The position numbers and the translations under genes were made by a program. 64,000 bases of DNA, taken from the IMG/VR virus record IMGVR_UViG_3300005739_000025; one strand, written 5' to 3'. The notes under the pieces were generated by a model. The model saw only the letters and a list, made by a program, of their open reading frames with translations. It was not told the origin of the DNA and did not search any database. This document shows, in pieces, positions 1 through 64,000 of the stretch (within the stretch, counting starts at the first letter, position 1; each line of letters opens with the position of its first letter). This stretch comes from a virus (taxonomy: Duplodnaviria > Caudoviricetes).

Positions 1-1
1 A

Positions 2-739
2 CTTTTAAACTATTTAGACGAATTACAAGACAGACATTTTATATTATATTTTGTTGCTCAGGTTTTTGATCCAACAGGTGTTTTATCTTATCCTGACTTT
101 AGACGCTCAATTAGAAATTTTGAAACAGAGCAGAGTAATTGGAACGCTGGAATGGTGTTTGTATCATTTTTAGCGGCGTTGCCTGGATTAGGTATGGGTG
201 CGAGACTTATTAAAGATATTATATTATTCCCGTTAAAAATGTTAGGTAGTAGTAGTAAAGTTGCGAGATTTGCATTATCTAAAATTACAAGATTTTTTTC
301 TAGATCATCTAAACTTAAAGTGGAAATGTCTAAAGTGTTAGCAAAAATGTTTGATAAAGATAATGTAGGTAGAGATACAAAAGTATTTTATAATGCTCTA
401 CAGAGATTGGGCATTAAAGTTGATAAAGAAGCAATAGCAGAGGCTGCGGTAAAAACTGGTGTAAAAGTAGATGAAAAATATTTAAGAAAAATATCTAACG
501 ACCCATCGTTTATAAGTAAAATTATGAAAATAGTAGCAGCTAAAGGCGCGGGGTTAACTAAGAGAGGCGCTAGAACTGCTACAGCCGGAACCACTGCTTA
601 TACATCTTTATCTGATCAAGCTGGTAAAAATTTATTTGATATATTTAAGAGTATACCCAGAACCAGAACAGACGCAGTAAGAGGCGGGGGTATAAATTAT
701 ATAGGTAGAATAGGTGCAACAACACCCCCTAAGTTTTAA
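2..739 (+). CDS. 5'-truncated hypothetical protein (frame is open from the window edge)
   Basis: The frame of the 152..739 ORF has no stop from position 2 (LLNYLDELQDRHFILYFVAQVFDPTGVLSYPD...). It has a hydrophobic segment FVSFLAALPGLGMG followed by a basic region. Confidence 0.7.
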   Translation, partial: LLNYLDELQDRHFILYFVAQVFDPTGVLSYPDFRRSIRNFETEQSNWNAGMVFVSFLAALPGLGMGARLIKDIILFPLKMLGSSSKVARFALSKITRFFSRSSKLKVEMSKVLAKMFDKDNVGRDTKVFYNALQRLGIKVDKEAIAEAAVKTGVKVDEKYLRKISNDPSFISKIMKIVAAKGAGLTKRGARTATAGTTAYTSLSDQAGKNLFDIFKSIPRTRTDAVRGGGINYIGRIGATTPPKF

Positions 740-1114
740 TTACTCAGTAATAAAAATTTTTCTAAGAACTGATTTGACCATTTCGTCAAACGACTCTTTC
801 AAGCCTTTTTTCTTCTTAGATTTTTTCTTACCACCCTCTTGGTCTTCACCTTTAGCACCTGCAATGATATCACCTCTTGTTACTTTATCATAAGGTGGAT
901 AATTGTTTGCTAAGTTACCATCGTTGGATTCGTTAACCTTTTTCTTACTTTTACCTGCTTTTGAATAAGCAATTGCTGCAGCTTGTTTAGTAGCTGCTTT
1001 TTTTGACTTAGGTTTTGAACCCTTACCAACTTTACCAGTTTTTTTGTACTTTTTCATTTCTGTTTCTATATTTTTTGAAATAGTTTTTTTTGATTTTCCT
1101 TTTTTGAGTGGCAT
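740..1114 (-). CDS. Lys-rich basic late protein (MPLKKGKSKKTISKNI...), candidate internal head protein
   Basis: Start reassigned from 1132 to ATG 1114 because a TAAATA box lies 8 nt upstream. Highly basic, with internal VNE|S and LKE|S Glu sites. Confidence 0.6.
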   Translation of the reverse strand: MPLKKGKSKKTISKNIETEMKKYKKTGKVGKGSKPKSKKAATKQAAAIAYSKAGKSKKKVNESNDGNLANNYPPYDKVTRGDIIAGAKGEDQEGGKKKSKKKKGLKESFDEMVKSVLRKIFITE

Positions 1115-1122
1115 AACATATA

Positions 1123-1128
1123 TATTTA
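1123..1128 (-). promoter_or_regulatory. late promoter core TAAATA
   Basis: CTAAATA-8 nt-ATG(1114) on the minus strand. Confidence 0.6.
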
Positions 1129-1587
1129 GCACTTTTTAAAGCATTTTCTATATAAATTTAACAAATCTTCATCAGTAAATTTCATTTGTCTTAGAAAAGT
1201 TTCAATAAATCCTAAATCTTTAGAATTTAAAACTTGAATAACATCCGGGTCATCTTTCTTTTTTCCTAACTCTATCATTTTTTCTAAAATACCTTTTTTT
1301 AACAGAGTTAATTTTGAGTAGTTTGCACTTGTAACTTCTTGTGGTTGTTCATCTTCTACGGTTTCTATATTTGTTTTATTTACTGTTTGCACCGGATCAT
1401 AACCCGGTGGTATATTTACAATAAAGACCTTTAACTCATTACCAATATTTTCATGAAGTATATAACCCTCAAAATTAGGACTATTATAAAATCCTAATTT
1501 TTCAGCCCATAATGGATCAACCTTTATTCTTATCTTCTGTAACTTTTTATTTTCTAAAACATTTTTACAGATATTTAAAAATTTCAT
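1126..1587 (-). CDS. hypothetical late protein with capsid-targeting-like leader (MKFLNICKNVLE)
   Basis: ORF with ATAAATA 5 nt upstream. Confidence 0.55.
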   Translation of the reverse strand: MKFLNICKNVLENKKLQKIRIKVDPLWAEKLGFYNSPNFEGYILHENIGNELKVFIVNIPPGYDPVQTVNKTNIETVEDEQPQEVTSANYSKLTLLKKGILEKMIELGKKKDDPDVIQVLNSKDLGFIETFLRQMKFTDEDLLNLYRKCFKKC

Positions 1588-1592
1588 AATAT

Positions 1593-1626
1593 TATTTATT
1601 GAATTTTAGTGATTGAATATTATATT
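1593..1626. promoter_or_regulatory. divergent promoters: minus-strand late TAAATA (1593-1598) and plus-strand TTGAAT-N16-TATATT (1599-1626)
   Basis: Motifs read directly; they lie 5 nt and 7 nt from their respective ATGs. Confidence 0.55.
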
Positions 1627-1633
1627 ATAGTAT

Positions 1634-2284
1634 ATGAGTAAAAAGAAACTTCAGCATGCTAATCACAATATAGTTCATACATCAGAAGAAATAGAAGAGT
1701 TAATAACCAAAGGAGCCAAAGCATACGAAAATTATTTAGACGCTTTAGGGTTCGACTGGCGTAATGATCCTAATAGTGCGGATACCCCACATAGGGTAGC
1801 TAAAGCGTTTGTAACAGATCTGGCTATGGGTTGTTATACTGAACCACCAAAAGTGACGGCATTTGATAATGTTGATAGTTATGATGGCATGGTTTGCCAG
1901 AACAATATTAAGGTTGTTTCTTTATGCTCTCATCACCATGCACCTTTTATGGGTGTTGCTCATGTTGCTTATATCCCCTCTAAAAGTGGTAAAGTTATCG
2001 GACTATCGAAACTTAATCGAATTGTTGATTGGTTTGCCCGTCGTCCACAAGTTCAAGAAAATCTCACAATGCAGATTCATCAATATATTGATCAGGTTTG
2101 TGAGAAAAATAATGGGGTTGCAGTACTTATCGAAGCCAATCACACCTGCTGCTCTAATAGAGGTATTAAACATGATTCTACTATGAGAACAGCTAGAATG
2201 TCTGGTTCTTTTTTAGATAATAAAGATCAATCTAGAGCTGAGTTTTATAAGTTTGTAGAGTTTGCTCAAACCTGTAAGGGTTAA
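1634..2284 (+). CDS. folE: GTP cyclohydrolase I (FolE)
   Basis: Motifs [19 protein letters not shown] (Zn Cys/His), [20 protein letters not shown] and [11 protein letters not shown]. Confidence 0.95.
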
Positions 2285-2694
2285 TCCTTCTTGGTAATAT
2301 CTACTAAACCACCGTGTGCCTTTATAAAAGGTGCACCCAATAGAACTTTATAATTATTATCTGATCTGTCAGTAACAGAGAACGGTACGTTTTTATACAA
2401 CTTACCATTTACTATACAATCGGTTTGTATTACAGGTCTATCATCTATGTTACCCCCACCAATGTGAATTTTTATAACTTCAATAACAGGGAGAGTAACC
2501 TTTTTACCGTTTTCTAATTTAAAAGTTACTTCGTTCTTATTAATTTTTACTTCTGTTCCATGTAAGACGTTGTGCGCTTCATTGCCCGTATCAGTTTTAG
2601 CTTTAAATCTACCCAAATTAGGAATTTCTATATCTTCTATTAATCCGAGTGAGTTTTCAGTTATAATTGAGTTAGCTAAACAATGAAAATTCAT
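2281..2694 (-). CDS. retropepsin-like (RimK-associated type) putative aspartic protease
   Basis: KAKTDTGN resembles the AKIDTGA family motif; RPVI, and [15 protein letters not shown] resembles the L.DR..M.YP.LLGR motif. Confidence 0.7.
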
Positions 2695-2699
2695 ATATT

Positions 2700-2711
2700 T
2701 ATTTATAAATA
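2700..2711. promoter_or_regulatory. palindromic bidirectional late promoter TATTTATAAATA
   Basis: Perfect 12-bp palindrome giving TAAATA on each strand, exactly 5 nt from ATG 2694(-) and ATG 2717(+). Confidence 0.75.
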
Positions 2712-2716
2712 ACTAT

Positions 2717-3253
2717 ATGGGTAAAAAGACCGATTTAATTAATATATACGAAACATATAAAAATGAAGTAGTGGAAGAACTCAATATTGGTGTACCTCAA
2801 GGAGGCCCCGCTTTACACCCTACATTAGACGCTCAACCAACCAACGATCATATGGTTGGAATTAAGATAAAAGACGAAGATAGCGAACATCTTCCTTGTA
2901 ACGAACCACAAGAAGATAATAATACTGGGATGGCAAAGAGTGAAACTTTTAGCATCCTTAAAAACGCAAATGATTTAATGAATCTATTACAAACGGTTCA
3001 AAAAGTAGAGCCATGGCAGCTAAGTAAATTAGTAAAAGCAAACGATTATATTACATCATTAAAAAATTCGTTAGAATATGATGAGTTTGAAAAATGTCAA
3101 AAAGATATGCAGACAGGTATGAATGACATAGCTAACGGAATGGTGGTTGTATCTAAGATTAAAGATATGTTAACAGGCGAGGATATGGGTGTTAACGAAG
3201 AAGTGTTAAAACAAGTAATCTTTAATATTGAGTGTCTAAAAGAAAATAATTAA
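2717..3253 (+). CDS. hypothetical late protein, candidate internal head protein
   Basis: Leader ...INIYETYKNEVVEE. The EPWQLSKLVKANDYI segment resembles a motif I recall from T4-like environmental phage head proteins. Confidence 0.5.
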   Translation: MGKKTDLINIYETYKNEVVEELNIGVPQGGPALHPTLDAQPTNDHMVGIKIKDEDSEHLPCNEPQEDNNTGMAKSETFSILKNANDLMNLLQTVQKVEPWQLSKLVKANDYITSLKNSLEYDEFEKCQKDMQTGMNDIANGMVVVSKIKDMLTGEDMGVNEEVLKQVIFNIECLKENN

Positions 3254-3741
3254 TCCTTTTTCTCTTCTTTTTCTTCTTGTGGAACTTCTGTATCCACGTA
3301 CTCCTTCATTATATTATCAATAAACTTTAAAACTTTACGAGCCTTTTTGGGTGGTATTTCTAATTCACCCAAATCTTCATCTAGGTTTTGATAATTATAA
3401 CGGTTAATAACGTTTACTAAATTTTCTTCAACCGCGGTAGCACTGTCTTCATCCAAACCTTTAAGATATTTGATTACTTTAAGTCTATCGTCATCGTCTA
3501 GATCTACTAAAAGAGCTTTAGCTATCATTCCAATTAAAAATGCATCTGATGAACTTCTTGTAGCGGGTGTTTCGACAGGTTGTTCTGTCTCTACAGAAGC
3601 AGGAGCCGGTGCAGCAGGTGGCATAGCTGGAACTGGAGCTGGAGCTGCGGCTAAACCCGCAGCAGGTTCACCATAAGGTGGAACTTGTTCTGTTAAAACA
3701 TACTTATAAGCTCTATTAAGCTCTTTAATAAAATTACTCAT
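3250..3741 (-). CDS. hypothetical late protein with Ala/Pro linker
   Basis: CTAAATA 5 nt upstream (3747-3752); leader MSNFIKELNRAYKYVLTE. Confidence 0.55.
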   Translation of the reverse strand: MSNFIKELNRAYKYVLTEQVPPYGEPAAGLAAAPAPVPAMPPAAPAPASVETEQPVETPATRSSSDAFLIGMIAKALLVDLDDDDRLKVIKYLKGLDEDSATAVEENLVNVINRYNYQNLDEDLGELEIPPKKARKVLKFIDNIMKEYVDTEVPQEEKEEKKD

Positions 3742-3749
3742 AATATTAT

Positions 3750-4250
3750 TTAGGTAGATATGTACTTTAAATTTTTAACATCTTCTAAAGTCTTTATTAA
3801 ACTATAATATTCTTCTTTATTAACGTACTTTCTTAACTTAGTAGTATCTCTATCTTTTAAGTAAAAGCTACTTATCTTTTCATTTAAGCCTGTAAATTCC
3901 CCGTTTTGTTTTATAAAAATGCTATCGTTTTGAACCATAATAAGAGGAATAGGTAACAGCCTTTTTAAATGTTTAAAAACTAACAAAAAGTTTTTTAAGT
4001 ATTTTTTTGAAGTAATATTCGATAAACTATCAGTGAAAACTACATAGACGGGCCTATTTTTTAACGTTTTATTTTTGCTTAAAGTTAGTATTTGCTCTAC
4101 AAAAAAGTGTAAAATTAATTTTTTGAGGTCTTTCTCTCTTAAGTCAGTTGGATTTAATCCCAAATTAAGTATATCAGCAAAAATATTAGTAGAAAATGAA
4201 GAGCAATCATAATAGACTATATTATGATTTTTAGCAGAATACTTTTTCAC
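3750..4250 (-). CDS. hypothetical protein, weakly reminiscent of a degenerate T4 RNase H N-terminal domain
   Basis: Start placed at GTG 4250, 6 nt below TTGTTA-N16-TATAAT. LKKLILHFFVEQIL...VYVVFTD pattern without the full acidic catalytic set. Confidence 0.3.
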   Translation of the reverse strand: MKKYSAKNHNIVYYDCSSFSTNIFADILNLGLNPTDLREKDLKKLILHFFVEQILTLSKNKTLKNRPVYVVFTDSLSNITSKKYLKNFLLVFKHLKRLLPIPLIMVQNDSIFIKQNGEFTGLNEKISSFYLKDRDTTKLRKYVNKEEYYSLIKTLEDVKNLKYIST

Positions 4251-4270
4251 CAACTAATTATATAATAATT

Positions 4271-4687
4271 TTACTCTTTAACAAGATTTTTTGGCGGCTT
4301 ACCAATTCTAACGTTAATTATACCGTTATAGTAGTTTTCATTTAATAAAACATCTCTACTTATTTGTTCTTTAATTTCCTCGTAGCTTAATTCCCATTTA
4401 GAACCACAAGTCTTTAATATTAAAAACTCAAAATTGTCTTTGCCGCACTTCTTAATGTCTTCATTTAAGTCATTTGAAGAGCCTGTATAAAATTTCCAGT
4501 CTGATTCTTTACTATCAATTCTATTTCTAAGTTTACCCTTTAAGGGTTTTCTTTTAATTTTACGTCTGCACTGTTTTTTACCGATGTAGGTTTTATTATT
4601 TGTAAGATTTTTTATACTGTAAATAAAACCAAAGCAGTCTTCGGTGAAGTCTAACCCATCTTTAATTTTCCAGTGCCCTAAGTCCAC
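4271..4687 (-). CDS. free-standing GIY-YIG family endonuclease-like protein
   Basis: GFIYSIKNLTNNKTYIGKK motif, ESDWKFYTGSS, and C-terminal YYN. Confidence 0.8.
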   Translation of the reverse strand: MDLGHWKIKDGLDFTEDCFGFIYSIKNLTNNKTYIGKKQCRRKIKRKPLKGKLRNRIDSKESDWKFYTGSSNDLNEDIKKCGKDNFEFLILKTCGSKWELSYEEIKEQISRDVLLNENYYNGIINVRIGKPPKNLVKE

Positions 4688-4695
4688 TAGATTAA

Positions 4696-4914
4696 TTATT
4701 TTTCCTTTTTATTTTTTCTACTCTTCTTCTTTTTGCCTCTCCAAGCATCATTTCTAGAATAAATTCCCAATACATGAGGAACTCTTGAATCCCCAGAAGC
4801 GTAAAAATCTGTATTACCTACTTCACCACCATGCCCGAATGAACCGCCAGTTCCAAAAACACCTCCAGCACCTGCAGCGTTCATTTCATGTATGTAGGAC
4901 TTAAAACTCTTCAT
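4696..4914 (-). CDS. small late protein with T4 IP-like capsid-targeting leader MKSFKSYIHE
   Basis: The leader parallels T4 IPIII MKTYQEFIAE; TAAATA lies 8 nt upstream; Gly-rich body with a basic tail. Confidence 0.6.
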   Translation of the reverse strand: MKSFKSYIHEMNAAGAGGVFGTGGSFGHGGEVGNTDFYASGDSRVPHVLGIYSRNDAWRGKKKKSRKNKKEK

Positions 4915-4917
4915 ATA

Positions 4918-4945
4918 TTGATTATTTAATAAATTATACTATACT
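4918..4945 (+). promoter_or_regulatory. sigma70-like promoter TTGATT-N16-TATACT overlapping a minus-strand late TAAATA (4923-4928)
   Basis: Motif read directly, 9 nt before the uvsY ATG. Confidence 0.6.
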
Positions 4946-4954
4946 TTGTAATAT

Positions 4955-5347
4955 ATGTTGTTAGAAAACTATATAAAAGAAATTAAAGAGGATACTATAG
5001 TTAATGAGTTAAACTTAAAAGAAAAATCTCTATCTTTACCAGCGTTAAAAGCCAAATGGGTTGCAAGATTAATCAACCATAAAAATACTCTAAACGAGCT
5101 AGAAAAAAAGAAACGAATTTTAGTAAAAAGATTATTACCACAGGTAAAGGAATCTCTTCCTGTTAAACTTTCTGATAATCTAATTAAAGATGCTGCCGAA
5201 GATACTAAAGAAGTAGCTGAAATATCAGAAAAGATAAACGAACAGAAACAAATTATAGAATTTTTGGAAAGAACAGAAAAAGTAATGACGTCTTTTACCT
5301 ATGATATAGGTAATATTGTCAAAGTGATTCAACTAGAGACGTTATGA
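4955..5347 (+). CDS. uvsY: recombination mediator UvsY-like
   Basis: SLPALKAKWV...IEFLERTEKV..FTYDIGNIVKVIQLE coiled pattern; lies immediately upstream of uvsW. Confidence 0.75.
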   Translation: MLLENYIKEIKEDTIVNELNLKEKSLSLPALKAKWVARLINHKNTLNELEKKKRILVKRLLPQVKESLPVKLSDNLIKDAAEDTKEVAEISEKINEQKQIIEFLERTEKVMTSFTYDIGNIVKVIQLETL

Positions 5348-6798
5348 TAGAGTTAGATTACTGTAATACTAAGAATAAAGGTATCATTAAAGGTCCTTTA
5401 ATGAAAGAAATAAGAGAGTATTTCTCTGAAAAAAATGAAGCCGCTAAATTTTTAAGACATAGATTTAAATTTATACCACAAAGAAAATATGTTATAACAC
5501 CTACAGGTAGATTTAATGTCGGTTTAACATATGAGATTATTAGCTTTCTCAAAAACACATACCCACAAGAGAAATTTAACGTTACAAAAGACTTATTAAA
5601 TGTATCTACACCCAACTCGTGGTATGAATATTTTAAAAATAATTTGGATATCTTAAAATTAAACTTAAATCTTTACGATTATCAAGAAGATATAGTTAAA
5701 AGATGTTTAGTTTCTGGTCGTGGTACTATAGTTTTGGCAACTGCTGGTGGTAAGACTTTAATTACCTCATCGTTGATCAATCATGCGAGAAACACTCTCT
5801 ATAAAGATAAAAAATCCTTTAGATGTTTTGTTATTGTACCTTCTCTTTCACTAGTTGAGCAAACAATAGATAAATTTAATGAGTACGGGGTCAATTTTAC
5901 GTACTCAAAATGGACAGGCAACAATCAATTAAACTTAGGTACAGATGTTGTAGTGTGTAATTTAGGCATTTTACAAAGTAAAAACACAGACATAACCATA
6001 TTACAAAATATTGACCTACTTATTGTAGATGAAGTACACATGCTTAGACAGAGTAATAATTTTAATAAAATTATTGATGTTGTGGAAACACCTCACAAGT
6101 TTGGATTTACTGGCACGTTACCAGAATCTAATGTAGATAAATGGAATATTGTAGGTAGGGTTGGTCCATTGCTTTACGAGCGTAAGGGTTATGAGCTTAG
6201 AAAAAATAATTTCGTATCTAATGCACAAGTTTCTATCTTAGAGCTAAACTACAAAACAAGACCACCACAATCTCATAGCGTTATTGATAAGTATAGATCT
6301 GAATTAGAATTCTTAATTTTTAGCGAATACCGTAACAAAGTAATAAGTAAAGTATGCGACAACGCTAAAAATAATATCTTAATAATGGTAGATTATATTA
6401 GACATGGTGAAAAAATTTACAACATTCTTAAAGAAAATTTATCTGAAAGTAAAGAAATCTACTTTATTCAGGGCTCAGTTGATACTGATGTTAGAGAGAA
6501 AATTAGAAAAAAGATGGAATACAAAGATAATGTTGTGTGTATTGCCATATCAAAAATATTTTCAACAGGTATTGATATCAAGAATTTACATTATATAATT
6601 TTTGCAGGAGGTGGAAAAGCTAAAATAAAAATTTTACAAAGTATTGGACGTGGGTTGAGATTACATAAAAATAAAAACGTTTTTAGTATTATCGATATAC
6701 AAGATCAACTCCATTACAGCATTAACCACGGTAAAAAAAGAATAGAATTTTATGTACAAGAAAAAATCCCTTACCAAAAAACAACCCTCTCAGAGTAA
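5344..6798 (+). CDS. uvsW: SF2 DNA helicase UvsW
   Basis: LYDYQ, ATAGGKT, VDEVH, GFTGT, FSTGIDI and QSIGRGLR helicase motifs. Confidence 0.93.
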   Translation: MIELDYCNTKNKGIIKGPLMKEIREYFSEKNEAAKFLRHRFKFIPQRKYVITPTGRFNVGLTYEIISFLKNTYPQEKFNVTKDLLNVSTPNSWYEYFKNNLDILKLNLNLYDYQEDIVKRCLVSGRGTIVLATAGGKTLITSSLINHARNTLYKDKKSFRCFVIVPSLSLVEQTIDKFNEYGVNFTYSKWTGNNQLNLGTDVVVCNLGILQSKNTDITILQNIDLLIVDEVHMLRQSNNFNKIIDVVETPHKFGFTGTLPESNVDKWNIVGRVGPLLYERKGYELRKNNFVSNAQVSILELNYKTRPPQSHSVIDKYRSELEFLIFSEYRNKVISKVCDNAKNNILIMVDYIRHGEKIYNILKENLSESKEIYFIQGSVDTDVREKIRKKMEYKDNVVCIAISKIFSTGIDIKNLHYIIFAGGGKAKIKILQSIGRGLRLHKNKNVFSIIDIQDQLHYSINHGKKRIEFYVQEKIPYQKTTLSE

Positions 6799-7300
6799 AA
6801 AGTTAGACTCTGCTCCAGTGGTTGCTGAAGTTGCCGTTACTAAACGTAAGAAGAAAAAATCTGTATCAGATAAAGACCATTACGTTAATGGTAGAGAATT
6901 TGAAGATGCAATTAAGGGTTATTATTCTTCCGATAAAATTACAGCTTATCTAGGCGAAAGTTTGAGAAAAATAGCTGTCGGATTATCTTATGCTCCAAAC
7001 TTTATTAACTATTCCTTTAAAGACGACATGATCGGGGACGCAGTATTAAAAATGTATCAAGCATTAAAGCATAAAAAATTTAAATTAGATCATGGTTTTT
7101 CACCGTTTAGCTATTTCACAACCATTGCATTTCATGCATTTATATCTAGAATTAAAAAAGAGAAAAAGCACCATCAAGTTATAGAAGATTATAAAGAGAG
7201 ACAATATAATCTATTAATTAACTCTGATGAAGATATGAGATCTCATAGAGTTTATACTAAACCTAGCAATGTCGATCACGACATATATAATGAAGATTAA
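6752..7300 (+). CDS. gp55: late-transcription sigma factor gp55
   Basis: HYVNGREF, PNFINYSFKDDMIGDA and SPFSYFTTIAFHAFISRIKKEKK match the gp55 pattern; sits between uvsW and gp47. Confidence 0.88.
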   Translation: MYKKKSLTKKQPSQSKKLDSAPVVAEVAVTKRKKKKSVSDKDHYVNGREFEDAIKGYYSSDKITAYLGESLRKIAVGLSYAPNFINYSFKDDMIGDAVLKMYQALKHKKFKLDHGFSPFSYFTTIAFHAFISRIKKEKKHHQVIEDYKERQYNLLINSDEDMRSHRVYTKPSNVDHDIYNED

Positions 7301-8343
7301 TGAGTAATGCTAAATGGGCAGTCTTTACAGATCTGCACCTAGGGGTACATCAAAATAGCTCAGTATGGCATAAAATTGCTTTGGATTGGGTTGATTGGTT
7401 TGTAGCAGATTTAAAAGAAAAGAATATAAACCAAATTATATTCACTGGAGACTTTTTTCATTCTCGTTCTGAGATATCCGTTAATACTATACACGTAGCG
7501 GCAGAATTTTTAAGTAAGCTTAAAGGTTTTGATATAAAGATGGTTGTTGGTAACCACGACAGCTACTATAAACAAAAAGCAGAAGTACATTCCCTTTCTA
7601 TTCTATCTGGTTATTCCAATATAGAAATATTTGATAAAGTTTCTGTTATAGATATTAACGGTAAAAAGGCGACCTTCTGTCCTTGGGGGTTCGACTATGG
7701 TGATGTTAAGGATTGTGATATAATCTTTGGACACTTTGAGATTGAATCATTTAAGATGAATGCTCATAAGTTGTGTGAAGAAGGTTATAAACCTAAAGAT
7801 CTCTTAAAGAAAGCACCTTTAATATTCTCTGGCCACTTTCACTTAAACGAAGAGCGTGAATATGAAGAAGGTAAAATCATTTACGTTGGTAGTCCTTTCC
7901 AACTAGATTTCGGTGAAAGAGATTGTAATAAAGGTTATTATATTATTGACTTTAAAGATCTTTCCTACAATTATTTTACTAATAACAAAACACCAATACA
8001 TAAAAAACTATTAGTTTCTGAAATTATAAACGGGGAAGAGCTTAAAGAAGAATATAAAGAACTGATTAAAAATAACTTTGTAAAGATTGTTATAGATACA
8101 AATATTGAACAAAAAATCTTAGACAATATAATACATCTATGCAACAGTTATTCACCCTTGTCTCTCACTGTTGATCCCTTAGTAAACTATAATCTAACAA
8201 ATGATCAAGAAGGTACAGATCTTTCCGGTGTAGACATATCCAAAGCGATAGTAGAGTTTGTTAATCTTCTCGATATTAAAGAGAAAGAAGAAGTAACAAA
8301 ACATACATTATACCTTTACAACCAAGCATTAAAGCATGACTAA
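7300..8343 (+). CDS. gp47: Mre11/SbcD-like recombination nuclease gp47
   Basis: TDLHLG, GDFFH, GNHD, GHFE and SGHFH metallophosphoesterase motifs. Confidence 0.92.
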   Translation: MSNAKWAVFTDLHLGVHQNSSVWHKIALDWVDWFVADLKEKNINQIIFTGDFFHSRSEISVNTIHVAAEFLSKLKGFDIKMVVGNHDSYYKQKAEVHSLSILSGYSNIEIFDKVSVIDINGKKATFCPWGFDYGDVKDCDIIFGHFEIESFKMNAHKLCEEGYKPKDLLKKAPLIFSGHFHLNEEREYEEGKIIYVGSPFQLDFGERDCNKGYYIIDFKDLSYNYFTNNKTPIHKKLLVSEIINGEELKEEYKELIKNNFVKIVIDTNIEQKILDNIIHLCNSYSPLSLTVDPLVNYNLTNDQEGTDLSGVDISKAIVEFVNLLDIKEKEEVTKHTLYLYNQALKHD

Positions 8344-10141
8344 GAGAGTAAATTTTGAAAAGCTAGTTATAGAAAACTTTTTATCTATTGGAAATAAACC
8401 AGTAGAGATTAATTTTCGTTCTGGTTTACATGTTATAACCGGTATAAACAAAGACCAAGCTGATAGAAGAAATGGTATTGGTAAGAGTACGATATTGGAT
8501 GGTTTGAGTTTTGTATTGTTTGGCTCTACATTAAGAGAGCTTAAAAAAGAATTTGTAATAAACAATATTACAAAAAAGACTTCAAAGCTTACGTTAACGT
8601 TTTCTATTACTGAAAACAATGTAACAAATCACTACGAAGTTTTTAGATCAATAGAACCTAGTAAGTGTTATTTATACGAGAACGGTGTTGATATTACTCG
8701 TGACTCTATGGTTAATACTACAGAGTATATACAGAATATATTAAAACTTACTCCAGAAGTATTTCAAAACTGCATAGCTATGACGTTGAATAATATGATT
8801 CCGTTTATGGCTAAGAAAAAGATAGAAAAGAGAAAATTTATTGAAAGCATTTTTAATTTAGAAATCTTTAGCGAAATGAATAGCAATTTAAAAGTAGAAT
8901 TGCTCGAAGCTAAAAGAGAATTAGATATTAAAAATGGTAAGTATGAGGAGATTAAAAACTTCTTTAATGCACTCACCACACAAAACGAAAATAAAGAAAA
9001 AGAAAAACAAAGCAGAAAAGAAACTTTAAATAAACGACTTACAGATAATCAGAAAGAAATAGAACAAATTGATGCTAAAATCGATAAACACCAAAAATTA
9101 GATCTCACATCTGTTAAAGAAAAAATACAATTAGCTAACGAAAAGATTAATGAATTAACCACAAAGATTAATACCGTCGGTAAAGAAATTACATCGATAG
9201 AAACAAAAAGAGATTTTAGTAGATCATCCTTATTGAAGATTGGCACAGATAAAGAAACCTGTCCAGTATGTCTTAAACCGGTAACTGAAGCAGATAAGGA
9301 CCATATTAAAAATAAGAAAAAAACTTTTAATGATGAAATTAAGGCTTTTGAAAAAGATATTAAAGTGTTAGAAGAAAAACTTAATATTTACGAACAGTCT
9401 AAACATAAATTAAACGAAGCAGTTAATAAACTTAATGAAATCGTCAACAAGCAAAATGTTCAAAATGAACAGAAAAAACATTTCTTACAAAGAAGAAAAC
9501 AACTAGAAGATTACATTAAAGATATAGAAAAAGATTTAGAGGACTTAGATAAAACAAATACCGATTTTGGTAAGGCACTAAATGATCAAAAGGTAAAGTT
9601 AGATGATATAACAGCGGCATTAGAAAAAGACCGTCATAATATTAACATACTTGACTACGTAAAGTTCGTTTTAAGTGAAGATGGAGTTCGTAGTTATATT
9701 GTTAAGAAGATCTTGACTCTGTTTAATAACAAGCTATCACACTATCTTCGTAAGTTAAACTCTAATGCCTTTATAGCTTTTGATGAGTTCTTCGAAGAGA
9801 CTATAGTTAATAATAAAAACGTTCAAATGAGTTACTTCAATTATAGCGGTGCTGAAAAGAAAGTAATAGACCTTGCCATCATGTTTACATTTATAGAAAT
9901 GTTAAGATTACAAAGTGGTGTTATATATAATGTTCAGTTTTATGATGAGCTATTAGATACAAGTCTTGATGAAGCTGGTGTAGAGCTGGTTGTGTCATTG
10001 CTAAACGAACTCACCCAAACATTTGATTACGGTATATATATTATATCTCATAGGAAAGAATGCTCAAAACTCTCTACAGGAGACGTTATTTTCTTAGAAA
10101 AGAAGCAGGGTATAACTAAAAGAATACCCTTTGAAGGATAG
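8336..10141 (+). CDS. gp46: Rad50/SbcC-like ATPase gp46
   Basis: Walker A NGIGKS, coiled coil with CPVC zinc hook, signature YSGAEK, Walker B DELLD, ISH. Confidence 0.93.
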   Translation: MTKRVNFEKLVIENFLSIGNKPVEINFRSGLHVITGINKDQADRRNGIGKSTILDGLSFVLFGSTLRELKKEFVINNITKKTSKLTLTFSITENNVTNHYEVFRSIEPSKCYLYENGVDITRDSMVNTTEYIQNILKLTPEVFQNCIAMTLNNMIPFMAKKKIEKRKFIESIFNLEIFSEMNSNLKVELLEAKRELDIKNGKYEEIKNFFNALTTQNENKEKEKQSRKETLNKRLTDNQKEIEQIDAKIDKHQKLDLTSVKEKIQLANEKINELTTKINTVGKEITSIETKRDFSRSSLLKIGTDKETCPVCLKPVTEADKDHIKNKKKTFNDEIKAFEKDIKVLEEKLNIYEQSKHKLNEAVNKLNEIVNKQNVQNEQKKHFLQRRKQLEDYIKDIEKDLEDLDKTNTDFGKALNDQKVKLDDITAALEKDRHNINILDYVKFVLSEDGVRSYIVKKILTLFNNKLSHYLRKLNSNAFIAFDEFFEETIVNNKNVQMSYFNYSGAEKKVIDLAIMFTFIEMLRLQSGVIYNVQFYDELLDTSLDEAGVELVVSLLNELTQTFDYGIYIISHRKECSKLSTGDVIFLEKKQGITKRIPFEG

Positions 10142-10173
10142 TTGAAAGTTTTATTAAAGAAGTAAATAGATTT

Positions 10174-11412
10174 ATGTTTTTTCAAAAAAGTCCTATGATG
10201 ATGTCGCCGTTACAGCGTAACGCGCAAAAAATGACACCAACCTCTCCGATGATGCCAATGCAAGTGCCTGGAGCTCCGGGTCCGATGGTACCGCCAGAGA
10301 GCAATTTACCAAGAGCTATTCAATATTATGCTGATTATTCTGGTTGTGGTTTCTGGAGAATGATTTGGCCTGAACATATTATTAATGCTTATAATCATTG
10401 TACTGTTCATGGTAGTACAGTAATGTGTCTTGATCCCAGATGGTATGTTCAAGCTAAGGTTGTAAGAATACAAAGACAAGCAACAGAACATCAACTTCAA
10501 TTCGTTAAATTCCTTAAAGAAGTCCAAAGCCAAGTAGGATTCAGACTCATTTATGAAATCGATGATTTAGTATTCCATGAAGATATTCCCGAGTATAATA
10601 AATTTAAGCCAGCGTTTACTGATCCAAAGATCAGACAAAACATTTTGGAAATAATGAATCTCTGCGATGAAGTTACAGTAACTTGTCAATTCATGAAAGA
10701 TTATTATGAAGGTAAGACTGGACATAAAAATGTAACAATTATACCAAACTATCCACCAAAAATGTGGATTGGTAATCACTATGATCCTAAATGGATTTCA
10801 GATTCATATGATCAATTTCAAAGCAAGCCACGTATTTTATATGCTGGTTCTGGGGCACACTTCGACGTTGATAATAGAGTAGGTCAAAACGATGACTTTG
10901 CACACGTTATTAAAGCAATTGCTGACACAGTTGATAAGTTTCAGTGGGTGTTCCTCGGAGCATTTCCATTGCCGCTTAGACCTTTTGTTGAGTCTGGTAA
11001 AATAGAGTTTCACCCGTGGGTAAATCTCTACAACTATGGAGAAAAGATTAAAAACTTACGTATTAATATGATGGTTGCTCCATTACAGGACAACAACTTT
11101 AATAAATCTAAGTCAGATTTAAAATTAATTGAAGCTAATGCATTTGGTATTCCTATTGCATGTCAAAATCTTTGTACATATGAAGATGCACCATTTAAAT
11201 TTGATACAGGTGAAGAAATGATAGAGGTCGTTAAAGAAGTCTTAAGTAAGAAAGGTAGATATATGAATCTATCTGCAAAAGCTAGAGCTACAGCCAATAC
11301 AAGGTGGCTTGAGAACGAAGATAATCTTAAGGCCTATGTAGAGCTCTTTACCTTACCATGGGGCGACAAAAACAGAACTAAACTAAATGTTATTAACGGC
11401 ATTACCGTTTAA
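10174..11412 (+). CDS. putative glycosyltransferase (GT-B fold) with Met/Pro-rich N-terminus
   Basis: DYSGCGFWRMIWP, YEIDD, APLQDNNFNKSKSDLKLIEA; TAAATA lies 5 nt upstream (10163-10168). Confidence 0.75.
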   Translation: MFFQKSPMMMSPLQRNAQKMTPTSPMMPMQVPGAPGPMVPPESNLPRAIQYYADYSGCGFWRMIWPEHIINAYNHCTVHGSTVMCLDPRWYVQAKVVRIQRQATEHQLQFVKFLKEVQSQVGFRLIYEIDDLVFHEDIPEYNKFKPAFTDPKIRQNILEIMNLCDEVTVTCQFMKDYYEGKTGHKNVTIIPNYPPKMWIGNHYDPKWISDSYDQFQSKPRILYAGSGAHFDVDNRVGQNDDFAHVIKAIADTVDKFQWVFLGAFPLPLRPFVESGKIEFHPWVNLYNYGEKIKNLRINMMVAPLQDNNFNKSKSDLKLIEANAFGIPIACQNLCTYEDAPFKFDTGEEMIEVVKEVLSKKGRYMNLSAKARATANTRWLENEDNLKAYVELFTLPWGDKNRTKLNVINGITV

Positions 11413-11722
11413 TATTGCTGTAATATAAATAGCAAATACTAGGATAGGTAAAGAAAATCAAAAAAGGCCACCATAATGGTAAAGAAAATAATACTGTAAA
11501 TACTAAACCGACAACAAGCGATAACCAAAAACTTAAGCATATAAAACAAGAAATTAATTTACCTAAAATTTTTGATTTAATAAAAATTATATCATCAAAT
11601 TGATCCGGCATTAAATCTTTTTTAAATAATATTTTACCTAAAGTAATTTTTAAAGGTGAAAAAAACCATAAAAGTAGTACGCTATTGACGGTCAATAGTC
11701 CTATTAAATAAAAAAATATCAT
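11402..11722 (-). CDS. small multi-TM membrane protein with CxxCLSFW motif (DUF1360-like)
   Basis: About three hydrophobic helices; SCFICLSFW. Confidence 0.55.
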   Translation of the reverse strand: MIFFYLIGLLTVNSVLLLWFFSPLKITLGKILFKKDLMPDQFDDIIFIKSKILGKLISCFICLSFWLSLVVGLVFTVLFSLPLWWPFLIFFTYPSICYLYYSNIKR

Positions 11723-12021
11723 AATTTGTTAGCAATGTAAGAAGATATTATATTTAAATATTTTCTTTTTACGTGTTTTTCTACACATTTAAAGCACAAA
11801 TCTCTATTTTTTAATCCCTCTATTTCATTTAAATATTCTTTTCTCAACTCTTCACAATCAGGGATTATTTCTGGACAAACTTTTTCTTTATCAAACATTT
11901 CTTCACCAATAGTAAATAATTTAGAAATTTTGCCTATGTTTTTACAAGTCGGTAATATATATTGTAAAAATACAAATATTAATAAGCTAAAAAATAAAAA
12001 GTAAATTATTAAATTTGTCAT
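11719..12021 (-). CDS. membrane-anchored four-Cys domain protein
   Basis: N-terminal TM helix followed by CPEIIPDC...EY...CFKC...KY. Confidence 0.6.
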   Translation of the reverse strand: MTNLIIYFLFFSLLIFVFLQYILPTCKNIGKISKLFTIGEEMFDKEKVCPEIIPDCEELRKEYLNEIEGLKNRDLCFKCVEKHVKRKYLNIISSYIANKL

Positions 12022-12218
12022 ATACTAGGTTGTGCTAAAGATAATATTATAGTAACATATTTATTTCTCAAGCTTCTTTCAACGCATGAGCTACAAACTC
12101 CTTGCTCCCTATACCTGTCCAACTCTTTTTGATACTCCAGTCTTATTCTTTCACAGTTTGGTATTTCTGCGGGACATGGCTCGTCAAAGTTAAAAAATTT
12201 AAGTTGAATATCCTCCAT
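12018..12218 (-). CDS. soluble four-Cys domain protein, paralog of the adjacent gene
   Basis: CPAEIPNC...EY...CSSC...KY; 4-nt overlap with the next gene. Confidence 0.6.
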   Translation of the reverse strand: MEDIQLKFFNFDEPCPAEIPNCERIRLEYQKELDRYREQGVCSSCVERSLRNKYVTIILSLAQPSI

Positions 12219-12231
12219 AAAAATATATAAT
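12204..12231 (+). promoter_or_regulatory. sigma70-like promoter TTGAAT-N16-TATAAT for the DNA polymerase gene
   Basis: Motif read directly; 19 nt before the ATG, an exception to the short-leader rule. Confidence 0.55.
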
Positions 12232-12250
12232 TATCTAGTAATAAAAATCA

Positions 12251-14815
12251 ATGAGTTATAGAAATCTTGCTTATGATCCTAAAAATGAGTCGGTAAAGCT
12301 ATTTACTTGGGACGAGCACGGTAATAGAACATCTTACGATGTTTCGTATAACCCTTATCTCTATATAGAATCACATAATAAAGCGGATAAGAAAAGCATC
12401 TTTAATACTCCTCTTAAAAAGAAGGCATTTAAGAATCAATACGAGAGGTCAAAATACGTAAAGGAGTCTAATATTAAGAGACTTTTTGGCAATTTAACTA
12501 TTAATCAACAATTTTTAATAGATATGTTCTGGCAAGATTATGAGAAGCCAGAGTTCGTAAGAAATAATTTAAAGATAATGTTTTTGGATATTGAGACTTA
12601 TAGTGTAGAAGAATTTTCAACCCCCGAAAAGGCAGATCACCCTATTAATCTTATTACCTGTTATGACTCTCTTACAGAAAAATATATCACGTTCGGTCTT
12701 AAAAAAGAATACACACCTAAGCATTCAGATGAAAAGTATATCTGTTGTTTTAATGAAAAAGAGCTCTTATTAAAGTTTATAGATTATTGGTCTAAAGACT
12801 ACCCTGACGTTGTTTCGGGTTGGAACTCACATGGGTTTGATATTCCATATATCATTAACAGAATTACAAATATGCTCGGGTTTGAGTATGCTCAAAAACT
12901 TTCACCAGTAGGTAGAGTTTACAATAGATCAATGAAAGGTCAGTTCGGTAGAGAGCAAATACGCTGGTATATTGATGGACTTTCAAGCGTTGACTACCTG
13001 GATGTTTATAAAAGATTCGCTCCGAACCGTGAGAGTTATAAGCTGGATAACATCGCAAGACTTGAATTAGATGAGCAAAAAGTTGATTATGGTAGCACAA
13101 ATTTATCCGATTTAGCAGATACAAATTGGGAACTATTTGTAGATTATAACATTCAGGACGTTAAGCTAGTAGTTAAATTAGAGAAAACTTTAAAGTATAT
13201 TGAGTTATTAAGAATGTTATCTGTTGCTGGTCTAACGACTATGGAAGCTGCAATGGGCTCTATGACGGTTATTGTAGGTGCTTGTGCGATTAGAGCTCGG
13301 CAACGCGGTGAAATTATACCAACTTTTATTAGACCTCCCGATGATGGATCGCAAAATGCTGGCGCGTTTGTTAAGGATCCTGAGTCAGGTTTTCAGAAAA
13401 ATGTTGTGAGTTTTGACGCTAATTCTTTGTACCCAAACACAATGATTACGTTAAATTTGTCTCCAGAAACGAAGATAGGTAAAATTGTTGAGAAAGATGA
13501 CAGACAAGTAACCATTAAAGATGTTAATAATAACAATTTCAAACTGGCTATAGATAAGTTTGCTAAACTAGTTAAAGATCAAGAGTTAGCAATCTCTCGC
13601 GCTGGTGTATTATTCTCACAGAAGAAGAAAGGGTTAATCCCAGAAGTCGTCGACCATTACTATAATAAACGGGTAGAAGTTAAAAAAGAACTTAATAAAC
13701 TAAAAAGAAAATTAGCTCAGAACCCGGGTGATAAGCAGCTTGAGATAGAAATTAATAGGTTAGATATTAAACAATTAACAATTAAGATCTTTATTAACTC
13801 AGTGTATGGAGCGTTAGGCAATAAAGTATTTCCACTCGGTGATGACGACTTAGCTGAAAGCATTACACTAACAGGTCAAGCTGTTATTAAGGAAAGCGCT
13901 GAAATTGTTAAAAGGTACATTCAAAATAAAATCGGTAAGGACCCCGGTGAGGTTAACAAGTATTCAGATACAGACTCATGTTATTTTGTGCTGGATGAAC
14001 TAGTTCATCATATGAATATCGTTCCAGTAAAAAATAATAAGATTACAAAAGAATTTTATAATGTAGTTGAAGACGTTACGGAGTATCTCAATCAAGAAAT
14101 AACAGCTTGGGGTAAGAAAGTACTTAATAGCAAGGATTGTAGATTTATATTTAAGAGAGAGAAAATTTGCGACGTTGCTCTATTTTTACAGAAAAAAAGA
14201 TACGTCTTACATGTGCTGGACGACGAAGGCATTCCTTCTAATGAATTTAAATACGTTGGGGTAGAGGTTAAAAGAACTACAATGCCTGCAAGTGTTAAGC
14301 CTATAGTAAAAGAGATTATTGAAACAATGCTGCTCACACAAAACCAACAAGAGACAAATAAAATTGTTGAAAGAGCTTACGAAACATTTGTTAACTTACC
14401 CGTTGAAGAAATAGCAGAAACCTCAGGTATTAAGGGTTTAGAAAAGTATGCTAGCTTATGTGAAGGTTTTAAAACAAGTAAAGGAATGCCACATCACGTT
14501 AAGGCAGCTTATTTTCATAACGTTTTGCTATCTAAATTTGATATAGAAAAAAAATACGAAAAGATTCAATCCGGCGATAAAATTAAGCATTTTCAAGTTA
14601 AAACTCCAAATAGATATGGTATCAAAAAGATTGCCTACAAGTATTATTATCCTGAGGAATTTAAAGACTCGTTTCAGCCAGACCATGAAAAAATGTTTGA
14701 GAGGATTGTTTATTCTGTTGTAGAAAGATTTTACGATTGTGTAAAATGGAAGGCTAAAAAACCTGGTGAAATGTTTCAATCAGATTTATTTGACTTATTA
14801 AGTTTTGATAGTTGA
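12251..14815 (+). CDS. gp43: family B DNA polymerase gp43
   Basis: Exo DIET, GWNSHGFD and YNIQD; Pol SFDANSLYP, KIFINSVYG and YSDTDS. Confidence 0.96.
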   Translation: MSYRNLAYDPKNESVKLFTWDEHGNRTSYDVSYNPYLYIESHNKADKKSIFNTPLKKKAFKNQYERSKYVKESNIKRLFGNLTINQQFLIDMFWQDYEKPEFVRNNLKIMFLDIETYSVEEFSTPEKADHPINLITCYDSLTEKYITFGLKKEYTPKHSDEKYICCFNEKELLLKFIDYWSKDYPDVVSGWNSHGFDIPYIINRITNMLGFEYAQKLSPVGRVYNRSMKGQFGREQIRWYIDGLSSVDYLDVYKRFAPNRESYKLDNIARLELDEQKVDYGSTNLSDLADTNWELFVDYNIQDVKLVVKLEKTLKYIELLRMLSVAGLTTMEAAMGSMTVIVGACAIRARQRGEIIPTFIRPPDDGSQNAGAFVKDPESGFQKNVVSFDANSLYPNTMITLNLSPETKIGKIVEKDDRQVTIKDVNNNNFKLAIDKFAKLVKDQELAISRAGVLFSQKKKGLIPEVVDHYYNKRVEVKKELNKLKRKLAQNPGDKQLEIEINRLDIKQLTIKIFINSVYGALGNKVFPLGDDDLAESITLTGQAVIKESAEIVKRYIQNKIGKDPGEVNKYSDTDSCYFVLDELVHHMNIVPVKNNKITKEFYNVVEDVTEYLNQEITAWGKKVLNSKDCRFIFKREKICDVALFLQKKRYVLHVLDDEGIPSNEFKYVGVEVKRTTMPASVKPIVKEIIETMLLTQNQQETNKIVERAYETFVNLPVEEIAETSGIKGLEKYASLCEGFKTSKGMPHHVKAAYFHNVLLSKFDIEKKYEKIQSGDKIKHFQVKTPNRYGIKKIAYKYYYPEEFKDSFQPDHEKMFERIVYSVVERFYDCVKWKAKKPGEMFQSDLFDLLSFDS

Positions 14816-14845
14816 TTTTTTAATTATTAAAATTAAATTAAACAT

Positions 14846-15199
14846 ATGAAGAAAATAATCCTATTCATTGATCACGTCGGTTACACTGTAGTAGCTGAAG
14901 AAGTTAGCTCTGATGAAAAGAGCCTTGTTGTAAAGAACCCATCAGTTCTCCAAGCATCGCCCAATAATCAAAACCAACTTCAAGTTCAGTTGTTGCCTGT
15001 GCTCTTTAAGGAGTTTGTTGATTCTTCAGTAAGAGGTAAGGGTGTTACATTTACTTATCCTAAGGATAAAATTGTTGTTTCTGACGCTGACTTAGATCAG
15101 AGACTTAAGCAACAATATGAGCAAATGTTTACTGATACACCAAATGCTCAAGGTGCTAAGCCCTCTGAAGAAGTAATCAAACTTTTTGACGACGAATAA
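14846..15199 (+). CDS. conserved T4-like hypothetical protein, possible Sm-like fold
   Basis: Beta-rich N-terminus, KNP, and LKQQYEQMF tail; located next to the polymerase gene. Confidence 0.45.
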   Translation: MKKIILFIDHVGYTVVAEEVSSDEKSLVVKNPSVLQASPNNQNQLQVQLLPVLFKEFVDSSVRGKGVTFTYPKDKIVVSDADLDQRLKQQYEQMFTDTPNAQGAKPSEEVIKLFDDE

Positions 15200-15200
15200 G

Positions 15201-15228
15201 TTGAAATACAGAAATACTACTATATACT
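15201..15228 (+). promoter_or_regulatory. sigma70-like promoter TTGAAA-N16-TATACT
   Basis: 7 nt before the uvsX ATG. Confidence 0.65.
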
Positions 15229-15235
15229 TTCTTGT

Positions 15236-16294
15236 ATGAAAGATAAAAACTTACAAGATGTATTTGAAGTATTAGACGAGACCCCGTATACTACCTTTTT
15301 ATCAGAAAATACGTTATCAAACGTAGATAAATGGTATGATACGGGGTCTTATGCCTTAAACGCTATTATCTCAGGTAAAATTAAAGATGGTGGTGTTCCT
15401 AAGGGCAGAGTGATTATATTTGCTGGTGAAACAGGAACAGGGAAGACACTCTTAATTAATAAGATTCTTGGACTAGCTCAAAAACAAGGCATTCATCCAG
15501 TGATTTTTGATTCAGAGTTCGCCGTTGATGCCGAATCAGCTAAAAATGTTGGGCTTGATCCCGACAACACAAAATACGTACCTGTAGAAACAGTTGAAAG
15601 TTTAAGAAACTCTATATCTAAGTTCTTAGATAAGGTTATTGAGAACAAAATGCAAGGTAAATTTATTATCTCAATAGATAGCTTAGGCAACCTTTCATCT
15701 GAAAAAGAGCAACAAGACATCTTAAAAGATAAAGCAGCTGCTGATATGGGCTCTAGAGCAAAAGGTATTAAGAGTTTGCTTAGAACGCTTACATTGAAAG
15801 CAGGTCAAGCGGGTGTTACTGTTTTGATTTCTAATCATACCTACTCCGACCCGGTTGCTCTCTACCCGTCTTTAATTAAAAATCAATCTGGTGGTTCAGG
15901 TCCGCTTTATATGGCATCTGTCATTGTTCAATTAGCTAAAAAAAATGAAAAAGCTGAGACTGATGATGATGAAATTTTACCTGAAGCAAAAAATTATGCA
16001 GGTGCTACTTTAAGAGCACTTACAACTAAAAATAGATTTGTACCACCATTTTTAGAGACATCCTTGTATTTGAACTTTCTTAATGGGTTAGACAAATATT
16101 CTGGATTGTTTGATATGGCTATCAATCATGGCATTATTATCCAAACTGGATCTACATATACTATGCCAGATGGAACTAAACTAGGTTATAAGAAAAACTT
16201 TATTAATGAAAAGTTTTATGAGGAAGTTATTTTACCTGGATTAGAAAAGATTTTATCTGAAAAGTATAGATACTCTAAACCGGTTACGGAATAA
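15236..16294 (+). CDS. uvsX: RecA-like recombinase UvsX
   Basis: DTGSYALN, AGETGTGKT, FDSE, IDSLGNL, DMGSRAK, SGGSG. Confidence 0.93.
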   Translation: MKDKNLQDVFEVLDETPYTTFLSENTLSNVDKWYDTGSYALNAIISGKIKDGGVPKGRVIIFAGETGTGKTLLINKILGLAQKQGIHPVIFDSEFAVDAESAKNVGLDPDNTKYVPVETVESLRNSISKFLDKVIENKMQGKFIISIDSLGNLSSEKEQQDILKDKAAADMGSRAKGIKSLLRTLTLKAGQAGVTVLISNHTYSDPVALYPSLIKNQSGGSGPLYMASVIVQLAKKNEKAETDDDEILPEAKNYAGATLRALTTKNRFVPPFLETSLYLNFLNGLDKYSGLFDMAINHGIIIQTGSTYTMPDGTKLGYKKNFINEKFYEEVILPGLEKILSEKYRYSKPVTE

Positions 16295-16313
16295 TTCGAA
16301 ACCAAATACGCGG

Positions 16314-16348
16314 CCGCGTAGTCGGGTAACTGGCTACGCGGTTTTTTT
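16314..16348 (+). terminator. Rho-independent terminator after uvsX
   Basis: Stem CCGCGTAGTC / GGCTACGCGG (one G-U pair), 8-nt loop, then T7. Confidence 0.85.
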
Positions 16349-16349
16349 A

Positions 16350-16377
16350 TTGCATTATTAAAATAATTTTATATAAT
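16350..16377 (+). promoter_or_regulatory. sigma70-like promoter TTGCAT-N16-TATAAT
   Basis: Only 5 nt before the thyX ATG, implying a leaderless transcript. Confidence 0.7.
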
Positions 16378-16382
16378 TCATT

Positions 16383-17036
16383 ATGGTTACCTTAATTTCA
16401 GTAACAGAACCTAACGAATATCTAAAAAAGGAAGGTATTAAAACAGCTGAAGATTTAGTTGTTTTTGTCGCTAGGGTGTCGAATCCAAAAAATCAATTTA
16501 ACAGTAAAACAGGTCCAAAACTTTTATCCTATCTGATACAACATAAACATTGGAGCCCGTTTGAACATGTTTCTGCTACTTTAGAGATTAAAACTTCTAG
16601 AGCAATTGCAGCTCAACTATTAAGACATAGATCATTTACATTTCAAGAATTTAGTCAGCGCTACTCTTCAACAACTAGTTTAGAAAAATTAGAATGGAGA
16701 GAACAAGGTAAAACAAATAGACAGGTTGGTGATTCAGAAATAACTCTATCTGTTGTAGATCAAGGTATGGTCGATGCTGCGCAAAAAGCTTGTATCAAAA
16801 CATATGAAACCTTAATTGCAAATGGTATAGCTAAAGAATGTGCTAGAATGATTCTACCTCTTAATACCACATCTATAATATACATGACAGGAACGTTGAG
16901 ATCATGGATTCATTATATACAATTAAGAAACACAAAGGATACACAAAAAGAACATAGAGATATAGCTTTTAGCGTTAAGACTATACTTAAGACACAATTT
17001 CCAATAACGTTTGAAGTGTTGAAAGAATTAAAATAG
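16383..17036 (+). CDS. thyX: flavin-dependent thymidylate synthase ThyX
   Basis: HWSPFE, RAIAAQLLRHRSFTFQEFSQRY, ECARMILP. Confidence 0.95.
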   Translation: MVTLISVTEPNEYLKKEGIKTAEDLVVFVARVSNPKNQFNSKTGPKLLSYLIQHKHWSPFEHVSATLEIKTSRAIAAQLLRHRSFTFQEFSQRYSSTTSLEKLEWREQGKTNRQVGDSEITLSVVDQGMVDAAQKACIKTYETLIANGIAKECARMILPLNTTSIIYMTGTLRSWIHYIQLRNTKDTQKEHRDIAFSVKTILKTQFPITFEVLKELK

Positions 17037-17050
17037 ATATATAATAAGTT

Positions 17051-17773
17051 ATGAGCAAAAAGAAAATAGTAGTAACGGTTTCTGGGGGTATGGATAGCGC
17101 GGTACTACTTTATATGGCAGTACAAAAAGTCGGTAAAAATAATGTCTACCCTTTGTTTTTTAATTACAACCAACGTCATATACGAGAGTTGGGATGTGCC
17201 CGGGGGTTAGTAATGAATGTTTTAGATAAAGAACTTAAAGAGATTGACGTTTCTTTTATTCGAGAATTAGCTCCTACTAGCTCACTCACAAATGATGATA
17301 TTGAGACACCAAAAGTGGATGAAGTAATGGGTGAAGCACAACCAAAATCATACGTACCATTTAGAAACTTAATGTTTTTAAGTATCTGTTGCTCATATGC
17401 GGAGAGTGTAGATGCCAGTGAGGTGTGGTATGGTGCAACACAAATAGATAGCTTAGCTGGTTACTGGGATGCGGAAGAAAACTTTGTTAAAAAAGTTAAC
17501 CAAGTGGTAAAGTTAAATAGAGAAAAGAAAATTAAAGTTGTCGCGCCATTGCTCAGTGCAAATAAATCAGATATTGTAATGAAAGGTGTTGAGTTGGGAG
17601 TGCCTTTTGATATGACCTATACCTGTTATTCAGGGGATATGCCCGCAGATGCAACATCTGCGTCTTCCTCTTTAAGAATAAAGGGATTTTTAATGGCAGG
17701 TTATATCGATCCTATGCCCTACAAACAAGATTTAACTGAGATCTGGCAAAAGCATAATTGCAAAATAATATAA
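17051..17773 (+). CDS. queC: QueC-family ATP pyrophosphatase (7-cyano-7-deazaguanine synthase-like) with degenerate Zn site
   Basis: SGGMDS PP-loop, FNYNQRH, SSLT, YVPFRN, APL..NKSDIV, TCY. The zinc ligands read C-x7-D-x2-S-x2-S. Confidence 0.85.
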   Translation: MSKKKIVVTVSGGMDSAVLLYMAVQKVGKNNVYPLFFNYNQRHIRELGCARGLVMNVLDKELKEIDVSFIRELAPTSSLTNDDIETPKVDEVMGEAQPKSYVPFRNLMFLSICCSYAESVDASEVWYGATQIDSLAGYWDAEENFVKKVNQVVKLNREKKIKVVAPLLSANKSDIVMKGVELGVPFDMTYTCYSGDMPADATSASSSLRIKGFLMAGYIDPMPYKQDLTEIWQKHNCKII

Positions 17774-17777
17774 TACT

Positions 17778-18368
17778 ATGGAACGTTCTGAATTACAAAC
17801 AAGACTTAAAAATGAAACTAAAGGTATACATGATCTGGCAGAAAATATGACAGTAATGAAATCTTTTATTGATGGATCATTTAAGCTAAGACATCTTCTA
17901 CAATATTTGATTAATGTAAAGCCTCTTTATGATGTTGTTGAACAAAGATTATTACAACCTTATATTTTAAAAAATTCTGATTTAAAAAGAACCGATAAAA
18001 TACAACAGGATATTGACTCTATAGTAAAACATTTTAGATCTATTGGTGATGATTTGGGACATATGCTTACACCTTTAGAGGTTACAGATCTGTGGGTAGG
18101 TTGGTGTTGGAGTAAACCAAAAGATTTATTGAAGGCCGATCTATATACGCGTTGGCTAGCAGATATGTACGGAGGTCGCATTATGGCTAAAAATATGGGG
18201 ATATTTGCTGAGTCTTTAAAATTTAATGATACAGCTAAAGCTATAGAAGATGTTAGGTCGATAATAGATGAGAAAAATAAAGATGTAGACAATAACGATA
18301 TTATTGAAGAGACCATGAAAGTTTTTGAATATCATACTGATTTGTTTACTATTTTAGAAAATGAATAG
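17778..18368 (+). CDS. hemO: heme oxygenase
   Basis: LKNETKGIHDLAE (proximal His helix), RTDKIQQD, and YTRWLADMYGG (distal helix, compare YTRYLGDLSGG). Confidence 0.85.
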   Translation: MERSELQTRLKNETKGIHDLAENMTVMKSFIDGSFKLRHLLQYLINVKPLYDVVEQRLLQPYILKNSDLKRTDKIQQDIDSIVKHFRSIGDDLGHMLTPLEVTDLWVGWCWSKPKDLLKADLYTRWLADMYGGRIMAKNMGIFAESLKFNDTAKAIEDVRSIIDEKNKDVDNNDIIEETMKVFEYHTDLFTILENE

Positions 18369-19023
18369 TCACTTAATAATACAAAATTATTTTAACGAAC
18401 TATCATCACTCTTTAAAGAGTATTATGGAGATCCAGACGCTAAAACACTACCATTTCAAAAAGATATACACTCTTGGTTAAATTATTTTTATAAATCTCC
18501 TATTTTTAGACATATTCATTTAGAATATTATAAAACAGATAAAATTTGTGTACTCCACTCTAATATATTTCCAAACCCATTAGTAGATTTACCAATTATG
18601 GGGTTTGATCTTATAGCTTTGGGTGATAAAATTTCGGGATTATTCTTCGACTTTACCCCTACGGTAACTGAATCTCATGCTCTAAGACATAGTTTAGAGA
18701 ATTTAAATGAAAGATATAAATCTAAAAAACGCCTATTACCTGAATGGGCAACCTTTTTTAGTGATGATTTTTATTGCGTTACTCCTGAACCTAATGAAAT
18801 GGATAGGATCTTTAAAGATATAAAATTTTATATTAAACATTATCTTGAATTTGGTAGAGGTAAATTAGAAGAATATACATTTAATATAGCTATACAAAAC
18901 GGTTATTGTAAGGGTCAACAAAAAAATGATAAAACATTTAAAGCGCTTTCTGCGGAAATAGGAAGTAAAGATGCTAAAAAATTTCTTACTAAATATCTTT
19001 TTCCGAAAATTGCAATTAAGTAA
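18361..19023 (+). CDS. pcyA: ferredoxin-dependent bilin reductase (PcyA/PcyX family)
   Basis: FRHIHLE, VLHSNIFP..DLPIMGFD, FFDFTP, LPEWATFFS, YCKGQQKNDKT..L...G and YLFP; follows the heme oxygenase with an 8-nt overlap. Confidence 0.85.
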   Translation: MNSHLIIQNYFNELSSLFKEYYGDPDAKTLPFQKDIHSWLNYFYKSPIFRHIHLEYYKTDKICVLHSNIFPNPLVDLPIMGFDLIALGDKISGLFFDFTPTVTESHALRHSLENLNERYKSKKRLLPEWATFFSDDFYCVTPEPNEMDRIFKDIKFYIKHYLEFGRGKLEEYTFNIAIQNGYCKGQQKNDKTFKALSAEIGSKDAKKFLTKYLFPKIAIK

Positions 19024-19043
19024 ACGTACTATAAAATACATAG

Positions 19044-19700
19044 ATGTGTGGTATATATGGAGCAAATGATAGAGAAAAATTTCTTACTCTACAAAAATTA
19101 AATACAGAACGAGGAGATTTTTGCGAAAGTAGCGTATTAGTCACAAAAGACGGGTTTGAAATACATAAGGTTCCAAAAAAAGCTAAAAAAAATTATAAGT
19201 TTCCAAAAAGAAAAAAATTTGATTTGTATCTAGGACACTCCCAGGCCCCAACTTCCACTAAAAGATTATTTAACCCAGAAACATCTCATCCATTTACTGT
19301 TGAAAATTGGGTAGTAGCTCATAATGGAGTATTAACAAATTACAAAGAGCTTGTTAATCAATTTCAAAGACCATACAACAACCCGGTAGATAGCAGTATT
19401 ATACCCTATCTTATGTACAAAATGAGTGAACTTTCATCTAACGAAATAGAAATTATAGTTAATTCGTTAGAGTTTTTAAAAGGTACGTTTGGTGTTTGGA
19501 TACATAACGCATTTACAGGTAACACATTTTTAGCTAAATGTGGGGTAACATTATTTGCAGATATATATGATAATTGTTTTAGCTCAGTAAGTTACAAGTT
19601 TTTTGACCCTTTAGAGGAAGGAACACTATACCAACTAACAAGTGAAGGAATCACTAGTGTCGCAACATTTGATTGTGATAGTCCGTTCTTTACTGTTTAG
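19044..19700 (+). CDS. class II (Ntn) glutamine amidotransferase-like protein
   Basis: N-terminal MCGIYG, GHS, HPF, HNGVLTN, VDS, GTF. Confidence 0.85.
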   Translation: MCGIYGANDREKFLTLQKLNTERGDFCESSVLVTKDGFEIHKVPKKAKKNYKFPKRKKFDLYLGHSQAPTSTKRLFNPETSHPFTVENWVVAHNGVLTNYKELVNQFQRPYNNPVDSSIIPYLMYKMSELSSNEIEIIVNSLEFLKGTFGVWIHNAFTGNTFLAKCGVTLFADIYDNCFSSVSYKFFDPLEEGTLYQLTSEGITSVATFDCDSPFFTV

Positions 19701-20548
19701 TCCCAAGGCATATCACCTTTAGATCTACCAATATAAACACCACCGTAAGGGTCTTTATCAAAATCTTCCACGTCTTCAGGGTCATAACCAGAAGTTACCT
19801 CACCAGTACCTTCACCTTCATTTTCCTCTTTCTCTTTTGTCTCTTCTGGATCTACAGCTTCGTAGTTACCACCGTCGGTTTTTTGTAAATAACCTGTTCG
19901 AATAAGAGAAGAAATGTTTATTTTTGCTTCTGACTCTTCCATATCAGGGTTATCCCCTATCATCATTCTAGTTAATTCTTCTCTAGAATATCCACCTTCA
20001 CCTAAAATTCTTTCCCAGAATCTTTTCATTACTGGATCATCTATACCCGCACCAGCGTTTGTTTGTTTTGATGTTTCTGACGATGGCTCTTCTTTGTCTA
20101 GCTTATCTGCATTTTTTAAAGTGTAATTTGTTAACTTTTCTACACCTTTTTGTGATGGTTTTTTATCCATAACAACCCCATCTCTTTCGTCTTTAAGTAC
20201 CCCTGCTGCTTTTAAAGCATTGTATAATACTCTAGCTGAGTATTTTGAATTAGTGTTATTGATAGATGGTTTAATTTCTCTAATAACTGGAGCCAACTCC
20301 ATTTCATAAAAGTCCTTATATAGTTTTGGGGACTTTCCACCCTTAGCTTTAAATGTGGATAAGAATTTTGAAAATACTTGCGATGTTTCTTCAGGTGTTA
20401 AGTCGTATTTACCTTTAGCTAATTCTGGAAACTCAGCTTTTACCTCTTCCCCTGATCCTGAATAGTCACCCATCTCTACAGGTGCTAGTTCGTTTAATAC
20501 GTTTTTCTTTTTATAAGCTTCAAAAATTAGATATGAGTCTTTGTCCAT
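19697..20548 (-). CDS. late protein with capsid-targeting-like leader and possible winged-helix domains
   Basis: TATAAATA 5 nt upstream; leader ...LIFEAYKKKNVLNE; helix-helix-helix-beta hairpin pattern (NISSLIRTGYLQKTDGGNYEAV). Confidence 0.5.
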   Translation of the reverse strand: MDKDSYLIFEAYKKKNVLNELAPVEMGDYSGSGEEVKAEFPELAKGKYDLTPEETSQVFSKFLSTFKAKGGKSPKLYKDFYEMELAPVIREIKPSINNTNSKYSARVLYNALKAAGVLKDERDGVVMDKKPSQKGVEKLTNYTLKNADKLDKEEPSSETSKQTNAGAGIDDPVMKRFWERILGEGGYSREELTRMMIGDNPDMEESEAKINISSLIRTGYLQKTDGGNYEAVDPEETKEKEENEGEGTGEVTSGYDPEDVEDFDKDPYGGVYIGRSKGDMPWD

Positions 20549-20576
20549 TTGATTATTTATATTTTAGACATATAAT
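20549..20576. promoter_or_regulatory. plus-strand TTGATT-N16-TATAAT overlapping a minus-strand late TAAATA (20554-20559)
   Basis: Motifs read directly; they lie 8 nt and 5 nt from their ATGs. Confidence 0.65.
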
Positions 20577-20584
20577 ATACAGAA

Positions 20585-21244
20585 ATGGATACGGTAATTT
20601 GTAGTTTAACGAGAAATAAGGATAGATCCAATACAATATTATGGAGATCGTTGCAGAAAATAGGCGAGATTAAAATTAATATAGAAGATAACAACACTAA
20701 AAAAGGTTTAAGTCAGTACTATAATGAGTGTATCGAAAAATTTAAAGATAGTGATTGTATAGTTTTCGTTCATGATGATGTTGATATTATTAGTTCTGAT
20801 CTTTTATATCAACTCCGGGAAGGTTTTAAACGTTTTGATGTTATTGGTGTCGCTGGGTGTGTTAATCCTAAAATTTTAGATAGAAATTTATGGCATTGGA
20901 TGGCCGGAGATAGATCAAACTGCCGTGGAATAGCCGGGCACCCATATAGTGATTCTGAATTTTTCGTAACATCTTTCGGTCCTACACCTTCTAGAGTAGT
21001 AATTATAGATGGAGTTTTAATGGCAATTAAAACTAAAAAGATTTACAATTCCGGAATACGATTTGACGAACAGTTTAGATTTCATCATTATGATATAGAT
21101 TTTAGCTTGACCTGTAACACTAAAAAAGCTAAAATAGGGGTCTGGCCAATACTTATAAACCACCAATCACCTGGGCTAAAGGATTTTGACACAACATGGA
21201 ACGAAAGTAATCAAAAATTTATAGACAAATGGAAAAACAAATAG
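20585..21244 (+). CDS. GT-A fold glycosyltransferase (family 2-like)
   Basis: YNECI, FVHDDV (DxD-like), GVAG, IDGVLMA, FHHYDIDFSL, HQSPG. Confidence 0.8.
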   Translation: MDTVICSLTRNKDRSNTILWRSLQKIGEIKINIEDNNTKKGLSQYYNECIEKFKDSDCIVFVHDDVDIISSDLLYQLREGFKRFDVIGVAGCVNPKILDRNLWHWMAGDRSNCRGIAGHPYSDSEFFVTSFGPTPSRVVIIDGVLMAIKTKKIYNSGIRFDEQFRFHHYDIDFSLTCNTKKAKIGVWPILINHQSPGLKDFDTTWNESNQKFIDKWKNK

Positions 21245-22554
21245 ACCAAGACCTTTACGAGTATATTATCTTCTATAATTGTCTTGTAGATAAAACGTAT
21301 CTCTCTAGTATTAGTGATTACGTCAAACCCAGCATTTTTAAAAATAAAGATATTAAAGCTGTAATAGGTATTATTCTAGACTTCTTTAAAAAGAACGGCA
21401 ACTTACCCACAAACACTGAAATAAAGGTTTACCTCACTGACGATGCTCTTAAACAAAGCTTTAAAGCTGTACTCACTAAGCTTGTAGATATAGATAAAAA
21501 GTTTGATAAAGAAGAACTTTATAAAAATACTGAAACTTTTCTTAAGGAAAGGCACGTCTTTAATACATTATTACAAGCCGCTGAACATTTAGATTCCAAA
21601 AATTTAGATACACACAAGCTTTTAGCTAAGATTGAACACGCTGTTAATATAGATCTATCTACAAACTATGGTACAAACCTACTAATAGATATAGATAACT
21701 TTTTAACAGAGTTAAACAGAGATGAACCAGTTATACCTACCGGTTGGAAGTGGATGGATAATAAGCTTGATGGAGGTTTTTTAGAGAAAGGTCGAGCGCT
21801 TTATCTGTTTATGGGCGAAACTAACGTGGGCAAGAGTATCTTTTTAGGTAATATTGCTACGAACATAGCATTACAAGGTAAAAAAGTCTTGCTACTTACA
21901 TTTGAAATGTCGGAAGTAATGTATTCAAAGAGGCTGGCATCTTCTATTACCAAGATTCCTATGTCAGATCTCAGAAAAGATCAACAAACACTTAAACAAT
22001 TACTTGTTGAGACAAGAGAACAAAAGAAAAATTCTGCCATATTAATTAAAGAATTTCCCCCTTCAACAGTTTCCCCCGGACAAGTTAGTGCATTTATTAA
22101 AAAACTTATTCAATCAGGCTTTCAACCTGATGCTATAGTTTTAGATTATTTAAATCTACTTAATTCACCTCATGGTATTAACAGTTATGAGAGGGTTAAA
22201 TACATTGCTGAAAAAGTTAGGGCTATGAGCTATGAATTTAATTGTCCTATTATTAGCGCTACACAGGTTAATAGATCAGGCTTTAATGTTGATCAACCTG
22301 GTTTAGAAACAATATCAGAAAGTACTGGTCTTGCTGCTACAGCAGATGCAATATTTACAATATGGCAGAAAGACGAGGATAAAGAGATGGGAATAGTTAA
22401 TCTTGGTTGTGTTAAGAATAGATTTGGTCCTAATTTTGGTAATACAGTATTAAGAGTAGACTATTATACACTATCTCTTAAGGAAGACGAAATGATTTCC
22501 GGTACCGATGAAGCGCTGGACTTCTCAAAATCTATAAACGCTTTAGTTGAATGA
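21229..22554 (+). CDS. gp41: replicative DnaB-like helicase gp41
   Basis: PTGW..D..LDGG, GETNVGKS, FEMSE, LDYLN, ATQVNR, ISES, KNRFG. Confidence 0.93.
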   Translation: MEKQIDQDLYEYIIFYNCLVDKTYLSSISDYVKPSIFKNKDIKAVIGIILDFFKKNGNLPTNTEIKVYLTDDALKQSFKAVLTKLVDIDKKFDKEELYKNTETFLKERHVFNTLLQAAEHLDSKNLDTHKLLAKIEHAVNIDLSTNYGTNLLIDIDNFLTELNRDEPVIPTGWKWMDNKLDGGFLEKGRALYLFMGETNVGKSIFLGNIATNIALQGKKVLLLTFEMSEVMYSKRLASSITKIPMSDLRKDQQTLKQLLVETREQKKNSAILIKEFPPSTVSPGQVSAFIKKLIQSGFQPDAIVLDYLNLLNSPHGINSYERVKYIAEKVRAMSYEFNCPIISATQVNRSGFNVDQPGLETISESTGLAATADAIFTIWQKDEDKEMGIVNLGCVKNRFGPNFGNTVLRVDYYTLSLKEDEMISGTDEALDFSKSINALVE

Positions 22555-22581
22555 TTTTAATATTGGAATATATATTATACA

Positions 22582-23472
22582 GTGAATGCTAATTATATAC
22601 ACGTTTTTACAGATGCAGATCTAGATGGTGCCATAAGCTACTTAACACTTTGTTGGTTTATTGGGAAGGATTTGCCTGTAACAGCAACCACAGAAAAAGC
22701 TTTTGGAGAAGATTTTAAGAAATTTTCTCTTAGCAATGACATAAACAATTATACAAGAATTTATGTTCTTGATATAGACATTTGTAGTTACGCATCTCAA
22801 TTAGATAGACCTAATTTTAGTTTAGTCGATCACCATTTAGGTAGTATTGAATGTGGGTATAATTTTAAACACGCAAGACACAAGATAGAGGACAGTGGTA
22901 GTACATGTAAGCTTTTATACAACGTATTAAAAAATCATTATAATAAGGATATTGATGCATCTAAAAAACTATTAGTGTCTATTGGTCATGATTATGATAG
23001 CTACACATTAAAAAATAGAGAGCTCTCTATTGGGTTAAATATGTTGTTTTGGAACTTGCAAGGCAATAGACTAGAAAAATTTAAAGAGAGATATAAAAAC
23101 GGTTTTAAAGAATTTACCAACGAAGATTTAAAAATAATTTCTTTTTATAAAAATAAAATTAATAAACATTTACAAGATAATCATATTTTTTCTGGTGTGA
23201 TTCCTATGGGCGGAAAAAATGTAAAGGTTTCATCTGTATTTGCAGACTTTTGTATCAATGAAGTTGCACAAGAAGTTCTTACAAGAACAAATAGCGAAGT
23301 TGCAATTATAGTTAATCCAAAAACTGAATCAGTATCTTTTAGAAAAGCTTCGGGGTCTGATTTAAATGTGGCTAAGCTTGCGGCAAAAATAGCTGACGGT
23401 GGTGGTCATCCAAGTGCTGCTGGGGGTAAAATAACAGAAAGCTTTATGGAGTTCACAAAATTACTAAAATGA
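22582..23472 (+). CDS. DHH-family phosphoesterase
   Basis: DADLDG, LDI, VDHH, and DHHA1 GGGHPSAAGG. Confidence 0.88.
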   Translation: MNANYIHVFTDADLDGAISYLTLCWFIGKDLPVTATTEKAFGEDFKKFSLSNDINNYTRIYVLDIDICSYASQLDRPNFSLVDHHLGSIECGYNFKHARHKIEDSGSTCKLLYNVLKNHYNKDIDASKKLLVSIGHDYDSYTLKNRELSIGLNMLFWNLQGNRLEKFKERYKNGFKEFTNEDLKIISFYKNKINKHLQDNHIFSGVIPMGGKNVKVSSVFADFCINEVAQEVLTRTNSEVAIIVNPKTESVSFRKASGSDLNVAKLAAKIADGGGHPSAAGGKITESFMEFTKLLK

Positions 23473-23747
23473 TTAATAAAGAATTAGAATATAGAGAAAA
23501 TTTACACCTATTCAGAACCTTTTGTAGTTTCTTGTGTATTGTTTACAGTAAAAAATATAATATGGCAAACATATTGTTATTATATCTACAGAACAAAGGT
23601 GTGAGAGACCTATTTAAGGAGCTTTTATCTGTTAATACAGATTTTGAATCTATCAAAATATTTTTAGAATTTGACCCTACACTTTATAAAAGTAAGTATA
23701 TAATGAAGTATCTTAATAATTTTAAGAACAAAAGAATACTTCAATGA
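23469..23747 (+). CDS. hypothetical protein
   Basis: ORF overlapping both neighbours by 4 nt. Confidence 0.6.
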   Translation: MINKELEYRENLHLFRTFCSFLCIVYSKKYNMANILLLYLQNKGVRDLFKELLSVNTDFESIKIFLEFDPTLYKSKYIMKYLNNFKNKRILQ

Positions 23748-24421
23748 GAAATACTGATATAAAGCATATCTATAATACATTTCTAAGAATATCTCGACAA
23801 AAACAAAATAAGCCCTTTAAGCTTAGATCGAACTGGGATGATTTTGAAAAATCTGATTTTTACTTACCTGTTTTAAAACTTAAAAACTTTTTTGATAGAA
23901 ATTATACGGTTAATATAGAGGATTATTTTTTATCTCCTTATGAAGTTTATGAAGAAAAAACTTACTACGATTTAGACTTCTATAATACTTTATCAGCTGT
24001 GAAGGTTTATAATATTTTTTGTGGTAAGAAAAATCAGTTAGACGCTGATAATGAAATACAGGTAAATTCTATTCTAAGAGGTTTAAAATTTATAAAAAAA
24101 TTCTGTATTGAAAAAAATATAAGCCTGTCAGATTATTTAAATTATCTAGAACCTGGAGCTGTTGTTAACAGCTTTATTATTCACTTAAAAGAAAAAAATA
24201 TTAGCGTTTACAATCTTTTTACCTTTAAAGACTTTGACAAAATTTACTCCAGAAACGATTTTGATACTTTAAGATTCATATTGAACGATTTACCTTTAAA
24301 ACTGTCCATTTTAAGAGCTAAATTTTATAACTCTAAAAAAGGTAAAAGCATAGCTATTAACGGTTTAAAAATTATTGAAAAAGAAATTAACCAAAATCTT
24401 CTTGATAAATCGAAGAAATAG
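23744..24421 (+). CDS. probable helicase loader gp59-like
   Basis: Size and position directly upstream of gp32; helical, with a HLKEKNIS segment. Sequence similarity is weak. Confidence 0.45.
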   Translation: MRNTDIKHIYNTFLRISRQKQNKPFKLRSNWDDFEKSDFYLPVLKLKNFFDRNYTVNIEDYFLSPYEVYEEKTYYDLDFYNTLSAVKVYNIFCGKKNQLDADNEIQVNSILRGLKFIKKFCIEKNISLSDYLNYLEPGAVVNSFIIHLKEKNISVYNLFTFKDFDKIYSRNDFDTLRFILNDLPLKLSILRAKFYNSKKGKSIAINGLKIIEKEINQNLLDKSKK

Positions 24422-24429
24422 TATACATT
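24402..24429 (+). promoter_or_regulatory. sigma70-like promoter TTGATA-N16-TACATT
   Basis: 6 nt before the gp32 ATG. Confidence 0.5.
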
Positions 24430-24435
24430 TATAGT

Positions 24436-25296
24436 ATGAATAAATTCACTCCTTCAATGTTCGAAAGTATTAAAAATGCATTACAAAAAAATTCACAACA
24501 GTCTTCTTACAAAAACATTCTTAAGACAGAAGTGGGTAATTCTTATACCGTTAGACTTTTACCTAATGTAAAAGATCCTAGCAAGACTTTTTTCCACTTT
24601 TATTCTGTTGGTTGGACTTCTTTTGCTACTGGTCAGTATATTACATACTTGAGCCCATCTACTTTTGGTGAGCGTGACCCTGTCTTAGAAGCTAAGTATC
24701 GCATTCTTCGTAATGATAATGAAGACGAAGAGCTTAAGAAAAAAGCTAATGCTGTATTGCGTTCTGAAAAATGGCTAGTTAACGCCTATGTAGTTAAAGA
24801 TCCCAAGACTCCTGAGAACGATGGTAAGGTTATGATCGTTCGTTATGGTAAACAGCTTCAAAAGATTATTATGGATGCTATTGAAGGTGAGGGTTCTGAA
24901 GATTTCGGTCCAAGAATCTTTGATCTATCCTCCAACGGTTGTAACTTTGTTATCAAGGTTGAGAAGCAAGGCGATTATCCAACCTATGTTAGTAGTAAGT
25001 TTGGTATGCCTAAAGCTATTGAAGGTCTTGATGAAAGTAAGATCGAGTCAATCTATAACAGTACATCTGATTTGACCTCAGTACTTCCAGTTAAGAGCTT
25101 TGAAGAGATTCAAGGTCTTCTTAACGAACACTTCTATTGTAATGAAGATGTCCAAGAAAAAGTTACTTCGTCTGCTGTTGTTAGTACACCTTCAAAGACT
25201 ATGTCTGATTCCGTTACCGTTACTGACAGTTCTGATGAGTTGGTGGATGAAAATAAGGTCAACGAACTCCTTAAAGGGCTTGACGAATTAGTCTAA
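24436..25296 (+). CDS. gp32: single-stranded DNA-binding protein gp32
   Basis: VRLLP, NAYVVKDPKTPENDGKV, PRIFD, G.NF.IK, Y..SKF, acidic tail. Confidence 0.88.
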   Translation: MNKFTPSMFESIKNALQKNSQQSSYKNILKTEVGNSYTVRLLPNVKDPSKTFFHFYSVGWTSFATGQYITYLSPSTFGERDPVLEAKYRILRNDNEDEELKKKANAVLRSEKWLVNAYVVKDPKTPENDGKVMIVRYGKQLQKIIMDAIEGEGSEDFGPRIFDLSSNGCNFVIKVEKQGDYPTYVSSKFGMPKAIEGLDESKIESIYNSTSDLTSVLPVKSFEEIQGLLNEHFYCNEDVQEKVTSSAVVSTPSKTMSDSVTVTDSSDELVDENKVNELLKGLDELV

Positions 25297-25297
25297 T

Positions 25298-25777
25298 ATG
25301 GAAAATGATGTACTAGATGTAGGTTCATTGCCTACCGATCCTAGAGAAATGGCTCTAAGGTTGTTAGGTATGACTGCTGCGGAGCTAAAAAGTATAGATG
25401 AAAAAGTTGTATCTGGTAGAAACTCTGTTGGTGGGATTAGAACAGATATTAATAAAATTGTTCAAGATTTTAATAATATCAAACCTACAACTAATACAAT
25501 TCCTACACAGCAGGGTATATCAGCTCCTCCACAACCTGTTCAGGTAGTTCATCAACCTATAACACAACCAATATCTGCTCCTGCGGTTGTACAAGTAGAA
25601 GAGGAAAATAAAAATCAATTAGAATTTGACTTCTATAAGGCTATTAAACCAGAAGATCTAGAGTATAGATTGAGATTGATAGAGCAATCTCTTCAAGATA
25701 TAACTGGAAAAATAGATTTAGTGATTAATATTATAAAAAAAAATACTCAGGACCTAAATGGAAGTCACGACGAATAA
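25298..25777 (+). CDS. hypothetical protein with Pro/Gln linker
   Basis: ORF only. Confidence 0.55.
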   Translation: MENDVLDVGSLPTDPREMALRLLGMTAAELKSIDEKVVSGRNSVGGIRTDINKIVQDFNNIKPTTNTIPTQQGISAPPQPVQVVHQPITQPISAPAVVQVEEENKNQLEFDFYKAIKPEDLEYRLRLIEQSLQDITGKIDLVINIIKKNTQDLNGSHDE

Positions 25778-26492
25778 TAAATTTTTTAAGAAACTTTTTC
25801 TCGAACAAATAAGTAGAATTTCTGATAACGCGGTATTCGTACTAAGCAATAATTTGTTAGAGTGTAAAACTTGTACACCTGATAACTCTGTAATATTAGG
25901 CTTAAAGTTTAAAGTAATAACTAAAGATAATATTGATACTCCAATTACTATTAACGTAGGGGATATTAAAAAGTTAATACGTGCTTTTGATTGTATTGAA
26001 GATGAAAATATTACGTTTAAATTAGAAAATAACAATATCACTTACTCTGATAAAAATGTTAAATTTAAATACCATTTGCTAGAGAACGGTATTATTAATC
26101 AACCAAAAGTCAATCTTCAAAAACTTGATCAACTAGAGTTTGATGGTACATTTTCGTTGACAGATAAAACGCTAATCGATTTAATTAAAGCTAGTACTTT
26201 CTCTACAGATTCAAATAAAATTTATATCTCGTCTAATGAAAATTTATTGAAAGGTAATCTAACTGATAAAGCAAAATATAATGTGGATAGTTTTGAAATT
26301 AATGTATCAGATAATTATACAGGTAAATCAGTTGAAAATCTCTGCTTAAATTTTGAGGTATTTAGAATTCTTAGTACATCTAAAGTCAATAAGCTAGATT
26401 GTAAGATTTCTTCCAAAGTTGGAGTTGTTTTATTTAGTTTTGAGAATAATATAATTACATCAAAGTATATAGTATCAGCTCTAACAAAATGA
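25758..26492 (+). CDS. gp45: sliding clamp gp45-like
   Basis: About 240 aa with a two-domain PCNA-like beta/alpha pattern (INVGDIKKL, KFKYHL, KYIVS). Confidence 0.7.
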   Translation: MEVTTNNKFFKKLFLEQISRISDNAVFVLSNNLLECKTCTPDNSVILGLKFKVITKDNIDTPITINVGDIKKLIRAFDCIEDENITFKLENNNITYSDKNVKFKYHLLENGIINQPKVNLQKLDQLEFDGTFSLTDKTLIDLIKASTFSTDSNKIYISSNENLLKGNLTDKAKYNVDSFEINVSDNYTGKSVENLCLNFEVFRILSTSKVNKLDCKISSKVGVVLFSFENNIITSKYIVSALTK

Positions 26493-26878
26493 AAAAGCCT
26501 AAAAATACAATTAGAACACCATCTTACTTTTGCAAAAGACTAAAGGATAATAATTTTATTGTTTTTAAGGTTTTTAATAATTATGGTAAACACGATCCAA
26601 GAAGATGGACTGTGTTAGTTGATCCAGGTGGAGCCTCAGTGTTTATTACTTGTTACACAAACAAGGAATTCTCAGGGGATATTATGTTTGAATTTTCTGA
26701 TGGTGGTCAAAGATTTCCAAAAAACTACAGCCTCAAGACAGAAAGTATTGAAGTGGTTATAAGTCACTTGATTAATAGGGGAGTTAGTAACAATGCTAAG
26801 CAGTCTCCTTTGTATTTTTTACCTAAATACTTTAGTAGTAATGTCAGAGAAACCGAACAAGAAGTCAAAAATGGATAA
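26489..26878 (+). CDS. hypothetical protein
   Basis: ORF; RRWTVLVDPG and FEFSDGG segments. Confidence 0.6.
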   Translation: MKKPKNTIRTPSYFCKRLKDNNFIVFKVFNNYGKHDPRRWTVLVDPGGASVFITCYTNKEFSGDIMFEFSDGGQRFPKNYSLKTESIEVVISHLINRGVSNNAKQSPLYFLPKYFSSNVRETEQEVKNG

Positions 26879-27152
26879 GCTATCTGCTCCAGAAAAAGCT
26901 CACATTGAAGAACTGCTCAAAAGCGCAATGCAGGATTATGCAGTTCGTCAACACAAGTTTATAAAGGATAAAGAAGAGCTTGCCAAAAAGTTATCTAGCA
27001 TTATTTCAGAATATCTTGGCCCGTTCATGATTATTGGATATGACACAAAAGGCGAACCCTTTAATATTTTACACACCTCTTCACAATTAGATCTTGATGC
27101 TCTAATAACCGCAATAAATAAGTTCATATTTAATATTCATAACAACCAATGA
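26841..27152 (+). CDS. hypothetical protein (start reassigned to MSEKPNKK)
   Basis: The upstream extension in the ORF track overlaps the previous gene; CTAAATA lies 11 nt before ATG 26841. Confidence 0.5.
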   Translation: MSEKPNKKSKMDKLSAPEKAHIEELLKSAMQDYAVRQHKFIKDKEELAKKLSSIISEYLGPFMIIGYDTKGEPFNILHTSSQLDLDALITAINKFIFNIHNNQ

Positions 27153-28012
27153 AAACTATTTTACTCTTAGGCAACGGATTTTTAGGTAGTAACCTATCAA
27201 ACTTTTTCTCACAAAACAATGTAGATTATAATATTTATAATAGGTCAATGTTAGATTATACTAACCCGGATGTACTTAATAATTTTTTAGATAATAATAA
27301 AGATAAATTTTTTGCGGTCATCTCTTCTTTTGGTTACACTGGTAGACCCAACGTAGATGGATGTGAGGCAAATAAAGAAGATTGTTGGAATTTTAACGTT
27401 ACATATCCTCTAAACGTAGTTAAAGTTGCAAACGACCACAAACTACCCGTTATACATGTAAGTAGTGGTTGTATTTATAGTGGTTATGATAAAGTATATA
27501 CTGAAGATGATAAACCTAATTTTGGTTTGTTTTCTGATGACAGTAGTTTTTATAGTAAATGTAAACATGCCGGTGAACTGGCATTAGATGGTTATTGTGT
27601 TTATATTTTAAGAATAAGAATACCTTTTACAAATACATTTGTACCTAAAAATTATTTTACTAAACTTTATAAGTATAACGACCTAATAGACATGTCAAAT
27701 AGTGTTACTAGTGTAACAGATTTTAATAATTTTGTTTTTAGATTTATGTATTTGCTTAGAGATTTGCCTGGCGGTATCTACAATACAGTTAATCCACAAC
27801 CAGTAAAGGCATCTGAGGTTGTTGATATAATGAAAAAATATGGAATAGAAAATCCTAACTGGAACTTTATAGATGTTAAGGATTTAAATACTATAGCAAA
27901 AAGAAGCAATTGTGTTCTGAGTACAGAGAAGATAGAAAAATATAATCTTCCGTTCCCCAATACATTGGAATCATTAGAAAGAGATATTAAGGTTTTTAGA
28001 GGTTATATTTAA
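27149..28012 (+). CDS. NDP-4-keto-6-deoxyglucose 3,5-epimerase/4-reductase (RmlD/NRS-ER-like SDR)
   Basis: GNGFLG Rossmann motif, TGRPNVDGCE, SSGCIY, EDDKPNF, SFYSKCK (YxxxK). Confidence 0.8.
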   Translation: MKTILLLGNGFLGSNLSNFFSQNNVDYNIYNRSMLDYTNPDVLNNFLDNNKDKFFAVISSFGYTGRPNVDGCEANKEDCWNFNVTYPLNVVKVANDHKLPVIHVSSGCIYSGYDKVYTEDDKPNFGLFSDDSSFYSKCKHAGELALDGYCVYILRIRIPFTNTFVPKNYFTKLYKYNDLIDMSNSVTSVTDFNNFVFRFMYLLRDLPGGIYNTVNPQPVKASEVVDIMKKYGIENPNWNFIDVKDLNTIAKRSNCVLSTEKIEKYNLPFPNTLESLERDIKVFRGYI

Positions 28013-28365
28013 TGTTCTTTAAAAAGAGGTTTTTACCCACTAATAGAGGCTTCTACGCAGTTTTACATGGTACTTATAAAGGCAATTTTTTTGTTTTTAT
28101 AAAACAAAACATTACCAGTTGTGTTTGTTTTACTTTACCAGATAAAGAAGTTCTTACTGTCCCGTTAAATGATTTTTCTAAGGCACTCTCTTCTGGAATT
28201 ATAGAATTTATAGAAAAACTACCTAAAAAGGTATATACAACAGTTGAAGAAGAATTTATTAAGATAAATAAGTTTAATGGATATAGTAGAGCCCAGAAAA
28301 ATAACAAGCCCGATAAGCGGCTTACCAGTAGAGCCCAGAATTGTAACAATACAGCACGGAAATAA
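28012..28365 (+). CDS. hypothetical protein
   Basis: ORF; its 3' 89 nt overlap a hidden ORF in another frame. Confidence 0.55.
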   Translation: MFFKKRFLPTNRGFYAVLHGTYKGNFFVFIKQNITSCVCFTLPDKEVLTVPLNDFSKALSSGIIEFIEKLPKKVYTTVEEEFIKINKFNGYSRAQKNNKPDKRLTSRAQNCNNTARK

Positions 28366-28456
28366 AATTGTTAAAGAGGCTCATTGGATAGATCCCGCTT
28401 CAGGGACATTTATAAGAAAAGGTATTATTTCAGTAGAAGAAGTAAAACCTAGTTGA
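28277..28456 (+). CDS. hidden 59-aa late ORF (MDIVEPRKITSPISGLPVEPRIVTIQHGNKIVKEAHWIDPASGTFIRKGIISVEEVKPS)
   Basis: Translated by hand; ATAAATA (28264-28270) lies 6 nt upstream; fills the otherwise empty 28366-28456 gap. Confidence 0.65.
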   Translation: MDIVEPRKITSPISGLPVEPRIVTIQHGNKIVKEAHWIDPASGTFIRKGIISVEEVKPS

Positions 28457-28480
28457 TATATTCTATTATTTTTTTATAAT
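28453..28480 (+). promoter_or_regulatory. sigma70-like promoter TTGATA-N16-TATAAT
   Basis: 5 nt before the primase GTG. Confidence 0.7.
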
Positions 28481-28485
28481 AATAG

Positions 28486-29526
28486 GTGTTTTTACCGTTA
28501 ACAGAAAACTATATCGCGAGTAAGTTTTTTCAAAACTGCGGTAAACCCTTTTATAATAGAACTCAGAAAACCTATCAAGGTTCTTGCCCTATTTGTAGAG
28601 AAGGTAGCTCTTGGCTTAAAAAAAGACGATGCTACTATATCGTTGATAAGAACGTAGTCTGCTGCCATAATTGTGGTTGGTACAGCAATCCATATAATTG
28701 GATTTTAAAAGTAACAGGTCTTAATTTTTCTGAAGTTAAAAAAGAATTAGAAAATTTTGATACACCTATATTTTCTGTAAATATAAAGCAAAAGGATAAC
28801 AAAAAAGAACACAATATAACAGAGAACTTGCCTTCAGATAGTATTAACTTATTAGACGAAAATCAAACAGAGTATTATTCTCAAAACCAAACCATTAAAC
28901 AGGCACTAAGTTTACTTAGAAACAGAAGACTTATAAGCGCTATAAACAGACCTTTAACATTTTATATTTCACTAACTGACAAGGTACACGAAAATAGATT
29001 GGTGATACCTTTTTACAGTGATGATAATAAGATAATCCATTATCAAACAAGAACTGTTTTAGATACTGATACTAGACCAAAATATCTATCAAAAGTAGGG
29101 TCCGAAAAGTCTCTCTACGGTATTAATGCTGTAAATAGCGATCTCGAATATTTGTTTATTACAGAAGGTCCAATCGATGCTATGTTTTTACAAAATGGTA
29201 TTGCAGTAGCAGGTATTAATGAGAGTAAGACAAGAAACTTTACCGAGACCCAAAAACAGCAACTTAATGGCTACCCTCTACATAAAAAGATATGGGTATT
29301 AGATAATCAATATAGCGATAAAACAAGTAAACAAAAGACAAAGAACCTATTAGACGCAGGTGAAAACGTATTTATATGGCCTGAAAATCTAAAGAATTAC
29401 AAAGATTTAAACGAGTATTGTATAGATAAAAAGTGTGATAGTTTTGATAGAGATATTATTTTAAATAATACCTATTCAGGACTTAGAGGTAAGTTACTAC
29501 TTACTAGTCGTTGCTGCCAGCAATAA
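28486..29526 (+). CDS. gp61: DNA primase gp61
   Basis: Zn ribbon CPIC...CHNCG, RLVIPF, YQTR, PKY, and TOPRIM ITEGPIDAMF, LDN, KDLNE. Confidence 0.92.
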   Translation: MFLPLTENYIASKFFQNCGKPFYNRTQKTYQGSCPICREGSSWLKKRRCYYIVDKNVVCCHNCGWYSNPYNWILKVTGLNFSEVKKELENFDTPIFSVNIKQKDNKKEHNITENLPSDSINLLDENQTEYYSQNQTIKQALSLLRNRRLISAINRPLTFYISLTDKVHENRLVIPFYSDDNKIIHYQTRTVLDTDTRPKYLSKVGSEKSLYGINAVNSDLEYLFITEGPIDAMFLQNGIAVAGINESKTRNFTETQKQQLNGYPLHKKIWVLDNQYSDKTSKQKTKNLLDAGENVFIWPENLKNYKDLNEYCIDKKCDSFDRDIILNNTYSGLRGKLLLTSRCCQQ

Positions 29527-29923
29527 GATAACCTTTAAGAGCTTCTGCTAATGCTGATAGATCAACCGCCACTCTAGAAATTCTCTTTGATTCAGAGCTG
29601 GCAATTTTTTCAAACATTGTATCACAGTCACAATTGTGTAGTTTGGTTTGAACAGAAGATTCATTAACTCCGTTTAAGTATTCTACAAATTCTTCAATTT
29701 TAGAAATCCAATTAGTAAGCTCAGATTTTTGTGAATCTAGACTTTGTTGTTTTAAAGCTGCGATATCTTCGCCTGGCTTGATCCCAGCACCAAGATCTTC
29801 AGGAGCAACACCTGGCTCTAATTCACCTTGAAGAGCATCCTCTTCACCTGTGTCCTGAGGTGGCTTAATTTCTTCTTCATCTTGTTCTAATAGAACTTTG
29901 AAACGATCTTTAAATAGTGACAT
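29504..29923 (-). CDS. late protein with capsid-targeting-like leader (MSLFKDRFKVLLE)
   Basis: TAAGTA variant box 6 nt upstream; acidic N-terminal half. Confidence 0.55.
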   Translation of the reverse strand: MSLFKDRFKVLLEQDEEEIKPPQDTGEEDALQGELEPGVAPEDLGAGIKPGEDIAALKQQSLDSQKSELTNWISKIEEFVEYLNGVNESSVQTKLHNCDCDTMFEKIASSESKRISRVAVDLSALAEALKGYLIAGSND

Positions 29924-29964
29924 ATAAATTACTTATTCTAACCAAGCTAAAATAAATAATTAAA

Positions 29965-30351
29965 ATGGGTAAAAATAATAAAATGATTAGCGAAGATGTT
30001 CAGAACATATATAACAAATGGGTGTCTGGAATAGCTAAAAGAGAAGCGCCACCAGAAGTAATAACAGCAGCTGATATTCAGAATAGATATAGAAATGGTT
30101 TAAACTATACAGCGCCTCAATCGCTTCCTTATCCTTTAACTAATCTTTTAGATTTTTTAGGTAACTTATTTGTTAAGTCTGCTGAAATGAGACATTCTTT
30201 GGGAAGTGCTATTACGTATCCAGTAATTAAAGAAAAAAAATCTAGTGTAGATGCAATTAAAAAACTAAATGAAAAATTAAGAGAGATTCAGGACATTATA
30301 TACTCTTGCACTGAAGAGCTTAATCAAATAGTTGAAAATAAAGAAAAGTAG
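29965..30351 (+). CDS. hypothetical late protein
   Basis: ATAAATA 6 nt upstream; leader MGKNNKMISE. Confidence 0.55.
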   Translation: MGKNNKMISEDVQNIYNKWVSGIAKREAPPEVITAADIQNRYRNGLNYTAPQSLPYPLTNLLDFLGNLFVKSAEMRHSLGSAITYPVIKEKKSSVDAIKKLNEKLREIQDIIYSCTEELNQIVENKEK

Positions 30352-30359
30352 AATATAAT
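30332..30359 (+). promoter_or_regulatory. sigma70-like promoter TTGAAA-N16-TATAAT
   Basis: 6 nt before GTG 30366. Confidence 0.65.
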
Positions 30360-30365
30360 TATATT

Positions 30366-30821
30366 GTGATTTTACAAATAATTAAAAGTTTAATAATAAC
30401 TTTTACTGTAGCAGCAGCAATAGGATATTTTTTAACAACAGTAGGCATATCCTTTTTGCCAACTTTTTTCTTAGTTGTAATTTTGCAATTTTTGTTTTTT
30501 TATTTTTATGGTGAAATAGTAAAAAGAAGAAACGAAACACTACAAGTAGAAGCAGAGATTAATATAGCAAAAGAATTATCCCGTCAACAAGTCACTGTGA
30601 CTTGTCCTTGCGATAGAAATATTCAAACTACTATTCCTGTTGATTTAAGCCGACAAAACAGTTATGTATGTCAAGGGTGTAATAAAGATATAAGCGTTTT
30701 TATAGAAACTAAAACAGCTCTCTCTACTAAGCCCGTTATGTCTAATCCATTAGACACACCTATAATGTTAGATGAAATACAGAAAGTTTTAAAAGATGAT
30801 GCAAATAGAAGAGAAAAATAG
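30366..30821 (+). CDS. two-TM membrane protein with a C-terminal CxC...CxxC putative Zn ribbon
   Basis: Two hydrophobic helices, then CPC and CQGC. Confidence 0.6.
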   Translation: MILQIIKSLIITFTVAAAIGYFLTTVGISFLPTFFLVVILQFLFFYFYGEIVKRRNETLQVEAEINIAKELSRQQVTVTCPCDRNIQTTIPVDLSRQNSYVCQGCNKDISVFIETKTALSTKPVMSNPLDTPIMLDEIQKVLKDDANRREK

Positions 30822-31176
30822 CTCATCCATACTACCTGTTAAGGAGATTAAACAAGAGTATAATATTGCTGATTTAAACAATATAATTACCCAGTTACTT
30901 GCAAAAATAGATCCAAAGCTTTTAAAAACTTTTGATTTTTATTCTCTTAAAAACAATAGAGGTTTGGTTTTAGATTTATTTAATAATCTGGAAAATATTA
31001 TTAAAGATAAAAATTTAATTTCCGATAACCTGAACAATATAACAAAGATATTTGAAACAATAAAGATACAATTTCAGTTATTAGAAGAAATAAAAATAGA
31101 TAAACCGGAAAATAATGAAATTTTTACCGTCTTTCTTGCTACAACTCTGTCATACTTAAAAAAATATTTTTCTTGA
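30796..31176 (+). CDS. hypothetical protein
   Basis: ORF only. Confidence 0.5.
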   Translation: MMQIEEKNSSSILPVKEIKQEYNIADLNNIITQLLAKIDPKLLKTFDFYSLKNNRGLVLDLFNNLENIIKDKNLISDNLNNITKIFETIKIQFQLLEEIKIDKPENNEIFTVFLATTLSYLKKYFS

Positions 31177-31201
31177 CGTTCTTAAATATTTTTTATATAC
31201 T
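31173..31201 (+). promoter_or_regulatory. sigma70-like promoter TTGACG-N17-TATACT
   Basis: 6 nt before ATG 31208. Confidence 0.6.
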
Positions 31202-31207
31202 TTATTT

Positions 31208-31525
31208 ATGAGTAGTAAAAAATATGTAACATTTGAAACTAAAAAGAACGGAACCATTGCAATGTCAAAAGAAACATTCGCTAGATGGTTGTGTTTAATG
31301 GAAGCTTTTTATATCATTGAAAAGAAAGCAGAAGAACTAGAGGTCAATTTGACTGATAATGATCTAGTAAGACCCTTAGCATTTGAAAAATATATTGATC
31401 AGCGCTTTGAGAGCATGATGTTAGATCTCACACATGATGAAAAGAATAATTTACTTGGTAAAAATTTCGTACATTATTCAAACAACCCTGAAAGCGAAGA
31501 ACTAGTAGTATCCACCATAAGTTAA
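31208..31525 (+). CDS. hypothetical protein
   Basis: ORF with its own promoter. Confidence 0.6.
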   Translation: MSSKKYVTFETKKNGTIAMSKETFARWLCLMEAFYIIEKKAEELEVNLTDNDLVRPLAFEKYIDQRFESMMLDLTHDEKNNLLGKNFVHYSNNPESEELVVSTIS

Positions 31526-32251
31526 CGTGTTGTTAATATTCATATCAAATACCTGGAACCTAGACTGAGCTTCAGCATCTCCTGGATATGATGAAGTTCT
31601 AATAACAGGTGTAGTTTGATTACTAGATAATATCCCGTAATAAGTATCATCATGTACTTGGGCACTACCCTTTTCAAATGTTATATCTGGCTCAAAAGAG
31701 TAATCAAAACGCTTAGCTTTTAACATCCACACATAGTGTCCCATAAGCGGATTAATTTGAGAATTGTCTTCATCACATCTTTCGGTGATTTCAAACATCT
31801 TACCGTCCCTTTCACCTGGTCTGTCGGACCCATATTCTAAAAGTTTAAAAACATCTCCAGATTTTGGTTCCCATGTTGGAGGAAACACAGCATAGAAACT
31901 ACTTATATGTACATATGCTGTTACCGTGTCATCGCTTTGAAAACCAAACTTACTTAATACTAAGGCATTTTCAGCTAATTTAACTCCCATTATTAAAGGC
32001 TGAGGTGTTAAAAACCCCGCTAAAGGCTGTTCACCGTAAATGTTATCAGCAGTTTCTACATTATATTTGTTTCTATAATAAAGTACTTTTTGCCCATATA
32101 ATTCTATTTGCTCTTTCCACCAATTACTATACATTAGTCTTTCGCCATAATTGTTAGCCTTATCTGTATAACGTAAAGCGGTAGGGGTATATCCGTTATT
32201 TGGATATGTTTGAATACAATTCATTCCCTCATATTTGTCTAGTGAAATCAT
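31502..32251 (-). CDS. gp14: neck/head-closure protein gp14-like
   Basis: EQIELYGQKVLYY, NIYGE, LSKFG..SDD, EPKSGDV match the gp14 pattern. Confidence 0.75.
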   Translation of the reverse strand: MISLDKYEGMNCIQTYPNNGYTPTALRYTDKANNYGERLMYSNWWKEQIELYGQKVLYYRNKYNVETADNIYGEQPLAGFLTPQPLIMGVKLAENALVLSKFGFQSDDTVTAYVHISSFYAVFPPTWEPKSGDVFKLLEYGSDRPGERDGKMFEITERCDEDNSQINPLMGHYVWMLKAKRFDYSFEPDITFEKGSAQVHDDTYYGILSSNQTTPVIRTSSYPGDAEAQSRFQVFDMNINNTLTYGGYY

Positions 32252-32619
32252 TTTTTAAGTGCAAAGGTTTTTAAGTTATTGTCCCAAACTATAGCTATAC
32301 CCGTGTTTCCAAGCTTTCTAGGTACATCTTTAGTTACTTTATAAATTTTATATTTCTTACAAATTTGTTTTAATTGAACACCATTTAAGGGTTCATAGTG
32401 AGAGAATTTGTTTTTAATTTTTTCTACTTTTTGAATGATATCTGGGTCCGGTTTAATATATTCCGGAACGGTTTGAAGATTTTTTCTTAATAAGGGGTTT
32501 CTGATAATATTAGCTCTATGTCTATGACCTTTTTCTTGAGCAGGATCTTTTATAGGAGCAAAGAAATTAACGTAGCCGCCATTCCAGGTCTGTTCAAAAA
32601 ATTTTTTAAACGTTAACAT
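32248..32619 (-). CDS. late hypothetical protein with leader MLTFKKFFE
   Basis: CTAAATA 6 nt upstream. Confidence 0.55.
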   Translation of the reverse strand: MLTFKKFFEQTWNGGYVNFFAPIKDPAQEKGHRHRANIIRNPLLRKNLQTVPEYIKPDPDIIQKVEKIKNKFSHYEPLNGVQLKQICKKYKIYKVTKDVPRKLGNTGIAIVWDNNLKTFALKK

Positions 32620-32634
32620 TTAAAGTATTTAGTC

Positions 32635-32665
32635 AAAAAAAATCCCCTAGCATAACTAGGGGATT
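32635..32665 (-). terminator. Rho-independent terminator after the acidic late gene
   Basis: Perfect 10-bp stem AATCCCCTAG / CTAGGGGATT with a 5-nt loop; a T-tract follows on the minus strand. Confidence 0.85.
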
Positions 32666-32691
32666 AATTATTTTTTATTTTCTAGATTTGA

Positions 32692-33540
32692 TTATGAGAA
32701 TAAGTTATGTCCAGCTTTAATGGAACTACTTACTTTGTTATCTTTCTTTGTAAGAACGTGACCTTTGTCACCAAGAGCTGTTAAGTCAGAAGCTTTTGTT
32801 ACGTCTGTTGAAGCTTTGCCTTTTGAAGCTTTGATGTTGCCAGCAGCGTCCATACCTTTTGTTAGCTTTTTGCCGTGCTCATCAGATAATTTTTCTGCTT
32901 CTACTTCTTCAGAATAACTATCTTCCTCTTCTTCATCTTCGTCTTCGACTTCTTCATCTTCGTCTTCTACTTCTTCTTCGTCTTCATCTTTGTTCTCTTC
33001 ACCACCTTCTGTGTCGATTTCGAGATCTTCTAGGTCTGACTCTTCATCACTACCTAAATCTTCTTCACCACCAACTGCAGCTTGAAGAACGTCGATTAAT
33101 GTTTGTGCTGTTTCTTTGTCTAAAGTAACTGTTACTTCGTTACCACCCATGTCTTCTTCACCACCGAAGTCGGTATCGACATCTGTATCAGATTCCATAT
33201 CGCCTTCTGGACCGGCACTAGGACCGAGATCTAACTCGTCATCCATTACGTTTTCGAAAAGTTTATCAAATTTAGATTTCATAAAACTATTTATATTTTC
33301 GCGTACATTTTTTCTACTACTTTTTTTACTTTTTTTAACCTTTTTGAGACCTTTAACTTTTTCTGGGCCAGAATCTTTCATTGTTTTTGGCTCCTTAACA
33401 GTCTCACCAGCTTTTGGAAATGTACCTTTAGGAAATTTTTTAGCTGATTTCTTTTCTTCTACTAATTCTGAACCACCTGTATTTTTGTACATTGATTCAT
33501 ATAGTGAACTGATGTCAGTAATAGATTTAATTCTTGTCAT
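32692..33540 (-). CDS. charged low-complexity late protein, candidate head core/scaffold-type protein
   Basis: ATAAATA 5 nt upstream; basic N-terminal part and Glu/Asp-rich middle; internal late promoter with an in-frame ATG at 33282. Confidence 0.55.
   Translation of the reverse strand: MTRIKSITDISSLYESMYKNTGGSELVEEKKSAKKFPKGTFPKAGETVKEPKTMKDSGPEKVKGLKKVKKSKKSSRKNVRENINSFMKSKFDKLFENVMDDELDLGPSAGPEGDMESDTDVDTDFGGEEDMGGNEVTVTLDKETAQTLIDVLQAAVGGEEDLGSDEESDLEDLEIDTEGGEENKDEDEEEVEDEDEEVEDEDEEEEDSYSEEVEAEKLSDEHGKKLTKGMDAAGNIKASKGKASTDVTKASDLTALGDKGHVLTKKDNKVSSSIKAGHNLFS
33288..33293 (-). promoter_or_regulatory. intragenic late promoter TATAAATA driving in-frame ATG 33282
   Basis: Minus strand reads TATAAATA-GTTTT-ATG AAA TCT AAA TTT. 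Confidence 0.6.
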
Positions 33541-33545
33541 ATAGT

Positions 33546-33569
33546 TATTTATTGCTAACGGTGTAAATA
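33546..33569. promoter_or_regulatory. divergent late promoters (minus 33546-33551; plus 33564-33569)
   Basis: TAAATA boxes 5 and 6 nt from ATG 33540(-) and ATG 33576(+). Confidence 0.65.
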
Positions 33570-33575
33570 TTTACA

Positions 33576-35324
33576 ATGTCAAAGAATAAAGATTTAGGTA
33601 CAGGGGAAAAGGCCTATCTCGGTAATAGTAATATTCCTGCTCCGGGTTCTAGATACGAATATACTCCGGAAATGATTGCAGAGATTAAAAAATGTAAAAA
33701 GTCTCTTTTACATTTTGCCGAAAATCATTTCTATATAGTTAACGTTGATGAGGGTAGACAACAAATTAAATTAAGAAAATATCAAAAAAGAATTCTCAAA
33801 ACATTAAAAAACGATAGATTTGTTGTTTTATTAGCAAGTAGACAGATAGGTAAGAGTAGTATTCTTACTATATATATGTTGTGGGTAGCATTATTTAATG
33901 ATGACCAAAATATCTTATTAGTAGCTAACAAAGAGGTAACAGCTAAAGAAATTTTTAAAAGAATTAAACTAGCGTATGAAATGTTGCCAAACTATTTAAA
34001 GTCACCTGTTGTAAAATATGCAGAGACATCAATGTCTTTAACAAATGGTAGCACAATTAGTATATCTACTACAACATCAGATACAGGTCGTGGTTCGTCT
34101 GTGTCACTATTATGTCTTGACGAGCTTGCGTTTATTGAACCAGGAATGCTTGAAGCGTTTTGGGCTTCTGTTTACCCTGTAATTTCCTCATCTAAAAAGG
34201 CTAAAATTTTAGCTGTTAGTACTCCAAATGGTGTTGGTAACCTATTTCATTCATTATATTCAGGAGCAATTAAGAAAGGGGATGATTGGAATGGGTGGAA
34301 GGCAGAAAGAGTGGACTGGTGGGAAGTACCTGATAGAGATGAAGAATGGAAGGAAAGAACTATTCGAACAATGGGTTCTCGTGAAAAATTCGCTCAAGAG
34401 TTTGAATGTGTATTCTTATCTTCAGGGGAAAGCGCTCTCGATGAAGGTCTTTACGAAAACTTACAATTAAACATTTATGATCCGAAATATGTTTACGACG
34501 ACGGGTCTTACTTAATCTGGGAGCAGCCATCAAATGATAAAATTTATGCAGTTGGAGTTGACGTCGGGGAGGGGTTAAAACTTAATGCATCTGTTGCTCA
34601 AATTTTAGATATTACCGATCTTTCTAATATTAAGCAAGTTGCGGAATATTACACTACATCTTTACCACCATATAATTTTACACAAAAATTACAAGAAGTT
34701 TTAACCCATTGGGGTAAACCTGTTGTAGCAATTGAAAGAAATAATTGTGGAGCGCAAGTTGTAGACAATTTAAGAAATGTTTATGGTTATGAAAATATTA
34801 TAACTTGGGGTGCTAAGACTGAAGAAAAAAATATATACCAAAGATTAGGAATTGTATCTCATACTAATACCAAATATCGAGGCATTATGAATATGAGATA
34901 TTGGGTTAATCAATTAAGAGTAGTAAAAATTCATGATATTAAAACATTAAATGAATTTAAAGATTTTGTAAGACACCCCAACAACACATGGTCAGGAAGA
35001 ACAGCAAACACCTTGGACGATAGAGTAATGGCAATGGTATGGGCTTTAATTTGTCTTGAAAACGATATTTGTGCTAGATATTTTGAAATTATCAAACTAG
35101 ACGACAATATGAGACCAGAAGTTATAAAGAGCTTAGATTATGGTTTTAAAGGTATAGTAAGTCCAATTGGCGTTTACAATAATGAAGCAGATCAAATAGG
35201 GGTACAGCCGCTTCCTGTTGTGTATCAAACAAAAAATGATGATGCAGAACAATTTGATAATCCCGATTTAGAAGATTTGTATGAGCAGGGCTGGAGATTC
35301 CCAGAACTAAATAATAGATACTAG
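33576..35324 (+). CDS. gp17: terminase large subunit gp17
   Basis: ASRQIGKS, GRGSS, LDELAF, STPNG, FAQEFEC, VGVDVGEG, DDRVMA. Confidence 0.95.
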   Translation: MSKNKDLGTGEKAYLGNSNIPAPGSRYEYTPEMIAEIKKCKKSLLHFAENHFYIVNVDEGRQQIKLRKYQKRILKTLKNDRFVVLLASRQIGKSSILTIYMLWVALFNDDQNILLVANKEVTAKEIFKRIKLAYEMLPNYLKSPVVKYAETSMSLTNGSTISISTTTSDTGRGSSVSLLCLDELAFIEPGMLEAFWASVYPVISSSKKAKILAVSTPNGVGNLFHSLYSGAIKKGDDWNGWKAERVDWWEVPDRDEEWKERTIRTMGSREKFAQEFECVFLSSGESALDEGLYENLQLNIYDPKYVYDDGSYLIWEQPSNDKIYAVGVDVGEGLKLNASVAQILDITDLSNIKQVAEYYTTSLPPYNFTQKLQEVLTHWGKPVVAIERNNCGAQVVDNLRNVYGYENIITWGAKTEEKNIYQRLGIVSHTNTKYRGIMNMRYWVNQLRVVKIHDIKTLNEFKDFVRHPNNTWSGRTANTLDDRVMAMVWALICLENDICARYFEIIKLDDNMRPEVIKSLDYGFKGIVSPIGVYNNEADQIGVQPLPVVYQTKNDDAEQFDNPDLEDLYEQGWRFPELNNRY

Positions 35325-35908
35325 TGAATATTCCTATCCAAAATAACGCTTATTATCAAAGCTATTTAAACAAGACAAGAAAAGACAAATTTATTATGGT
35401 TTTTTCTTTACCAGAAACTTTAAAGGCTATAAAAGCTTCTGTTGGTAGAAGAAACAATAGTGTAATCCCAGATACAATGCAGTTTTCCATATATGGATCT
35501 GTAATACCCACCTTTACTGTTCCTGAAAAAGAAGTTCCATACGACGGTCAAGTCATGAAAGTTACCAGCTATACAAGACCATCTTACCCTAAAAATGTTA
35601 TTAATTTTACTGTTGACAACATGTTTAACAACTATTGGGTTATATACAAATGGTTACAAATATTTAATAGTGAAAAAGAGAGTATTTATAAATCAAAATT
35701 AGCAAATGACACGGGTTCTCTTAAAAACTACGAAACCACTATTTCAGTTTTTGGCTTAGATGAGTATAATAATAGAGTTATTGAATTTAAATATTACCAT
35801 GCTTTTCCCGTTTCTTTAGGAGGGATTACATATTCTGATAGAGATTCTAATGAACTGGAGTCTACTTTTGAATATGTTTATCATCAGTTTGAAGCAATTT
35901 TATTATAG
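35324..35908 (+). CDS. tail completion protein gp3-like (tube fold)
   Basis: IP..TV, FTVDNMFNNYWVIYKW, FKYYHAFPVSLG. Confidence 0.65.
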   Translation: MNIPIQNNAYYQSYLNKTRKDKFIMVFSLPETLKAIKASVGRRNNSVIPDTMQFSIYGSVIPTFTVPEKEVPYDGQVMKVTSYTRPSYPKNVINFTVDNMFNNYWVIYKWLQIFNSEKESIYKSKLANDTGSLKNYETTISVFGLDEYNNRVIEFKYYHAFPVSLGGITYSDRDSNELESTFEYVYHQFEAILL

Positions 35909-35936
35909 TTTGTTAAAAAAGGGAGCAAAGAAATAA

Positions 35937-35942
35937 TAAATA
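35937..35942 (+). promoter_or_regulatory. late promoter TAAATA for the sheath gene
   Basis: ATAAATA-ATTTT-ATG; the same string precedes the tube (38390) and gp25 (48823) genes. Confidence 0.75.
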
Positions 35943-35947
35943 ATTTT

Positions 35948-38365
35948 ATGGCAAGAACAATTCAATCACCAGGTGTAGAGATTAGAGAAATAGATTTCTC
36001 AATTAGACCAGTAACAACAGAAGGAACATTTGTATTTTTACCAGGTTTTGCAAACCAAGGACCTATAGACGAAGTTTTGCAACCAGGTAGCATTTCAGAG
36101 TTTGAACAAGTTTACGGTGCACCAACAAATGCAGCAGAACAATATTTTTATCAAACAGCAAAAGCAATACTTGGTTCATCCCCTGCAAAATTACTTACAA
36201 CACGTTTACCATATGGTTCGAAAAAAGGTGATGGTTTTACAACTTGGAGATATAGTGCATTAGTTTATCCTGCCAGCGGTTTTATTACATCAAACACATC
36301 AACATCAGCTGCTACCGCTTTAACAGATGCGAATGTATATTTGTTTGGTAAGCCAACACACCTTGAATTGAGTGCAGAACAATATCAATCTATACTTGAT
36401 AATAATATAGATTGGCAAAATTCAGTTTCAAACACATTTTTATCAGGCATCGATTACGGTAGTATAGAAAATGCAGGTTTAATCATATTAAACAAAGCAC
36501 AAACAACCGTTAATAACACATTCGAAGGTTACTATGTTGGTATTATTGATAACAATAATTATAACCCAGCAACTCCCTTCAACGGCGCTCTTAGGGTAAA
36601 TGCAATACAATCTTCAAATACAACTATTTACAACTATTTACAAGTTCCCGAAGCTAGATTAAATTTTGCCTTAAGTGCAACAAAAGCTGGTGATGGTTCA
36701 AGTATTTCTGAAGTATTGGAGAATCTAGGTCAAACTGACCTAAATTCAAGATCATTTGACGATACTTTATCATTTGGCTTGTTTAAGCTAAGAAAGAGCA
36801 TCTACACTCCAGATACAATTTCACTTGACTACGTATTGTCTGAAAGTTATATCGGCTCTCTTGACTATCATAGACAAGTTGCCGATCAAACCGGTGGTCC
36901 AGCCAAAACATTCTACCTTGGCGCCCTTGCGGATAATTCCTCTAATGTTGTAGTAAAGGTCAACCCTTATATTAGTAGTAGATTTACCAATACCTGGATT
37001 GGTAGCGGTGGAAACCCTACTAAAAAGGTTCGCTTTTTGAGTACACAACTTGCAACTCCATTAAACGATACTGGTTTTATTGATACCTCAGCAACTTACC
37101 TAACAAGAGTTGGTATGACAAGTGCTTCAGTAAGTGCAGCGCTTGACAAAATGGGGGGCACAGATGCAATATACGCTTTAGGGGTATATTCAAACACAGT
37201 TTCTAACGATAAATCAATTGGTGGTCTACCATCAAAACTTGAAAGAGCTTTTGAATTGGTTGAGAACCCTGATATATATCCAATTAATCTAGCTGTTGAA
37301 GCAGGTTTAGGAACTGTTTATGTAAATTCAATTTACCAAACAGCATCAGCTCCATCGGATGTTGTTAATGATCAAACAGCTGGACCGTTCGTAGATTCAA
37401 AACCACTTAACGCTTTAAGTGCTTTCTACGTAACAAACTCAGATGGTTTAGGTGATGAAGGTACAAATCTAAGAAGTTATTACAACGCGGTGGCAAATGT
37501 ATTTGTTAATGCAGCTGAAAAGCAAAGAAAAGACTTCATGGTAATTCTTGATCCTATTAGAAACATTTTTGTTCAGGGTCAAAATTCAAAAGTAATTAAT
37601 GCTAAGAAGACGTGGGGCCCAAATGCAGGTATTGATCCAGATCCATACGCTGCAGGTTATGTTACTACAAACTTCAGCCAACATGTTTACTGGCCATTAA
37701 GACATCAATTCTCTACAATTAATTCATCATATGCAACAACATATGGCCAATTTGCACAAGTAATTGATTCAACATCAAATAGACAAATGTGGGTTCCGTT
37801 CTCCGGATTTGCAGCGGCCGCGATGGCTAACACAGATAGTTTATTTCAGCCATGGTTTGCACCAGCTGGCTTTACACGTGGTGTAATTACAAATGCTACT
37901 GATCTTGCTGTTTACCCGAAACAAAAACAACGCGATCAACTTTATAAAGTATCAATTAACCCAGTTGCGTTCTTCCCAGCAGAAGGTTTCGTAATCTTTG
38001 GTCAAAAGACCTTGCTCAAGAAACCATCAGCATTCGATAGAATTAACGTTCGTAGATTGTTCTTAAATCTCGAGGTACAAACTCGTGATACAGTTAAGTT
38101 CTTCGTATTTGAGCCAAATACATTCTTTACAAGAACCCAAATTGTTAATACTCTATCACCTATATTTGATAGAGCTAAGAACACAGAAGGTTTATATGAC
38201 TACTTGATTGTCTGCGACGAAAGAAATAACACACCTGACGTTATTGACAACAATGAGTTAAAAGTTGATATTTATATTAAACCGGTTCGTACTGCAGAGT
38301 TTATCTTAGTATCCTTCTACGCGACACGTACAGGACAAGATTTTCAGGAGCTAATTGGTTTATAA
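35948..38365 (+). CDS. gp18: contractile tail sheath gp18
   Basis: SPGVEIREID, PWFAPAGFTRG, GQKT, AFDRINVRRLF, VCDERNNTP, IKPVRTAEFI. Confidence 0.95.
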   Translation: MARTIQSPGVEIREIDFSIRPVTTEGTFVFLPGFANQGPIDEVLQPGSISEFEQVYGAPTNAAEQYFYQTAKAILGSSPAKLLTTRLPYGSKKGDGFTTWRYSALVYPASGFITSNTSTSAATALTDANVYLFGKPTHLELSAEQYQSILDNNIDWQNSVSNTFLSGIDYGSIENAGLIILNKAQTTVNNTFEGYYVGIIDNNNYNPATPFNGALRVNAIQSSNTTIYNYLQVPEARLNFALSATKAGDGSSISEVLENLGQTDLNSRSFDDTLSFGLFKLRKSIYTPDTISLDYVLSESYIGSLDYHRQVADQTGGPAKTFYLGALADNSSNVVVKVNPYISSRFTNTWIGSGGNPTKKVRFLSTQLATPLNDTGFIDTSATYLTRVGMTSASVSAALDKMGGTDAIYALGVYSNTVSNDKSIGGLPSKLERAFELVENPDIYPINLAVEAGLGTVYVNSIYQTASAPSDVVNDQTAGPFVDSKPLNALSAFYVTNSDGLGDEGTNLRSYYNAVANVFVNAAEKQRKDFMVILDPIRNIFVQGQNSKVINAKKTWGPNAGIDPDPYAAGYVTTNFSQHVYWPLRHQFSTINSSYATTYGQFAQVIDSTSNRQMWVPFSGFAAAAMANTDSLFQPWFAPAGFTRGVITNATDLAVYPKQKQRDQLYKVSINPVAFFPAEGFVIFGQKTLLKKPSAFDRINVRRLFLNLEVQTRDTVKFFVFEPNTFFTRTQIVNTLSPIFDRAKNTEGLYDYLIVCDERNNTPDVIDNNELKVDIYIKPVRTAEFILVSFYATRTGQDFQELIGL

Positions 38366-38389
38366 CAAAATTAATGAATAAATAATTTT

Positions 38390-38992
38390 ATGGCACAACT
38401 AACAGATCTACTAATAAACAATTTTTACGACAGAGCAATTGCTGTTGATTTTTCAAGAGACATCAATTTCAAAGTTGTAGCAATTGTACCTGGTGCACAA
38501 TACGGCACTTTAGGCAACAATTTTATAACAACTAACGACTTAGTTTATGCAAAATCAGCTAAGTTGCCAGGCAGAAACATAACAAACGTTGAAGCCAAAT
38601 ATATGGGCTTGGCATTTAATTTACCTGGAATTGTTGAGTACCCAGATAGCGCTAGCTACCAAGTTCAATTTTATTGTGACAAAAACAGTCAATTAAGAAA
38701 TAAATTCGAACAATGGAGTAGATTGTTATTCAACGATGAAAACTCAACAGGTGTTTATTCAATACCTCAACGTTCTTCTTATATTCAATTAGCTCAATTA
38801 GATCCTGCTAAAAATATTATGCAGCAATATAGACTTATTGGTGCAAGCGTTCGCAATCTAGGTGATATTGAATATAATATGGCTGAAGGTACAGGTGCAA
38901 TAATGTCGTTTAACGTTACATTTGCTTATCATTATTACGTTCTAACATCAGACGAGTCAGCGGATACAGCAATTAACGCTGGTGGCCCGTAG
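38390..38992 (+). CDS. gp19: tail tube protein gp19
   Basis: Follows the sheath; AKLPGR, FEQW, LGDIEY, FNVTFAYHYY. Confidence 0.85.
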   Translation: MAQLTDLLINNFYDRAIAVDFSRDINFKVVAIVPGAQYGTLGNNFITTNDLVYAKSAKLPGRNITNVEAKYMGLAFNLPGIVEYPDSASYQVQFYCDKNSQLRNKFEQWSRLLFNDENSTGVYSIPQRSSYIQLAQLDPAKNIMQQYRLIGASVRNLGDIEYNMAEGTGAIMSFNVTFAYHYYVLTSDESADTAINAGGP

Positions 38993-39031
38993 TATTAATC
39001 AATAACTAATCGTGCCTATTAAATAATATTA

Positions 39032-39913
39032 ATGGCCGTATCAAACACATTTTTAAATGGCGCTTCTAATGTAGTAAGGTCTATATTAGGTAATTTAGGT
39101 GGTTTAGTTAACGGTCAGAATCCACCAACCCAACCTCAAATAGGAAACCTCATAGGTTTTAATATACCTGCTGCACCACTAGTAAGCACTAGGGATTATT
39201 TTTTATCTCAATTAAATTCTTGGGTATCTACACCTTCTTTACAATCTCAGTGGATTGCTATTATAGATAGATTTCCACCAGCGTTAAACTCAGCAATTTT
39301 AAAAAACTTAGAGAGAACAGTAGGTAATAATAATGCGTTTGAAATAAACGCAGCTAAAACCATATTAACGTCCTACCCCTTTCAATATGTAACGGGATGT
39401 ATTTTTTGCAATTCTTTTGAAATGCCAGAAGAAAAATACACTGTCGAAACAGCGACATTAAGAAACAATAGAGGTTTTATACCTGGGGTATTAGGAGGTG
39501 CGAGAGCGAGTTACGCTGATACACCTCTTGTGCTTGGGTTTTACGACAATAATACTTCTTTTATGGATTTTATTATTAGGCCTTGGGTAATGCTAGCAAG
39601 TCATTACGGACACGTAACAAGAAGAGATGCTAGATATAGTGTTAAGTGTAATATTACTCTTTTATCGTATAGTAAAACCTACGCTAATATTAGTATGGTT
39701 CCAAGAAAAGTGTTTACGTTTTTTAATTGTGTACCAACTACAGTATCTAGACAAAACTATGAATACGACGAGCCTAACGAGGTAAAATCGTATACTGCTA
39801 ATTTTTCTTTTACAAATTATACAATACAAAATAATATGTATTTACCATTACCTGGTATAATAAATTCTATAAGAAGTAATCAACCATTTTTTAGTAATCC
39901 ATTAACCTTTTAA
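39032..39913 (+). CDS. tube-fold baseplate protein (gp54-like)
   Basis: FEMPEE, FIIRPW, FFNCVP..V, YTANFSF tube-like pattern; late promoter. Confidence 0.6.
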   Translation: MAVSNTFLNGASNVVRSILGNLGGLVNGQNPPTQPQIGNLIGFNIPAAPLVSTRDYFLSQLNSWVSTPSLQSQWIAIIDRFPPALNSAILKNLERTVGNNNAFEINAAKTILTSYPFQYVTGCIFCNSFEMPEEKYTVETATLRNNRGFIPGVLGGARASYADTPLVLGFYDNNTSFMDFIIRPWVMLASHYGHVTRRDARYSVKCNITLLSYSKTYANISMVPRKVFTFFNCVPTTVSRQNYEYDEPNEVKSYTANFSFTNYTIQNNMYLPLPGIINSIRSNQPFFSNPLTF

Positions 39914-39915
39914 CT

Positions 39916-40698
39916 GTGAACGATTATAAAATAAAAACGATTGTACCTAGCTTATCAACTACAGTATATTTAAATCAAATAAAAAATAAAAACTTATTTG
40001 ATATAAGCAAATTTATCTCATCAAACGATGATACCGGGTTAGCTTATTATCTAGAAAACTTAGTTAAAAAAATACCAACAGATAATAACTTTGACAAAAC
40101 TTTTGCTTTGTTAAATTTAAGAATGGTGTGTATAAGTAATGAATTAAAAATTAAAATATCACAAGGTAGTACACCAATAAATTATAAATTTAATATTAAT
40201 AATATTCTTCTTAATTTGTTAAACAATGTTAATGAACCTATTACAAAATATGTTAAAGAAGATTTAGAACTAGAATTAAAACACCCAAGCAAACTCTATT
40301 ATAGTAATTTTATAGAATTTTTAATAGATATAATAGTTGATTTAAAAATAAAAAAAGTAGAAATAGACTATAAAAAATTATCTATTAAAAATAAAAGTAA
40401 ATTATTGACAACATTGAAAAAGGAAATAATAAAAGAAATAAAAGATTATTTAAAACTGAACCAAAAAATTTACACAACACTAGTTTTTGAAAATAGTGAA
40501 AGAAAAATTTCCTTTTATGACAATACTTTTTTTTATTTTATAAAATTTCTATTTAATTACAATCTTTCTAATTTATATAATAAAATGTTTTTAACTTGTA
40601 GTGCTTTAAAGTTAACCTATAGTGAGTATAAAAGTTTAACTCCTGCAGAAACAGACGTACTAATAGCTATATACAAAAAGAATAATAATATTAAATAA
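39916..40698 (+). CDS. baseplate hub assembly protein (gp26-like, with a gp51-like C-terminus)
   Basis: Position; LLNLRMVCI; C-terminal LTYSEYKSLTPAETDVLI. Confidence 0.5.
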   Translation: MNDYKIKTIVPSLSTTVYLNQIKNKNLFDISKFISSNDDTGLAYYLENLVKKIPTDNNFDKTFALLNLRMVCISNELKIKISQGSTPINYKFNINNILLNLLNNVNEPITKYVKEDLELELKHPSKLYYSNFIEFLIDIIVDLKIKKVEIDYKKLSIKNKSKLLTTLKKEIIKEIKDYLKLNQKIYTTLVFENSERKISFYDNTFFYFIKFLFNYNLSNLYNKMFLTCSALKLTYSEYKSLTPAETDVLIAIYKKNNNIK

Positions 40699-40702
40699 TT
40701 AA

Positions 40703-42124
40703 GTGGACAATATCGTAAGTTTACCAGAAAAATATTTTGATGTTAATTCATTTAACAATCAAGAGGATTTAGAGGGTGATAATTTAGAGTATAGAGTTGA
40801 AGATCCCCTAACTCTATCTGAAGATTATGCAATGCCAGGAGAAACAAGAGGGATAATTTCTAAACCCGCGACACCCACAAGGTCGTATGCCAATAACGAT
40901 ACTGTAACTAAAGATGAAAATGAAGAATCTTTAGATAACAACACTGTTAATAATACTAATGTTTATCAAGCTCAAGACAACACAGAATTATTAAATGAAA
41001 TAAAACAGTTAGATGAAAAAATAAAAAATCTTCAAAACGAGATACAAATAACGCCAACACAAGAAATAAAACAAAATATTGTTAATACTAATTTAGAAGA
41101 TTCAGATTCTACCGTAAATGTGGTAAATAAGGATTTTTTTAATAACAATCTACAAAATACAGATAATGTTTTTAATGAATTGTCTTCCGAATCAATCAAC
41201 AATTTACAAAACAATAATGCAGACAATACAAATATAGTTCAAAATACTAAATCAAATATTAACAATAATGATCAAGTTCTTCAAAGAGAAATAAACAATT
41301 TACTAGAAAAAAGAGAACAACTATTAAACCAATTTTATTTTAAAGAAGCTCAAAATCAAAACGTCTTTGACACTACCAACGTTAATAATTCTAATACAGA
41401 ATCTAGAGTACTAGTTGATAACTTTACACCTAATTTTGCTTTTGTTTCAGAAGAGCAACAAGAAGCTATAGATAGAAGTGTAGAAGCTGAAAATGCGTTT
41501 GGCAGTGACCCAAAATTAGTTAGTGATAGTTTTGGTAATCCTGCAGTTATAAGTGAAGATCAAGTAGATCTTAATACCGCTATTGATCAACACGGTGGTG
41601 TGGATAATGCTATACAGGATTCAGTAAATCAGCAACAATACTTAAACAACGGTAATTTACAATCAGGAGAAACTTTAGAAGAAAACAATACTTTTAATAA
41701 TGATTCTAAATCTACTATAAAAGAAGGTGATAGTGCGCTAAGCGAAGAAAATAATTATGAAAATATTGATAATAGTTTTTATGGCATAGGCAAAGACGAT
41801 AGTTCTGAGGCTATAAAAAGCTCAGGTAAGCAGACTGTTGATGCAATAAACAAATTAGCAAATCAGTTTAATAATTTAGCAAAAGCTATAACAAGCGGTT
41901 TTAATTCTGTTAATGGTAAAATAAAGGATATTGGTAATCAATCTCAAAACAACGTTACTAATAATTACAAAAATGAATCATCTGGAAGTTCACCTCAAAT
42001 GGGATCAAAAAATAAAAGTAATATATCACCGGAAATAAGAGGAGACACGCCATTAAAGCAACATTTTCCTAGTAATATGGATTTAAATAATTTACATGGA
42101 AATAACTTATTTACAAGAGTATGA
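40703..42124 (+). CDS. Asn-rich low-complexity protein at the tape-measure (gp29) position
   Basis: TTAAATA 5 nt before GTG; lies between gp26-like and gp48-like genes. Confidence 0.4.
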   Translation: MDNIVSLPEKYFDVNSFNNQEDLEGDNLEYRVEDPLTLSEDYAMPGETRGIISKPATPTRSYANNDTVTKDENEESLDNNTVNNTNVYQAQDNTELLNEIKQLDEKIKNLQNEIQITPTQEIKQNIVNTNLEDSDSTVNVVNKDFFNNNLQNTDNVFNELSSESINNLQNNNADNTNIVQNTKSNINNNDQVLQREINNLLEKREQLLNQFYFKEAQNQNVFDTTNVNNSNTESRVLVDNFTPNFAFVSEEQQEAIDRSVEAENAFGSDPKLVSDSFGNPAVISEDQVDLNTAIDQHGGVDNAIQDSVNQQQYLNNGNLQSGETLEENNTFNNDSKSTIKEGDSALSEENNYENIDNSFYGIGKDDSSEAIKSSGKQTVDAINKLANQFNNLAKAITSGFNSVNGKIKDIGNQSQNNVTNNYKNESSGSSPQMGSKNKSNISPEIRGDTPLKQHFPSNMDLNNLHGNNLFTRV

Positions 42125-43356
42125 GTAATTTATATAGTTTTACAAATAATAAATGTGAAAATGCAGGTGCACCTATGTTAACACCCGCAGGTGGTTTTAC
42201 TGCATCATTTAATGGTTCAAATTATATTGGTAGAGATAGTTTAAATTTTTCTTCTGGTTTTATAGATGTAGTGAACAACTTTCAATGGACTCACTCACCT
42301 CCTGGTACACAATCAAGACAAGAAGTACCAGGTATAACACTAAGAGAAAAGAGACTTAGAACTAATTCACTAATAGCTGGTGCTGCTTATTTTCTTTCTT
42401 CAGCTTCTTCTTCATTAGGTACTCTAGATGCAAGAATAGGATCCGTGTTTGGTCAATCAATCGGTGGTGTATTAAGTAACATAGCTTCAAACCCTGGACT
42501 ACAAAGTACTTTTTCTACAATTGGTAATATTTTTAATCAAAATCTTTTAAATTCAGTTGCAACTCTTACAACTGGAAATTCTGATATTAATAGTATATTG
42601 GGCGCTACTATTGAAGGTCTAAACAGCAAATATCTAAGACCGTATGAAGGTCTCTATATAACAGAAGATACCAAATTTACTTATTATCTACCTTATTTTG
42701 CAGATCAATTAAATAACGTTTTAAACAGATTTACAGAAAATGATCAACAACTGTCAAATTCCATTATGGGTCAAGGTGTAAATGAAATTTATAACGCAGC
42801 TTCTGCTTTAGCTAGATTTGCACATTTTAAGGAACCAGGCATTTATATTGAAAGACCAAAATTTTATAATTTTACCAATACAGGTGAAAGTATAGAATTA
42901 GAATTTCCGTTAGTTAATACCGGTTGGGCTACATATGATGATGTGAGAAGAAATTGGCAATTATGTTTTATGCTTACATATCAAAATAGACCAAATAGAA
43001 GATCAAGAGAGCTTATTGATCCAGCTTGTATATATGAAGTCAACATACCAGGGGTTAAATATATGCCTTATGCTTTTATAAGTCAATTAAAAATAGACTT
43101 TATGGGTTCAAGAAGAATGATGCCTTTAGAAGTTCCAGGGGGTACCATTAATACAATCGTACCAGACGCATATAAAATTTATATGCTTATAGAAGGGCTA
43201 TTACCAGAATCTCAAAACTTCTTAGCTTCTATGCTTTCTGATAAACAGGATATAGTCAATGTAGTAAGCAATGATCGTTACAACCCATTTGGTGAAATTT
43301 TTAATAGCTATGAAAATTCTTTTAGAAATGAAAGTGCATCTTTAAGAACCCAGTAA
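42121..43356 (+). CDS. baseplate tail-tube cap gp48-like
   Basis: IERPKFY, EFPLVNT, NRPNR, PACIYEVNIPG pattern. Confidence 0.55.
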   Translation: MSNLYSFTNNKCENAGAPMLTPAGGFTASFNGSNYIGRDSLNFSSGFIDVVNNFQWTHSPPGTQSRQEVPGITLREKRLRTNSLIAGAAYFLSSASSSLGTLDARIGSVFGQSIGGVLSNIASNPGLQSTFSTIGNIFNQNLLNSVATLTTGNSDINSILGATIEGLNSKYLRPYEGLYITEDTKFTYYLPYFADQLNNVLNRFTENDQQLSNSIMGQGVNEIYNAASALARFAHFKEPGIYIERPKFYNFTNTGESIELEFPLVNTGWATYDDVRRNWQLCFMLTYQNRPNRRSRELIDPACIYEVNIPGVKYMPYAFISQLKIDFMGSRRMMPLEVPGGTINTIVPDAYKIYMLIEGLLPESQNFLASMLSDKQDIVNVVSNDRYNPFGEIFNSYENSFRNESASLRTQ

Positions 43357-43360
43357 TATT

Positions 43361-43759
43361 ATGATTATCACAAATCAACAAAGCATTTCAGCTGTAGGAC
43401 CTTTTCAAAAAGATGTTCCTTATTTACCTACTTTAGATGAATTTTCGTTTGAAAATTTTTTAAGATTATATTTAACTAAAGATAATCAATTTTTTTATAA
43501 TCTTCTAACCACACAAGTGGTTATTGATGGAGAATTAGACGCTAGCACGTTTTATACAATTACAGTAACAAAATCTATACCGTGGACAACTATTAGTTAT
43601 AACGAATATAGAAATATGAACTTGTGGTGGTTAATAATGGCAACTAATAAGATTAGAAACCCTATTGAATATCCGGTACCGGGAACTCAACTTAAAATAC
43701 TATACCCCCAATTTGTTAGATATGTTGTTGATCAAATAATAGAAAAACAAAAAACATGA
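43361..43759 (+). CDS. gp53: baseplate wedge LysM protein gp53-like
   Basis: WTTISYNEY....LWWLIMATNKIRNP...PGTQLKI. Confidence 0.75.
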   Translation: MIITNQQSISAVGPFQKDVPYLPTLDEFSFENFLRLYLTKDNQFFYNLLTTQVVIDGELDASTFYTITVTKSIPWTTISYNEYRNMNLWWLIMATNKIRNPIEYPVPGTQLKILYPQFVRYVVDQIIEKQKT

Positions 43760-45408
43760 TAAAAGGTATTTTCAGCAATTTAACTTCTGGTGGCGCAAAA
43801 AAGGATAACGTTGAGCAAATTGGCGATAACGTATATATTTTTAACTTAAAACTTTTTAACGGAACTTCTGAAGTAGGTTTAAAATTTAGCGCAGTAGAGG
43901 ATTTACAAATTGTAGATGACTTAAGGTTCTTTTATGTTTATGGAACTTTAACAATTAACTACAACAATGATGTTTTAGAAGCGTTTGAAAGTTTAGGTAG
44001 TAGCATGGGAACAGGTGGTGGTAATGCGCAGTCGTATCAATTTAGAGGTGATGGTAGAGATATTTTAAAAATAGATATAATGCCTCAAATAAAAGAGCAA
44101 AAATGTTTGGAGGTTTATGCTTCAGAAAGTGACAGAAAAAAATATAATATTAAACACGAATGTAGTATATACAAATATGAAGATATAACTTCGAGTAAGG
44201 GAAATAAACAGAGAAAATTTTATTTTTGGGACAGAGATTTTCAAATATTAAGCGATGTAACAATAGACTACTCTACAGGAGACAAAACAAAAAGTGGTAC
44301 AGGTTCGTCTCCTAAGGGTGGTTCTGCAAAAACAGGCGCTGGTGCTGCAGCTGCAGCATCTAACCCAGCAACAAGATCTACTACAAGCGGTACCCAGGCT
44401 GGTAATAAAAAAGCTTCAAACTCGAATACAGAAAATAGTGTATTAACTAGTGAAGCTATGGAGGATATATTAAAGAAAGCTTTAGTAGAAATATCTGGAC
44501 AAAAATTTAAAAAGGGTTTGTGGGATACCGGGGAATCAAAAATAATGTATTATAGCACAAGCAGCAACAAAGCTGTACAAGATCTGTCTTATGTGTTATC
44601 ACTACATATTAGTGATAAAAGTAATAACAACTTACCGTGTTTGCTAAAAAAAGAAAGATATACAGACAAATATGATTTAAAACCTATAAACAAGTATTAT
44701 TCTGGGGGTACCGGTCTGAGTTTGGGTACTTTGTTAAACGCTAATGATCAAGAGGATTTTTACATAGGTAAAATAGATCCATCTTCTTCTGGACTACAAC
44801 GAGGTAGTATGAAGGGTTCCAGAGGAGGTAAGATGAACGTTTCTGATTACAACTTGATAGACGATTATACTTTCACTAAAATAAATGCTAAAGACCTACA
44901 AAAGTATCTAGCAACATCTATAGTTCATAGTAATGATCCAAGAGGTTTTTTTACATCAGATTTTAAAGAAAATAACTTTCAAAGCGCTACTAAGTTATAC
45001 GAAAAAACTTATTTAAAATCAGGAAATTACTCTAGTGGTTCTAGTACAAATACCCCTGTTAATAAATTAAGAAAAACTCACAAGACTATAACACATGATT
45101 ATATTCCAGATAACGTAAGTAAAGAACAAAGAAAAAGTTATGGTGTTAATAAAGGTATGTTAAATTTATTTTTTAAAAATACATCTATATCTTTTAGAGC
45201 TAGAGGTAATACAATGAGACAAACAGGTAAATTTTTCACAATAAATAGAATGGATAGTAACATAAGTACTTCATATGATAACAATGTTTTAGGAAAGTAT
45301 ATGACAACGTACGTGATACATCAATTTGGAAAAGGCGGATATACTAATACTATTCACGGGGTCAAACCGTATGTAGATAAAAAACAAAACTTTACGGAGG
45401 AAGTCTAA
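43756..45408 (+). CDS. baseplate hub protein gp27-like
   Basis: Follows gp53; C-terminal RGN...GK...GKY.TT.V.H.F hub pattern. Confidence 0.6.
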   Translation: MIKGIFSNLTSGGAKKDNVEQIGDNVYIFNLKLFNGTSEVGLKFSAVEDLQIVDDLRFFYVYGTLTINYNNDVLEAFESLGSSMGTGGGNAQSYQFRGDGRDILKIDIMPQIKEQKCLEVYASESDRKKYNIKHECSIYKYEDITSSKGNKQRKFYFWDRDFQILSDVTIDYSTGDKTKSGTGSSPKGGSAKTGAGAAAAASNPATRSTTSGTQAGNKKASNSNTENSVLTSEAMEDILKKALVEISGQKFKKGLWDTGESKIMYYSTSSNKAVQDLSYVLSLHISDKSNNNLPCLLKKERYTDKYDLKPINKYYSGGTGLSLGTLLNANDQEDFYIGKIDPSSSGLQRGSMKGSRGGKMNVSDYNLIDDYTFTKINAKDLQKYLATSIVHSNDPRGFFTSDFKENNFQSATKLYEKTYLKSGNYSSGSSTNTPVNKLRKTHKTITHDYIPDNVSKEQRKSYGVNKGMLNLFFKNTSISFRARGNTMRQTGKFFTINRMDSNISTSYDNNVLGKYMTTYVIHQFGKGGYTNTIHGVKPYVDKKQNFTEEV

Positions 45409-46253
45409 TGGTACCAACAGCAACATTTTACACGCTTTTGAGAAATTATAACCCGGTAAATGAGCTTATAGCTCCCCAATTAAAAGAAATTTTTGGTCAA
45501 TACGGGCCCGAGGTTTTAGATACATTTAAAGCACACTGGGATGCCAAAAATTCCAATAAGCCAGTTGAAAGACTTGCTGATTTCTTTTCAAAACTAGACG
45601 GTCAGTTAAAAAATATAGATGATCCAGGTATAGTCGAAGGTTGGAGATCCCACTTTAAATCACAATCACCTTTAATTAAATCTGAGACACTTAGAAAATT
45701 ACCAAAACCCACATTTTTGGGGGTAAATTTACCAAAATTGGGCCCGGTTGATCCTAGAAATTTATTTCAAGCAGCAACTACACCATTTTTTAATACAGCT
45801 GGAGGGGGTGGCGCTCCTCCTAACTTTACAAATATAGGAGTTAGACTTAGTCCTACGTTAGAGGCCAATATGGCATCTGCATTGAAAATAGTAGGTACTA
45901 TCTCAAACAAAAACTTAACCCCTATTATAGGGTCATTGGCTAAAAGCACAATGAATCACGGTACTAATTTAGTTTTAGATAGTGAACACGTAAAAAGGGT
46001 TGGAGAGGTAATTACTTCTTACACAAAAAAATTACAAGAGGTAGTAGGTGATGCGTCTAGCTTTTTACTCAAATCTATAAACTTTAATAAGTTTGGAGTA
46101 CAAAACGTTGACATAAGTTCACCCGCAATTGCGTTTACTAACGTGGTGGAAGGTCTTAATACAGTTGTAGATGGTGTAGGTAAAGATATTGTAAGTAAGC
46201 TTCCGATTAATGTTAAAGACTTTGCTTCACCAAAACCTTCTAATCTTGTTTAA
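45408..46253 (+). CDS. hypothetical protein in the baseplate operon
   Basis: 1-nt overlap with the hub gene. Confidence 0.55.
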   Translation: MVPTATFYTLLRNYNPVNELIAPQLKEIFGQYGPEVLDTFKAHWDAKNSNKPVERLADFFSKLDGQLKNIDDPGIVEGWRSHFKSQSPLIKSETLRKLPKPTFLGVNLPKLGPVDPRNLFQAATTPFFNTAGGGGAPPNFTNIGVRLSPTLEANMASALKIVGTISNKNLTPIIGSLAKSTMNHGTNLVLDSEHVKRVGEVITSYTKKLQEVVGDASSFLLKSINFNKFGVQNVDISSPAIAFTNVVEGLNTVVDGVGKDIVSKLPINVKDFASPKPSNLV

Positions 46254-46734
46254 TATCTAACGGTTCAAATTCAGCTTCTATAACTTCTGACTTTTCTATA
46301 AGTTTTTTAAGAACTTCATCTCTAGTTAACAAATATTTTTGTGGTATATCTTCTTTGCTTGCTTCCTTAAGCTCTTTTTTTGCTTTAATGTCCATTTCTT
46401 TTAACTCTTTGTTATTTTCTATTTTTGAATTTGCAACTTGTATATCCTTAAGAACTGATAATGCACTGCTTACCGCTTTGAACGCTTGAGAAAGTGATTC
46501 GATTTCTTCTGCATTTGGATTACTTACAAATATAGACTTAAGCTCTTTAATTGTATCAAGACCCTCTACAACTAATTCGCCTGTTTTTTCTAATATAAAT
46601 TTTTCTAAATTATCTTTTTTAAGAGTATCAACTTCAGATTTATATTCTTTGTTTTTTGTATTAACATTATCAACTTGCTCTTTAAGCTTTTCCGTTAACT
46701 CGTTTACAGTAATGTAATTAGAATCATCTTCCAT
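46240..46734 (-). CDS. helical protein, possible terminase small subunit gp16-like
   Basis: ILEKTGEL..EGLDTI..L..., LSVLKDIQ and LLTRDEVLKKL loosely follow the gp16 layout. Confidence 0.35.
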   Translation of the reverse strand: MEDDSNYITVNELTEKLKEQVDNVNTKNKEYKSEVDTLKKDNLEKFILEKTGELVVEGLDTIKELKSIFVSNPNAEEIESLSQAFKAVSSALSVLKDIQVANSKIENNKELKEMDIKAKKELKEASKEDIPQKYLLTRDEVLKKLIEKSEVIEAEFEPLDIKQD

Positions 46735-46750
46735 TTAATTAGTTATTATG

Positions 46751-46778
46751 TTGATTAAGTTAATCTATAATTTATAAT
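46751..46778 (+). promoter_or_regulatory. sigma70-like promoter TTGATT-N16-TATAAT
   Basis: 6 nt before the dUTPase ATG. Confidence 0.7.
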
Positions 46779-46784
46779 AAGGTT

Positions 46785-47231
46785 ATGATTCAGTCTATTC
46801 TTAAAAAACCCGTTATGAGATTTGCTAAAACTCATCAAGACGCTCAATTACCAAAAAAAAATCATTCTGACGATGCTGGCTGGGATTTATTTTCTGTAGA
46901 AAATAAAATTATTAAAGCTAAAGAGAAAGCAGTCGTTGATGTCGGCTTACAACTAGCTTATTTAGAGCCTGGTTATTGGATTAGAGTTGCTTCAAGATCT
47001 GGATTATCATTTAAGAATGGTATTTTAGCTCATCCTGGTGTTATTGATACGGGATATAGAGGTACTCTTGGAGTACTATTGTATAATCATGATTTAGTTG
47101 ATCACGAAGTTAAAGTAGGTGATAGAATTGCCCAAATAGTTGTACATTTTAACGTTGACTTAGACGTGGAATGGGGTAATATAGAAACTACAGAACGAGG
47201 TGAAAAAGGTTTTGGTTCTTCTGGAAGATAA
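46785..47231 (+). CDS. dut: trimeric dUTPase
   Basis: DAGWDL, SRSGL, GVIDTGYRG, GDRIAQ, RGEKGFGSSG. Confidence 0.96.
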   Translation: MIQSILKKPVMRFAKTHQDAQLPKKNHSDDAGWDLFSVENKIIKAKEKAVVDVGLQLAYLEPGYWIRVASRSGLSFKNGILAHPGVIDTGYRGTLGVLLYNHDLVDHEVKVGDRIAQIVVHFNVDLDVEWGNIETTERGEKGFGSSGR

Positions 47232-48166
47232 TGGAAAATAACTTAGAAAATCTTTGGATTGAGAAATATCGTCCAAAGCTAATTAGTGATCTTGTCTTAT
47301 CTGATGAAAACAGAAAGATAATAGATAAATTTATTACTAGCGATGAAATACCGAATTTACTTTTATACGGTAATGCTGGCACAGGTAAGACTTCATTAGC
47401 TAAGATTTTGGTAAATGTATTGGATGCAGAGCATTTATTATTGAACTGCTCCGAGGTTGGTATTGATACAGTTAGAACAACTATCACACAATTTAGTCAG
47501 ACCAAAAGCTTTAACGGTAAAATGAAAATCGTTATATGCGATGAAATAGATTCCGCTTCTAGTGATGCTCAAAGAGGTTTAAGAAATACAATGGAAGAAA
47601 ACGCGGGTTATTGTAGGTATATCTTAACCTGTAATTATGTTAATAGAGTCATACAACCTCTACAAAGTAGATGTCAATCGTTTTTACTAACCCCACCTAT
47701 TGCAGGTATCGTTAAAAGAATAGGTCATATTTTAAAAGTCGAAAACATTACTCTGGACGAAGATAATAAGAAAAAGTTGGTTTTACTTGTAAAGAGACTT
47801 TACCCTGATACGAGAAAGAGTATTAATGAAGTTCAAAAGTTCTGTGTTGAGGGTTCGTTAGCTTTGCCAGAAGTTAATATAGTAGATAATTTTGCTACCG
47901 AAATAGTAAATTTAATTATTAAAGGCAAAGCATTAGATGCTAGAAAGTATGTTATCGAGAACGAAGCAGGATTCAATGCTGACTACCAGCAGCTTTTGAA
48001 CACGTTGTTTGATATGGTCTGTAATCAGAATTTACCGATAACAGAGCTGCAGAAAAAGATGTGGCTTATTACTATAGGGGAATATATGTATAGAAGTGCA
48101 TTTGTGGTTGATCCTGAAATTAACTTCTATTGTCTTATTTTAGCCCTATCAGAAATAAGGGATTAA
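47231..48166 (+). CDS. gp44: clamp loader AAA+ subunit gp44
   Basis: WIEKYRP, GNAGTGKT, DEID, TCN, SRC, DTRK. Confidence 0.92.
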   Translation: MENNLENLWIEKYRPKLISDLVLSDENRKIIDKFITSDEIPNLLLYGNAGTGKTSLAKILVNVLDAEHLLLNCSEVGIDTVRTTITQFSQTKSFNGKMKIVICDEIDSASSDAQRGLRNTMEENAGYCRYILTCNYVNRVIQPLQSRCQSFLLTPPIAGIVKRIGHILKVENITLDEDNKKKLVLLVKRLYPDTRKSINEVQKFCVEGSLALPEVNIVDNFATEIVNLIIKGKALDARKYVIENEAGFNADYQQLLNTLFDMVCNQNLPITELQKKMWLITIGEYMYRSAFVVDPEINFYCLILALSEIRD

Positions 48167-48771
48167 CGACTCTTGGGCATGTAACGTGCTGTGTAGCTTG
48201 CTACTGCTGGATCTTTATCTCCTTCGGCTGGACTTGAAGGAATTTTTACGTTTTGGGTAGGAAGACTTATATTAGATTTAGAATCTCTACCATCACCAGT
48301 ATCTGTTGTATTTGTTTGCCTGTAAGGTGATAGGTATGAAGTTGGATCCTGTTTTGTTGTTATTTCTTCTGGATCTATAACTTCATTATTATGTCTTCTT
48401 AATGCATCCGGAACTGGAGCTAGATTAATACCTGTATCTACGTACTCTAATACATGCGCCGGTACAGTTACGAATTGATAGTATAATCCTGGAGCCGTTT
48501 CTAAAACAATGTCCACTAAGAAAGATTCAGCCTCGTTCTGAATATTACCTGGTTTGTAAGAGCTGGGATAAACTGCTTTAACAGCAGAGACCCTTATATT
48601 AAGTCCTGATTTAACAAATTCATCGATCTTTTGAAGATAATTAACAGCTTGTTTTTTAAAGAATTCATCTCCTTGAAAACCTTCTTTAAATTTTACCAAA
48701 TCTCCAACTAGAAAGCCACCTCTAGTATATCTTTGAATAGCTGATTCGTACAGTTTTATAAACTTTCCCAT
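48163..48771 (-). CDS. late hypothetical protein with leader MGKFIKLYE
   Basis: TATAAATA 5 nt upstream. Confidence 0.6.
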   Translation of the reverse strand: MGKFIKLYESAIQRYTRGGFLVGDLVKFKEGFQGDEFFKKQAVNYLQKIDEFVKSGLNIRVSAVKAVYPSSYKPGNIQNEAESFLVDIVLETAPGLYYQFVTVPAHVLEYVDTGINLAPVPDALRRHNNEVIDPEEITTKQDPTSYLSPYRQTNTTDTGDGRDSKSNISLPTQNVKIPSSPAEGDKDPAVASYTARYMPKSR

Positions 48772-48822
48772 ATAGTTATTTATATTACCAGGTATAAAAA
48801 ACTAATAGTCATAAATAATTTT

Positions 48823-49293
48823 ATGTCATCTATAGTAATTGATACCCTTAAAGTGAAAGATAAGGGTAAACCTATTTATGTTGATATTGAGCTGGATTTA
48901 AAGCAAAATTACGCTAAAAGTCCTAGATTAAACAGTAAAAACGTTTTAAAAGATTTAGTAGCTTCTTTTGATGTAGATGCGGTAAAAAATAGCTTATTCA
49001 ATCTATTTACTACCATACCCGGACAAAAGATTTTAAATCCTATTTATGGTTTGAACCTTTTACAATTTGTTTTTACAGGTATAACTGAAATAAACGCAAA
49101 CTTAATGGGCAATTTAATTTTAGAGGGTATTAATAAATTTGAACCGAGATTAGAAGTTAAAAAGATTTTTATTTTTCCAGATATAGAAAATCAAACTTAT
49201 GAAATTGGTCTTAGATTAGATGTACCTTCGTTAAATATATTAGGTATTACCTTACAGGGTAAACTATCAGAATCAGGATTTTATTTTAACTAA
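48823..49293 (+). CDS. gp25: baseplate wedge protein gp25
   Basis: AVKNSLFNLFTTIPGQKILNPIYG, KFEPR. Confidence 0.9.
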   Translation: MSSIVIDTLKVKDKGKPIYVDIELDLKQNYAKSPRLNSKNVLKDLVASFDVDAVKNSLFNLFTTIPGQKILNPIYGLNLLQFVFTGITEINANLMGNLILEGINKFEPRLEVKKIFIFPDIENQTYEIGLRLDVPSLNILGITLQGKLSESGFYFN

Positions 49294-49295
49294 AA

Positions 49296-51170
49296 ATGAG
49301 CGACACAAACAAACAAAGACCATTTGACCAGGAGTTTCCGTTATCTTATAACGCGTATGCTGCTTTTGACGCGCAAAGCTTAAAGCTATTAATGCAGCAA
49401 CGTCTTACTGAAAACGGGGTTTTTACAGATCAAATTTTTGAAGGAAGCAATTTTAATAATTTACTTGATGTGGTGGCGTACAGTTATAATGTGTTGCTCT
49501 ACTATTTAAATCAAACAAGTAATGAGAGTTTATTTTCAAATGTTACTCTTTATGAGAACATGAGCAAAATAGTAAAATTATTAAATTATAAACCAATTGG
49601 GCTACATTCTTCTGTTTTGAGCTTTCAGGCAGAGGCAAATGAATTGTTAGAACCAGGGGTATATACAATTCCTAGGTTTTCTTACTTTACGGTAAATGAT
49701 ATTATTTACAGTGTTAATAACGACCTTACATTTGTCAAAAGTTCAACAGGGGTTGAAACATTAAACGAACTTAGTGATTTTTCCTTACTTTATCAAGGGG
49801 AATTTATTGAATATCCAATTTATGTTTCAACAGGTGAAAACTTTGAAGAAGTAAATATAGTATCCGTAGATTCAGATGGTAATAACGAGCCTATAGATCA
49901 CAGCAACTTTTACGTATTTGTTAGAAATGAAACAGGTAAATGGAGAGAGTGGAAGAGAGTAGAATCTCTCTATTTACAAAACGGTAGTAATGAGTGTTTT
50001 GAGGTTAGATTGAACGAAAATCAAAGATATACAGTAAAGTTCGGTAACAGCGTTACAGGTAAAAAATTAATTGCAGGTAATTTAGTAGCAATTTATTATT
50101 TAAGATCGGATAAAGACTCTGGGTTTATAGGACCCAATACACTAGATAATAATAAAATGTTCTTTTATTCTACAGAACAATATAACGCTATTGTAAATGA
50201 TATTAGAGATGCTAAAACTAGATTAATAACTTTAGAAGAAGTTAGTAATATTAATTTTACAAACACAGAAGCTTCATCACCTTATTCTGATGTAGAAACA
50301 GTAGCTCAAATAAGACAAAATGCACCAAACACATTTAGACAACAAAATAGATTAGTTACTATAGAAGATTTTGAATCTTACATTCATACAAATTTTGGCA
50401 ATATATTAACAGATGTAAAAGTGGTAAATAACTGGGATTATTTAGACGAGCATATTAGATATTTGTATAATATAGGTTTAAAAGAACCGTCATTAGATAG
50501 TAGGGTATTGTTAAATCAGGTAAGATTTGCTGATAGTTGTAATTTTAACAACATTTACATTTATGGTATACCTAAAAAATTAATTACTAATAATTTTACT
50601 TTTGATAGAGGATTTTTAAGTGAAGGTATTAAAGACTATATATTAAACAAAATTAATGCCTTAAAAATGTCTACAACAGAAATAGTATTTCAAGACCCTG
50701 TTTTTTTTGCTGTAGGTTTTGGGGTTGCAACCCAAGAAGAAATTTTTAACAACAATTTGACTACAGATATAGTTAAACAAAGCAAACTAGTAGTAAGTAG
50801 ATCCGCTTCTAGTAATTTAAGTATAAGCGAAATAAAAAATCAAATAAAACAAACAATACTGGATTACTTTTCATTTTCTAATACTAGACTTGGTCAAGAG
50901 ATAGACTTACAACTATTAACCCAACAGATTTACAATTTAGGGGGGGTTAAAAATATATTTACAACAAGAGATGGGGTGGTTACCCCGGGTTTAAATTTAT
51001 TAGGATTTAATCCAGTATATAATTTTAAAAATGAAGATATAGGTATAATAGCTCAAAATACTAAACTACCATTTTTTAAAATCCCATATTGGTATGATGT
51101 GTCAGGTTTAGATTCGCAGATAGAAGTAATATCTTCTGACTATTTAATAAACAGTAAAAGAGAGTATTAA
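49296..51170 (+). CDS. gp6: baseplate wedge protein gp6-like
   Basis: FD...LK, FEGSN...LLDVVAY, NE, Y.VKFGN...GK, IRQNAP, QNRLVTIEDF. Confidence 0.85.
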   Translation: MSDTNKQRPFDQEFPLSYNAYAAFDAQSLKLLMQQRLTENGVFTDQIFEGSNFNNLLDVVAYSYNVLLYYLNQTSNESLFSNVTLYENMSKIVKLLNYKPIGLHSSVLSFQAEANELLEPGVYTIPRFSYFTVNDIIYSVNNDLTFVKSSTGVETLNELSDFSLLYQGEFIEYPIYVSTGENFEEVNIVSVDSDGNNEPIDHSNFYVFVRNETGKWREWKRVESLYLQNGSNECFEVRLNENQRYTVKFGNSVTGKKLIAGNLVAIYYLRSDKDSGFIGPNTLDNNKMFFYSTEQYNAIVNDIRDAKTRLITLEEVSNINFTNTEASSPYSDVETVAQIRQNAPNTFRQQNRLVTIEDFESYIHTNFGNILTDVKVVNNWDYLDEHIRYLYNIGLKEPSLDSRVLLNQVRFADSCNFNNIYIYGIPKKLITNNFTFDRGFLSEGIKDYILNKINALKMSTTEIVFQDPVFFAVGFGVATQEEIFNNNLTTDIVKQSKLVVSRSASSNLSISEIKNQIKQTILDYFSFSNTRLGQEIDLQLLTQQIYNLGGVKNIFTTRDGVVTPGLNLLGFNPVYNFKNEDIGIIAQNTKLPFFKIPYWYDVSGLDSQIEVISSDYLINSKREY

Positions 51171-51172
51171 TA

Positions 51173-54100
51173 ATGATAAGCTTAACAGGTGTAAAGATAA
51201 AAACTACCACTTATCCGGATTTTGCGGCTATACAAAGTTTTTTTAGTTATACTTTGTCAAATACTCCATTTTATTTTAAATTACAGTGGGTTTCTAATGA
51301 TGAAAATTATAGAAACTTATTTAGTAGAAATCAAATTTTATGGGATTTTGGTGATGGTGAGTTTTACGTAGGTGAGACAGCAGAACATTATTACAAATGG
51401 CCTGGGTCGTATTTGGTTACAGCCACAATTTATGATGTAGAGGGTAATACCTACACCCTACAAGTAGATAATTTTTTACAAGTTTATAATGCTGTTCCTG
51501 ATTTGGTATCTATAGGAGATCTTGGAGGGTCAGTAGCATATCCTATTGAAGCGGGTAAAAAAACCCCACCTCTAAAAATTTTTAGAAGCAATAGCTGGCA
51601 ATATGATAGCTTTTTAAATGGAAAAAATTATACTGTTAATTTATACGCCTCAGGTTGTAGAAGCAATTTTATAAGTGTAAGTTCATATTATTCTAATTCT
51701 TGGTCACATCTTAAAACATATTTTGGCTTTATTGAAACAACGGTTAATGTTAATAATATTTTAGAAGATAAAATAATTGATTCCACAACAACAACAAGCG
51801 CTAGCGTTTATGCTGAGAGAATTAACACAGGGTTTATTAACAATAGCTGGGATGTAAAATTAAAATTTTACAGTTATCCAGAAAAAAATACAGTTTTTTG
51901 TGGAACGACCGGAGCTCTTTCAAACGATAAAATATTAACATTTGTAGATCAAAGAGCTAATCTTGACAACATTTATAGTTTTGATATTTTATACGCATCT
52001 TTTGACTCTACCATTTTTAAAGATGCAAATTATTTAAAATATAATTATAATTCAGATGACCCCTATGGTTTTATAAACTATCCTTACACAGCTCAATTTA
52101 TCAAGTCTTTATTCAATCCTGCTACAGGTATAAAAATAACATCCAACGGCATTTCTGTAGAAGGTCCTGTAGAAGAATCAAATGATAGATTTCAAAGAAA
52201 CTATTCATTTGATATATACCCTATAAAATATACCGATTCTAAAATAAATTTTGTATGCACATTTAAAGATAAAGACAATTTTACAACAAAATGCTATCCA
52301 CCTTTAAAATTAAATCAAAATAAAGCATTAGAATTAAACGACATAAGAGTTACATTAATGGAATATAATGGCATCTCTTCCACGCCAATTACCGGTGTAA
52401 ATATATATAAAAACATTGATATACCCGATTATAATAATAGTGGTAGCTATTTTGCTGGGATATTAGAAAGCAAAGAAGAAAGGTCAGTTGTAGCATTATC
52501 AGCTATATCTTACATAGTAGATGAGGCTTATACACTTCCAACATTAAACTATGGCTATATAATGCAGCCAGGTTTAAATCAATTTAGGAGAATAAAAAAT
52601 GAATTTAATTACGGTTATTATAACAATTCAGAAAAATTTAAAACTGGTGTAAAAAGTAAATTAGACACCTATAAAGCAAATGTTAGCGGCGGTGTAAACA
52701 TCACTTACGCGCCTTTGTTTATAAAAGACCCCTTATCGGGAGGATTTGTATGGATAACAAACAGTGCCAATGATTCATTACTATTATTTGACACGGAGGG
52801 TCAACAAAAAGGTATAGTGTTTTTTAGAAGATTGAGGGTTTTTAGACCTAGTCCGTCCGGCATAGGCGGATCAGCCCCTATTATAAATGCATTGGGGGAT
52901 AATAGAAGTGCTTCACCCTGTAATATCGCTATTGATAGCAACGGTGATGCTTGGGTTACCTTAAGAGATACAATTACTTCATTTAAGCTGGATAAAAATA
53001 CTTTGATTGCTACTAAAGTGATAATACCCTCAGTCAAAAGCTTTCCATTTTACAGTAGTGATACAGATTATCTTTCTTTATGTGGTTTTGCGGGTGAAGA
53101 TTCTGTTTTACCTTCTAGTATAGATGTAGATAGAAATGACAATGTTTATATTTCTTACACAAATACACTTTGCAGCTTTATAGCAAAATATGACAAAGAT
53201 GGGAAAGAATTGTTAAAAATTCCATTTTTATTCCCGTACACAATAAAACAACTATTAATTGACACAGAAAATAATATTTGGGCTACCTCTTTTAATAACG
53301 CGGGTTTATTAGACGAATTAAACGTTCCCCAAACAACGAATATTGTTAATAGAGTAGATTTACTATATTATATAGATCAAAAAAATCCGCTAAACAACTT
53401 TGTTAAAAGATTTTCAATGTTAGGCGACCTAACAATGGATAGTGGTGGTAACGTTTGGGTCAACAGTCAAAACAATACTATTAACAGAATAACAAAAGAT
53501 GGCAATGTAATAAGTTTTTTAATGGGTAACCCTGAAAGTGTAACCGATTATATTCAAGATTTTGGAGGGCTGGCCGGAGATTTGGATGGAAATCTTTGGG
53601 TAATAAACAATTCAGAAGGATTAATACAATTTTTTGATACAAAAAATCCTCGACAGCTTGATCCATCAGATTACAGTAGCACTATAATACCTGGTATTTT
53701 GCCAGCAATTGTATTACCGGATACATTTAAAACCGTATCCGAGGAAGGTACCTTTGCATATTACCAGACTATTGGTGATTTTACAGGTATTAGATGGGCG
53801 TTAAAAAATAGAGTGAGAACAACGACCGCCCCGAGAATTGTTACAGGTACAAGTAATTACTTTACAATTAGAAAACCTGAATCTATAGTAGTAAAGAAAA
53901 ACGAAAATTATGATTTAGCTACCACAATAAGAAGTTATGCTTTACAGGAATCGCTATATAATAGTACAGACTTTTTTAATAATTTTTTAACCCCAATACT
54001 TAACGGTAATACAGGTAATGTTGATGAATTGGGTAAAGTCATATACGAAAAAATTACCAATTTTGTTGATAATAATTCTGATATAGACAAATGCAATCTA

Positions 54101-54703
54101 AGAAGTTTACAATCTATTTACGAAATGTTTGGTGAAGAATTTACAGATTTTTATTTTTCCGCGCCACCGTTTATGAGAAGAGTAATTGACTTACTATCAA
54201 TTAAAAAATGTATATTATATGGCAATTTTAATACCTTTAACAGACAGTTTATCTTATCTTCTTTTGAATATTCTATCGATTCAAATTTAGGTGCAGAGAT
54301 AGATATTGAAACCGGAAAATTTACACCCGGGTTGCCAATAATCACTTACGAGTATTTTAGTAAAAAATATAATTTAGTTCATAATACTTTAGTAAAGGCA
54401 CCTGGATTAAGTGCATTTAAACCCTATCCCCTATCAGCTATAAATTATAATTGGGGGTGGGGTTTAATTACAGGAAATATAGAACAAGATTACAGGGAAA
54501 TTAAAAATTATTATAAATTTTTTGCTTTTAAACCTACAAACAATAAAGATCTTTATGACGGCTTAATAGACTTTGATGATAGTCTTACTAGACTTGAAAA
54601 AGAAATAATCGATTTTAATGAATGGAAATCGTATGCAGGTACGATGGAGTATATAATTGGTGGTAATTTGTATAAAAACCTTAAACAGTTTAAAATACAG
54701 TAA
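51173..54703 (+). CDS. large baseplate protein (gp7-like position) with a PKD domain and NHL-type beta-propeller
   Basis: WDFGDG...HYY..PG.Y.VT (PKD); repeated IAIDSNGDAWV / DVDRNDNVYI / DSGGNVWV / DLDGNLWV blades. Confidence 0.7.
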   Translation: MISLTGVKIKTTTYPDFAAIQSFFSYTLSNTPFYFKLQWVSNDENYRNLFSRNQILWDFGDGEFYVGETAEHYYKWPGSYLVTATIYDVEGNTYTLQVDNFLQVYNAVPDLVSIGDLGGSVAYPIEAGKKTPPLKIFRSNSWQYDSFLNGKNYTVNLYASGCRSNFISVSSYYSNSWSHLKTYFGFIETTVNVNNILEDKIIDSTTTTSASVYAERINTGFINNSWDVKLKFYSYPEKNTVFCGTTGALSNDKILTFVDQRANLDNIYSFDILYASFDSTIFKDANYLKYNYNSDDPYGFINYPYTAQFIKSLFNPATGIKITSNGISVEGPVEESNDRFQRNYSFDIYPIKYTDSKINFVCTFKDKDNFTTKCYPPLKLNQNKALELNDIRVTLMEYNGISSTPITGVNIYKNIDIPDYNNSGSYFAGILESKEERSVVALSAISYIVDEAYTLPTLNYGYIMQPGLNQFRRIKNEFNYGYYNNSEKFKTGVKSKLDTYKANVSGGVNITYAPLFIKDPLSGGFVWITNSANDSLLLFDTEGQQKGIVFFRRLRVFRPSPSGIGGSAPIINALGDNRSASPCNIAIDSNGDAWVTLRDTITSFKLDKNTLIATKVIIPSVKSFPFYSSDTDYLSLCGFAGEDSVLPSSIDVDRNDNVYISYTNTLCSFIAKYDKDGKELLKIPFLFPYTIKQLLIDTENNIWATSFNNAGLLDELNVPQTTNIVNRVDLLYYIDQKNPLNNFVKRFSMLGDLTMDSGGNVWVNSQNNTINRITKDGNVISFLMGNPESVTDYIQDFGGLAGDLDGNLWVINNSEGLIQFFDTKNPRQLDPSDYSSTIIPGILPAIVLPDTFKTVSEEGTFAYYQTIGDFTGIRWALKNRVRTTTAPRIVTGTSNYFTIRKPESIVVKKNENYDLATTIRSYALQESLYNSTDFFNNFLTPILNGNTGNVDELGKVIYEKITNFVDNNSDIDKCNLRSLQSIYEMFGEEFTDFYFSAPPFMRRVIDLLSIKKCILYGNFNTFNRQFILSSFEYSIDSNLGAEIDIETGKFTPGLPIITYEYFSKKYNLVHNTLVKAPGLSAFKPYPLSAINYNWGWGLITGNIEQDYREIKNYYKFFAFKPTNNKDLYDGLIDFDDSLTRLEKEIIDFNEWKSYAGTMEYIIGGNLYKNLKQFKIQ

Positions 54704-54742
54704 ATAGGTATAAAAACGGGTGTATTATTTTAAATAATAATG

Positions 54743-57700
54743 ATGTCAGATTACTCAAAAGCATTACTGTTTAAATCATCAGGTCCTGCGACTTTTTTAA
54801 ATTGGTTAGAATTACAAGAGACAGTGTCTCCTAATTTTTCAGTTAATTTAAAAAATTATCAATCTTACATAAAAGAATGGGGTGTACTCAAAAACAGTAA
54901 AAAAGGTTCGTCTGATAAGTTTTTTTCCGATCTTTACATTAATCTGTTAAGAGAAATAACTTTAAACTTTTCAACAGAAGAAGAAAGAAGATTTATTGTA
55001 AATTTTGATTTTACAAAAACAGATAATTTAGACACAATATTACCATTTTTTATTGAAAAAATAAAAAGTATATGTTTATACTATTGCGGTAAAAGAGACA
55101 AATTAAAACAAAAGATATCCCTATTACCTTTTAAAGGAACAACTTTTTCTGTACAAAAAGCAATAAAAACTATAATTTTGGAAGATATAGAATCAGGTAA
55201 TGTTTTAAAATTCGCTGAAGGTAGAGTAAATTTTCCATCTCTTAGTTCAATAAATAAAAATTTAAGTGTTAAAGTAGAAGAAATTTATGATAGTACTGAC
55301 TATTTTAATACAAACACGGTTTACGAAAATGTATCCTCTTATGGTTTTAATGAAATAGATCCAAATTTATATATAGATTTCAAAGAGTCTATTATTAACG
55401 CCATAAATCAATATCCGTTATTTTTAACTAATATAAGAAACTCCTTATCATTAAGTTACAATTTAAGTGGTAATGAGCTCTATTATCTAAAAGAAAGGGA
55501 TTTTTTAAATTATATTTTTTCTCTTAGTTCAGAGGATTTAAAACTTAATTTAAAACAAAAACTTGCACCTAAATACGCGAGTTGTGATTTTTATTATCTT
55601 TCTGTAGGTTCAACAATAAATGATATTTTTTCAGGGGTATTGTTTACAACCAAACCTCTCACCGGTGCAAATACTCAAAATCTTTCTAACAGAGATAAAT
55701 CTGCTTTTGCAACAGTTCAAAGTCTTGATCAAATTTATACAACTTATGAAATGGGTAAATTTTTTATACCATCAAACACAGGTGTATTACAATATAACAC
55801 AATAGATAAAAAAATAGCTATTAATTATAAAAAATTATCTCCTAACGGGGTTTATGTATTTCCTGATCCTGGGGTAGTTGAGAGCTCTGATTTAGATTAT
55901 CCAATAATTTATAGAGTAAACTTATCCTGGAATAAGGAATCCTTAGAAAGTGGATTTAAATTAGGAGATGTAATTTCCAATAGTTATTATCAAAGATTTT
56001 ACCCGTATGAGAGCTATTCACAAGATGTTGTAAACCAACCTTACGGCCTTTCTTTAGCTAAAGATAATGTAGATTTTTGGAATGGTGAGAAAGACAGTGT
56101 ATGGACAGATAGCGATTTATGGCCTGGGTTAAATGAGATAGAATCATTACCATTAGACACCAGATTAAATTCCCTCTTGCAAGATAAAGGGTTTTTAACT
56201 GAATGGTATACAGATATTTACGGTAACGAATTTGGTCTATATAAAAGGGTAAGTGAAAACGAAAATATATTTAATAAAAGAAAATTTATACAGGGCGATC
56301 TTTATGTAAAAAATTCTTTAACAGGGTTGGTTTCTTCTGCTAACCATTTCTTCAATAATATATTTTTAAAATATCCTACAGAAATTCAGAAAGAGTTATT
56401 TAATAAACATCTGTCTTTTTATTTAATTAAAAACGTGTTTGTTGTAGAGACAGAAAATTACGTAATTGTTGATTCATATAATTTTGAATTTAGTACTGGT
56501 AAATTTTTAAATACCCTATTACCTGGTATATACATACCAAAATATACAATAAATTCTAATTTAGAAAAATATATTAATAGTTACTATGTTGAAAGTACTA
56601 ATAAACTGTATTTGTGTTTTGTAAAATTATTACCCTCCCTATCAGCATCAAATTATAAAAATGTATACCCTACTATATATGAACTTGATGTAGATAGTTT
56701 AGAATTTAAACAAAAATACCCCGGGCTACAATTAGATGTATCTATTCACACTCTATCATCTTTTAAATATGATAACTTTCCAGAAGTAGATATTAGATAC
56801 ATAGAAGGTGCTAAATTTTCTTACAAAGAAAAATTTAACTTATTTAATTTAACATATTGCGGTTACAATTTAAATGGGATACCTTTTTACATAAACGAAC
56901 AATTTTCTATAAGTGATGGTAGCGGGGATATTGTTTCTTATTTTCCTATATTAAACAAACCATATTTTTATACTAGAGATATAAATTTTTCAAACCCTAA
57001 TCCTGATTATAAGTTTAGATTTACTGGTAATTATTCTGAACCAGCTGGTTTTAATGATTTAGAGAATTTTAATTTTGATAAATTAAACATAGACTATAAC
57101 AACTTTCATTACAATACTAAAGTAAACCCTGTTTTTATAAACATTCCAGGGTCACACTATGTTCATTTTGATTTCGATCAATATATTTTTGGTAACGTTT
57201 ATATAGGTTGTGAAAATTTAAAGGTTACAAAAATAGATAATTTTAATTTTTTAGAGTTTATAACTGAGCAAAATGATTTGACTTCACTAAGAATATCATC
57301 AGATGAGATTTGGTATAAGGTTAGAAACTACTCATTTAATAACTATACTTTTAGTTTATCTGTTTTAAGACCAAAAAATACCAACGGAGCTGTGTTAAAA
57401 TTTAATGCTTCAACATCTTTATCAGGTTTTTCAGGTGTATTTTGTAAAAATTTATATTCTGTGTATAGAAATGTAAAGATAGTAAAAAGCGGAACAGGAA
57501 ACGGTATAGTTACTAGCGATCCATTCTGTTTGGATTGCGGAAATTTGTGTGAGTTTTTATATCCAATAAACGGTACTTTAACCTTAATTCCTTCCGCTGG
57601 TTTTAGATCCGTATTTGGTGGGTGGTTGGGTGCACCATGTCAAGGTTTAGCTAGTAACTGTTTTTTAGCAATTACCGATAATACTACAATAACTGCTATA

Positions 57701-59137
57701 TTTACTAAAATACCAGAATATACATTACAATTATCGACTAATTTACCAGGTACATCAGCCTTTACAATAGATGGTAAAATATCTTGTGGTAACACGTGTT
57801 CAGCTATATACTTAGACGGTGACTTTGCTATATTATCAGCAACTAAAGCTCCTGCAGGCTATTTCTTCGAAGGATTTAAAGGAGGTCCATGCGGTGGTAA
57901 CAACCCTTGTGGTCTGCCAATGACTCAAAACTACTATTTAACCGCTACTTATCTTTCTGGCAATTCAGAAATATTACTTACTAAAGATTTTAATGGTTTA
58001 GAATATGGTCCTATATTAGGTAGAATAAACAATGTAGCTATTGAATTATTAGATTCTAACGAGAATACCGTATGTTACAATGATGGTCCATATGACTTTG
58101 GCTCTATTGTATGTTCACTATCACCGTCGTTGGAAATTTATGGGTTTAAGACTATTGTAGCGCCTAGAAACGAATTTGTTTTAATTTCTGCAAATATAAT
58201 GGCACCTTATGTTTTGGAAAAGTACGAAGGTTCGCCCTGTCAAAACTTTACAGATGTTTGCGGATTTTTTGCAGAAACTAATACATATAACATTACCGCG
58301 TTTTTAAATGCACCAATTTATACAATTAATATTCTAAATTCTGGTAGTGGTCTTTTTTATACACAATCAACAGATGGTAATATAAATTGCGGATCACTAA
58401 GTTTAGCAAACTTTAGAGATAAATGTGCGTTTAGTTATTTATCAGGTACTATGATAACCCTGTCAGGTATTGCTTTAGGCGCTTCTAAAATGATACAATT
58501 AAATGCGGAAGATTATGTATCATATGCTTCAAACTTAGTTACTGGAGATCAAGAATTACAGTTAACTTTTCCTGTAACTAAAAATTTAGCAGTAACAGCT
58601 GCCGGGGTAGGAAATACCTTTAGAACTTTAACAATTATTAAATCAGGTTTCAATACTCTCACCACCGCCTACAACGATGCAATAGTAACAATAGATAATT
58701 ATGGTGAATTGATTAATGTAAACTCAGGCGTTTCGGCTCAAACGTTTAATTTTATAGATACTTCAGAGTTAAAATTATTTCCAAGATTTACCCCGGCCTC
58801 AAATAATTATCTTTATACAATTGGTTCTTCTGCGCTTTATTATATTTTATCTTCCGGTCCGGGATTAGTTTTTTCTGACGGTAACCCGATAACGGTATTT
58901 CAATCAGACACCGTTTTATCAAATAGTTTGTTTAATTTAATACCTAACCCTGGTAATTTTCCTCTATTTGTAAATAGTATTGATGCGTACGTTACTTTTT
59001 CTAATCCGGTAACATATGTTACTATGACAGAACCAATAACAGCTATTTTTGTTTATTCAGACGCTGGACGTCTAGTAACAGAAGAAAATATTGACTTAGA
59101 TATTCTAACAGAAAGATTACAGTTAATATATATATAA
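54743..59137 (+). CDS. very large baseplate/fibre protein with divergent InlB B-type repeats
   Basis: TAAATA 6 nt before the second ATG (54743); C-terminal repeats K.GTG.G.V.S....I.CG..C...F.GW.G.PC....C.......TA.F. Confidence 0.65.
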   Translation: MSDYSKALLFKSSGPATFLNWLELQETVSPNFSVNLKNYQSYIKEWGVLKNSKKGSSDKFFSDLYINLLREITLNFSTEEERRFIVNFDFTKTDNLDTILPFFIEKIKSICLYYCGKRDKLKQKISLLPFKGTTFSVQKAIKTIILEDIESGNVLKFAEGRVNFPSLSSINKNLSVKVEEIYDSTDYFNTNTVYENVSSYGFNEIDPNLYIDFKESIINAINQYPLFLTNIRNSLSLSYNLSGNELYYLKERDFLNYIFSLSSEDLKLNLKQKLAPKYASCDFYYLSVGSTINDIFSGVLFTTKPLTGANTQNLSNRDKSAFATVQSLDQIYTTYEMGKFFIPSNTGVLQYNTIDKKIAINYKKLSPNGVYVFPDPGVVESSDLDYPIIYRVNLSWNKESLESGFKLGDVISNSYYQRFYPYESYSQDVVNQPYGLSLAKDNVDFWNGEKDSVWTDSDLWPGLNEIESLPLDTRLNSLLQDKGFLTEWYTDIYGNEFGLYKRVSENENIFNKRKFIQGDLYVKNSLTGLVSSANHFFNNIFLKYPTEIQKELFNKHLSFYLIKNVFVVETENYVIVDSYNFEFSTGKFLNTLLPGIYIPKYTINSNLEKYINSYYVESTNKLYLCFVKLLPSLSASNYKNVYPTIYELDVDSLEFKQKYPGLQLDVSIHTLSSFKYDNFPEVDIRYIEGAKFSYKEKFNLFNLTYCGYNLNGIPFYINEQFSISDGSGDIVSYFPILNKPYFYTRDINFSNPNPDYKFRFTGNYSEPAGFNDLENFNFDKLNIDYNNFHYNTKVNPVFINIPGSHYVHFDFDQYIFGNVYIGCENLKVTKIDNFNFLEFITEQNDLTSLRISSDEIWYKVRNYSFNNYTFSLSVLRPKNTNGAVLKFNASTSLSGFSGVFCKNLYSVYRNVKIVKSGTGNGIVTSDPFCLDCGNLCEFLYPINGTLTLIPSAGFRSVFGGWLGAPCQGLASNCFLAITDNTTITAIFTKIPEYTLQLSTNLPGTSAFTIDGKISCGNTCSAIYLDGDFAILSATKAPAGYFFEGFKGGPCGGNNPCGLPMTQNYYLTATYLSGNSEILLTKDFNGLEYGPILGRINNVAIELLDSNENTVCYNDGPYDFGSIVCSLSPSLEIYGFKTIVAPRNEFVLISANIMAPYVLEKYEGSPCQNFTDVCGFFAETNTYNITAFLNAPIYTINILNSGSGLFYTQSTDGNINCGSLSLANFRDKCAFSYLSGTMITLSGIALGASKMIQLNAEDYVSYASNLVTGDQELQLTFPVTKNLAVTAAGVGNTFRTLTIIKSGFNTLTTAYNDAIVTIDNYGELINVNSGVSAQTFNFIDTSELKLFPRFTPASNNYLYTIGSSALYYILSSGPGLVFSDGNPITVFQSDTVLSNSLFNLIPNPGNFPLFVNSIDAYVTFSNPVTYVTMTEPITAIFVYSDAGRLVTEENIDLDILTERLQLIYI

Positions 59138-59147
59138 ATAAAAAAAT

Positions 59148-60410
59148 ATGGCAGCAGGTATTAAAATTTCTCAATTAGCAGGCGGTGGTAGTGCGCTTGA
59201 AGGTGATACAATACCTATTGCAAGAGGTGGCAATACCTTTAAACTTACTGTAGGTGATATAGCAGGTTCTTTAACCGCAGCAAGCAACTCAATAAAGGGT
59301 AATCCTACAGCAGCTACTGCAAAAGCTATAGATATTTCTTTAGCTAATCATAGTATATTAGCAAGAACAGGTAGTAATATAGAAAATATTTTAGCTAACC
59401 CTAATACTGTACTTTGCAGATTAGAGTCTGACTCAACTTTAGCTTTTAGATCATTTACAGGAGATTTAATTCAAAATAATACAATTTCAAACGCAAAGCT
59501 TTCGCAAATGGCTGCTTATACCATAAAGCTTAATAACACGGGAAATACCGCAAACGCATCAGATTTTGCTATAGCAGATAATTCCGTTTTAGTAAGAAGT
59601 GGTAATTTTACTAGTTTGGTTGCAAACAACAACACGATATTAAGAAGACTTGGTGGTACCTCTACCTTAGAGTTTGGTCAGGTTACAACAGATTTAATAG
59701 TTAATGGTGCTATTAATTCAGATAAATTGGCAGCGGGCTCGGTAACAAATAATGCTATAACTGACAATACAATTTCCGGTAATAAACTTGTAGCAAACTC
59801 AGTTAATTTAGATAGAATACAGCAAATAGCTGGACAAACAGTCTTGGGTAATGTTGGTACTGGATTAGGCAATACTGCTGCGGTAAAAGTTACACCAAAT
59901 CTACTTTCAACCGGTGCTCCTAGTTGGGACGCTGACGGGAATGTAACTGCTAACGGGAATGTAACAGTTGTTAAAAATTTACAAATAGGTAGCGGTTCTT
60001 TTGCTACAACTATTAATTCTTCATCAATTACAAGTATAGTAACAAGAAGAATAGAGTGTGATAGAATTAACGTTGATAGGCCTGTAGAAACAAAAGTAGT
60101 AGTGCCGATTGTAAATAATGCTATTGAAATTGATTTAAATAGAGGCACCGTTTTTGTGGTGGAAAATAAAAATGTTAATATTGATTCTATAACTACCACT
60201 AACAATCAATCTATTGATGAAGTGGTTAGCTTTATACTACAAATTGTTAGTGGAGGTAATACAGTAATTTCATGGCCAGCATCTTTTAAATGGACAAATG
60301 GATTTTCACCTTTTCTGTCGCCAACTGCAGGCAAAACTGATACATTTGGATTTTTTTCTTACAATAGTGGTAATACATGGTGGGCTTTTACATTAGGTTT
60401 AAATGCATAA
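59148..60410 (+). CDS. tail fibre protein A
   Basis: GIKISQL N-terminus; I..N.I...KL repeats; C-terminal WPASFKW...P......DTFGF..Y..G.TW domain. Confidence 0.7.
   Translation: MAAGIKISQLAGGGSALEGDTIPIARGGNTFKLTVGDIAGSLTAASNSIKGNPTAATAKAIDISLANHSILARTGSNIENILANPNTVLCRLESDSTLAFRSFTGDLIQNNTISNAKLSQMAAYTIKLNNTGNTANASDFAIADNSVLVRSGNFTSLVANNNTILRRLGGTSTLEFGQVTTDLIVNGAINSDKLAAGSVTNNAITDNTISGNKLVANSVNLDRIQQIAGQTVLGNVGTGLGNTAAVKVTPNLLSTGAPSWDADGNVTANGNVTVVKNLQIGSGSFATTINSSSITSIVTRRIECDRINVDRPVETKVVVPIVNNAIEIDLNRGTVFVVENKNVNIDSITTTNNQSIDEVVSFILQIVSGGNTVISWPASFKWTNGFSPFLSPTAGKTDTFGFFSYNSGNTWWAFTLGLNA
59156..59897 (+). repeat. copy 1 of a ~740-bp imperfect direct repeat (fibre N-terminus)
   Basis: Colinear with 61874-62615 at a constant offset of about 2718 nt, with long identical blocks. 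Confidence 0.9.
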
Positions 60411-61840
60411 TGTCTACGTTATCTAAATTGTTTCGTTCAACACCGCTTGTTGGTACAATGTGGGAAAGAATAGCCTTACCCTCGTTAGGTACGTGGTACG
60501 GGGCTGTTGGCGGTAACGGTAAATATATTGCTGTTCGTGGTCAAGCAGAAAGAACAAATATAGGAGCTTTTAGTAGCGATGGTTATATTTGGCAGGGTAT
60601 AACTTTGACGTCTACATCGTTAGAAAAATATGATATAGCATATGGTAATGGTAGATTTATAACTATGGGGTTTAACACCAATACTTTTATAACCTCTTTA
60701 AATGGAACTGACTGGACGTCAGGCACGTTGGGAGCTAGTCGTTCTTGGGTTAGTTTGGCATACGGAAACGGAAGATGGGTAATAATATCTTACCAAAATA
60801 CTAACGTTTCTACTTCTACAAATGGAACTTCTTTTTCAATAAATTCAAATTTACCCGCTACCAGGGATTGGTGGAGAGTGAGATTTGGAAATGGTATGTT
60901 TATTGCTACCGCTTTAAACTCAACATCGTACGCCACTTCTACTGATGGTTTAAATTGGACCTCTAGAACGTTTCCCACAGTTCCTAGTTGTAATACATGG
61001 AGAGGTATAGCGTATGGCAATGGTGTTTGGATAATAGTTGGTGCTAACTCTGGTTCGAATAATAATATAGCACTTAGAAGTAGTGATGGTATAAATTGGA
61101 CACAAGTAACACTACCTAGTAGTAGAGGGTGGACAGCTGTTATTTTTACAGGCAGGTTGTTTGTTGCTATTTCTTTTGGTGGTGTAACTGTTGTATCGAG
61201 TGATGGTTTAAATTGGAAAGTAGTAGATAACTTACCAGCTAATTCGTGTAATTTTATAAGTATGTCTTATGATAGTGCAGGGGATAAAATTGTTGCAACA
61301 GGCTTTGGTGGAACACAAATTGTGTCGCCAGCTGAAGATCAGAAAATAATAGCTCAAGGTTCAGTTACAGGTGGTAGTTCTAGTTATTCTAAAACTATCC
61401 AAAGCTTTATTAATGAATACGGTCCCCGGTTACAATATATTGGAGGTGGCACAGGGGGTGGTGGCGCAGGAAGTGGAACAACATCTGCAGGTACTTTTAC
61501 AACATCTTCAGGTAGGTGGTCTGGTGCTGCTTTAGTTTTTACTGATATAAGACTACAAAATGGTAGACTTATAGCTAACGTGAGATATGGCTCTGCTGGA
61601 GCTGAGGGTTTTAATTCATTAGCAGGAGCTCGTACAGCTATTCAAAACGGTAGAAATGCTGCTATTAGTAATAGTAATGTAGATATAACAGATATGACTT
61701 TGTCTCTTACTTTTGGTAGTAGTACTAGTACGAATTCAGCTTCATATGCTGTTGTAATAGGAATAGGACCTTTAACAGATGGTTTAACCGACACAGGGGG
61801 TAATATTTTGTGGGTATCTCCTCCTAGAGGCTTAGCTTAA
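60410..61840 (+). CDS. beta-propeller protein (W..IAYGNG.F / S.DG..W repeats), putative receptor-binding partner
   Basis: Start moved to ATG 60410, which overlaps the TAA of fibre A; about six or seven repeats. Confidence 0.7.
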   Translation: MSTLSKLFRSTPLVGTMWERIALPSLGTWYGAVGGNGKYIAVRGQAERTNIGAFSSDGYIWQGITLTSTSLEKYDIAYGNGRFITMGFNTNTFITSLNGTDWTSGTLGASRSWVSLAYGNGRWVIISYQNTNVSTSTNGTSFSINSNLPATRDWWRVRFGNGMFIATALNSTSYATSTDGLNWTSRTFPTVPSCNTWRGIAYGNGVWIIVGANSGSNNNIALRSSDGINWTQVTLPSSRGWTAVIFTGRLFVAISFGGVTVVSSDGLNWKVVDNLPANSCNFISMSYDSAGDKIVATGFGGTQIVSPAEDQKIIAQGSVTGGSSSYSKTIQSFINEYGPRLQYIGGGTGGGGAGSGTTSAGTFTTSSGRWSGAALVFTDIRLQNGRLIANVRYGSAGAEGFNSLAGARTAIQNGRNAAISNSNVDITDMTLSLTFGSSTSTNSASYAVVIGIGPLTDGLTDTGGNILWVSPPRGLA

Positions 61841-61865
61841 TTTTTATTATAAATAAATATATTAT

Positions 61866-63719
61866 ATGTCCCAAGGTATTAAAATTTCTCAATTAACAGG
61901 CGGTGGTAGTGCGCTTGAAGGTGATACAATACCTATTGCAAGAGGTGGCAATACCTTTAAACTTACTGTAGGTGATATAGCAGGTTCTTTAACCGCAGCA
62001 AGCAACTCAATAAAGGGTAATCCCACTTTATCTCTTGCAAAGGCAGTAGATATAGTCTTATCACCCCATAGCATACTTGCAAGAACTAGCTCAACAATAG
62101 AAAATTTAATTGCAGAAACTAATACAGTTTTATGTAGACTTGATGCTAACTCAACTTTAGCTTTTAGATCATTTACAGGAGATTTAATTCAAAATAATAC
62201 AATATCTAATACAAAATTATCACAAGCACCTGCTTATACCATAAAGCTTAATAACACGGGAAATACCGCAAACGTTGGCGATTTTGCTATAGCAGATAAT
62301 TCCGTTTTAGTAAGAAGTGGTAATTTTACTAGTTTAGTTGCTGGTAATAATACCATACTAAGAAGACTTGGTGGTACCTCTACCTTAGAGTTTGGTCAGG
62401 TTACAACAGATTTAATTGATAACAATGCCATAACTTCTGATAAATTAAATATCGGGTCTGTAACAAATAATGCTATAACTGACAATACAATTTCCGGTAA
62501 TAAACTTGTAGCAAACTCAGTTAATTTAGATAGAATTCAGCAAATAACCGGTCAATCTGTTTTAGGAAACGTTGGTACTGGATTGGGCAATATTGGTGCG
62601 GTAAAAGTTACACCAGGTTTGCTGTCAACAGGAGGCCCTTCATGGAATACGTTAGGCGATTTAACACCCTCATCTGGTAAATTAATAGGCAATGCAGATA
62701 CAGCTACAAGTTTGCAAACTGCTAGAAATATTACTGTTGGAGGTACTAGTAGATCGTTTGATGGGTCTAGTAATATTTCATGGACATTAGATAATATTAT
62801 TCAAGGACAAGCAGATATATTAGCATTTAATAATGGAGGGTTTGGAACTGTTACAACAAGAACAGATGGAACTTATAAGTATTACATTTTTAAAGTTAAT
62901 GATTCTATAAGTGATTTTACATGGATACAAGCAGGTTTTTTAGTTATAACAAACTGTATATCTATACCTGTAGAGTTATTTTTAGTAGGAGGAGGGGGTG
63001 GAGGAGGTTCTAGGCTCTATGCTGGAGGTGGAGGAGGGGGTGACGCGCGATTTTTTTATGGCGTTTTAGGAGCGAATACTTATGTTGCTAATGTGGGTTG
63101 TGGTGGTTTTGGAGGTGGTCGTCGTTTTTCAAACCCAACAACGATCGAGTACATGCCAGGTGAAAATGGTGGTCCTACTGAATTTGCTGGTTATACCGTA
63201 TTGGGTGGTGGAGGTGGAGGATCTTCTAATGATAACGTTACAGCTATGAATGGCACACCTAGCATGGGTCGTCCGGGTGGTAGTGCAGGTGGTGCTAGTG
63301 GTTATGCGCCATATTTCCTACCAAGCAGTATAGGTTTTGGTACACGAGGTGGTAGAGGTGGGTTATATGGCGGAGGAGGTGGTGGAGGTGCTCTTTCCCC
63401 AGGAGATTCCGGGACAAATAGTGTAGGGGGTAGAGGTGGTGAAGGTAACACAAGTAACCGAGAAACAGGTAGTGATTTAGTCTACGGATCGGGTGGAGGT
63501 GGGGGTGGTTATAGTAATAGTGGCGGCAACAATAATTGGGGACTTGGTGGTACAAGAGCAGGTAGAGGTGGTGGTAATAATCAAGCTCCATTAAATGGTG
63601 TAAATTCTTCGGGTGGTGGAGGGGGTGGTGCAAATAATTTGGGTCCTGGTGGTACCGGTGGACACGGCATTATAGTAGTTAGGATAAATAATATACACAT
63701 TAAATCATCAAATATATGA
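61866..63719 (+). CDS. tail fibre protein B with a glycine-rich C-terminal domain
   Basis: N-terminus paralogous to fibre A; LFLVGGGGGGG and GSGGGGG glycine-rich tip; late promoter upstream. Confidence 0.75.
   Translation: MSQGIKISQLTGGGSALEGDTIPIARGGNTFKLTVGDIAGSLTAASNSIKGNPTLSLAKAVDIVLSPHSILARTSSTIENLIAETNTVLCRLDANSTLAFRSFTGDLIQNNTISNTKLSQAPAYTIKLNNTGNTANVGDFAIADNSVLVRSGNFTSLVAGNNTILRRLGGTSTLEFGQVTTDLIDNNAITSDKLNIGSVTNNAITDNTISGNKLVANSVNLDRIQQITGQSVLGNVGTGLGNIGAVKVTPGLLSTGGPSWNTLGDLTPSSGKLIGNADTATSLQTARNITVGGTSRSFDGSSNISWTLDNIIQGQADILAFNNGGFGTVTTRTDGTYKYYIFKVNDSISDFTWIQAGFLVITNCISIPVELFLVGGGGGGGSRLYAGGGGGGDARFFYGVLGANTYVANVGCGGFGGGRRFSNPTTIEYMPGENGGPTEFAGYTVLGGGGGGSSNDNVTAMNGTPSMGRPGGSAGGASGYAPYFLPSSIGFGTRGGRGGLYGGGGGGGALSPGDSGTNSVGGRGGEGNTSNRETGSDLVYGSGGGGGGYSNSGGNNNWGLGGTRAGRGGGNNQAPLNGVNSSGGGGGGANNLGPGGTGGHGIIVVRINNIHIKSSNI
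61874..62615 (+). repeat. copy 2 of the ~740-bp imperfect direct repeat
   Basis: See copy 1. Confidence 0.9.
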
Positions 63720-63970
63720 TAGTCAAAGATTATATCAACGTTATTTTAAATGATGTTTCTGTTGTCGGAGCTGGCTGGTCCCACATAAAAAGAAGAAGAG
63801 ATTTCATTTTACAGTTAACAGATTGGACTCAAAGTGCCGATAGCCCGTTATCTGAAGAGTTAAAAGAAAAATATAGAATATACAGAAAAGAACTTAGAGA
63901 GTTACCCCAAAAATATCCAAACCCCGACGATGTAATTTGGCCTGTTTCCCCTACTGATAAATACATATAA
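63716..63970 (+). CDS. tail fibre assembly chaperone-like protein
   Basis: RRDFIL..TDWTQSADSPL...YRKELRELPQ....P..VIWPVSP. Confidence 0.85.
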   Translation: MIVKDYINVILNDVSVVGAGWSHIKRRRDFILQLTDWTQSADSPLSEELKEKYRIYRKELRELPQKYPNPDDVIWPVSPTDKYI

Positions 63971-63988
63971 GTTGTTAAATAATATTAT

Positions 63989-64000
63989 ATGCTTTTCAAC
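63989..64000 (+). CDS. start of a late gene cut off by the window end
   Basis: TTAAATA 7 nt before ATG CTT TTC AAC. Confidence 0.35.

Follow-up and report, generated by a model that had tools for sequence, protein, structure and literature searches.

Around nine otherwise unrelated late proteins of an uncultured T4-like phage are probably head-core or head-internal proteins, since they begin with a peptide resembling the T4 head-loading tag. In T4, this short N-terminal tag loads proteins into the head and is then cut off. We consider it likely, with real room for doubt, that about 9 of the 12 genes named in a sequence-only reading of this DNA, along with a few outside the window (the whole stretch of 64,000 nucleotides that was analysed), encode late proteins with a propeptide of the T4 capsid-targeting (CTS) type, the set being probably mixed. 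The putative propeptide would be amphipathic and 9-20 residues long, with one aromatic or hydrophobic residue at about position 4, a second such residue 3-4 positions on, and then Leu/Ile/Val-x-Glu.

Leader genes and their late boxes

Genes are referred to by start coordinate and strand, and a slash marks the putative cleavage site (Table 1). The N-termini, start coordinates and strands quoted in the sequence-only reading were reproduced for all 12 leader genes, and its description of the proteins as otherwise unrelated stands, no two of the 12 matching each other below E 0.01 in an all-against-all BLASTP comparison. The leaders themselves are heterogeneous between the 12 genes. Ten of the 12 listed N-termini carry a putative propeptide of ~10-20 residues with Leu or Ile at P3, where 32619(-) has Phe and 1587(-) has Val. 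None of the 12 candidates received a PHROG function assignment, and the only Pfam match among them is that of 2694(-) to PF05618 (E 4.7e-10, residues 16-136). Strong acidity (pI 4.4-4.7), together with low-complexity linkers of acidic or Pro/Ala type, characterises five members. No cultured relatives carrying these leader genes were found. The leader genes sit on the strand opposite the surrounding replication genes.

A TAAATA-type box had been claimed 5-8 nt upstream of every leader gene. TAAATA does precede the ATG in 11 of the 12; 29923(-) has TAAGTA, at a place where its homologues have TAAATA. The same box lies 5-8 nt before the ATG of 1114(-). Its position relative to the ATG is not random, with 41 of 143 genes showing a spacer of 5-8 nt against ~0.5 genes per offset elsewhere. 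The phage encodes a gp55-type late sigma factor, which supports the view that these boxes are late promoters, and the leader genes are labelled late by this sequence box; they would be expressed late from a gp55-dependent TATAAATA-type promoter. The 22-bp region between 2694(-) and 2717(+) is an example of this architecture. What the analysis demonstrates for the leader genes is their sequences, late-box association, enrichment and conservation, the protease and late sigma encoded beside them, and the relation of the 72-aa protein to the cleavage region of the capsid protein; transcription timing, targeting, cleavage, head retention and injection are inferences.

Table 1. Leader genes, related features and their coordinates
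Feature	Coordinates	Strand	Description	Upstream box and remarks
1114(-)	740..1114	-	124-aa Lys-rich basic protein, pI 10.1, N-terminus MPLKKGKSKK	without N-terminal leader
1587(-)	1126..1587	-	153-aa protein, N-terminus ending V-L-E	P3 is Val, not Leu/Ile
2694(-)	2281..2694	-	137-aa retropepsin-like protein, 13-residue N-terminal extension ending I-T-E	PF05618; TATAAATA 5 nt upstream
Intergenic region	2695..2716	.	22 bp holding two TATAAATA boxes that overlap and diverge	5 nt from box to ATG in both directions; read from sequence
2717(+)	2717..3253	+	178-aa acidic protein, leader ending I-Y-E/T	TATAAATA 5 nt upstream
3741(-)	3250..3741	-	163-aa acidic protein, pI 4.5; 18-residue leader ending L-T-E/Q, Pro/Ala-rich linker, acidic C-terminal domain	TAAATA 5 nt upstream
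4914(-)	4696..4914	-	72-aa protein; leader MKSFKSYIHE, copy of MCP post-cleavage N-arm, polybasic tail	TAAATA 8 nt upstream
Late sigma factor	6752..7300	+	gp55-type	phrog_234, late sigma transcription factor, E 8.3e-26
20548(-)	19697..20548	-	283-aa acidic protein; L-I-F-E10/A, [LIV]-x-E at ~residue 20, two winged-helix-like domains	69 homologues
29923(-)	29504..29923	-	139-aa acidic protein; leader MSLFKDRFKVLLE/Q, poorly conserved acidic linker, conserved helical C-terminal domain	TAAGTA upstream
29965(+)	29965..30351	+	128-aa protein, short leader MGKNNKMISE/D	TAAATA 6 nt upstream
32619(-)	32248..32619	-	123-aa basic protein, leader MLTFKKFFE/Q	TAAATA 6 nt upstream
33540(-), long form	32692..33540	-	282-aa protein; leader ending L-Y-E15/S, Lys-rich module	TAAATA 5 nt before 33540
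33282(-), short form	start 33282	-	in-frame; MKSKFDKLFE/N, poly-Asp/Glu region	TATAAATA 5 nt before internal ATG
48771(-)	48163..48771	-	202-aa protein; leader MGKFIKLYE/S, small beta domain, disordered tail	TATAAATA 5 nt upstream; 208 homologues
Protease and core/shell genes	G000 52450-55771			outside the window

Conservation of the leaders

The leader and its Glu site are kept in relatives for 9 of the 12 genes, namely 4914, 3741, 2717, 20548, 29923, 29965, 32619, 33540/33282 and 48771. The 72-aa product of 4914(-) stands out as the best candidate for an internal head protein. Its eight homologues all have F4 and E10, with Tyr or Phe as residue 7 and Ile, Leu or Val as residue 8. Mutagenesis of T4 IPIII assigned targeting to residues 4 and 7 of the CTS and processing to residues 8 and 10 (PMC9026906), and the 4914 family matches these determinants exactly. 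Residues 7-53 align by hhalign with residues 56-112 of the phage's own capsid protein, MCP (probability 95.9%, E 6.3e-9; E 8e-5 by BLASTP), placing YIHE/MN over CINE/AN; the protein is a paralogue of the putative MCP maturation site. It has a single site, and its polybasic tail presumably binds DNA.

An approximate fit to the same determinants is seen in 48771(-) (F4, L7, Y8, E9), in 32619(-) and in the short form starting at 33282, the other leaders being longer or in a different register. In a 48-row sample of the 208 homologues of 48771(-), F4 and E9 never change and L7 and Y8 reach at least 90% conservation, whereas variation is seen at positions 2, 3, 5 and 6. The sequence right after the Glu is strongly conserved in this family, so the N-terminal helix may be part of the fold; the AF2 model has it at residues 2-16, at lower confidence than the beta domain, and no fold match to the model was found. 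This gene is divergent from the baseplate genes. Homologous leaders of 32619(-) include MVSFKTFFE, MSIFREAFLQALQE and MLFEKYYLQSLDE, and separately clustered but related-looking families start with MVSFKEYFYE or MMTFKEFFLKE, like the MKTFKEF of T4 IPI. Downstream of 32619(-) in its operon lies a neck gene of the gp14 type (31502-32251) with a match to phrog_679 (head closure Hc2), and a neck role is therefore possible for the 32619(-) protein. The long-form leader of 33540(-) is kept in most of ~20 homologues, with variants VYCE, IYRE and IYQK. In 12 distinct relatives the short form stands as a gene by itself, preceded by its own late box and starting with MSNKSLFEKLFE or MSNFDKLYE; its composition resembles that of T4 gp67.

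Among the 69 homologues of 20548(-), the E10 column shows no variation and conservation reaches at least 90% at F9 and E20, with a spacer of variable length between the two sites. The AF2 model has a helix at residues 3-14, a linker and two helix-helix-helix-strand domains, for which winged-helix matches in the PDB are weak (E at least 0.05). The 13 distinct homologues of 29923(-) (31-70% identity) have an invariant F8 and a nearly invariant L12, their Glu occupies one aligned column after a hydrophobic pair in all except L027 (VLRE) and L032 (FLTE), and conservation falls for ~20 residues past it. Every 29965(+) homologue with a readable start keeps the Glu after Ile, Leu or Phe (I/L-x-E/D in six, as ISE, IGE, INE or LSE, and F-D-E in L038), with varying residues before it. 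The 3741(-) leader is kept in three homologues (L005, L086 and L087), ending in LTE, ILE or LME and then Gln, and the motif DLIxIYE/ of 2717(+) is kept in L086 and L087; no Pfam or PHROG family was found for either protein.

Three other genes fare less well. In 2694(-) the Glu is kept in L087 (IIE) and lost in L086 (LLDS), so that its N-terminal extension is equivocal as a leader. The sole homologue found for 1587(-), in L087, reads VLRT at the site and conserves the residues that follow; its N-terminus is probably not a cleaved leader. The inclusion of 1114(-) is unsupported on leader grounds, as it has no N-terminal leader: the internal Glu sites attributed to it exist ([LI]xE at residues 107 and 124, the latter the C-terminus) but are only two, near the C-terminus and unremarkable. 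Its N-terminal 22 residues match phrog_2423 (function unknown). A payload of the hypervariable type does not agree with the data, as these families, with up to 208 homologues at 57-90% identity, are conserved and core-like, unlike T-even ip loci, and the reading of the set as an injected payload is unproven.

Head machinery and likeness to known systems

The phage encodes a gp21-type prohead protease (phrog_207, 1.3e-58) and a gp23-type MCP (phrog_138, 4e-82) that aligns to T4 gp23 at E 2e-38. The candidate MCP maturation site is I-N-E/A, and cleavage would occur at INE59, with T4 Glu65 aligned by BLAST to a Gly-rich stretch ~13 residues beyond it. N-terminal sites are also present in the protease (LVE8) and the scaffold (LSE17 and LKE22); with 13 sites (p 3.6e-6), the scaffold is denser in [LI]xE than any other protein of the proteome.

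T-even internal proteins have a near-identical CTS and are encoded in hypervariable ip loci. The gp21-processed T4 proteins IPI, IPII, IPIII and Alt resemble the set described here in that a propeptide of 10-19 residues ending in L/I-x-Glu is carried by unrelated proteins. Leaders such as MKTYQEFIAE/A and MKTFKEF...ITE/A in T4 (read from AF158101) compare with MKSFKSYIHE/M, MKSFKEYINE/M and MVSFKEYFYE/Q here, the 4914 family has matching determinants at residues 4, 7, 8 and 10, and a gp21-type protease is encoded. The present set departs from the T4 internal proteins in its heterogeneous leaders, in the dispersal of its genes, which many relatives conserve and which form no hypervariable ip locus, and in its mostly acidic products, where those of T4 are basic. 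No sequence homology of the leader proteins to IPI, IPII or IPIII was found. T-even ip genes proper were therefore rejected as an identification, given this lack of homology, the differences between leaders, and the dispersal and conservation of the genes (two of the families count 69 and 208 homologues).

T4 gp67 and gp68 are parts of the scaffold that are degraded. Together with gp22 they share with the present set a small size, an N-terminal L/I/V-x-Glu site and the late expression predicted for that set. T4 gp68 (141 aa) has the 13-residue leader MLLIPETHELVLE/N, and 29923(-) encodes an acidic protein of 139 aa with a leader of 13 residues; the poly-acidic tail of gp67 is matched by poly-Asp/Glu in 33540/33282. 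However, homology to gp67 and gp68 is not detectable, and the T4 genes lie between the portal and protease genes while those described here do not. The family of 29923(-) shows no similarity to T4 gp68 by hhalign (probability 0.5%), and an identification as gp68 by sequence was rejected. In the giant phages phiKZ, 201phi2-1 and SPN3US, a short motif marks cleavage after Glu in many unrelated head proteins, some of which are ejected into the host cell (PMC9026906). Those phages have a diverged gp21-type protease, the motif S/A-x-Glu and long propeptides, whereas the present genome combines a classical gp23/gp21 module with L/I-x-Glu of the T4 type.

Motif specificity and alternative explanations

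The frequency of the leader motif in late as opposed to other ORFs had been set beforehand as a test. With Glu at residues 8-20, [LI]xE is found in 18 of 49 late-box genes but in only 14 of the other 94 genes (Fisher 0.003), and internal windows have it at a rate of 11% (binomial 2.6e-6). At Glu positions 10-15 there are 27 sites where 7.8 are expected. The signal exceeds chance for [LI]xE; under the broader wording "hydrophobic-x-Glu", with [LIVMF] at P3, the contrast weakens to 21/49 vs 30/94 (Fisher 0.13). Counted by family over the genome and 83 related loci, a CTS-like pattern defined post hoc occurs in 13 of 96 late-box families and 5 of 313 others (Fisher 1e-5, odds ratio 9.6). Leaders also outscore internal sites with a leave-one-family-out matrix that ignores P1 and P3 (combined p 8e-5, for a set chosen post hoc), in which the families of 4914, 3741 and 29965 do not score. 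A T4-CTS-like leader on late genes, as originally claimed, is supported by its enrichment there and its retention across homologues in nine of the 12. The simple motif has a low predictive value in T4, where over 70 kb it matches 28 of 121 ORFs, ~7 of them known gp21 substrates, and lysozyme and thymidylate synthase of T4 remain among the hits of a stricter pattern. In this lineage, 97% of the tail sheath proteins retain VEI[RN]E at residue 14. The motif alone therefore gives false positives, and conservation alone is no proof of cleavage.

These false positives, in T4 and in the tail sheath, and the weak contrast with [LIVMF] at P3 are what would be expected if there were no targeting signal, the N-terminal helices being ordinary uncleaved parts of the proteins and the motif reflecting fold-related conservation and A/T-rich 5' codon use (Lys, Phe, Asn, Ile, Leu, Tyr, Glu) in leaderless late messages. 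As the late box abuts the ATG, the first codons may indeed be constrained at the RNA level. This explanation nevertheless seems unlikely. The motif is missing from many late structural genes (tail tube, baseplate, fibres) in which promoter and ATG are laid out in the same way; hydrophobic positions and the Glu are fixed within leader families while polar positions vary, indicating selection at the protein level; and in several families the linker after the leader is poorly conserved or variable in length, which argues that the leader is not packed into the domain. The exact alignment of the 72-aa protein with the MCP across a maturation-type site and the family-level odds ratio of 9.6 tell against it as well.

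The leaders could also be real assembly tags on proteins that are not injected, most being core or scaffold accessories that are degraded and expelled (like gp67, gp68 and gp22), or neck or baseplate assembly factors with a similar helix, a possibility that we regard as doubtful but deserving of attention. The five strongly acidic members with low-complexity linkers could equally be gp67/gp68-like core proteins. The gp67-like poly-Asp/Glu run of 33540/33282, the size and leader length that 29923(-) shares with gp68, and the conservation of the families as core-like genes rather than variable cargo point the same way, as do the operon of 32619(-) with a neck gene, the divergence of 48771(-) from baseplate genes and the five [LI]xE sites in each of the 3741(-) and 29965(+) proteins. 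On the other hand, there is no sequence homology to gp68, internal sites are few in 20548, 48771 and 33540, and the single site and polybasic tail of the 72-aa protein are as expected of a retained DNA-bound internal protein.

In the preferred reading, late proteins with CTS-type propeptides form a probably mixed set. On the T4 model, the propeptide would attach to the scaffolding core during prohead assembly and would later be cut off after the Glu by the gp21-type protease of the phage. Some members, most clearly the 72-aa protein with its T4-like leader, copy of the MCP N-arm and polybasic tail, would be retained internal proteins, and the acidic, low-complexity members would serve the core or scaffold in an accessory role, as gp67 and gp68 do in T4.

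Genome setting and late-type boxes

The window corresponds to G000:C1:70423-134422 (minus strand) of the parent assembly (148.8 kb, 32% G+C). Identical copies of window proteins are also encoded on a 244-kb contig, so the phage may have a genome longer than this assembly, probably one of jumbo size. Judged from its sequence, the phage is a T4-like myophage, and its major capsid protein (MCP) shares no more than about 33% identity with its counterpart in any cultured phage, so that the lineage is deep-branching and uncultured. The terminase-sheath region has no megablast match, and genes of the set discussed below were not found in cultured phages (tblastn of 48771(-) and 29923(-) against GenBank phages).

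Features of the window and of the adjoining assembly (genes with leaders are named by start and strand)
Feature	Coordinates	Strand	Match or remark
Gene 2694(-)	2281-2694	-	PF05618 retropepsin-like ('putative ATP-dependent zinc protease'), E 4.7e-10
Intergenic region, 2694(-)/2717(+)	2695-2716		22 bp; two divergent TATAAATA boxes with a 4-bp overlap, each exactly 5 nt from the ATG on its side
GIY-YIG homing-endonuclease-like gene	4271-4687	-	top match phrog_447, labelled NAD synthetase
Gene 4914(-)	4696-4914	-	72-aa product
gp55-type late sigma	6752-7300
Glycosyltransferase-like gene	10174-11412	+	phrog_7162
Gene 20548(-)	19697-20548	-
Gene 29923(-)	29504-29923	-
Gene 32619(-)	32248-32619	-
Gene 33540(-)	32692-33540	-	internal start at 33282
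Tail sheath	35948-38365	+
Gene 48771(-)	48163-48771	-
gp43-type polymerase, gp41-type helicase, gp46/47-type nuclease subunits, large terminase, sheath, tube, baseplate wedge	in window
gp21-type prohead protease	G000 55097-55771, just outside window		phrog_207, 1.3e-58
gp23-type MCP	just outside window
Probable scaffold	just outside window		292 aa; named solely from position between protease and capsid genes

Of 143 genes, 41 have a TAAATA box ending 5-8 nt upstream of the ATG; at other offsets the box occurs in about 0.5 genes each. It is found upstream of sheath, tube, baseplate, fibre and protease genes and not of replication genes; these gene classes, together with the gp55 homologue, support its identification as a putative late promoter. 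If the geometry of T4 late promoters applies, transcription would begin at the ATG or no more than about 3 nt from it, so that translation of the first gene in most late units would use a leaderless mRNA. Promoter boxes adjoin start codons genome-wide (for example at 35930-35950, 38372-38392 and 48805-48825), and a Shine-Dalgarno-like core is present in only 7/143 genes. TATAAT-like boxes were seen by eye at a similar distance before some early genes (e.g. 15236, 16383, 17051 and 20585), and gave no clear peak in a genome-wide count. Besides 2694/2717, several divergent pairs have common spacers of 35-51 bp (4914/4955, 20548/20585, 29923/29965, 33540/33576 and 48771/48823). A late-type box also precedes the glycosyltransferase-like gene by 5 nt, and the N-terminus of its product is odd and Met/Pro-rich, MFFQKSPMMMSPLQ.

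N-terminal leaders of the late genes

The sequence-only reading had singled out twelve late-box genes with short leaders ending in hydrophobic-x-Glu, plus 1114(-), as a large payload of head-packaged, injected proteins. The N-termini, coordinates and strands quoted for them are all correct and the twelve proteins are mutually unrelated. Eleven of the twelve have TAAATA at the 5-8 nt spacing; 29923(-) has TAAGTA there, though its homologues have TAAATA. The genes are dispersed, as described, and their families are conserved and core-like rather than hypervariable payload.

In T4, the prohead protease gp21 cleaves after L/I-x-Glu, and residues 1-10 of the internal protein IPIII form the capsid targeting sequence (CTS; PMC9026906). 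With the motif taken from this definition ([LI]xE, its Glu falling within residues 8-20), the proposed excess in late genes is borne out: the motif occurs in 18/49 late-box genes, as against 14/94 of the remaining genes and 11% of internal windows of the same size (binomial 2.6e-6, Fisher 0.003); the contrast fades with the looser hydrophobic-x-Glu originally described (Fisher 0.13). Over the whole proteome, 27 [LI]xE sites have their Glu at positions 10-15, against 7.8 expected. We repeated the comparison on 409 families from the genome and 83 related loci around the terminase and a helicase, where a stricter CTS-like pattern (an aromatic near position 4, a hydrophobic 3-4 residues later, then [LIVMF]xE) is found in 13/96 late-box families and 5/313 others, although the Fisher value of 1e-5 is optimistic as the pattern was devised after the data had been seen. 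Enrichment of an aromatic at position 4 over all late-box genes is not significant (6/49), so this residue characterizes just the subset with leaders.

How far such matches point to protease substrates can be gauged from T4 itself. The simple rule matches 28 of 121 ORFs in 70 kb of T4, about 7 of them known gp21 substrates, and the strict pattern finds IPII and IPIII but likewise lysozyme, thymidylate synthase and I-TevIII; a match thus raises the odds of a substrate without identifying one, and about 2-3 of the 13 CTS-like late families are expected to be false. In the tail sheath, which is certainly no head-core protein, 97% of 32 relatives retain V-E-I-[RN]-E at residue 14, a conserved L/I-x-Glu that is useful as a negative control for motif-based calls: conservation of a leader is by itself no proof of cleavage. 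A signal-peptide or membrane reading was discarded, as no quoted N-terminus contains a long hydrophobic run.

Individual leaders differ in how well they are kept. The 13 distinct homologues of 29923(-) (identities of 31-70%) all have F8 and nearly all L12, and the Glu occupies one column in all except L027 and L032; past it, conservation collapses over an acidic linker and the C-terminal domain is again conserved. Both LIFE10|A (the bar marking the predicted cut) and another [LIV]-x-E at about residue 20 are kept by the 69 homologues of 20548(-), in which the two sites are separated by a spacer that varies in length. The 20548(-) product may comprise two winged-helix-like domains according to an AF2 model, for which winged-helix matches in the PDB were weak and no fold match was obtained at E <= 0.001. 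There are 208 homologues of 48771(-); in a 48-row sample of them, F4 and E9 are invariant and L7 and Y8 nearly so, while positions 2, 3, 5 and 6 vary; cleavage is less certain here because the residues after the site are also highly conserved and a single AF2 helix runs through it. The 48771(-) model has no fold match in BFVD at E <= 0.001.

The site is kept in 3/3 homologues found of 3741(-) and in 2/2 of 2717(+), and in 29965(+) a Glu after Ile/Leu/Phe is kept (mostly I/L-x-E|D) behind a short, variable leader. Relatives of 32619(-) have leaders such as MSIFREAFLQALQE and MLFEKYYLQSLDE, and families clustered apart from it but apparently related start with MVSFKEYFYE and MMTFKEFFLKE, close to MKTFKEF of T4 IPI. 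The leader of 33540(-) is mostly conserved, with variants. At its internal start, 33282(-), a perfect TATAAATA lies 5 nt upstream, and in 12 distinct relatives the counterpart stands alone as a gene preceded by a late box (leader MSNKSLFEKLFE or MSNFDKLYE), so the short form is a genuine unit. Elsewhere the proposal fared less well: 1114(-) is without a leader, the Glu of 1587(-) is Arg in the sole homologue found, and the site of 2694(-) is kept in one of its two homologues but lost in the other. The PF05618 domain of 2694(-) behind a late box is unusual for a phage late gene; otherwise the candidates had next to no matches in PHROG and Pfam scans. Further small ORFs outside the window (G000 28374-28947, 44031-44177 and 133684-135238) also have CTS-like starts (MNKDIKILFE, MFNKIVKKLLE, MNLNFDNIIKVLLE, MKFADFLLIEE and MNNFDITYSILLEE), and the four of them scanned against Pfam matched no family.

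A 72-residue protein resembling the capsid arm

The strongest candidate of the set is the product of 4914(-), which has eight homologues with leaders of the form MKSFK-x-[YF]-[ILV]-x-E (compare MKTYQEFIAE and MKTFKEF in T4). F4 and E10 do not vary in them, and residues 7 and 8 are respectively aromatic and aliphatic. Mutagenesis of T4 IPIII picked out the same positions, residues 4 and 7 governing targeting and 8 and 10 processing (PMC9026906). The rest of the protein aligns to residues 56-112 of the phage's own MCP (probability 95.9%, E 6.3e-9), placing YIHE|MNAAG on CINE|ANVAGG, the L/I-x-E of the MCP nearest to the T4 gp23 cut position. Every family member ends in a Lys/Arg tail of 15-35 residues; in T4, internal proteins touch DNA phosphates through lysines only (PMC3012670). 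The protein thus combines a T4-type leader, an MCP-homologous maturation-type site, a mimic of the capsid arm and a tail of DNA-binding type. The GIY-YIG gene (which also matches phrog_7363 and phrog_314) lies between this gene and the next minus-strand genes, and is in the same place in the related loci L086 and L087.

Proposed loading of the head

The most economical reading is that an N-terminal helix would bring the leader proteins into the prohead, where the gp21-type protease would then trim them. In T4, placing Asp at position 10 abolishes processing and leaves targeting intact. As is the case for T4 gp21 (LIE9) and gp22 (IAE9), the protease (LVE8) and scaffold (LSE17 and LKE22) have N-terminal sites of their own, and the density of [LI]xE across the proteome is highest in the scaffold. 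The trimmed products may remain inside the head and be injected. Five products are strongly acidic (pI 4.4-4.7). The protein of 33540(-)/33282(-) has a gp67-like poly-Asp/Glu run, and 29923(-) is like T4 gp68 in its size and the length of its leader but is not a homologue of it, no relation having been found by hhalign of its family with gp68 or by a PDB sequence search.

One joint reading goes further, and as a whole we hold it to be unlikely: that the 72-residue family represents a type of internal head protein not described before, a leader fused to a copy of the MCP maturation site and N-arm with a polybasic tail; that the cleaved arm mimic docks on the inner capsid wall at the N-arm's site while the tail tethers or condenses packaged DNA; and that the lineage more broadly loads ten or more conserved proteins via a degenerate CTS.

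The principle is already known from the T4 CTS with gp21 processing and from related giant-phage propeptides; what differs here is the heterogeneity of the leaders, their presence on dispersed, conserved genes, and the capsid-arm mimic. To our knowledge, CTS and gp21 loading has been studied almost only in T-even coliphages, and we found no description in the literature of CTS-type leaders in environmental T4-like phages. The arm mimic with its polybasic tail suggests a specific coupling of DNA to the shell. The predictions are concrete, being exact mature N-termini that can be checked without culture by viral-fraction metaproteomics. Those predicted are MNAAGAGG for 4914(-), QDEEE for 29923(-), AYKKK or LAPVE for 20548(-), QVPPYG for 3741(-), SAIQRY for 48771(-) and ANVAGG for the MCP. 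If the leaders work as in T4, head contents would be predictable from sequence alone for an abundant, uncultured freshwater/aquatic T4-like lineage, and CTS and gp21 loading would be ancient and widespread, covering conserved core-like proteins beyond the fast-evolving anti-restriction cargo.

Follow-up and report, generated by a model that had tools for sequence, protein, structure and literature searches.

Start-adjacent promoters of two classes suggest leaderless gene expression in an uncultured freshwater T4-like phage

Late-class boxes and the gp55 homologue

The window, meaning the whole stretch of 64,000 nt that was studied, is part of IMGVR_UViG_3300005739_000025, a 148.8-kb record (70% complete) of an uncultured freshwater T4-like phage. 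The G+C content of the phage genome is 32%, and TAAATA and TATAAT-like words are frequent in it. Its 148 ORFs are mechanical longest ORFs, in which the start is the earliest start codon past a stop.

A preliminary description of the window had named 15 late genes with TAAATA just before the start codon. Each of the 15 is the earliest start codon in a long ORF and has the box 5 or 6 nt upstream (1587, 2694, 3741, 20548, 33540, and 48771 on the minus strand; 2717, 10174, 33576, 35948, 38390, 39032, 40703 [a GTG], 48823, and 61866 on the plus strand), and additional cases lie at 4914 and 32619 on the minus strand and at 29965, 59148, and 63989. Ten divergent gene pairs in the window are only 21-51 nt apart, and several share their spacer between two promoters. 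In the 22-nt region 2695..2716, between 2694 (-) and 2717 (+), two TAAATA boxes that overlap in opposite orientation (2700-2705 on the minus strand, 2706-2711 on the plus strand) each stand exactly 5 nt from an ATG; neither gene of the pair has space for a leader and a ribosome-binding site. The 35-nt region 33541..33575 carries boxes for 33540 (33546-33551, minus strand) and for the large terminase gene 33576 (33564-33569, plus strand). The 51-nt region 48772..48822 has boxes at 48777-48782 (-) and 48812-48817 (+), each 5 nt from the ATG of 48771 (-) or of the baseplate wedge gene 48823 (+).

Elsewhere on the plus strand, TAAATA-N5-ATG precedes the tail sheath gene (35937..35950), the tail tube gene (38379..38392), and a glycosyltransferase-like gene, 10174-11412 (10163..10176). 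TAAATA-N6-ATG precedes genes 39032-39913 (39020..39034) and 61866-63719 (61854..61868), and TAAATA-N5-GTG precedes gene 40703-42124 (40692..40705). Minus-strand boxes with an N5 spacer and an ATG are found at 1593-1598 for 1587 (1585..1598), at 3747-3752 for 3741 (3739..3752), and at 20554-20559 for 20548 (20546..20559). The first of these lies in one 46-nt divergent spacer together with the early promoter of 1634, and gene 3750-4253, upstream of the second, terminates at the TAA of that box. At 32617..32665 on the minus strand, a terminator hairpin (32665-32641) with its T-run is followed by a late box (32626-32631), N6, and the ATG at 32619. Because the hairpin and T-run are directly upstream, the promoter of this gene must sit no more than about 20 nt from the ATG. 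The genes headed by late boxes are those for terminase, sheath, tube, baseplate wedge, and tail fibre, together with small unknowns, and the box is absent at the starts of replication genes.

Across the 148.8-kb record, TAAATA occurs 4-9 nt upstream of 31.1% of ORF starts versus 0.39% of other ATGs, an 80-fold enrichment. A histogram of motif-to-start distances, proposed in the preliminary description, places 20 first ORF starts at a distance (d) of 5 nt, 13 at 6, 6 at 7, and 5 at 8. The same description had cautioned that shuffled AT-rich controls might give an equal peak, but the window peaks at d=5-6 rise above all shuffles: TAAATA-N5/6-ATG is present 22 times versus about 6 in dinucleotide shuffles (shuffle maxima of 9 and 7 per spacing), and genome-wide 36 times versus about 15. 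The late-class start codons comprise 42 ATG, 4 GTG, and no TTG. The start-codon purine is the sixth base past the box in all 20 genes with d=5, of which 16 have T at position -1; with d=6, the sixth base is A in 8 of 13. While the invariance of TAAATA in this set results from selecting on it, an A precedes the hexamer (giving ATAAATA) in 31 of the 46 boxes. The base before that A is unconserved, as is everything further upstream, including the -35 position, and the spacer is AT-rich.

Within genes, TAAATA is the most depleted of the 15 A4T2 hexamers in both orientations relative to synonymous-codon shuffles (sense 0.63, z -7.0; antisense 0.67, z -6.6). Since this depletion affects both strands, TAAATA is a DNA-level signal. 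Fifteen late boxes lie inside or overlap the 3' end of the upstream gene, and in nine of these late cases the upstream gene terminates at the TAA of the box; consequently, part of the late spacing could stem from intercistronic packing.

The protein expected to read these boxes is a homologue of the late sigma factor gp55, encoded at 6752..7300 on the plus strand and detected by tblastn with 43% identity to gp55 of phage HTVC008M (E 2e-21) and 31% identity to that of T4 (E 1e-8). Homologues of gp55 are found in five of five relatives tested. With HTVC008M and T4 queries, tblastn gave no match for gp33 or the gp45 clamp in the phage's own 70%-complete record or in the complete relatives G001 and G002. 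A search with the Pfam DNA_PPF profile for the clamp gave no match, controls included, and PHROG scans of 10 unknown ORFs revealed neither gp33 nor the clamp. A homologue of the clamp loader gp44 is present at 47231-48166.

Sigma70-type promoters beside early genes

A second class of starts is preceded by a -35/-10 pair. This pair ends 5-9 nt before the start in each of the 11 early genes for which the preliminary description had reported a -10 box. In the 148.8-kb record, a loose TTG-N15-19-TAnnnT lies 4-9 nt before 14.2% of ORF starts versus 1.13% of other ATGs, and strict promoters (TTGAnn-N16-18-TATAAT, at least 5/6) before 6.8% versus 0.17%, an enrichment of 13- to 40-fold. Strict sites end 5-9 nt before 1634, 4955, 15236, 20585, 22582, 28486, 30366, 31208, and 46785, and a tenth is outside the window; by estimate, chance alone would give about 0.2 such coincidences. 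Looser -35 boxes are seen at 16383, 17051, 19044, 24436, and 4250. Sigma70-like matches overall are not above shuffles (89 versus 92), and only their position beside starts is nonrandom. A still looser pattern (TTGnnn-N16-18-TAnnnT, at least 4/6) was dropped as too permissive, with 467 sites versus 450 in shuffles, and the stricter patterns and start-anchored rates were used in its place. The modal spacing of the early class is d=6, and the position 6 nt past the -10 hexamer is the favoured sigma70 start position.

The two top sigma70 matches in 14000-33900 (11/12 each) are those before 28486, the primase gene (28453..28488, plus strand: TTGATA-N16-TATAAT, 5 nt, GTG; the top match of the early region), and before 30366 (30332..30368, plus strand: TTGAAA-N16-TATAAT, 6 nt, GTG). 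Other plus-strand promoters, each followed by an ATG, are TTGAAA-N16-TATACT, 7 nt before uvsX at 15236 (15201..15238); TTGACG-N17-TATACT, 6 nt before 31208 (31173..31210); TTGATT-N16-TATAAT, 8 nt before 20585 (20549..20587); the same elements 6 nt before the dUTPase gene at 46785 (46751..46787); TTGAAT-N16-TATATT, 7 nt before the GTP cyclohydrolase I gene at 1634 (1599..1636); and TTGATA-N16-TACATT, 6 nt before the gene for single-strand DNA-binding protein at 24436 (24402..24438). In the thymidylate synthase cassette (16312..16385, plus strand), a terminator with a 14-bp stem (16312-16343) has a T-run that leads into the -35 box TTGCAT (16350-16355), followed by a 16-nt spacer, the -10 box TATAAT (16372-16377), 5 nt, and the ATG at 16383. 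The terminators before 16383 and 32619 end 13-32 nt before these starts. At 4248..4284 on the minus strand, TTGTTA (4284-4279), N16, and TATAAT (4262-4257) stand 6 nt before a GTG at 4250. The preliminary description had moved this start from the mechanical TTG at 4253, and the change fits the -10-to-start spacing; the early class has no other TTG start, and GTG is the better reading for this one. In all, the early promoters head genes for GTP cyclohydrolase, UvsY, UvsX, ThyX, QueC, SSB, primase, and dUTPase. A few first genes fit poorly: the -10 hexamer lies 19 nt upstream of the DNA polymerase gene at 12251, 12 nt upstream of 14846, and 3 nt upstream of 54740.

Shine-Dalgarno sequences, internal cistrons, and related systems

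The claim that these starts lack Shine-Dalgarno (SD) sequences is borne out, as GGAG, GAGG, or AGGA at -18..-5 is found in 4.1% of genes versus 5.4% of control ATGs. SD is at or under background for every gene class, and G makes up only 5-14% at positions -15..-1. With the same crude gene models, the SD core is present at 42.4% of HTVC008M starts and at 41.5% of T4 starts, in keeping with the earlier remark that T4 uses SD-led mRNAs. A start-adjacent promoter of either class is found at 67 of the 148 ORFs (45%), corresponding to about 70-80% of first cistrons, and another 53 (36%) are cistrons inside transcription units, which lack a promoter box and are joined by stop/start overlaps. The leaderless architecture proposed earlier stands in its two promoter classes, its spacing, and its lack of SD, features that are conserved and absent from T4, but at 45% of genes it is not "near genome-wide." Among 54 internal genes, 42 start within -8..+4 nt of the upstream stop, without SD; the commonest gaps are -4 (15 genes), -1 (10), +1 (6), +2 (4), -8 (4), and +4 (3). 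An example is the SD-less operon at 5344..10141 (plus strand), in which genes for a helicase, gp55, and gp47-like and gp46-like proteins have gaps of -4, -47, -1, and -8.

The layout is retained in relatives. Among tail tube orthologues, TAAATA-N5-ATG is preserved at 43-77% identity, with differing spacer letters; those at 24-27% identity have leaders containing AAGGAG, and in distant relatives such as L016 an 18-nt leader of this kind comes after the same box. Orthologues of uvsX at 46-51% identity keep TTGAC-N16/17-TAT(T/A)AT-N6/7-ATG. The frequencies of SD, late boxes, and early promoters are 14%, 21%, and 16% in G001 and 6.5%, 9.7%, and 13.6% in G002, and about 90 related contigs follow the same trend; SD reaches 40-42% in T4, HTVC008M, and genome G005.

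T4 late transcription employs gp55 as sigma, gp33 as co-activator, and gp45 as sliding clamp (PMC2988020, PMC7892883), with the late box roughly one turn of the helix upstream of the start site (PMC2988020). In an oligonucleotide of T4 P23, TATAAATA is followed by five bases and then G (PMC7892883). The two systems have in common a TAAATA core, the lack of -35 conservation, an AT-rich spacer, a gp55 protein, and virion genes as targets. However, T4 places its box 12-30 nt ahead of the start codon, with an SD-bearing leader after it, and has no TAAATA-to-start distance below d=9, whereas the box of this phage lies 5-6 nt before the ATG without SD. In addition, the first T of the octamer TATAAATA is unconserved here, and the gp33 and gp45 of T4 have no counterpart found in the 70%-complete record. 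HTVC008M, a myophage of Pelagibacter (SAR11), is likewise a T4-like aquatic phage whose gp55 is 43% identical, and 11 of its ORF starts have TAAATA exactly 5 nt upstream. It differs in using SD at about 42% of starts and in having start-adjacent sigma70 promoters that are not above background, and its core proteins are only about 30% identical to those of this phage. In pelagimyophage genomes, late-promoter prediction failed (PMC7029224).

Among large lytic phages, transcripts of Thermus phages are mostly leaderless by 5'-end mapping, as related for phiYS40 in PMC3594737 (citing Sevostyanova 2007) and as found for Lalka27a (bioRxiv 10.64898/2026.04.20.719267), and leaderless genes are common in their host phylum (PMC12340547). 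Like the present phage, they place a -10-type element directly beside the ORF. In them, RNA mapping has shown most transcription units to begin on the first base of the start codon, A or G, a position that is predicted here from sequence; they are not T4-like, and their late promoters differ in kind (TAGGGT in Lalka27a). In Actinobacteria and Deinococcus-Thermus, leaderless genes have a -10 element, TANNNT, directly before the ORF (PMC4633059, PMC12340547), comparable to the SD-less -10 elements 5-8 nt before ATG or GTG in this phage. However, leadered and internal genes of those bacteria still use SD, which the phage lacks in every class. In literature on leaderless expression in T4-type phages, gp55, cyanophages, and SAR11 phages, no description of this layout was found; apparent matches for leaderless T4-like phages were citations of a gene-finder paper.

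A model for leaderless expression and its alternatives

Taken together, the motif positions, their enrichment and conservation, the avoidance of TAAATA in genes, the gp55 homologue, and the lack of SD point to a model, with a probability of roughly 0.7, in which the first gene of most transcription units would be expressed as leaderless or near-leaderless mRNA from two promoter classes. This is the best reading because the modal spacings, 5 nt for the late box and 6 nt for the -10 hexamer, fit start-site geometry. The mRNAs of first genes would have 0-3 nt ahead of their start codons. Genes of the early and middle classes (replication, recombination, nucleotide metabolism) would be served by host sigma70-type promoters whose -10 ends 5-8 nt before ATG or GTG, and late genes by (A)TAAATA, recognized by the host RNA polymerase in association with the gp55 homologue. 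With the late box ending 5-6 nt before the start codon, the purine of that codon would be the initiating nucleotide. From these spacings we infer the transcription start sites, and likewise ribosome loading on the 5' AUG and translational coupling; translation of the SD-less downstream cistrons would most likely rely on termination-reinitiation at junctions such as ATGA and TAATG. The 7-9-nt spacers of 13 late genes would give leaders of 1-4 nt, and leaders of this length lower leaderless translation in E. coli.

It is conceivable, if unlikely, that the complete lack of SD is a takeover strategy of the phage clade rather than a host trait. All messages would then be leaderless or reinitiation-coupled, and the host ribosome would be shifted off SD-dependent initiation, for instance by a phage S21 or by a factor acting on the anti-SD or IF3, so that SD-led host mRNAs would be out-competed. 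An ordinary type of host, which would normally use SD, is suggested by the canonical sigma70 promoters of the early genes. The closest complete relative, G001, encodes ribosomal protein S21, whose own relatives are metagenomic proteins only; S21 and IF3 were not found in the phage's own 70%-complete record.

A further, unlikely alternative is that the promoters are real but yield short leaders (a few to about 15 nt), or that read-through dominates, with SD-independent translation as in Bacteroidota or some cyanobacteria. The 5-9-nt range of spacers, the -10 boxes 12-19 nt upstream of 14846 and 12251, the evident translation of internal cistrons without SD, and the many late boxes inside operons, for which read-through transcripts must exist too, would all accord with this. 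However, the terminators right upstream of 16383 and 32619 exclude read-through there, divergent spacers of 21-22 nt have no alternative start sites, and the Bacteroidota -7 element TAnnTTTG is not enriched within 120 nt upstream of the 148 starts (13 versus 16.8 expected, with no positional peak).

It is improbable that TAAATA instead acts in the mRNA, as an AU-rich substitute for SD in an SD-independent host, on longer polycistronic transcripts that start upstream. A genome without SD might be expected to have another initiation signal, and both the tight, ribosome-binding-site-like spacing to the ATG and the 15 boxes in or at the end of an upstream gene, nine sharing its stop codon, would suit one. 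Yet an RNA signal would not cause TAAATA to be avoided equally on the antisense strand. Furthermore, the box is confined to virion and late starts, being absent from the 54 internal cistrons and from early genes; the phage encodes a gp55 homologue; its sigma70 promoters, which are bipartite and unrelated, share the same start geometry; and the box of L016, with its 18-nt AAGGAG leader, is a promoter there rather than a ribosome-binding site. An origin of the pattern in AT-rich sequence and the way ORF starts were picked was rejected after testing as highly implausible: promoter-like words are indeed common at 32% G+C, with a sigma70-like total equal to that of shuffles, but the 80-fold and 13- to 40-fold excesses over other ATGs, shuffles below the peak, the lack of such a pattern in T4 at 35% G+C, its retention in orthologues, and the mechanical choice of starts as the first start codon past a stop all argue otherwise.

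T4, with its SD-bearing leaders, is the textbook model of phage gene expression, and a freshwater T4-like clade organized by leaderless first genes would depart from it. If the model is true, a large, widespread uncultured clade has host-type and gp55-type promoters fused to its start codons and does without SD, and the T4 late-transcription machinery is compatible with leaderless expression. This would raise the question of how ribosomes reach these messages and whether the phage tilts translation its own way. It would also provide a simple rule for fixing gene starts and locating late promoters in such metagenomic genomes, in which gene callers that rely on SD will misplace starts.

Two kinds of host were weighed. 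One was SAR11-like, but HTVC008M uses SD; the other, suggested by the lack of SD, was Bacteroidota, whose promoter type this phage does not use. Megablast against phage records gave no match, and scans of genome contigs with an RmlD-like protein and S21 revealed no relative. Identity of the DNA polymerase to those of Kyanoviridae reaches 32% at most. In a search of sequencing runs, the matches listed comprised no RNA runs and five freshwater DNA runs, which contain 5-8% of the phage's words. The phage also encodes a bilin reductase, whose Atlas neighbours are mainly viral.

Distribution of promoter boxes at start codons

The window corresponds to the reverse strand of positions 70423-134422 in a 148,804-bp IMG/VR record, which has a G+C content of 32% and is estimated to be 70% complete. 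Start codons were set mechanically as the first ATG/GTG/TTG downstream of a stop. The late box, TAAATA, lies 5 or 6 nt upstream of all 15 late starts named in a preliminary description of this sequence and 6-8 nt before five further ORF starts in the window. The window contains 22 copies of TAAATA-N5/6-ATG versus ~6 in dinucleotide shuffles, and the whole record contains 36 versus ~15. When only first ORF starts are counted, the distance from box to start is 5 nt in 20 cases, 6 nt in 13, 7 nt in six, and 8 nt in five. This arrangement is found at 31.1% of ORF starts versus 0.39% of other ATGs in the same genome, an 80-fold enrichment, and all 46 start codons of the late class begin with a purine (42 ATG, 4 GTG). 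Genes headed by the box encode terminase, sheath, tube, baseplate, and fibre proteins, with small unknown genes among them; the box is missing from the starts of replication genes and of internal cistrons (downstream genes joined to the upstream gene by a stop/start overlap or a tiny gap). In nine cases the preceding gene uses the TAA of the box as its own stop codon, the gap being the spacer plus 3 nt (3750-3752, 59135-59137, and seven more outside the window).

A second set of promoters has the same placement. Ten strict TTGAnn-N16-18-TATAAT-like sites end 5-9 nt upstream of gene starts, versus an estimated ~0.2 chance coincidences. Among the early starts proposed previously, some have such strict sites and all of the remainder have looser -35 boxes. 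The early layout is present at 14.2% of ORF starts versus 1.13% of other ATGs (strict sites, 6.8% versus 0.17%), an enrichment of 13- to 40-fold, and the spacing between the -10 hexamer and the start codon peaks at 6 nt. Sigma70-like matches as such are not commoner than in shuffles (89 versus 92); it is their placement alone that is non-random. The two best matches within 14000-33900 are the sites directly upstream of 28486 and 30366. Genes with start-adjacent sigma70 promoters encode GTP cyclohydrolase I, UvsY, UvsX, ThyX, QueC, SSB, primase, and dUTPase.

The preliminary description had considered this layout to be nearly genome-wide. The start-adjacent promoters are real, but at 4-9 nt they precede only 45% of the 148 mechanical ORFs (46 with a late box, 21 with a sigma70-type promoter). 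Once the ORFs closely coupled to a preceding gene are set aside, they precede ~71% of the remainder overall and 34 of 43 in the window. Coupled or internal ORFs number 53 (36% of the 148) in the classification and 54 in a second count. These 54 have gaps chiefly of -4, -1, +1, +2, -8, and +4 nt and possess neither a box nor a Shine-Dalgarno (SD) sequence; given such junctions, internal cistrons are likely to be translated by termination-reinitiation.

Start-site geometry and the absence of Shine-Dalgarno sequences

In T4, the late promoter octamer lies about one helical turn upstream of the transcription start (PMC2988020), and the P23 promoter used for a cryo-EM structure reads TATAAATA, five bases, and then G (PMC7892883). 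Where the late spacer is 5 nt, the start-codon purine (A or G) occupies the sixth base past the box in 20 of 20 cases and follows a T in 16 of 20; where the spacer is 6 nt, that sixth base is A in 8 of 13. For sigma70 promoters, the favoured start position is the seventh base past the -10 hexamer. The early spacing peak of 6 nt places the start-codon purine at this seventh base. Because the modal spacing of each class fits the position at which such promoters start transcription, leaderless messages are expected, and we would put the probability that first cistrons are leaderless or near-leaderless at roughly 0.72.

One alternative is that the promoters are real but that other transcription start sites or read-through transcripts predominate. 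The arrangement of the genome leaves little room for this. Spacers of only 21-51 nt separate ten pairs of divergent genes in the window; the one at 2695-2716 (22 nt) contains two opposed, overlapping late boxes, each 5 nt from its own ATG. In the cassette at 16312-16385, a terminator with a 14-bp stem (16312-16343) leads by its T-tract into the -35 box, and 5 nt separate the -10 box from ATG 16383. Another terminator ends 21 nt upstream of ATG 32619, with a late box alone in between. Such tight spacers and abutting terminators would allow little alternative to leaderless messages, and other start sites or dominant read-through are judged to be unlikely.

There are exceptions to the spacing. 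The DNA polymerase gene (12251) shares a 32-nt spacer (12219-12250) with its divergent neighbour at 12218 (-), and its -10 box lies 19 nt upstream of the ATG, which predicts a leader of 12-13 nt without an SD. At 14846 the -10 box is 12 nt upstream, and at 54740 the box is just 3 nt upstream.

The lack of SD sequences noted previously is borne out. Predicted anti-SD pairing is weaker at ORF starts than at control ATGs. GGAG, GAGG, or AGGA at -18 to -5 is present at 4.1% of ORF starts versus 5.4% of other ATGs, and the G content at -15 to -1 is merely 5-14%. By the identical crude procedure, an SD is scored at 41.5% of starts in T4 and 42.4% in the Pelagibacter myophage HTVC008M, both with the usual G peak at -10 to -7. 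A rare good SD is found at 45390-45410, where GGAGG lies 8 nt before ATG 45408, an internal gene with a -1 stop/start overlap. Outside the window, two large genes (G000:C1:138566-141271 and 48123-51407) have a similar G-rich context ending in GGGTCA before the ATG and no promoter box.

The function of TAAATA

Whether TAAATA acts in DNA or in RNA can be addressed by its distribution. Relative to synonymous-codon shuffles, it is the most depleted of all 15 A4T2 hexamers inside coding sequence in both orientations, about equally in sense (0.63, z -7.0) and antisense (0.67, z -6.6). Avoidance on both strands argues for a promoter-type signal, since an RNA-level signal would be shunned on the sense strand only. 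Furthermore, the gene at 6752-7300 encodes a protein homologous to gp55, the late sigma factor of T4, and homologues were found in five of five relatives examined; searches of the incomplete (70%) record for gp33 and the gp45 clamp gave no match. More distantly related T4-like contigs also place this box before the tube gene, but with an 18-nt leader containing AAGGAG after it, and so in that lineage the box is plainly a promoter. In addition, bipartite sigma70 promoters unrelated to TAAATA lie at an equal distance from start codons. Avoidance, gp55, gene class, distant relatives, and sigma70 geometry thus all point the same way, to a promoter rather than a ribosome signal, and a role for TAAATA at the RNA level appears improbable. 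An artefact of AT-rich composition is essentially excluded, because neither AT-rich shuffles nor internal control ATGs reproduce the distance peak; its reproduction by AT-rich shuffles was what the preliminary description had named as refuting.

Relatives, known leaderless systems, and gene content

Among tube-gene orthologues of 43-77% identity, TAAATA-N5-ATG is kept in all while the five spacer bases vary, and uvsX orthologues of 46-51% identity keep TTGAC-N16/17-TAT(T/A)AT-N6/7-ATG, the -35 box being set inside a terminator hairpin. In the group of 68-71% identity, uvsX is an internal cistron without an SD. In the cassettes upstream of uvsX in related contigs L055-L093, as in that at 16312-16385 of the window, the -35 box lies in or right after the terminator hairpin, with the T-tract serving as promoter spacer. 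Two complete relatives were analysed whole, G001 (229.7 kb; the closest, with uvsX 70% identical) and G002 (225.8 kb). SD sequences are near background in both (14% and 6.5%, respectively); start-adjacent late promoters are found at 21% and 9.7% of starts and early ones at 16% and 13.6%. The same trends are seen across some 90 short related contigs, which come from many samples. In the T4-like outgroup contig G005, HTVC008M, and T4, 40-42% of starts are preceded by an SD and the early layout is missing. HTVC008M does show the late peak in reduced form, 11 starts having a spacing of exactly 5 nt, and in T4 no spacing is shorter than 9 nt.

A 67-aa homologue of ribosomal protein S21 is encoded in G001 at L135:1474-1677 (-) (28 bits, above the Pfam cut-off); metagenomic proteins were the sole relatives found, and the gene was not found in the window's own 70%-complete record. 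This S21 may bear on SD-independent initiation.

Phage-wide leaderless expression is already known as a kind. It has been demonstrated for the Thermus phages phiYS40 (as stated in a passage of PMC3594737 citing Sevostyanova 2007) and Lalka27a (bioRxiv 10.64898/2026.04.20.719267), and -10 boxes adjoining the ORF have been described in Deinococcus-Thermus and Actinobacteria (PMC4633059, PMC12340547). What differs here is the combination: start codons are directly joined to T4-type gp55 late promoters and likewise to host-type early promoters, SD sequences are at background even before internal cistrons (save that at 45408), and the promoters are canonical sigma70 rather than Bacteroidota-type. 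A literature search found no description of such a layout for T4-type phages; a pelagimyophage survey states that its own late-promoter prediction was unsuccessful (PMC7029224).

The window encodes the T4-type core (DNA polymerase, UvsW-like helicase, gp46/47, large terminase, tail sheath, tube, and baseplate wedge proteins) as well as UvsX, UvsY, SSB, primase, ThyX, and dUTPase. Cultured phages are only distant relatives, with DNA polymerase at most 32% identical to Kyanoviridae and core proteins ~30% identical to HTVC008M. Public sequencing runs containing parts of the record, each in a small share, are all labelled freshwater metagenomes. Heme oxygenase (17778-18368) and ferredoxin-dependent bilin reductase (18361-19023) form an overlapping gene pair, and the nearest Atlas cluster of the reductase is mainly viral. 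Pigment genes of this type are typical of cyanophages and known too in phages of other hosts; consequently, the pair does not decide the host. GTP cyclohydrolase I (1634-2284), a QueC-like protein (17051-17773), and an amidotransferase-like protein (19044-19700) together point to a 7-deazaguanine (queuosine-type) pathway that may serve DNA modification.

Follow-up and report, generated by a model that had tools for sequence, protein, structure and literature searches.

QueC enzymes convert 7-carboxy-7-deazaguanine (CDG) to 7-cyano-7-deazaguanine (preQ0) with the use of two ATP, and the canonical members of the family carry a Cys4 zinc site of the form C-x8/9-C-x2-C-x2-C together with a GYPDC loop. 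To our knowledge, the role of this zinc site in QueC has never been defined. The site is seen as a hallmark of the whole family, which includes Cap9 and QatC besides QueC, and it is required in QatC, where mutation of all four zinc cysteines abolished function and where the CxxCxxC motif was termed highly conserved (PMC13639016). The zinc cysteines of QueC are not mentioned in the main text of two papers on phage deazaguanines (PMC6884629, PMC10516641).

Several described systems are built around relatives of this enzyme. Cap9 and QatC have the same fold and PP-loop chemistry, retain the zinc site, and act on protein N-termini within defence operons. In the Gat-QueC proteins of phage 9g/JenP1 and of Crenarchaeota, a class-II glutamine amidotransferase (GATase) is combined with a QueC-like ATPase in one polypeptide, with the Gat domain at the N-terminus, the CxxCxxC motif kept and no QueF; these fusions are linked to archaeosine (dG+), and not to preQ0, as the end product (accessible text of PMC6884629). 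The Campylobacter phage CP220 encodes QueC*, a QueC homologue proposed to be a 7-amido-7-deazaguanine (ADG) synthase, which keeps its zinc cysteines and occurs together with a DpdA3-family transglycosylase in a phage without QueF whose DNA contains dADG. In Flavobacterium phage immuto_2-6A, whose QueC has the same sequence as the immuto_3-5A protein (100% identity) and has no cysteine in the zinc region, the DNA was measured to contain fdPreQ1 with full replacement of G (accessible text of PMC10516641). As far as the available text of the literature searched goes, DpdA3 and DpdN appear only in that study (Cui et al., 2023). Finally, the T4-like Vibrio Schizotequatroviruses (KVP40/nt-1 group; observed in TCU-VP03-AIR1) encode a QueC directly followed by a small Ntn amidotransferase of phrog_12378 that starts with MCG, with QueF, FolE and QueD nearby.

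Replacement of the zinc cysteines in a phage QueC

The locus described here lies in a 64-kb window (the whole stretch of DNA analysed), which is part of an IMG/VR record (G000) of 148.8 kb that is approximately 70% complete. The record derives from a T4-like myovirus, as a gp43-type polymerase, UvsX, UvsY, the gp41 helicase and gp32 are encoded near the QueC locus. A megablast search of the locus against the INPHARED phages gave no match, and the best phage protein matches of the QueC locus, from Vibrio phages, reach 36% identity. The QueC protein was also found on a 244-kb contig.

The gene at 17051..17773 on the plus strand encodes a PP-loop ATPase of 240 amino acids, a QueC-family member that fails one conserved, structural feature, the Cys4 zinc site. 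Since this site is a structural feature and not the catalytic definition of the enzyme, the protein was filed as a variant within the QueC family. It matched PF06508 with 169.6 bits (E 8.5e-50; cut-off 22) and the equivalog model TIGR00364 with 157.9 bits (cut-off 150.3), while its score against the stricter NF008317 was below the cut-off (112.6 against 378). The ATP pyrophosphatase motif of the PP-loop, SGGMDS (residues 11-16; 17081..17098, plus strand), and the YVPFRN motif are both intact, as had been predicted and as the alignment confirmed, and they correspond to the SGGxDS and YVPxRN motifs of canonical QueC, to which the protein is approximately 29-30% identical. In an alignment of 149 QueC-family sequences (A2), nine residues are invariant (D15, S16, E46, R105, N106, D140, K172, Y193 and R209), and all of them are kept here. 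The AF2 model reached a pLDDT of 95.3 and a pTM of 0.92, with residues 191-210 at a pLDDT of 90-93. A Foldseek search with this model returned the canonical fold 3bl5 as the top match (E 1e-13, TM by target 0.83), followed by 2pg3, and Cap9 (9nto) ranked fourth; at the sequence level, Cap9 was matched weakly and over part of its length (E 2.4e-10).

The original prediction, in which the first spacing of the canonical site was given as x7/8, stated that both the zinc site and the substrate loop of QueC had been systematically replaced in this protein. For the zinc site, the replacement was verified residue by residue by alignment to solved QueCs and homologues. The former zinc knuckle, CYSGDMPADATSASSSLR (17624..17677, plus strand), reads C192-x7-D200-x2-S203-x2-S206-x2-R209, and in the HMMER alignment to 3bl5 and 2pg3 the residues D200, S203 and S206 occupy the places of the second to fourth zinc cysteines, so that only C192 remains. 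Compared with canonical QueC, the Cys4 site is cut to its first cysteine, and the places of the remaining ligands are taken by D, S/T and S. The statement about the loop could not be upheld. The GYWDA loop (residues 137-141; 17459..17473, plus strand) is the counterpart of the canonical GYPDC, and neither W139 nor D140 varies within the clade; Y-W-D, however, is usual in phage-type QueCs that retain CxxCxxC, and the last residue, at position 141, is variable: the family as a whole has C, T, G or A there, and the clade has A, G or S.

The replacement is widespread. More than 3,000 relatives were found in a large protein collection, and all of those down to 55% identity share it; in IMG/VR, this QueC clade is represented by 308 loci, and the frame is open in more than 300. 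Residues and codons were counted in 65 full-length clade genes from IMG/VR, in which C192, D200, S205, S206, R209, W139 and D140 are invariant and position 203 is either S or T. Serines 134, 203, 205 and 206 are encoded by both TCN and AGY codons in these genes, which points to a long-maintained selection for serine. Nei-Gojobori dN/dS values, determined from unsaturated pairs (dS 0.15-0.5), ranged from 0.06 to 0.14.

The sequences around this QueC that lack the motif grouped together in an IQ-TREE phylogeny (support 100/99), in a clade placed within motif-bearing sequences (P0127, P0128, P0131, P0129 and others), so that the motif was lost once in this lineage. Further independent losses of the motif were found in the clade of P0138, P0189 and P0244, in P0130, and in the QueC of Flavobacterium phage immuto. 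The latter also lacks the zinc cysteines and has a similar ...SASS-x-x-R... patch, but it is only 26% identical to the QueC of the window, has lost the first cysteine as well and has no adjoining GATase. It branches with CP220 QueC*, and its cysteine loss is therefore independent; CPT_0114 of CP220, which is 28% identical to the QueC described here, groups with the immuto protein and away from the clade. The monophyly of the clade, the dN/dS values, the retention of the family-invariant residues and the confident QueC-like AF2 model all support the original view of a selected variant rather than decay. The substitutions, common to more than 300 loci, are not unique to this sequence, and dN/dS is far below 1.

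The top match of the search against representative sequences, P0123 (7727 aa), was rejected as spurious, as it is a repetitive surface-type protein that was matched in 58 weak stretches.

A glutamine amidotransferase accompanying QueC

In the window, queC is part of one packed run of genes on the plus strand. The thymidylate synthase gene thyX (16383..17036; PF02511, E 1.3e-46) lies directly 5' of queC, which is followed by genes for a heme oxygenase (hemO, 17778..18368; PF01126), a PcyX/PebS-like ferredoxin-dependent bilin reductase (FDBR, 18361..19023; PF05996, E 3.7e-25) and a stand-alone class-II (Ntn) GATase of 218 amino acids that starts with MCG (19044..19700; GATase_6/7), the successive gaps being 14, 4, -8 and 20 nt. 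A glycosyltransferase of the Glyco_tranf_2_5 type (GT2; 20585..21244, plus strand; PF13712) is encoded further downstream. The GATase gene of the window is located 1.27 kb downstream of queC, with hemO and the bilin reductase gene as cargo in between. This cassette is confined to the nearest subclade (L007-L010 and the 227-kb contig of P0032), and since the QueC and GATase genes abut in relatives with 58% identity, where hemO and the bilin reductase gene are absent from the gap, it is an insertion. In other lineages, unrelated reverse-strand genes are found between the two. Overall, the GATase gene lies downstream of queC on the same strand in 75 of 80 IMG/VR loci, and the other five contigs end within 1.2 kb.

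The GATase has the N-terminal catalytic cysteine, the HNG oxyanion motif and the glutamine-binding aspartate of class-II enzymes, and C2, R23, G24, H93-N94-G95 and D116 are invariant among 40 homologues. Its profile matches the glutaminase domains of GlmS (E 1.9e-11) and PurF, and its best PHROG is phrog_12378, which is annotated as 'unknown function'. The prediction of a complex between QueC and the GATase gave a score of 0.30, the mark being 0.32, a value that favours neither binding nor its absence.

A dedicated GATase gene distinguishes this QueC from the canonical enzyme. A similar arrangement is that of the Vibrio Schizotequatroviruses, whose QueC (36% identity) is followed by the same type of amidotransferase; these phages differ in that their QueC keeps GYWDC and C-x9-C-x2-C-x2-C and that their transglycosylase is of the DpdA2 type (phrog_10773), which is absent here. 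GT2 follows the GATase gene in nearly all loci, and the same order of QueC, GATase (32% identical, E 8e-24) and GT2 is found on the contig of P0127, the nearest zinc-bearing sister. The partnership is thus older than the loss of the knuckle, and the neighbourhood did not change when the knuckle was lost. A stand-alone GATase partner is not listed in the accessible text of the two phage deazaguanine papers (PMC6884629, PMC10516641), which suggests that the small Ntn amidotransferase of phrog_12378 is a component absent from the schemes published there for phages; it accompanies QueC in aquatic as well as Vibrio T4-like phages.

The deazaguanine pathway and the probable product of QueC

The gene for GTP cyclohydrolase I (FolE), the enzyme of the first step of the 7-deazaguanine pathway, is located at 1634..2284 on the plus strand of the window (PF01227, E 3.6e-49), and its product shares 54% identity with the immuto FolE. 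Outside the window, at G000:40414-43618, profile searches identified five co-oriented genes encoding a phrog_19058 protein (269 aa), a Formyl_trans_N protein, a DUF1599-like protein, an AAA_28/thymidylate-kinase-like protein and a bimodular QueF (QueF_N + QueF). The AF2 model of the phrog_19058 protein has a pLDDT of 92, and its top PDB matches in Foldseek were exclusively tRNA-guanine transglycosylases (E about 1e-8, prob 1.00). The same PHROG is present in Campylobacter phage CP220, in Flavobacterium phage immuto_3-5A and in the relatives G001-G004, and the protein is 54% identical to the immuto_3-5A gene product that its depositors annotated as DpdA. Identity to the immuto_3-5A counterparts is 42% for the formyltransferase, 32% for the kinase and 37% for QueF, and the immuto gene order of DpdA, formyltransferase, thymidylate kinase and QueF is the order found in G000. 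An orthologous operon of DpdA3, formyltransferase, kinase and QueF is likewise shared with immuto_2-6A. Aligned with the Vibrio phage QueF, the G000 protein shows ESKSAKLY, RSRC, QKD and HEFCAE, of which we take the first to be the NADPH motif of QueF and RSRC to contain the catalytic cysteine; a bimodular QueF with the NADPH motif is present in G000-G004.

The profiles for DpdA1 (phrog_887, phrog_7068) and for the putative DpdA2 (phrog_10773) were negative in G000-G005 while the positive controls worked, and both types are hence considered absent, leaving the phrog_19058 type as the transglycosylase. PF01702 (TGT) was also negative in G000 and five relatives; as this profile also misses the DpdA of JenP1, CP220 and the Vibrio phage, its negative result is uninformative.

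With FolE, QueD, QueE and QueF, the phage group shares the gene set of canonical QueC. QueD (PTPS), QueE, QueF and the DpdA3-like gene are present in all three complete relatives and in one that is 88% complete, and a DpdN-like formyltransferase occurs in most of the fairly complete relatives. FolE is encoded by all three complete relatives and was not found in the record of the 88%-complete one. Searches with PF01242, PF04055 and tblastn, using QueD and QueE of the relatives and of immuto, did not find QueD or QueE in the approximately 70%-complete record of 148.8 kb; the pathway of this very phage would be complete by analogy with its relatives only. A literature search retrieved no paper linking pelagimyophages with queuosine.

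We consider it likely that the protein is a working preQ0 synthase in which a conserved D-x2-S/T-x-S-S patch replaces CxxCxxC, and that it is fed by the GATase and supplies a formyl-preQ1-type DNA pathway. Whereas the altered sequence and its conservation, the fold, the accompanying genes and the presence of the remaining pathway genes are established, the product and the use of glutamine are inferred, as are a physical association of QueC with the GATase and the state of the remodelled site with regard to metal. The intact PP-loop would use ATP to convert 7-carboxy-7-deazaguanine via the amide to the nitrile preQ0, the ammonia probably being derived from glutamine that is split by the small Ntn amidotransferase accompanying QueC. 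The phage QueF would then reduce preQ0 to preQ1, a DpdN-like enzyme would formylate it, and the DpdA3-type transglycosylase would insert the modified base into the phage DNA. The predicted end product is restriction-resistant DNA of the formyl-preQ1 type or, in some relatives, of the preQ1 type.

QueF is a nitrile reductase that requires the nitrile preQ0. Its conservation suggests that this QueC most likely makes preQ0, although preQ0 could also be supplied by the host, so that the presence of QueF is no proof of the activity of this QueC. The original prediction had proposed a different product, such as an amide, or a different substrate. This functional half is probably wrong: the record itself contains QueF and the DpdA3-like and DpdN-like genes, relatives also encode QueD and QueE, and in the zinc-bearing sister QueC is likewise accompanied by the GATase and GT2, so that the set of partners stayed as it was when the motif was lost.

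An alternative is that QueC and the GATase represent a split Gat-QueC of the archaeosine type, which would turn preQ0, either free or in DNA, into the amidine G+, like the fused Gat-QueC of phage 9g, and yield DNA with dG+. The constant pairing of a class-II GATase with a QueC-like protein is in line with this, and so is the formation of dG+ in E. coli by a fused Gat-QueC together with DpdA (accessible text of PMC6884629); moreover, the PHROG profiles 1550 and 10428, both matched by QueC, are long enough to include fusions. We nonetheless regard this reading as improbable. Compared with Gat-QueC, there are two genes here, with QueC first and the two often 1-3 kb apart, and QueF is present; G+ would lead nowhere for QueF and the formyltransferase, and a bimodular QueF with the NADPH motif is encoded by every fairly complete relative, and the DpdN-like formyltransferase present in most of them belongs to an operon that is syntenic with that of the fdPreQ1 phage immuto. 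In addition, the tree places QueC at a large distance from the Gat-QueC domain of JenP1, the GATase shares just 23% identity with the Gat domain of that phage, and in Vibrio phage TCU-VP03-AIR1 the same split pair adjoins a QueF.

It is similarly unlikely that the loss of the zinc knuckle halts the reaction at ADG, as in a QueC*-like enzyme. The QueC reaction does reportedly pass through ADG as an intermediate (Nelp and Bandarian, 2015), and the DpdA3 family is common to this phage and to the Campylobacter phages with a QueC homologue, which carry dADG (accessible text of PMC10516641). However, CP220 QueC*, the proposed amide-making enzyme, retains CxxCxxC, so that a missing motif does not indicate that an amide is formed; QueC* is also located on a separate branch of the tree. 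Nor does the set of partners differ between the sister that bears the zinc site and the clade that lacks it. We know of no use of ADG by QueF, which argues against ADG as the product in phages with a conserved QueF. Moreover, immuto_2-6A, with its cysteine-less QueC, carries a preQ1 derivative according to the accessible text of PMC10516641.

A PP-loop ligase acting outside the synthesis of the deazaguanine base, which together with the GATase and the glycosyltransferase would amidate another carboxylate or join the base to protein in the manner of Cap9 and QatC, appears very unlikely. Hutinet et al. warn that singleton phage QueCs may fall into unrelated subgroups (accessible text of PMC6884629), Cap9 is the fourth-best fold match, and the conserved order of QueC, GATase and GT2 within the replication module is without explanation. 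On the other hand, the TIGR00364 equivalog score is above the cut-off, and the protein is not a singleton, the remainder of the deazaguanine pathway being encoded in every fairly complete genome. The QueC neighbours (ThyX, hemO, FDBR, GATase, GT2 and replication genes) do not include operon partners of the Cap9/QatC type (CD-NTase/Cap10, QatA/B/D), and no CD-NTase, QatB or other defence partner was found nearby in the window; furthermore, Cap9 and QatC retain the zinc cysteines (PMC13639016).

Finally, although three of the four metal ligands are gone and the QatC mutant without its four cysteines is inactive (PMC13639016), a decaying or inactive QueC remnant is extremely unlikely in view of the open frame in more than 300 loci, an omega of 0.06-0.14, the invariant replacement residues with mixed serine codons, and the intact catalytic residues and fold.

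The remodelled site and its significance

Canonical QueC lacks the C-terminal tail of approximately 25 residues that is found in this protein and contains C237 (17759..17761, plus strand). This cysteine is invariant in the homologue alignment A1 and in the clade, where it stands in the context '..NC(K/R)..'. In alignment A2, C237 is present in 36 of the 39 motif-less sequences and in only 3 of the 110 motif-bearing ones, among the latter P0127, the nearest zinc-bearing sister. Position 199 is also a cysteine in more than half of the clade. The protein had been described as an apparently selected Zn-free variant, and while the selected part of this description stands, the Zn-free part is a hypothesis, since C237 tracks the loss of the motif; judged from these residues, the site may be a remodelled one formed by C192, D200 and C237 in place of an empty one. 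As the QatC mutant lacking all four cysteines is dead, the loss of the zinc site in QueC is not trivially neutral and must be compensated somehow.

A more tentative proposal, which we consider possible but doubtful, is that the knuckle was rebuilt from C192, D200, S203/S206 and C237 into either a staple without metal or a site with few cysteines that does not need a Cys4 zinc, that phage QueCs underwent such a rebuilding on at least four occasions, two of them in phages with full guanine replacement of the DpdA3 type, and that, combined with the GATase, it gives a glutamine-dependent, zinc-sparing two-subunit preQ0 synthase. If this is true, it would be an unrecognised form of the enzyme fitted to waters poor in zinc and ammonium. 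FolE of the PF01227 type and QueD (PTPS) are, however, zinc enzymes. As both are encoded by these phages, the complete pathway still depends on zinc, and the zinc-sparing idea is speculation.

Taken together, a very large clade and at least three further independent lineages lack the zinc site while apparently still feeding a preQ0-dependent DNA modification, and for one of the further lineages the modified DNA of the phage has been measured. They provide a natural experiment on the purpose of the zinc site in QueC. The phrog_12378 partner would make the synthesis of preQ0 glutamine-dependent. A further prediction from our results is that DNA of the formyl-preQ1 type, with fully modified guanines, occurs in an abundant, uncultured group of aquatic T4-like phages; this would be relevant to sequencing, to restriction-based methods and to the ecology of phages and their hosts.

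The queC-GATase interval and the genes downstream

[quoted passage not shown] Other lineages have unrelated genes on the reverse strand (260-560 aa) in the queC-GATase gap, which therefore resembles a hot spot for insertions.

The pair is followed by a Glyco_tranf_2_5 glycosyltransferase gene (20585-21244), which takes this place in nearly all 80 loci and also in L137, the contig of the zinc-bearing sister QueC P0127. This enzyme may be tied functionally to QueC-GATase, for instance by glycosylating the modified base. In the sister lineage, the order QueC-GATase-glycosyltransferase continues with a DUF366 protein (L137:3176-3763).

The protein placed first by phmmer in the representative library, P0123 (7727 aa, repetitive and rich in T, V, S and D), was rejected as a false positive, its rank resulting from 58 weak matches to residues 188-233.

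FolE and its surroundings

QueE-PhoH-QueD-FolE form a contiguous block in relatives; at this position in the window, QueD, QueE and PhoH are absent beside FolE (1634-2284). FolE is adjoined by a 153-aa reverse-strand ORF (1126-1587), to whose first ~49 residues a 336-aa protein located between QueD and FolE in the related genome G001 is 47% identical. A SegE-like GIY-YIG homing endonuclease gene (4271-4687, reverse strand; PF19835, E 1.4e-30) is surrounded by replication and recombination genes.

In Vibrio phage TCU-VP03-AIR1, ORF392 (L004:4225-4899; PP712906.1 234484-235158), annotated as a homing endonuclease, is in fact a GTP cyclohydrolase I by its match to PF01227 (E 1.5e-61). Of two further proteins of this phage, ORF391 has two domains and is PTPS/QueD-like, while the "hypothetical" ORF397 (phrog_12378) is QueC's Ntn GATase partner.

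The DpdA3-like/QueF operon and the predicted end product

Outside the window, the same virus record contains a five-gene operon (G000:C1:40414-43618; locus L128:2897-6122) encoding a TGT-fold DpdA3-like protein, a DpdN-like formyltransferase, DUF1599-like and thymidylate-kinase-like proteins and a bimodular QueF. Flavobacterium phage immuto_3-5A has a syntenic counterpart of this operon in its genes immuto35A_64-68. The phage DNA is predicted from the operon to carry formyl-preQ1.

The complete relative G003 (L102) possesses QueF and a DpdA3-like gene but, in contrast to G000-G002 and G004, gave no Formyl_trans_N match, and its modification may accordingly end at dPreQ1. Members of the clade may differ in their end product.

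Follow-up and report, generated by a model that had tools for sequence, protein, structure and literature searches.

Phage systems for 7-deazaguanine DNA modification include the closest described counterparts of the locus examined here. The DNA of Flavobacterium phage immuto_2-6A is fully substituted with fdPreQ1 (PMC10516641), and its genome encodes a DpdA3 transglycosylase, a DpdN formyltransferase, QueF and a QueC without zinc-binding cysteines. The T4-like Campylobacter phage CP220, whose DNA carries dADG, combines a DpdA3 with a divergent QueC that has been proposed to be an ADG synthase. Another arrangement, Gat-QueC, occurs in phage 9g, Alteromonas phage R7M and Crenarchaeota and joins a class-II glutamine amidotransferase (GATase), at the N-terminal end, to a C-terminal QueC-family PP-loop enzyme in a single polypeptide; the fused protein yields dG+ in phage 9g (PMC6884629). 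QueC-family enzymes of the QatC/Cap9 type act in protein deazaguanylation. On the bilin side, a hemO-pcyX cassette has previously been described in phages (PMC11480375).

In the window, which is the whole stretch of 64,000 nucleotides that was analysed, a heme oxygenase gene and a bilin reductase gene lie between a zinc-less member of the QueC family, here called queC*, and a stand-alone GATase gene. The original prediction had offered these four genes as a candidate new pathway. They are not a new bilin pathway: judging from sequence and gene neighbourhoods, a bilin cassette has most likely landed inside a gene pair, QueC* and the GATase, that belongs to a phage 7-deazaguanine DNA pathway.

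Gene content of the locus

The open reading frame table places the four genes exactly where they had been predicted, all on the plus strand and tightly packed: queC*, of the 7-cyano-7-deazaguanine synthase family (17051..17773, 240 aa), hemO, the heme oxygenase gene that opens the inserted cassette (17778..18368, 196 aa), a PcyA/PcyX-type ferredoxin-dependent bilin reductase (FDBR) gene (18361..19023, 220 aa) and the gene for the stand-alone class-II (Ntn) GATase (19044..19700, 218 aa), joined successively by a 4-nt spacer, an 8-nt overlap and a 20-nt spacer. The predicted absence of a visible terminator between them is also borne out, a terminator scan having returned no convincing candidate there and only two weak matches, at 17644 and 18731, which fall inside coding sequence and have poor T-tails. 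A strong intrinsic-terminator-like hairpin on the plus strand (16312..16343), which lies between uvsX and thyX and has a 14-bp stem with a T-run behind it, is likely to be the upstream end of the transcription unit. The flavin-dependent thymidylate synthase gene thyX (16383..17036, plus strand), assigned by family search, is the first gene past this terminator and therefore probably the first of the queC*-GATase unit; this gene, too, is an insert of variable occurrence, carried by only 2 of 80 surveyed related loci. The downstream boundary is a convergent ORF of 283 aa on the minus strand (19697..20548), which overlaps the GATase stop codon and gave no match in PHROG and Pfam searches. The bilin genes are thus probably co-transcribed with their queC* and GATase neighbours.

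QueC* matches PF06508 (E 8.5e-50), and its score against TIGR00364, 157.9 bits, lies above the curated equivalog cut-off of 150.3. It scores 157 bits against the stand-alone QueCs of KVP40-like vibriophages, about 90 bits against solved QueC structures (B. subtilis; 2PG3) and less, 67 bits, against the QueC domain of Gat-QueC, and it weakly matches the Cap9 structure 9NTO (E 2.4e-10). With motifs defined as in PMC13329287, the PP-loop SGGxDS (VSGGMDSA, residues 10-17) is present and invariant in the family alignment, and YxQxHxxE (YNQRHIRE) and VPxRN (VPFRN) are kept. Residues Y39, R105, Y138 and Y193, the counterparts of the essential Y35, R99, Y131 and Y189 of E. coli QueC (PMC13329287), show no variation among 22 diverse members of the family. 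Of the zinc motif C(x)8CxxCxxC a single cysteine is left (C192), the other three being replaced in all of the 120 best homologues, the least similar of which are about 55% identical; in the alignment of QueC* with B. subtilis QueC (3BL5), the compared tail segment pairs with TCYSGDMPADATSASSSLR. The substrate motif YPDC invariantly reads YWDA, so that Tyr and Asp are kept while Pro is changed to Trp and Cys to Ala, and the original description of a zinc-less QueC with an altered pocket stands. QueC* looks catalytically competent, given the invariance of the residues that match the essential ones of E. coli and the tail that it shares with the zinc-less QueC of immuto_2-6A; the loss of the zinc site and of the Pro and Cys of YPDC could alter its chemistry, for example by making it stop at the amide ADG.

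The GATase matches the GATase_6 and GATase_7 families, both under the curated cut-offs, and its AlphaFold model (pLDDT 93) gives TM scores of 0.75-0.79 to the glutaminase domains of GlmS and PurF. The Ntn alpha-beta-beta-alpha fold, the N-terminal Cys nucleophile, the Asn-Gly oxyanion hole and the Asp with which class-II enzymes bind the amino group of glutamine are all present, with Cys2, His93-Asn94-Gly95 and Asp116 invariant in the family. In class-II GATases a conserved Arg (Arg73 of GlmS, Arg73 of PurF) binds the alpha-carboxylate of glutamine. Here the position is occupied by an invariant Gln67 in the family motif GH[TSVA]QAPTS, which extends to the whole family the earlier remark that GHSQ replaces the usual Arg and makes glutamine only a putative substrate; a nearly invariant Arg74 may stand in for the canonical residue. 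To the Gat domain of the R7M Gat-QueC, the GATase shows a weak similarity (27% identical in 116 aligned aa, with a pairwise E of 9e-9) that includes an A-x-P-T-T/S segment. A tblastn search at E 1e-5 found no homologue in cultured phages, and none is present in CP220, immuto_2-6A or phiST.

A probable deazaguanine pathway and a conserved gene pair

GTP cyclohydrolase I, which opens the 7-deazaguanine pathway, is encoded by folE (1634..2284, plus strand), 15 kb upstream of the locus. The same genome encodes a DpdA3 homologue, downstream of which lie, in order, a DpdN-like formyltransferase gene, an NMP-kinase-like gene and a gene for a bimodular QueF (QueF_N 75 bits, QueF 39.9 bits). This DpdA3 is 53% identical to that of immuto_2-6A and 43% to its CP220 homologue, and matches CGPG_00065 of phiST with E 1.7e-9; it is too distant for the Pfam TGT model and came to light only in a search that started from the phiST protein, the absence of any TGT (PF01702) match in this genome and 15 relatives being a failure of sensitivity. 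The DpdN-like formyltransferase is 42% identical to the immuto_2-6A enzyme (E 3e-46). No QueD, QueE or PhoH was found by tblastn in the 148.8-kb record of this phage, which ends before their syntenic position; QueD is present in 12 of the 15 relatives with a divergent QueE beside it, neither of them adjacent to queC*. This QueE was missed by a Pfam Radical_SAM search and detected with NCBIfam QueE models at scores far under the cut-offs. All three complete relatives have exactly one QueC, the zinc-less form, together with FolE, QueD, QueF and DpdA3, and in one relative (L006) the GATase gene and that of a DpdN orthologue (39% identity, E 4e-35) overlap at the GATase stop codon. The lineage therefore has the genes expected of a DpdA3-type system, a DpdA3 and the genes for preQ0/preQ1 synthesis, with QueD and QueE taken from the relatives.

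The pairing of the two flanking genes was surveyed in 80 viral loci with a zinc-less QueC*, among 315 IMG/VR loci. The GATase lies downstream of QueC* in 73, the other seven ending less than 1.6 kb past QueC*, and it thus accompanies QueC* in every informative locus (73/73). In 27 loci exactly 24 nt separate the two, and in 43 the gap consists of 0.85-2.7 kb of non-bilin DNA, made up of unrelated inserts; the reverse-strand ORFs that part the pair in relatives had no match in PHROG and Pfam searches. A hemO-pcyX cassette occupies the gap in three loci and in one truncated locus, all from the nearest relatives. The stretch between uvsX and a glycosyltransferase gene of the T4-like replication module takes many different inserts, and in 70 of the 73 informative relatives the pair stands without bilin genes between its members, which is the gene order that the original prediction had itself named as speaking against a four-gene pathway.

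A proposed route to modified phage DNA

The most likely role of QueC* is that of preQ0 synthase in a pathway of DNA modification, as suggested by FolE, DpdA3, the DpdN-like enzyme and QueF, by the QueD and QueE of the relatives and by the gene order in immuto_2-6A. FolE, QueD and QueE would make 7-carboxy-7-deazaguanine (CDG), which zinc-less QueC* would turn into preQ0 using ATP, with amide nitrogen that the adjacent glutaminase would most likely supply from glutamine; QueF would then reduce preQ0 to preQ1, and DpdA3 would place the base into phage DNA. The GATase would thus probably be a glutamine-dependent ammonia donor for QueC*, a coupling that we infer. Because synteny extends over the entire replication module, the neighbourhood of the two genes by itself lends little support to such coupling, and immuto_2-6A does without any GATase of this kind; a predicted QueC*-GATase complex, which scored 0.27 against a mark of 0.32, was counted neither for nor against it. 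In hundreds of phages, QueC* and this Arg-less Ntn glutaminase may together be the two subunits of a preQ0 (or ADG) synthase that depends on glutamine, a tentative proposal with somewhat less than an even chance of being right; if true, it would be an undescribed form of the QueC step that needs neither free ammonia nor zinc.

Among the described systems, immuto_2-6A resembles the present lineage in the order DpdA3, DpdN, NMP-kinase-like gene, QueF, and in a QueC that lacks the zinc cysteines and ends in SASS..R..F..DPxPY. It differs in that the present lineage is T4-like, with a family-B polymerase, UvsX, gp32 and gp41-type genes, and has queC* among the genes of the replication module, a long way from the dpdA3 operon, with a dedicated Ntn glutaminase beside it that immuto_2-6A lacks; QueC* also reads YWDA where the immuto_2-6A enzyme reads YPDC. 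CP220 shares the T4-like background, DpdA3 and a divergent QueC, but has a thymidylate kinase gene right after DpdA3, no DpdN or QueF annotated within the 25 kb examined and no GATase homologue. Its QueC retains all four zinc cysteines and FPDC, whereas the Gln of YxQxH is missing; a CP220-type ADG synthase was accordingly rejected as the closest match of QueC*, the zinc site being kept there and other motifs being changed.

For a T4-like clade of aquatic phages that is widespread and uncultured, the genomes thus predict a DpdA3-type, probably complete, 7-deazaguanine DNA substitution, and hundreds of these phages would probably swap all guanine for a formylated preQ1 derivative. Such a substitution would matter for sequencing bias, for the evasion of restriction and for any inference of host range in the clade. 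It also raises the enzymological question of whether preQ0 can be made by a zinc-less QueC with an Arg-less dedicated glutaminase, and the further question of whether the pairing reflects adaptation to waters poor in ammonium or in zinc.

Alternative readings and the bilin cassette

The pair could instead work as the fused Gat-QueC does, making the amidine G+ (archaeosine base) from preQ0, in which case the DNA would bear dG+ instead of, or beside, a preQ1 derivative. The dG+ made by the phage 9g fusion, the alignment of the GATase with the R7M Gat domain and the constant company of GATase and QueC* are all consistent with this, and the two systems have in common a class-II GATase tied to a QueC-family PP-loop enzyme within a phage deazaguanine DNA pathway. 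The reading is nevertheless unlikely: QueF and the DpdN-like enzyme need preQ0/preQ1, there is a single QueC, and the transglycosylase is DpdA3, whereas DpdA1 goes with Gat-QueC. With DpdA3, QueF and DpdN as partners, a preQ1 derivative and not G+ is the expected product. QueC and GAT are two genes here, 24 nt to 2.7 kb apart in relatives and often parted by inserts, in the reverse of the order in the fusion; QueC* is zinc-less and nearer in score to stand-alone QueC, and the GATase has Gln where R7M has Arg (GNVR). One hypothesis of the original prediction, a split Gat-QueC interrupted by a bilin cassette, is therefore largely borne out. A deazaguanine queC*/GATase pair has in all likelihood been parted by the cassette, as the 70 of 73 relatives and the DpdA3, DpdN-like, QueF and FolE genes indicate, but a literal split of Gat-QueC was rejected on gene order and on the affinity of QueC* to stand-alone QueC, with QueF and DpdN likewise pointing to preQ0/preQ1 and away from archaeosine. 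Far less probable still is the suggestion that QueC* is a Cap9/QatC-type ligase that couples carboxy-deazaguanine to a protein N-terminus, be it of the GATase or of some other protein, perhaps in counter-defence. Cap9 does modify a protein despite a near-canonical QueC core (PMC13329287), and QueC* has its weak match to the Cap9 structure; Cap9 and QatC, however, retain the zinc motif that QueC* lacks, and no CD-NTase, QatA, QatB or TatD-like (QatD) genes are annotated among the neighbours. The mature GATase begins with Cys1, the Ntn nucleophile, whose free amine is needed for catalysis, and the small-molecule pathway with QueF needs a preQ0 synthase, for which QueC* is the sole candidate. Nothing speaks for a modified GATase N-terminus, and neither Qat nor CBASS partner genes lie nearby.

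The last reading, central to the original prediction, joins the four genes in one new pathway in which a bilin propionate, once adenylated by QueC*, is amidated or ligated to protein by the GATase. Tight packing with probable co-transcription, the altered QueC pocket (YWDA for YPDC, zinc site gone) and the unusual Gln of the GATase were in its favour. The same altered QueC* and GATase variant, however, occur in the 70 relatives with no bilin genes between them, and complete genomes that hold both contain no heme oxygenase at all, while QueC* retains every residue essential for deazaguanine chemistry (PMC13329287) and has its pathway partners QueF, DpdA3 and DpdN. The bilin reductase is also found elsewhere without QueC* or GATase: PcyX homologues of 46-58% identity occur in other phage contexts lacking both, and within the queC* lineage reductase genes sit at other places as well, in one relative (G001) 56 kb away from QueC*, in a genome where the search for a heme oxygenase found none. 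A bilin that is amidated or ligated to protein is thus very improbable, contradicted by gene order, and it is much less likely than the two-subunit synthase, with a similarly slim chance, that the pair also amidates a bilin in the bilin-carrying sublineage alone. We have set the amidated-bilin idea aside and regard the nesting as the entry of an AMG cassette into a plastic spot of the replication module; the occurrence of the reductase elsewhere and the earlier description of the cassette suggest that the bilin genes are probably functionally independent of queC* and the GATase.

The inserted genes themselves are readily recognized as a hemO-FDBR cassette. HemO matches PF01126 with E 2.4e-10 (41 bits; cut-off 23) and the reductase, encoded directly after it with the 8-nt overlap, matches PF05996 above cut-off (E 3.7e-25), has PcyA as its best NCBIfam match and matches both PcyA structures and PcyX 5OWG. 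Its invariant residues in the family alignment include H51, H53, E55 and D83. PcyX yields PEB and PcyA yields PCB, the position of Asp55 in PcyX being diagnostic. A phage hemO-pcyX (or pcyA) bilin AMG cassette was reportedly presented by Ledermann et al. in 2016, and the present one resembles the known cassette in its layout, a heme oxygenase gene with that of a PcyA-like four-electron FDBR immediately behind it, in its setting, an uncultured aquatic phage where phycobilisome genes were not seen, and in its mobility among several contexts. It differs in that no alaS is seen beside hemO and the reductase, and in its insertion site, the short queC*-GATase spacer, which hemO and the PcyA/PcyX-type reductase would have entered in one sublineage and which is particular to it.

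The four genes and the queC*-GATase interval

The DNA comes from an uncultured T4-like myophage, whose IMG/VR record (148.8 kb; completeness estimate about 70%) contains the window. The ORF calls agree exactly with the originally predicted coordinates of four genes: queC*, a zinc-less queC (17051-17773; PF06508, E 8.5e-50; TIGR00364, 157.9 bits, above the 150.3 cut-off); hemO, encoding a heme oxygenase (17778-18368); a PcyA/PcyX-type ferredoxin-dependent bilin reductase gene (18361-19023); and the gene for a class-II Ntn amidotransferase, GATase (19044-19700), separated successively by 4 nt, an 8-nt overlap and 20 nt. By family annotation, they are surrounded by a T4-type replication and recombination module encoding UvsY, a UvsW-like helicase, a gp55-like sigma factor, a gp47/46-like nuclease, a family-B polymerase, UvsX, a gp41-type DnaB helicase and a DHH phosphoesterase. 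The absence of a visible terminator among the four genes was confirmed, as a hairpin scan of 14.8-21.3 kb found nothing convincing between them; its sole strong hit is a terminator-like hairpin upstream of thyX, between uvsX and thyX (16312-16343), with a 14-bp GC-rich stem followed by a T-run. A family-2-like glycosyltransferase gene (PF13712; 20585-21244), between the GATase and DnaB-type helicase genes, is kept in nearly all relatives. The small reverse-strand ORF block from folE to uvsY includes a SegE-like GIY-YIG homing endonuclease (4271-4687, minus strand; PF19835, E 1.4e-30), and about 13 kb of the record upstream of the window start (G000:135500-148400) are missing by tblastx synteny from G009, an otherwise collinear relative.

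The neighbourhood survey called for by the original prediction was run on the best 80 of 315 loci obtained by scanning IMG/VR with zinc-less motifs. All 80 share the order PolB, small ORF, UvsX, QueC*, then, not necessarily adjacent, GATase and glycosyltransferase, followed by DnaB and DHH; GATase lies downstream of QueC* in 73, and the remaining seven end less than 1.6 kb past QueC*. Among these best 80 loci, the spacer between the two genes is exactly 24 nt in 27, and 0.85-2.7 kb of other DNA separates them in 43, the insert being a reverse-strand ORF without a family match in the relatives read in detail. The hemO-pcyX cassette occupies the gap in three of the 80 loci, plus one truncated locus, and in no others; these are the nearest relatives, with QueC* at least 68% identical. 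On gene order, this is precisely the outcome that the original prediction had named as refuting the four-gene pathway. Since thyX is likewise a variable insert, and bilin genes, unrelated ORFs and, in one relative, an AAA ATPase gene also vary here, the stretch is a hot spot for inserted genes.

Sequence features of QueC* and GATase

Aligned with Bacillus subtilis QueC (3BL5), QueC* has three of the four zinc cysteines substituted, which confirms the zinc-less queC of the original prediction, and the zinc-less tail TYTCYSG...DAxSxSSxLR..GF...DPxxYKQ recurs in each of the 120 best homologues, the most distant of them about 55% identical. Against the published canonical signature and the four residues essential in Escherichia coli (Y35, R99, Y131 and Y189; PMC13329287), the QueC* family has the latter as invariant Y39, R105, Y138 and Y193; SGGxDS, YxQxHxxE and VPxRN are retained, and YWDA replaces the canonical YPDC.

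GATase keeps Cys1, His-Asn-Gly and Asp116, and its predicted structure (pLDDT 93) has the GlmS/PurF glutaminase fold. The reported GHSQ at the usual arginine position proved family-wide: Gln67 of GHxQAPTS is invariant (Arg74 nearly so), whereas PurF, GlmS and the Gat-QueC of Alteromonas phage R7M carry arginine at the Gln67 position.

A probable deazaguanine DNA modification pathway

FolE is encoded in the window (1634-2284). With the DpdA3 of Cellulophaga phage phiST (CGPG_00065; PMC10516641) as query, a homologue of this DNA transglycosylase was found outside it (G000:40396-41205), sharing 53% identity with the protein annotated as DNA guanine transglycosylase in Flavobacterium phage immuto_2-6A and 43% with the CP220 protein. 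It opens a five-gene run (G000:C1:40396-43621; L107:4397-7622), continuing with a DpdN-like formyltransferase (42% identical to immuto DpdN), a 118-aa ORF, an NMP-kinase-like protein (AAA_28) and a bimodular QueF. The gene order from DpdA3 to QueF is that of immuto_2-6A, in whose DNA all G is replaced by fdPreQ1 (PMC10516641), which predicts fdPreQ1-substituted DNA here. The QueC of immuto_2-6A also lacks zinc and shares the C-terminal motif, so a zinc-less QueC would be compatible with a preQ0-requiring pathway; the host could in principle provide preQ0.

QueD, adjoined by a divergent QueE, occurs in 12 of the 15 relatives' records, and our record stops short of the place where synteny would put them. 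The nearest long relative has the genes for a divergent QueE (260 aa), PhoH, an unusually long QueD (205 aa) and a NUDIX hydrolase in one cluster (L091:5287-8013; G009:75286-78012). All three complete relatives encode exactly one QueC, zinc-less, with FolE, QueD, QueF, DpdA3 and GATase. In one relative, L006, the gene for a DpdN orthologue (39% identical) overlaps the stop codon of the GATase gene, a link between GATase and deazaguanine genes that does not depend on QueC*. The variable genes directly 3′ of GATase in two more distant relatives (L006:7684-8565; L007:7669-8482) encode a DpdN orthologue or a GNAT acetyltransferase, followed by a dGTP-diphosphohydrolase-like protein (PF18909); lineages may differ in how they decorate the deazaguanine, or may deplete dGTP.

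Sequence and comparison establish the gene content, synteny, conserved catalytic residues and fold. In the mechanism proposed, QueC* would convert 7-carboxy-7-deazaguanine (CDG) to preQ0 with ammonia probably supplied by the glutaminase GATase, this being the sole nitrogen-requiring step of the pathway, and QueF, DpdA3 and DpdN would then yield formylated preQ1 in DNA. The original suggestion of a deazaguanine QueC/amidotransferase pair interrupted by a bilin cassette is thus broadly supported, but not as a Gat-QueC simply split in two: the genes stand in the opposite order, and QueC* matches stand-alone QueC with a higher score than it does the QueC domain of a Gat-QueC. An amidated or protein-ligated bilin finds no support, given the few loci with hemO-pcyX in the gap, nor does modification of the GATase N-terminus by QueC*.

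Bilin genes elsewhere

Both parts are of known kinds, a DpdA3-type deazaguanine system and a hemO-pcyX cassette known from phage metagenomes (PMC11480375). In the literature searched, we found no description of a conserved pairing between a zinc-less QueC and a stand-alone, Arg-less Ntn glutaminase, of this pair's location within the replication module of a large clade of uncultured T4-like phages, or of bilin cassette insertion at this site. The pair poses a residual, testable enzymology question.

The bilin genes move independently of QueC*/GATase. In G001, a complete 230-kb relative, a lone PcyA/PcyX-type reductase lies 56 kb from QueC* (L108:5083-5760; G001:211082-211759), and a genome search found no heme oxygenase; its neighbours encode a PEP-CTERM-motif protein and an AAA ATPase. 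On other phage contigs, PcyX homologues (46-58% identity) have genes for glycosyltransferases, PQ-loop and PRTase/NUDIX proteins and ribosomal protein S21 as neighbours, and neither QueC nor GATase is encoded within 6 kb. In two metagenome contigs (L116 and L119), the reductase gene lies beside genes for PQ-loop, PRTase and NUDIX proteins and for ribosomal protein S21, and a 252-aa ORF upstream of it, without a Pfam match, might encode a divergent heme oxygenase.
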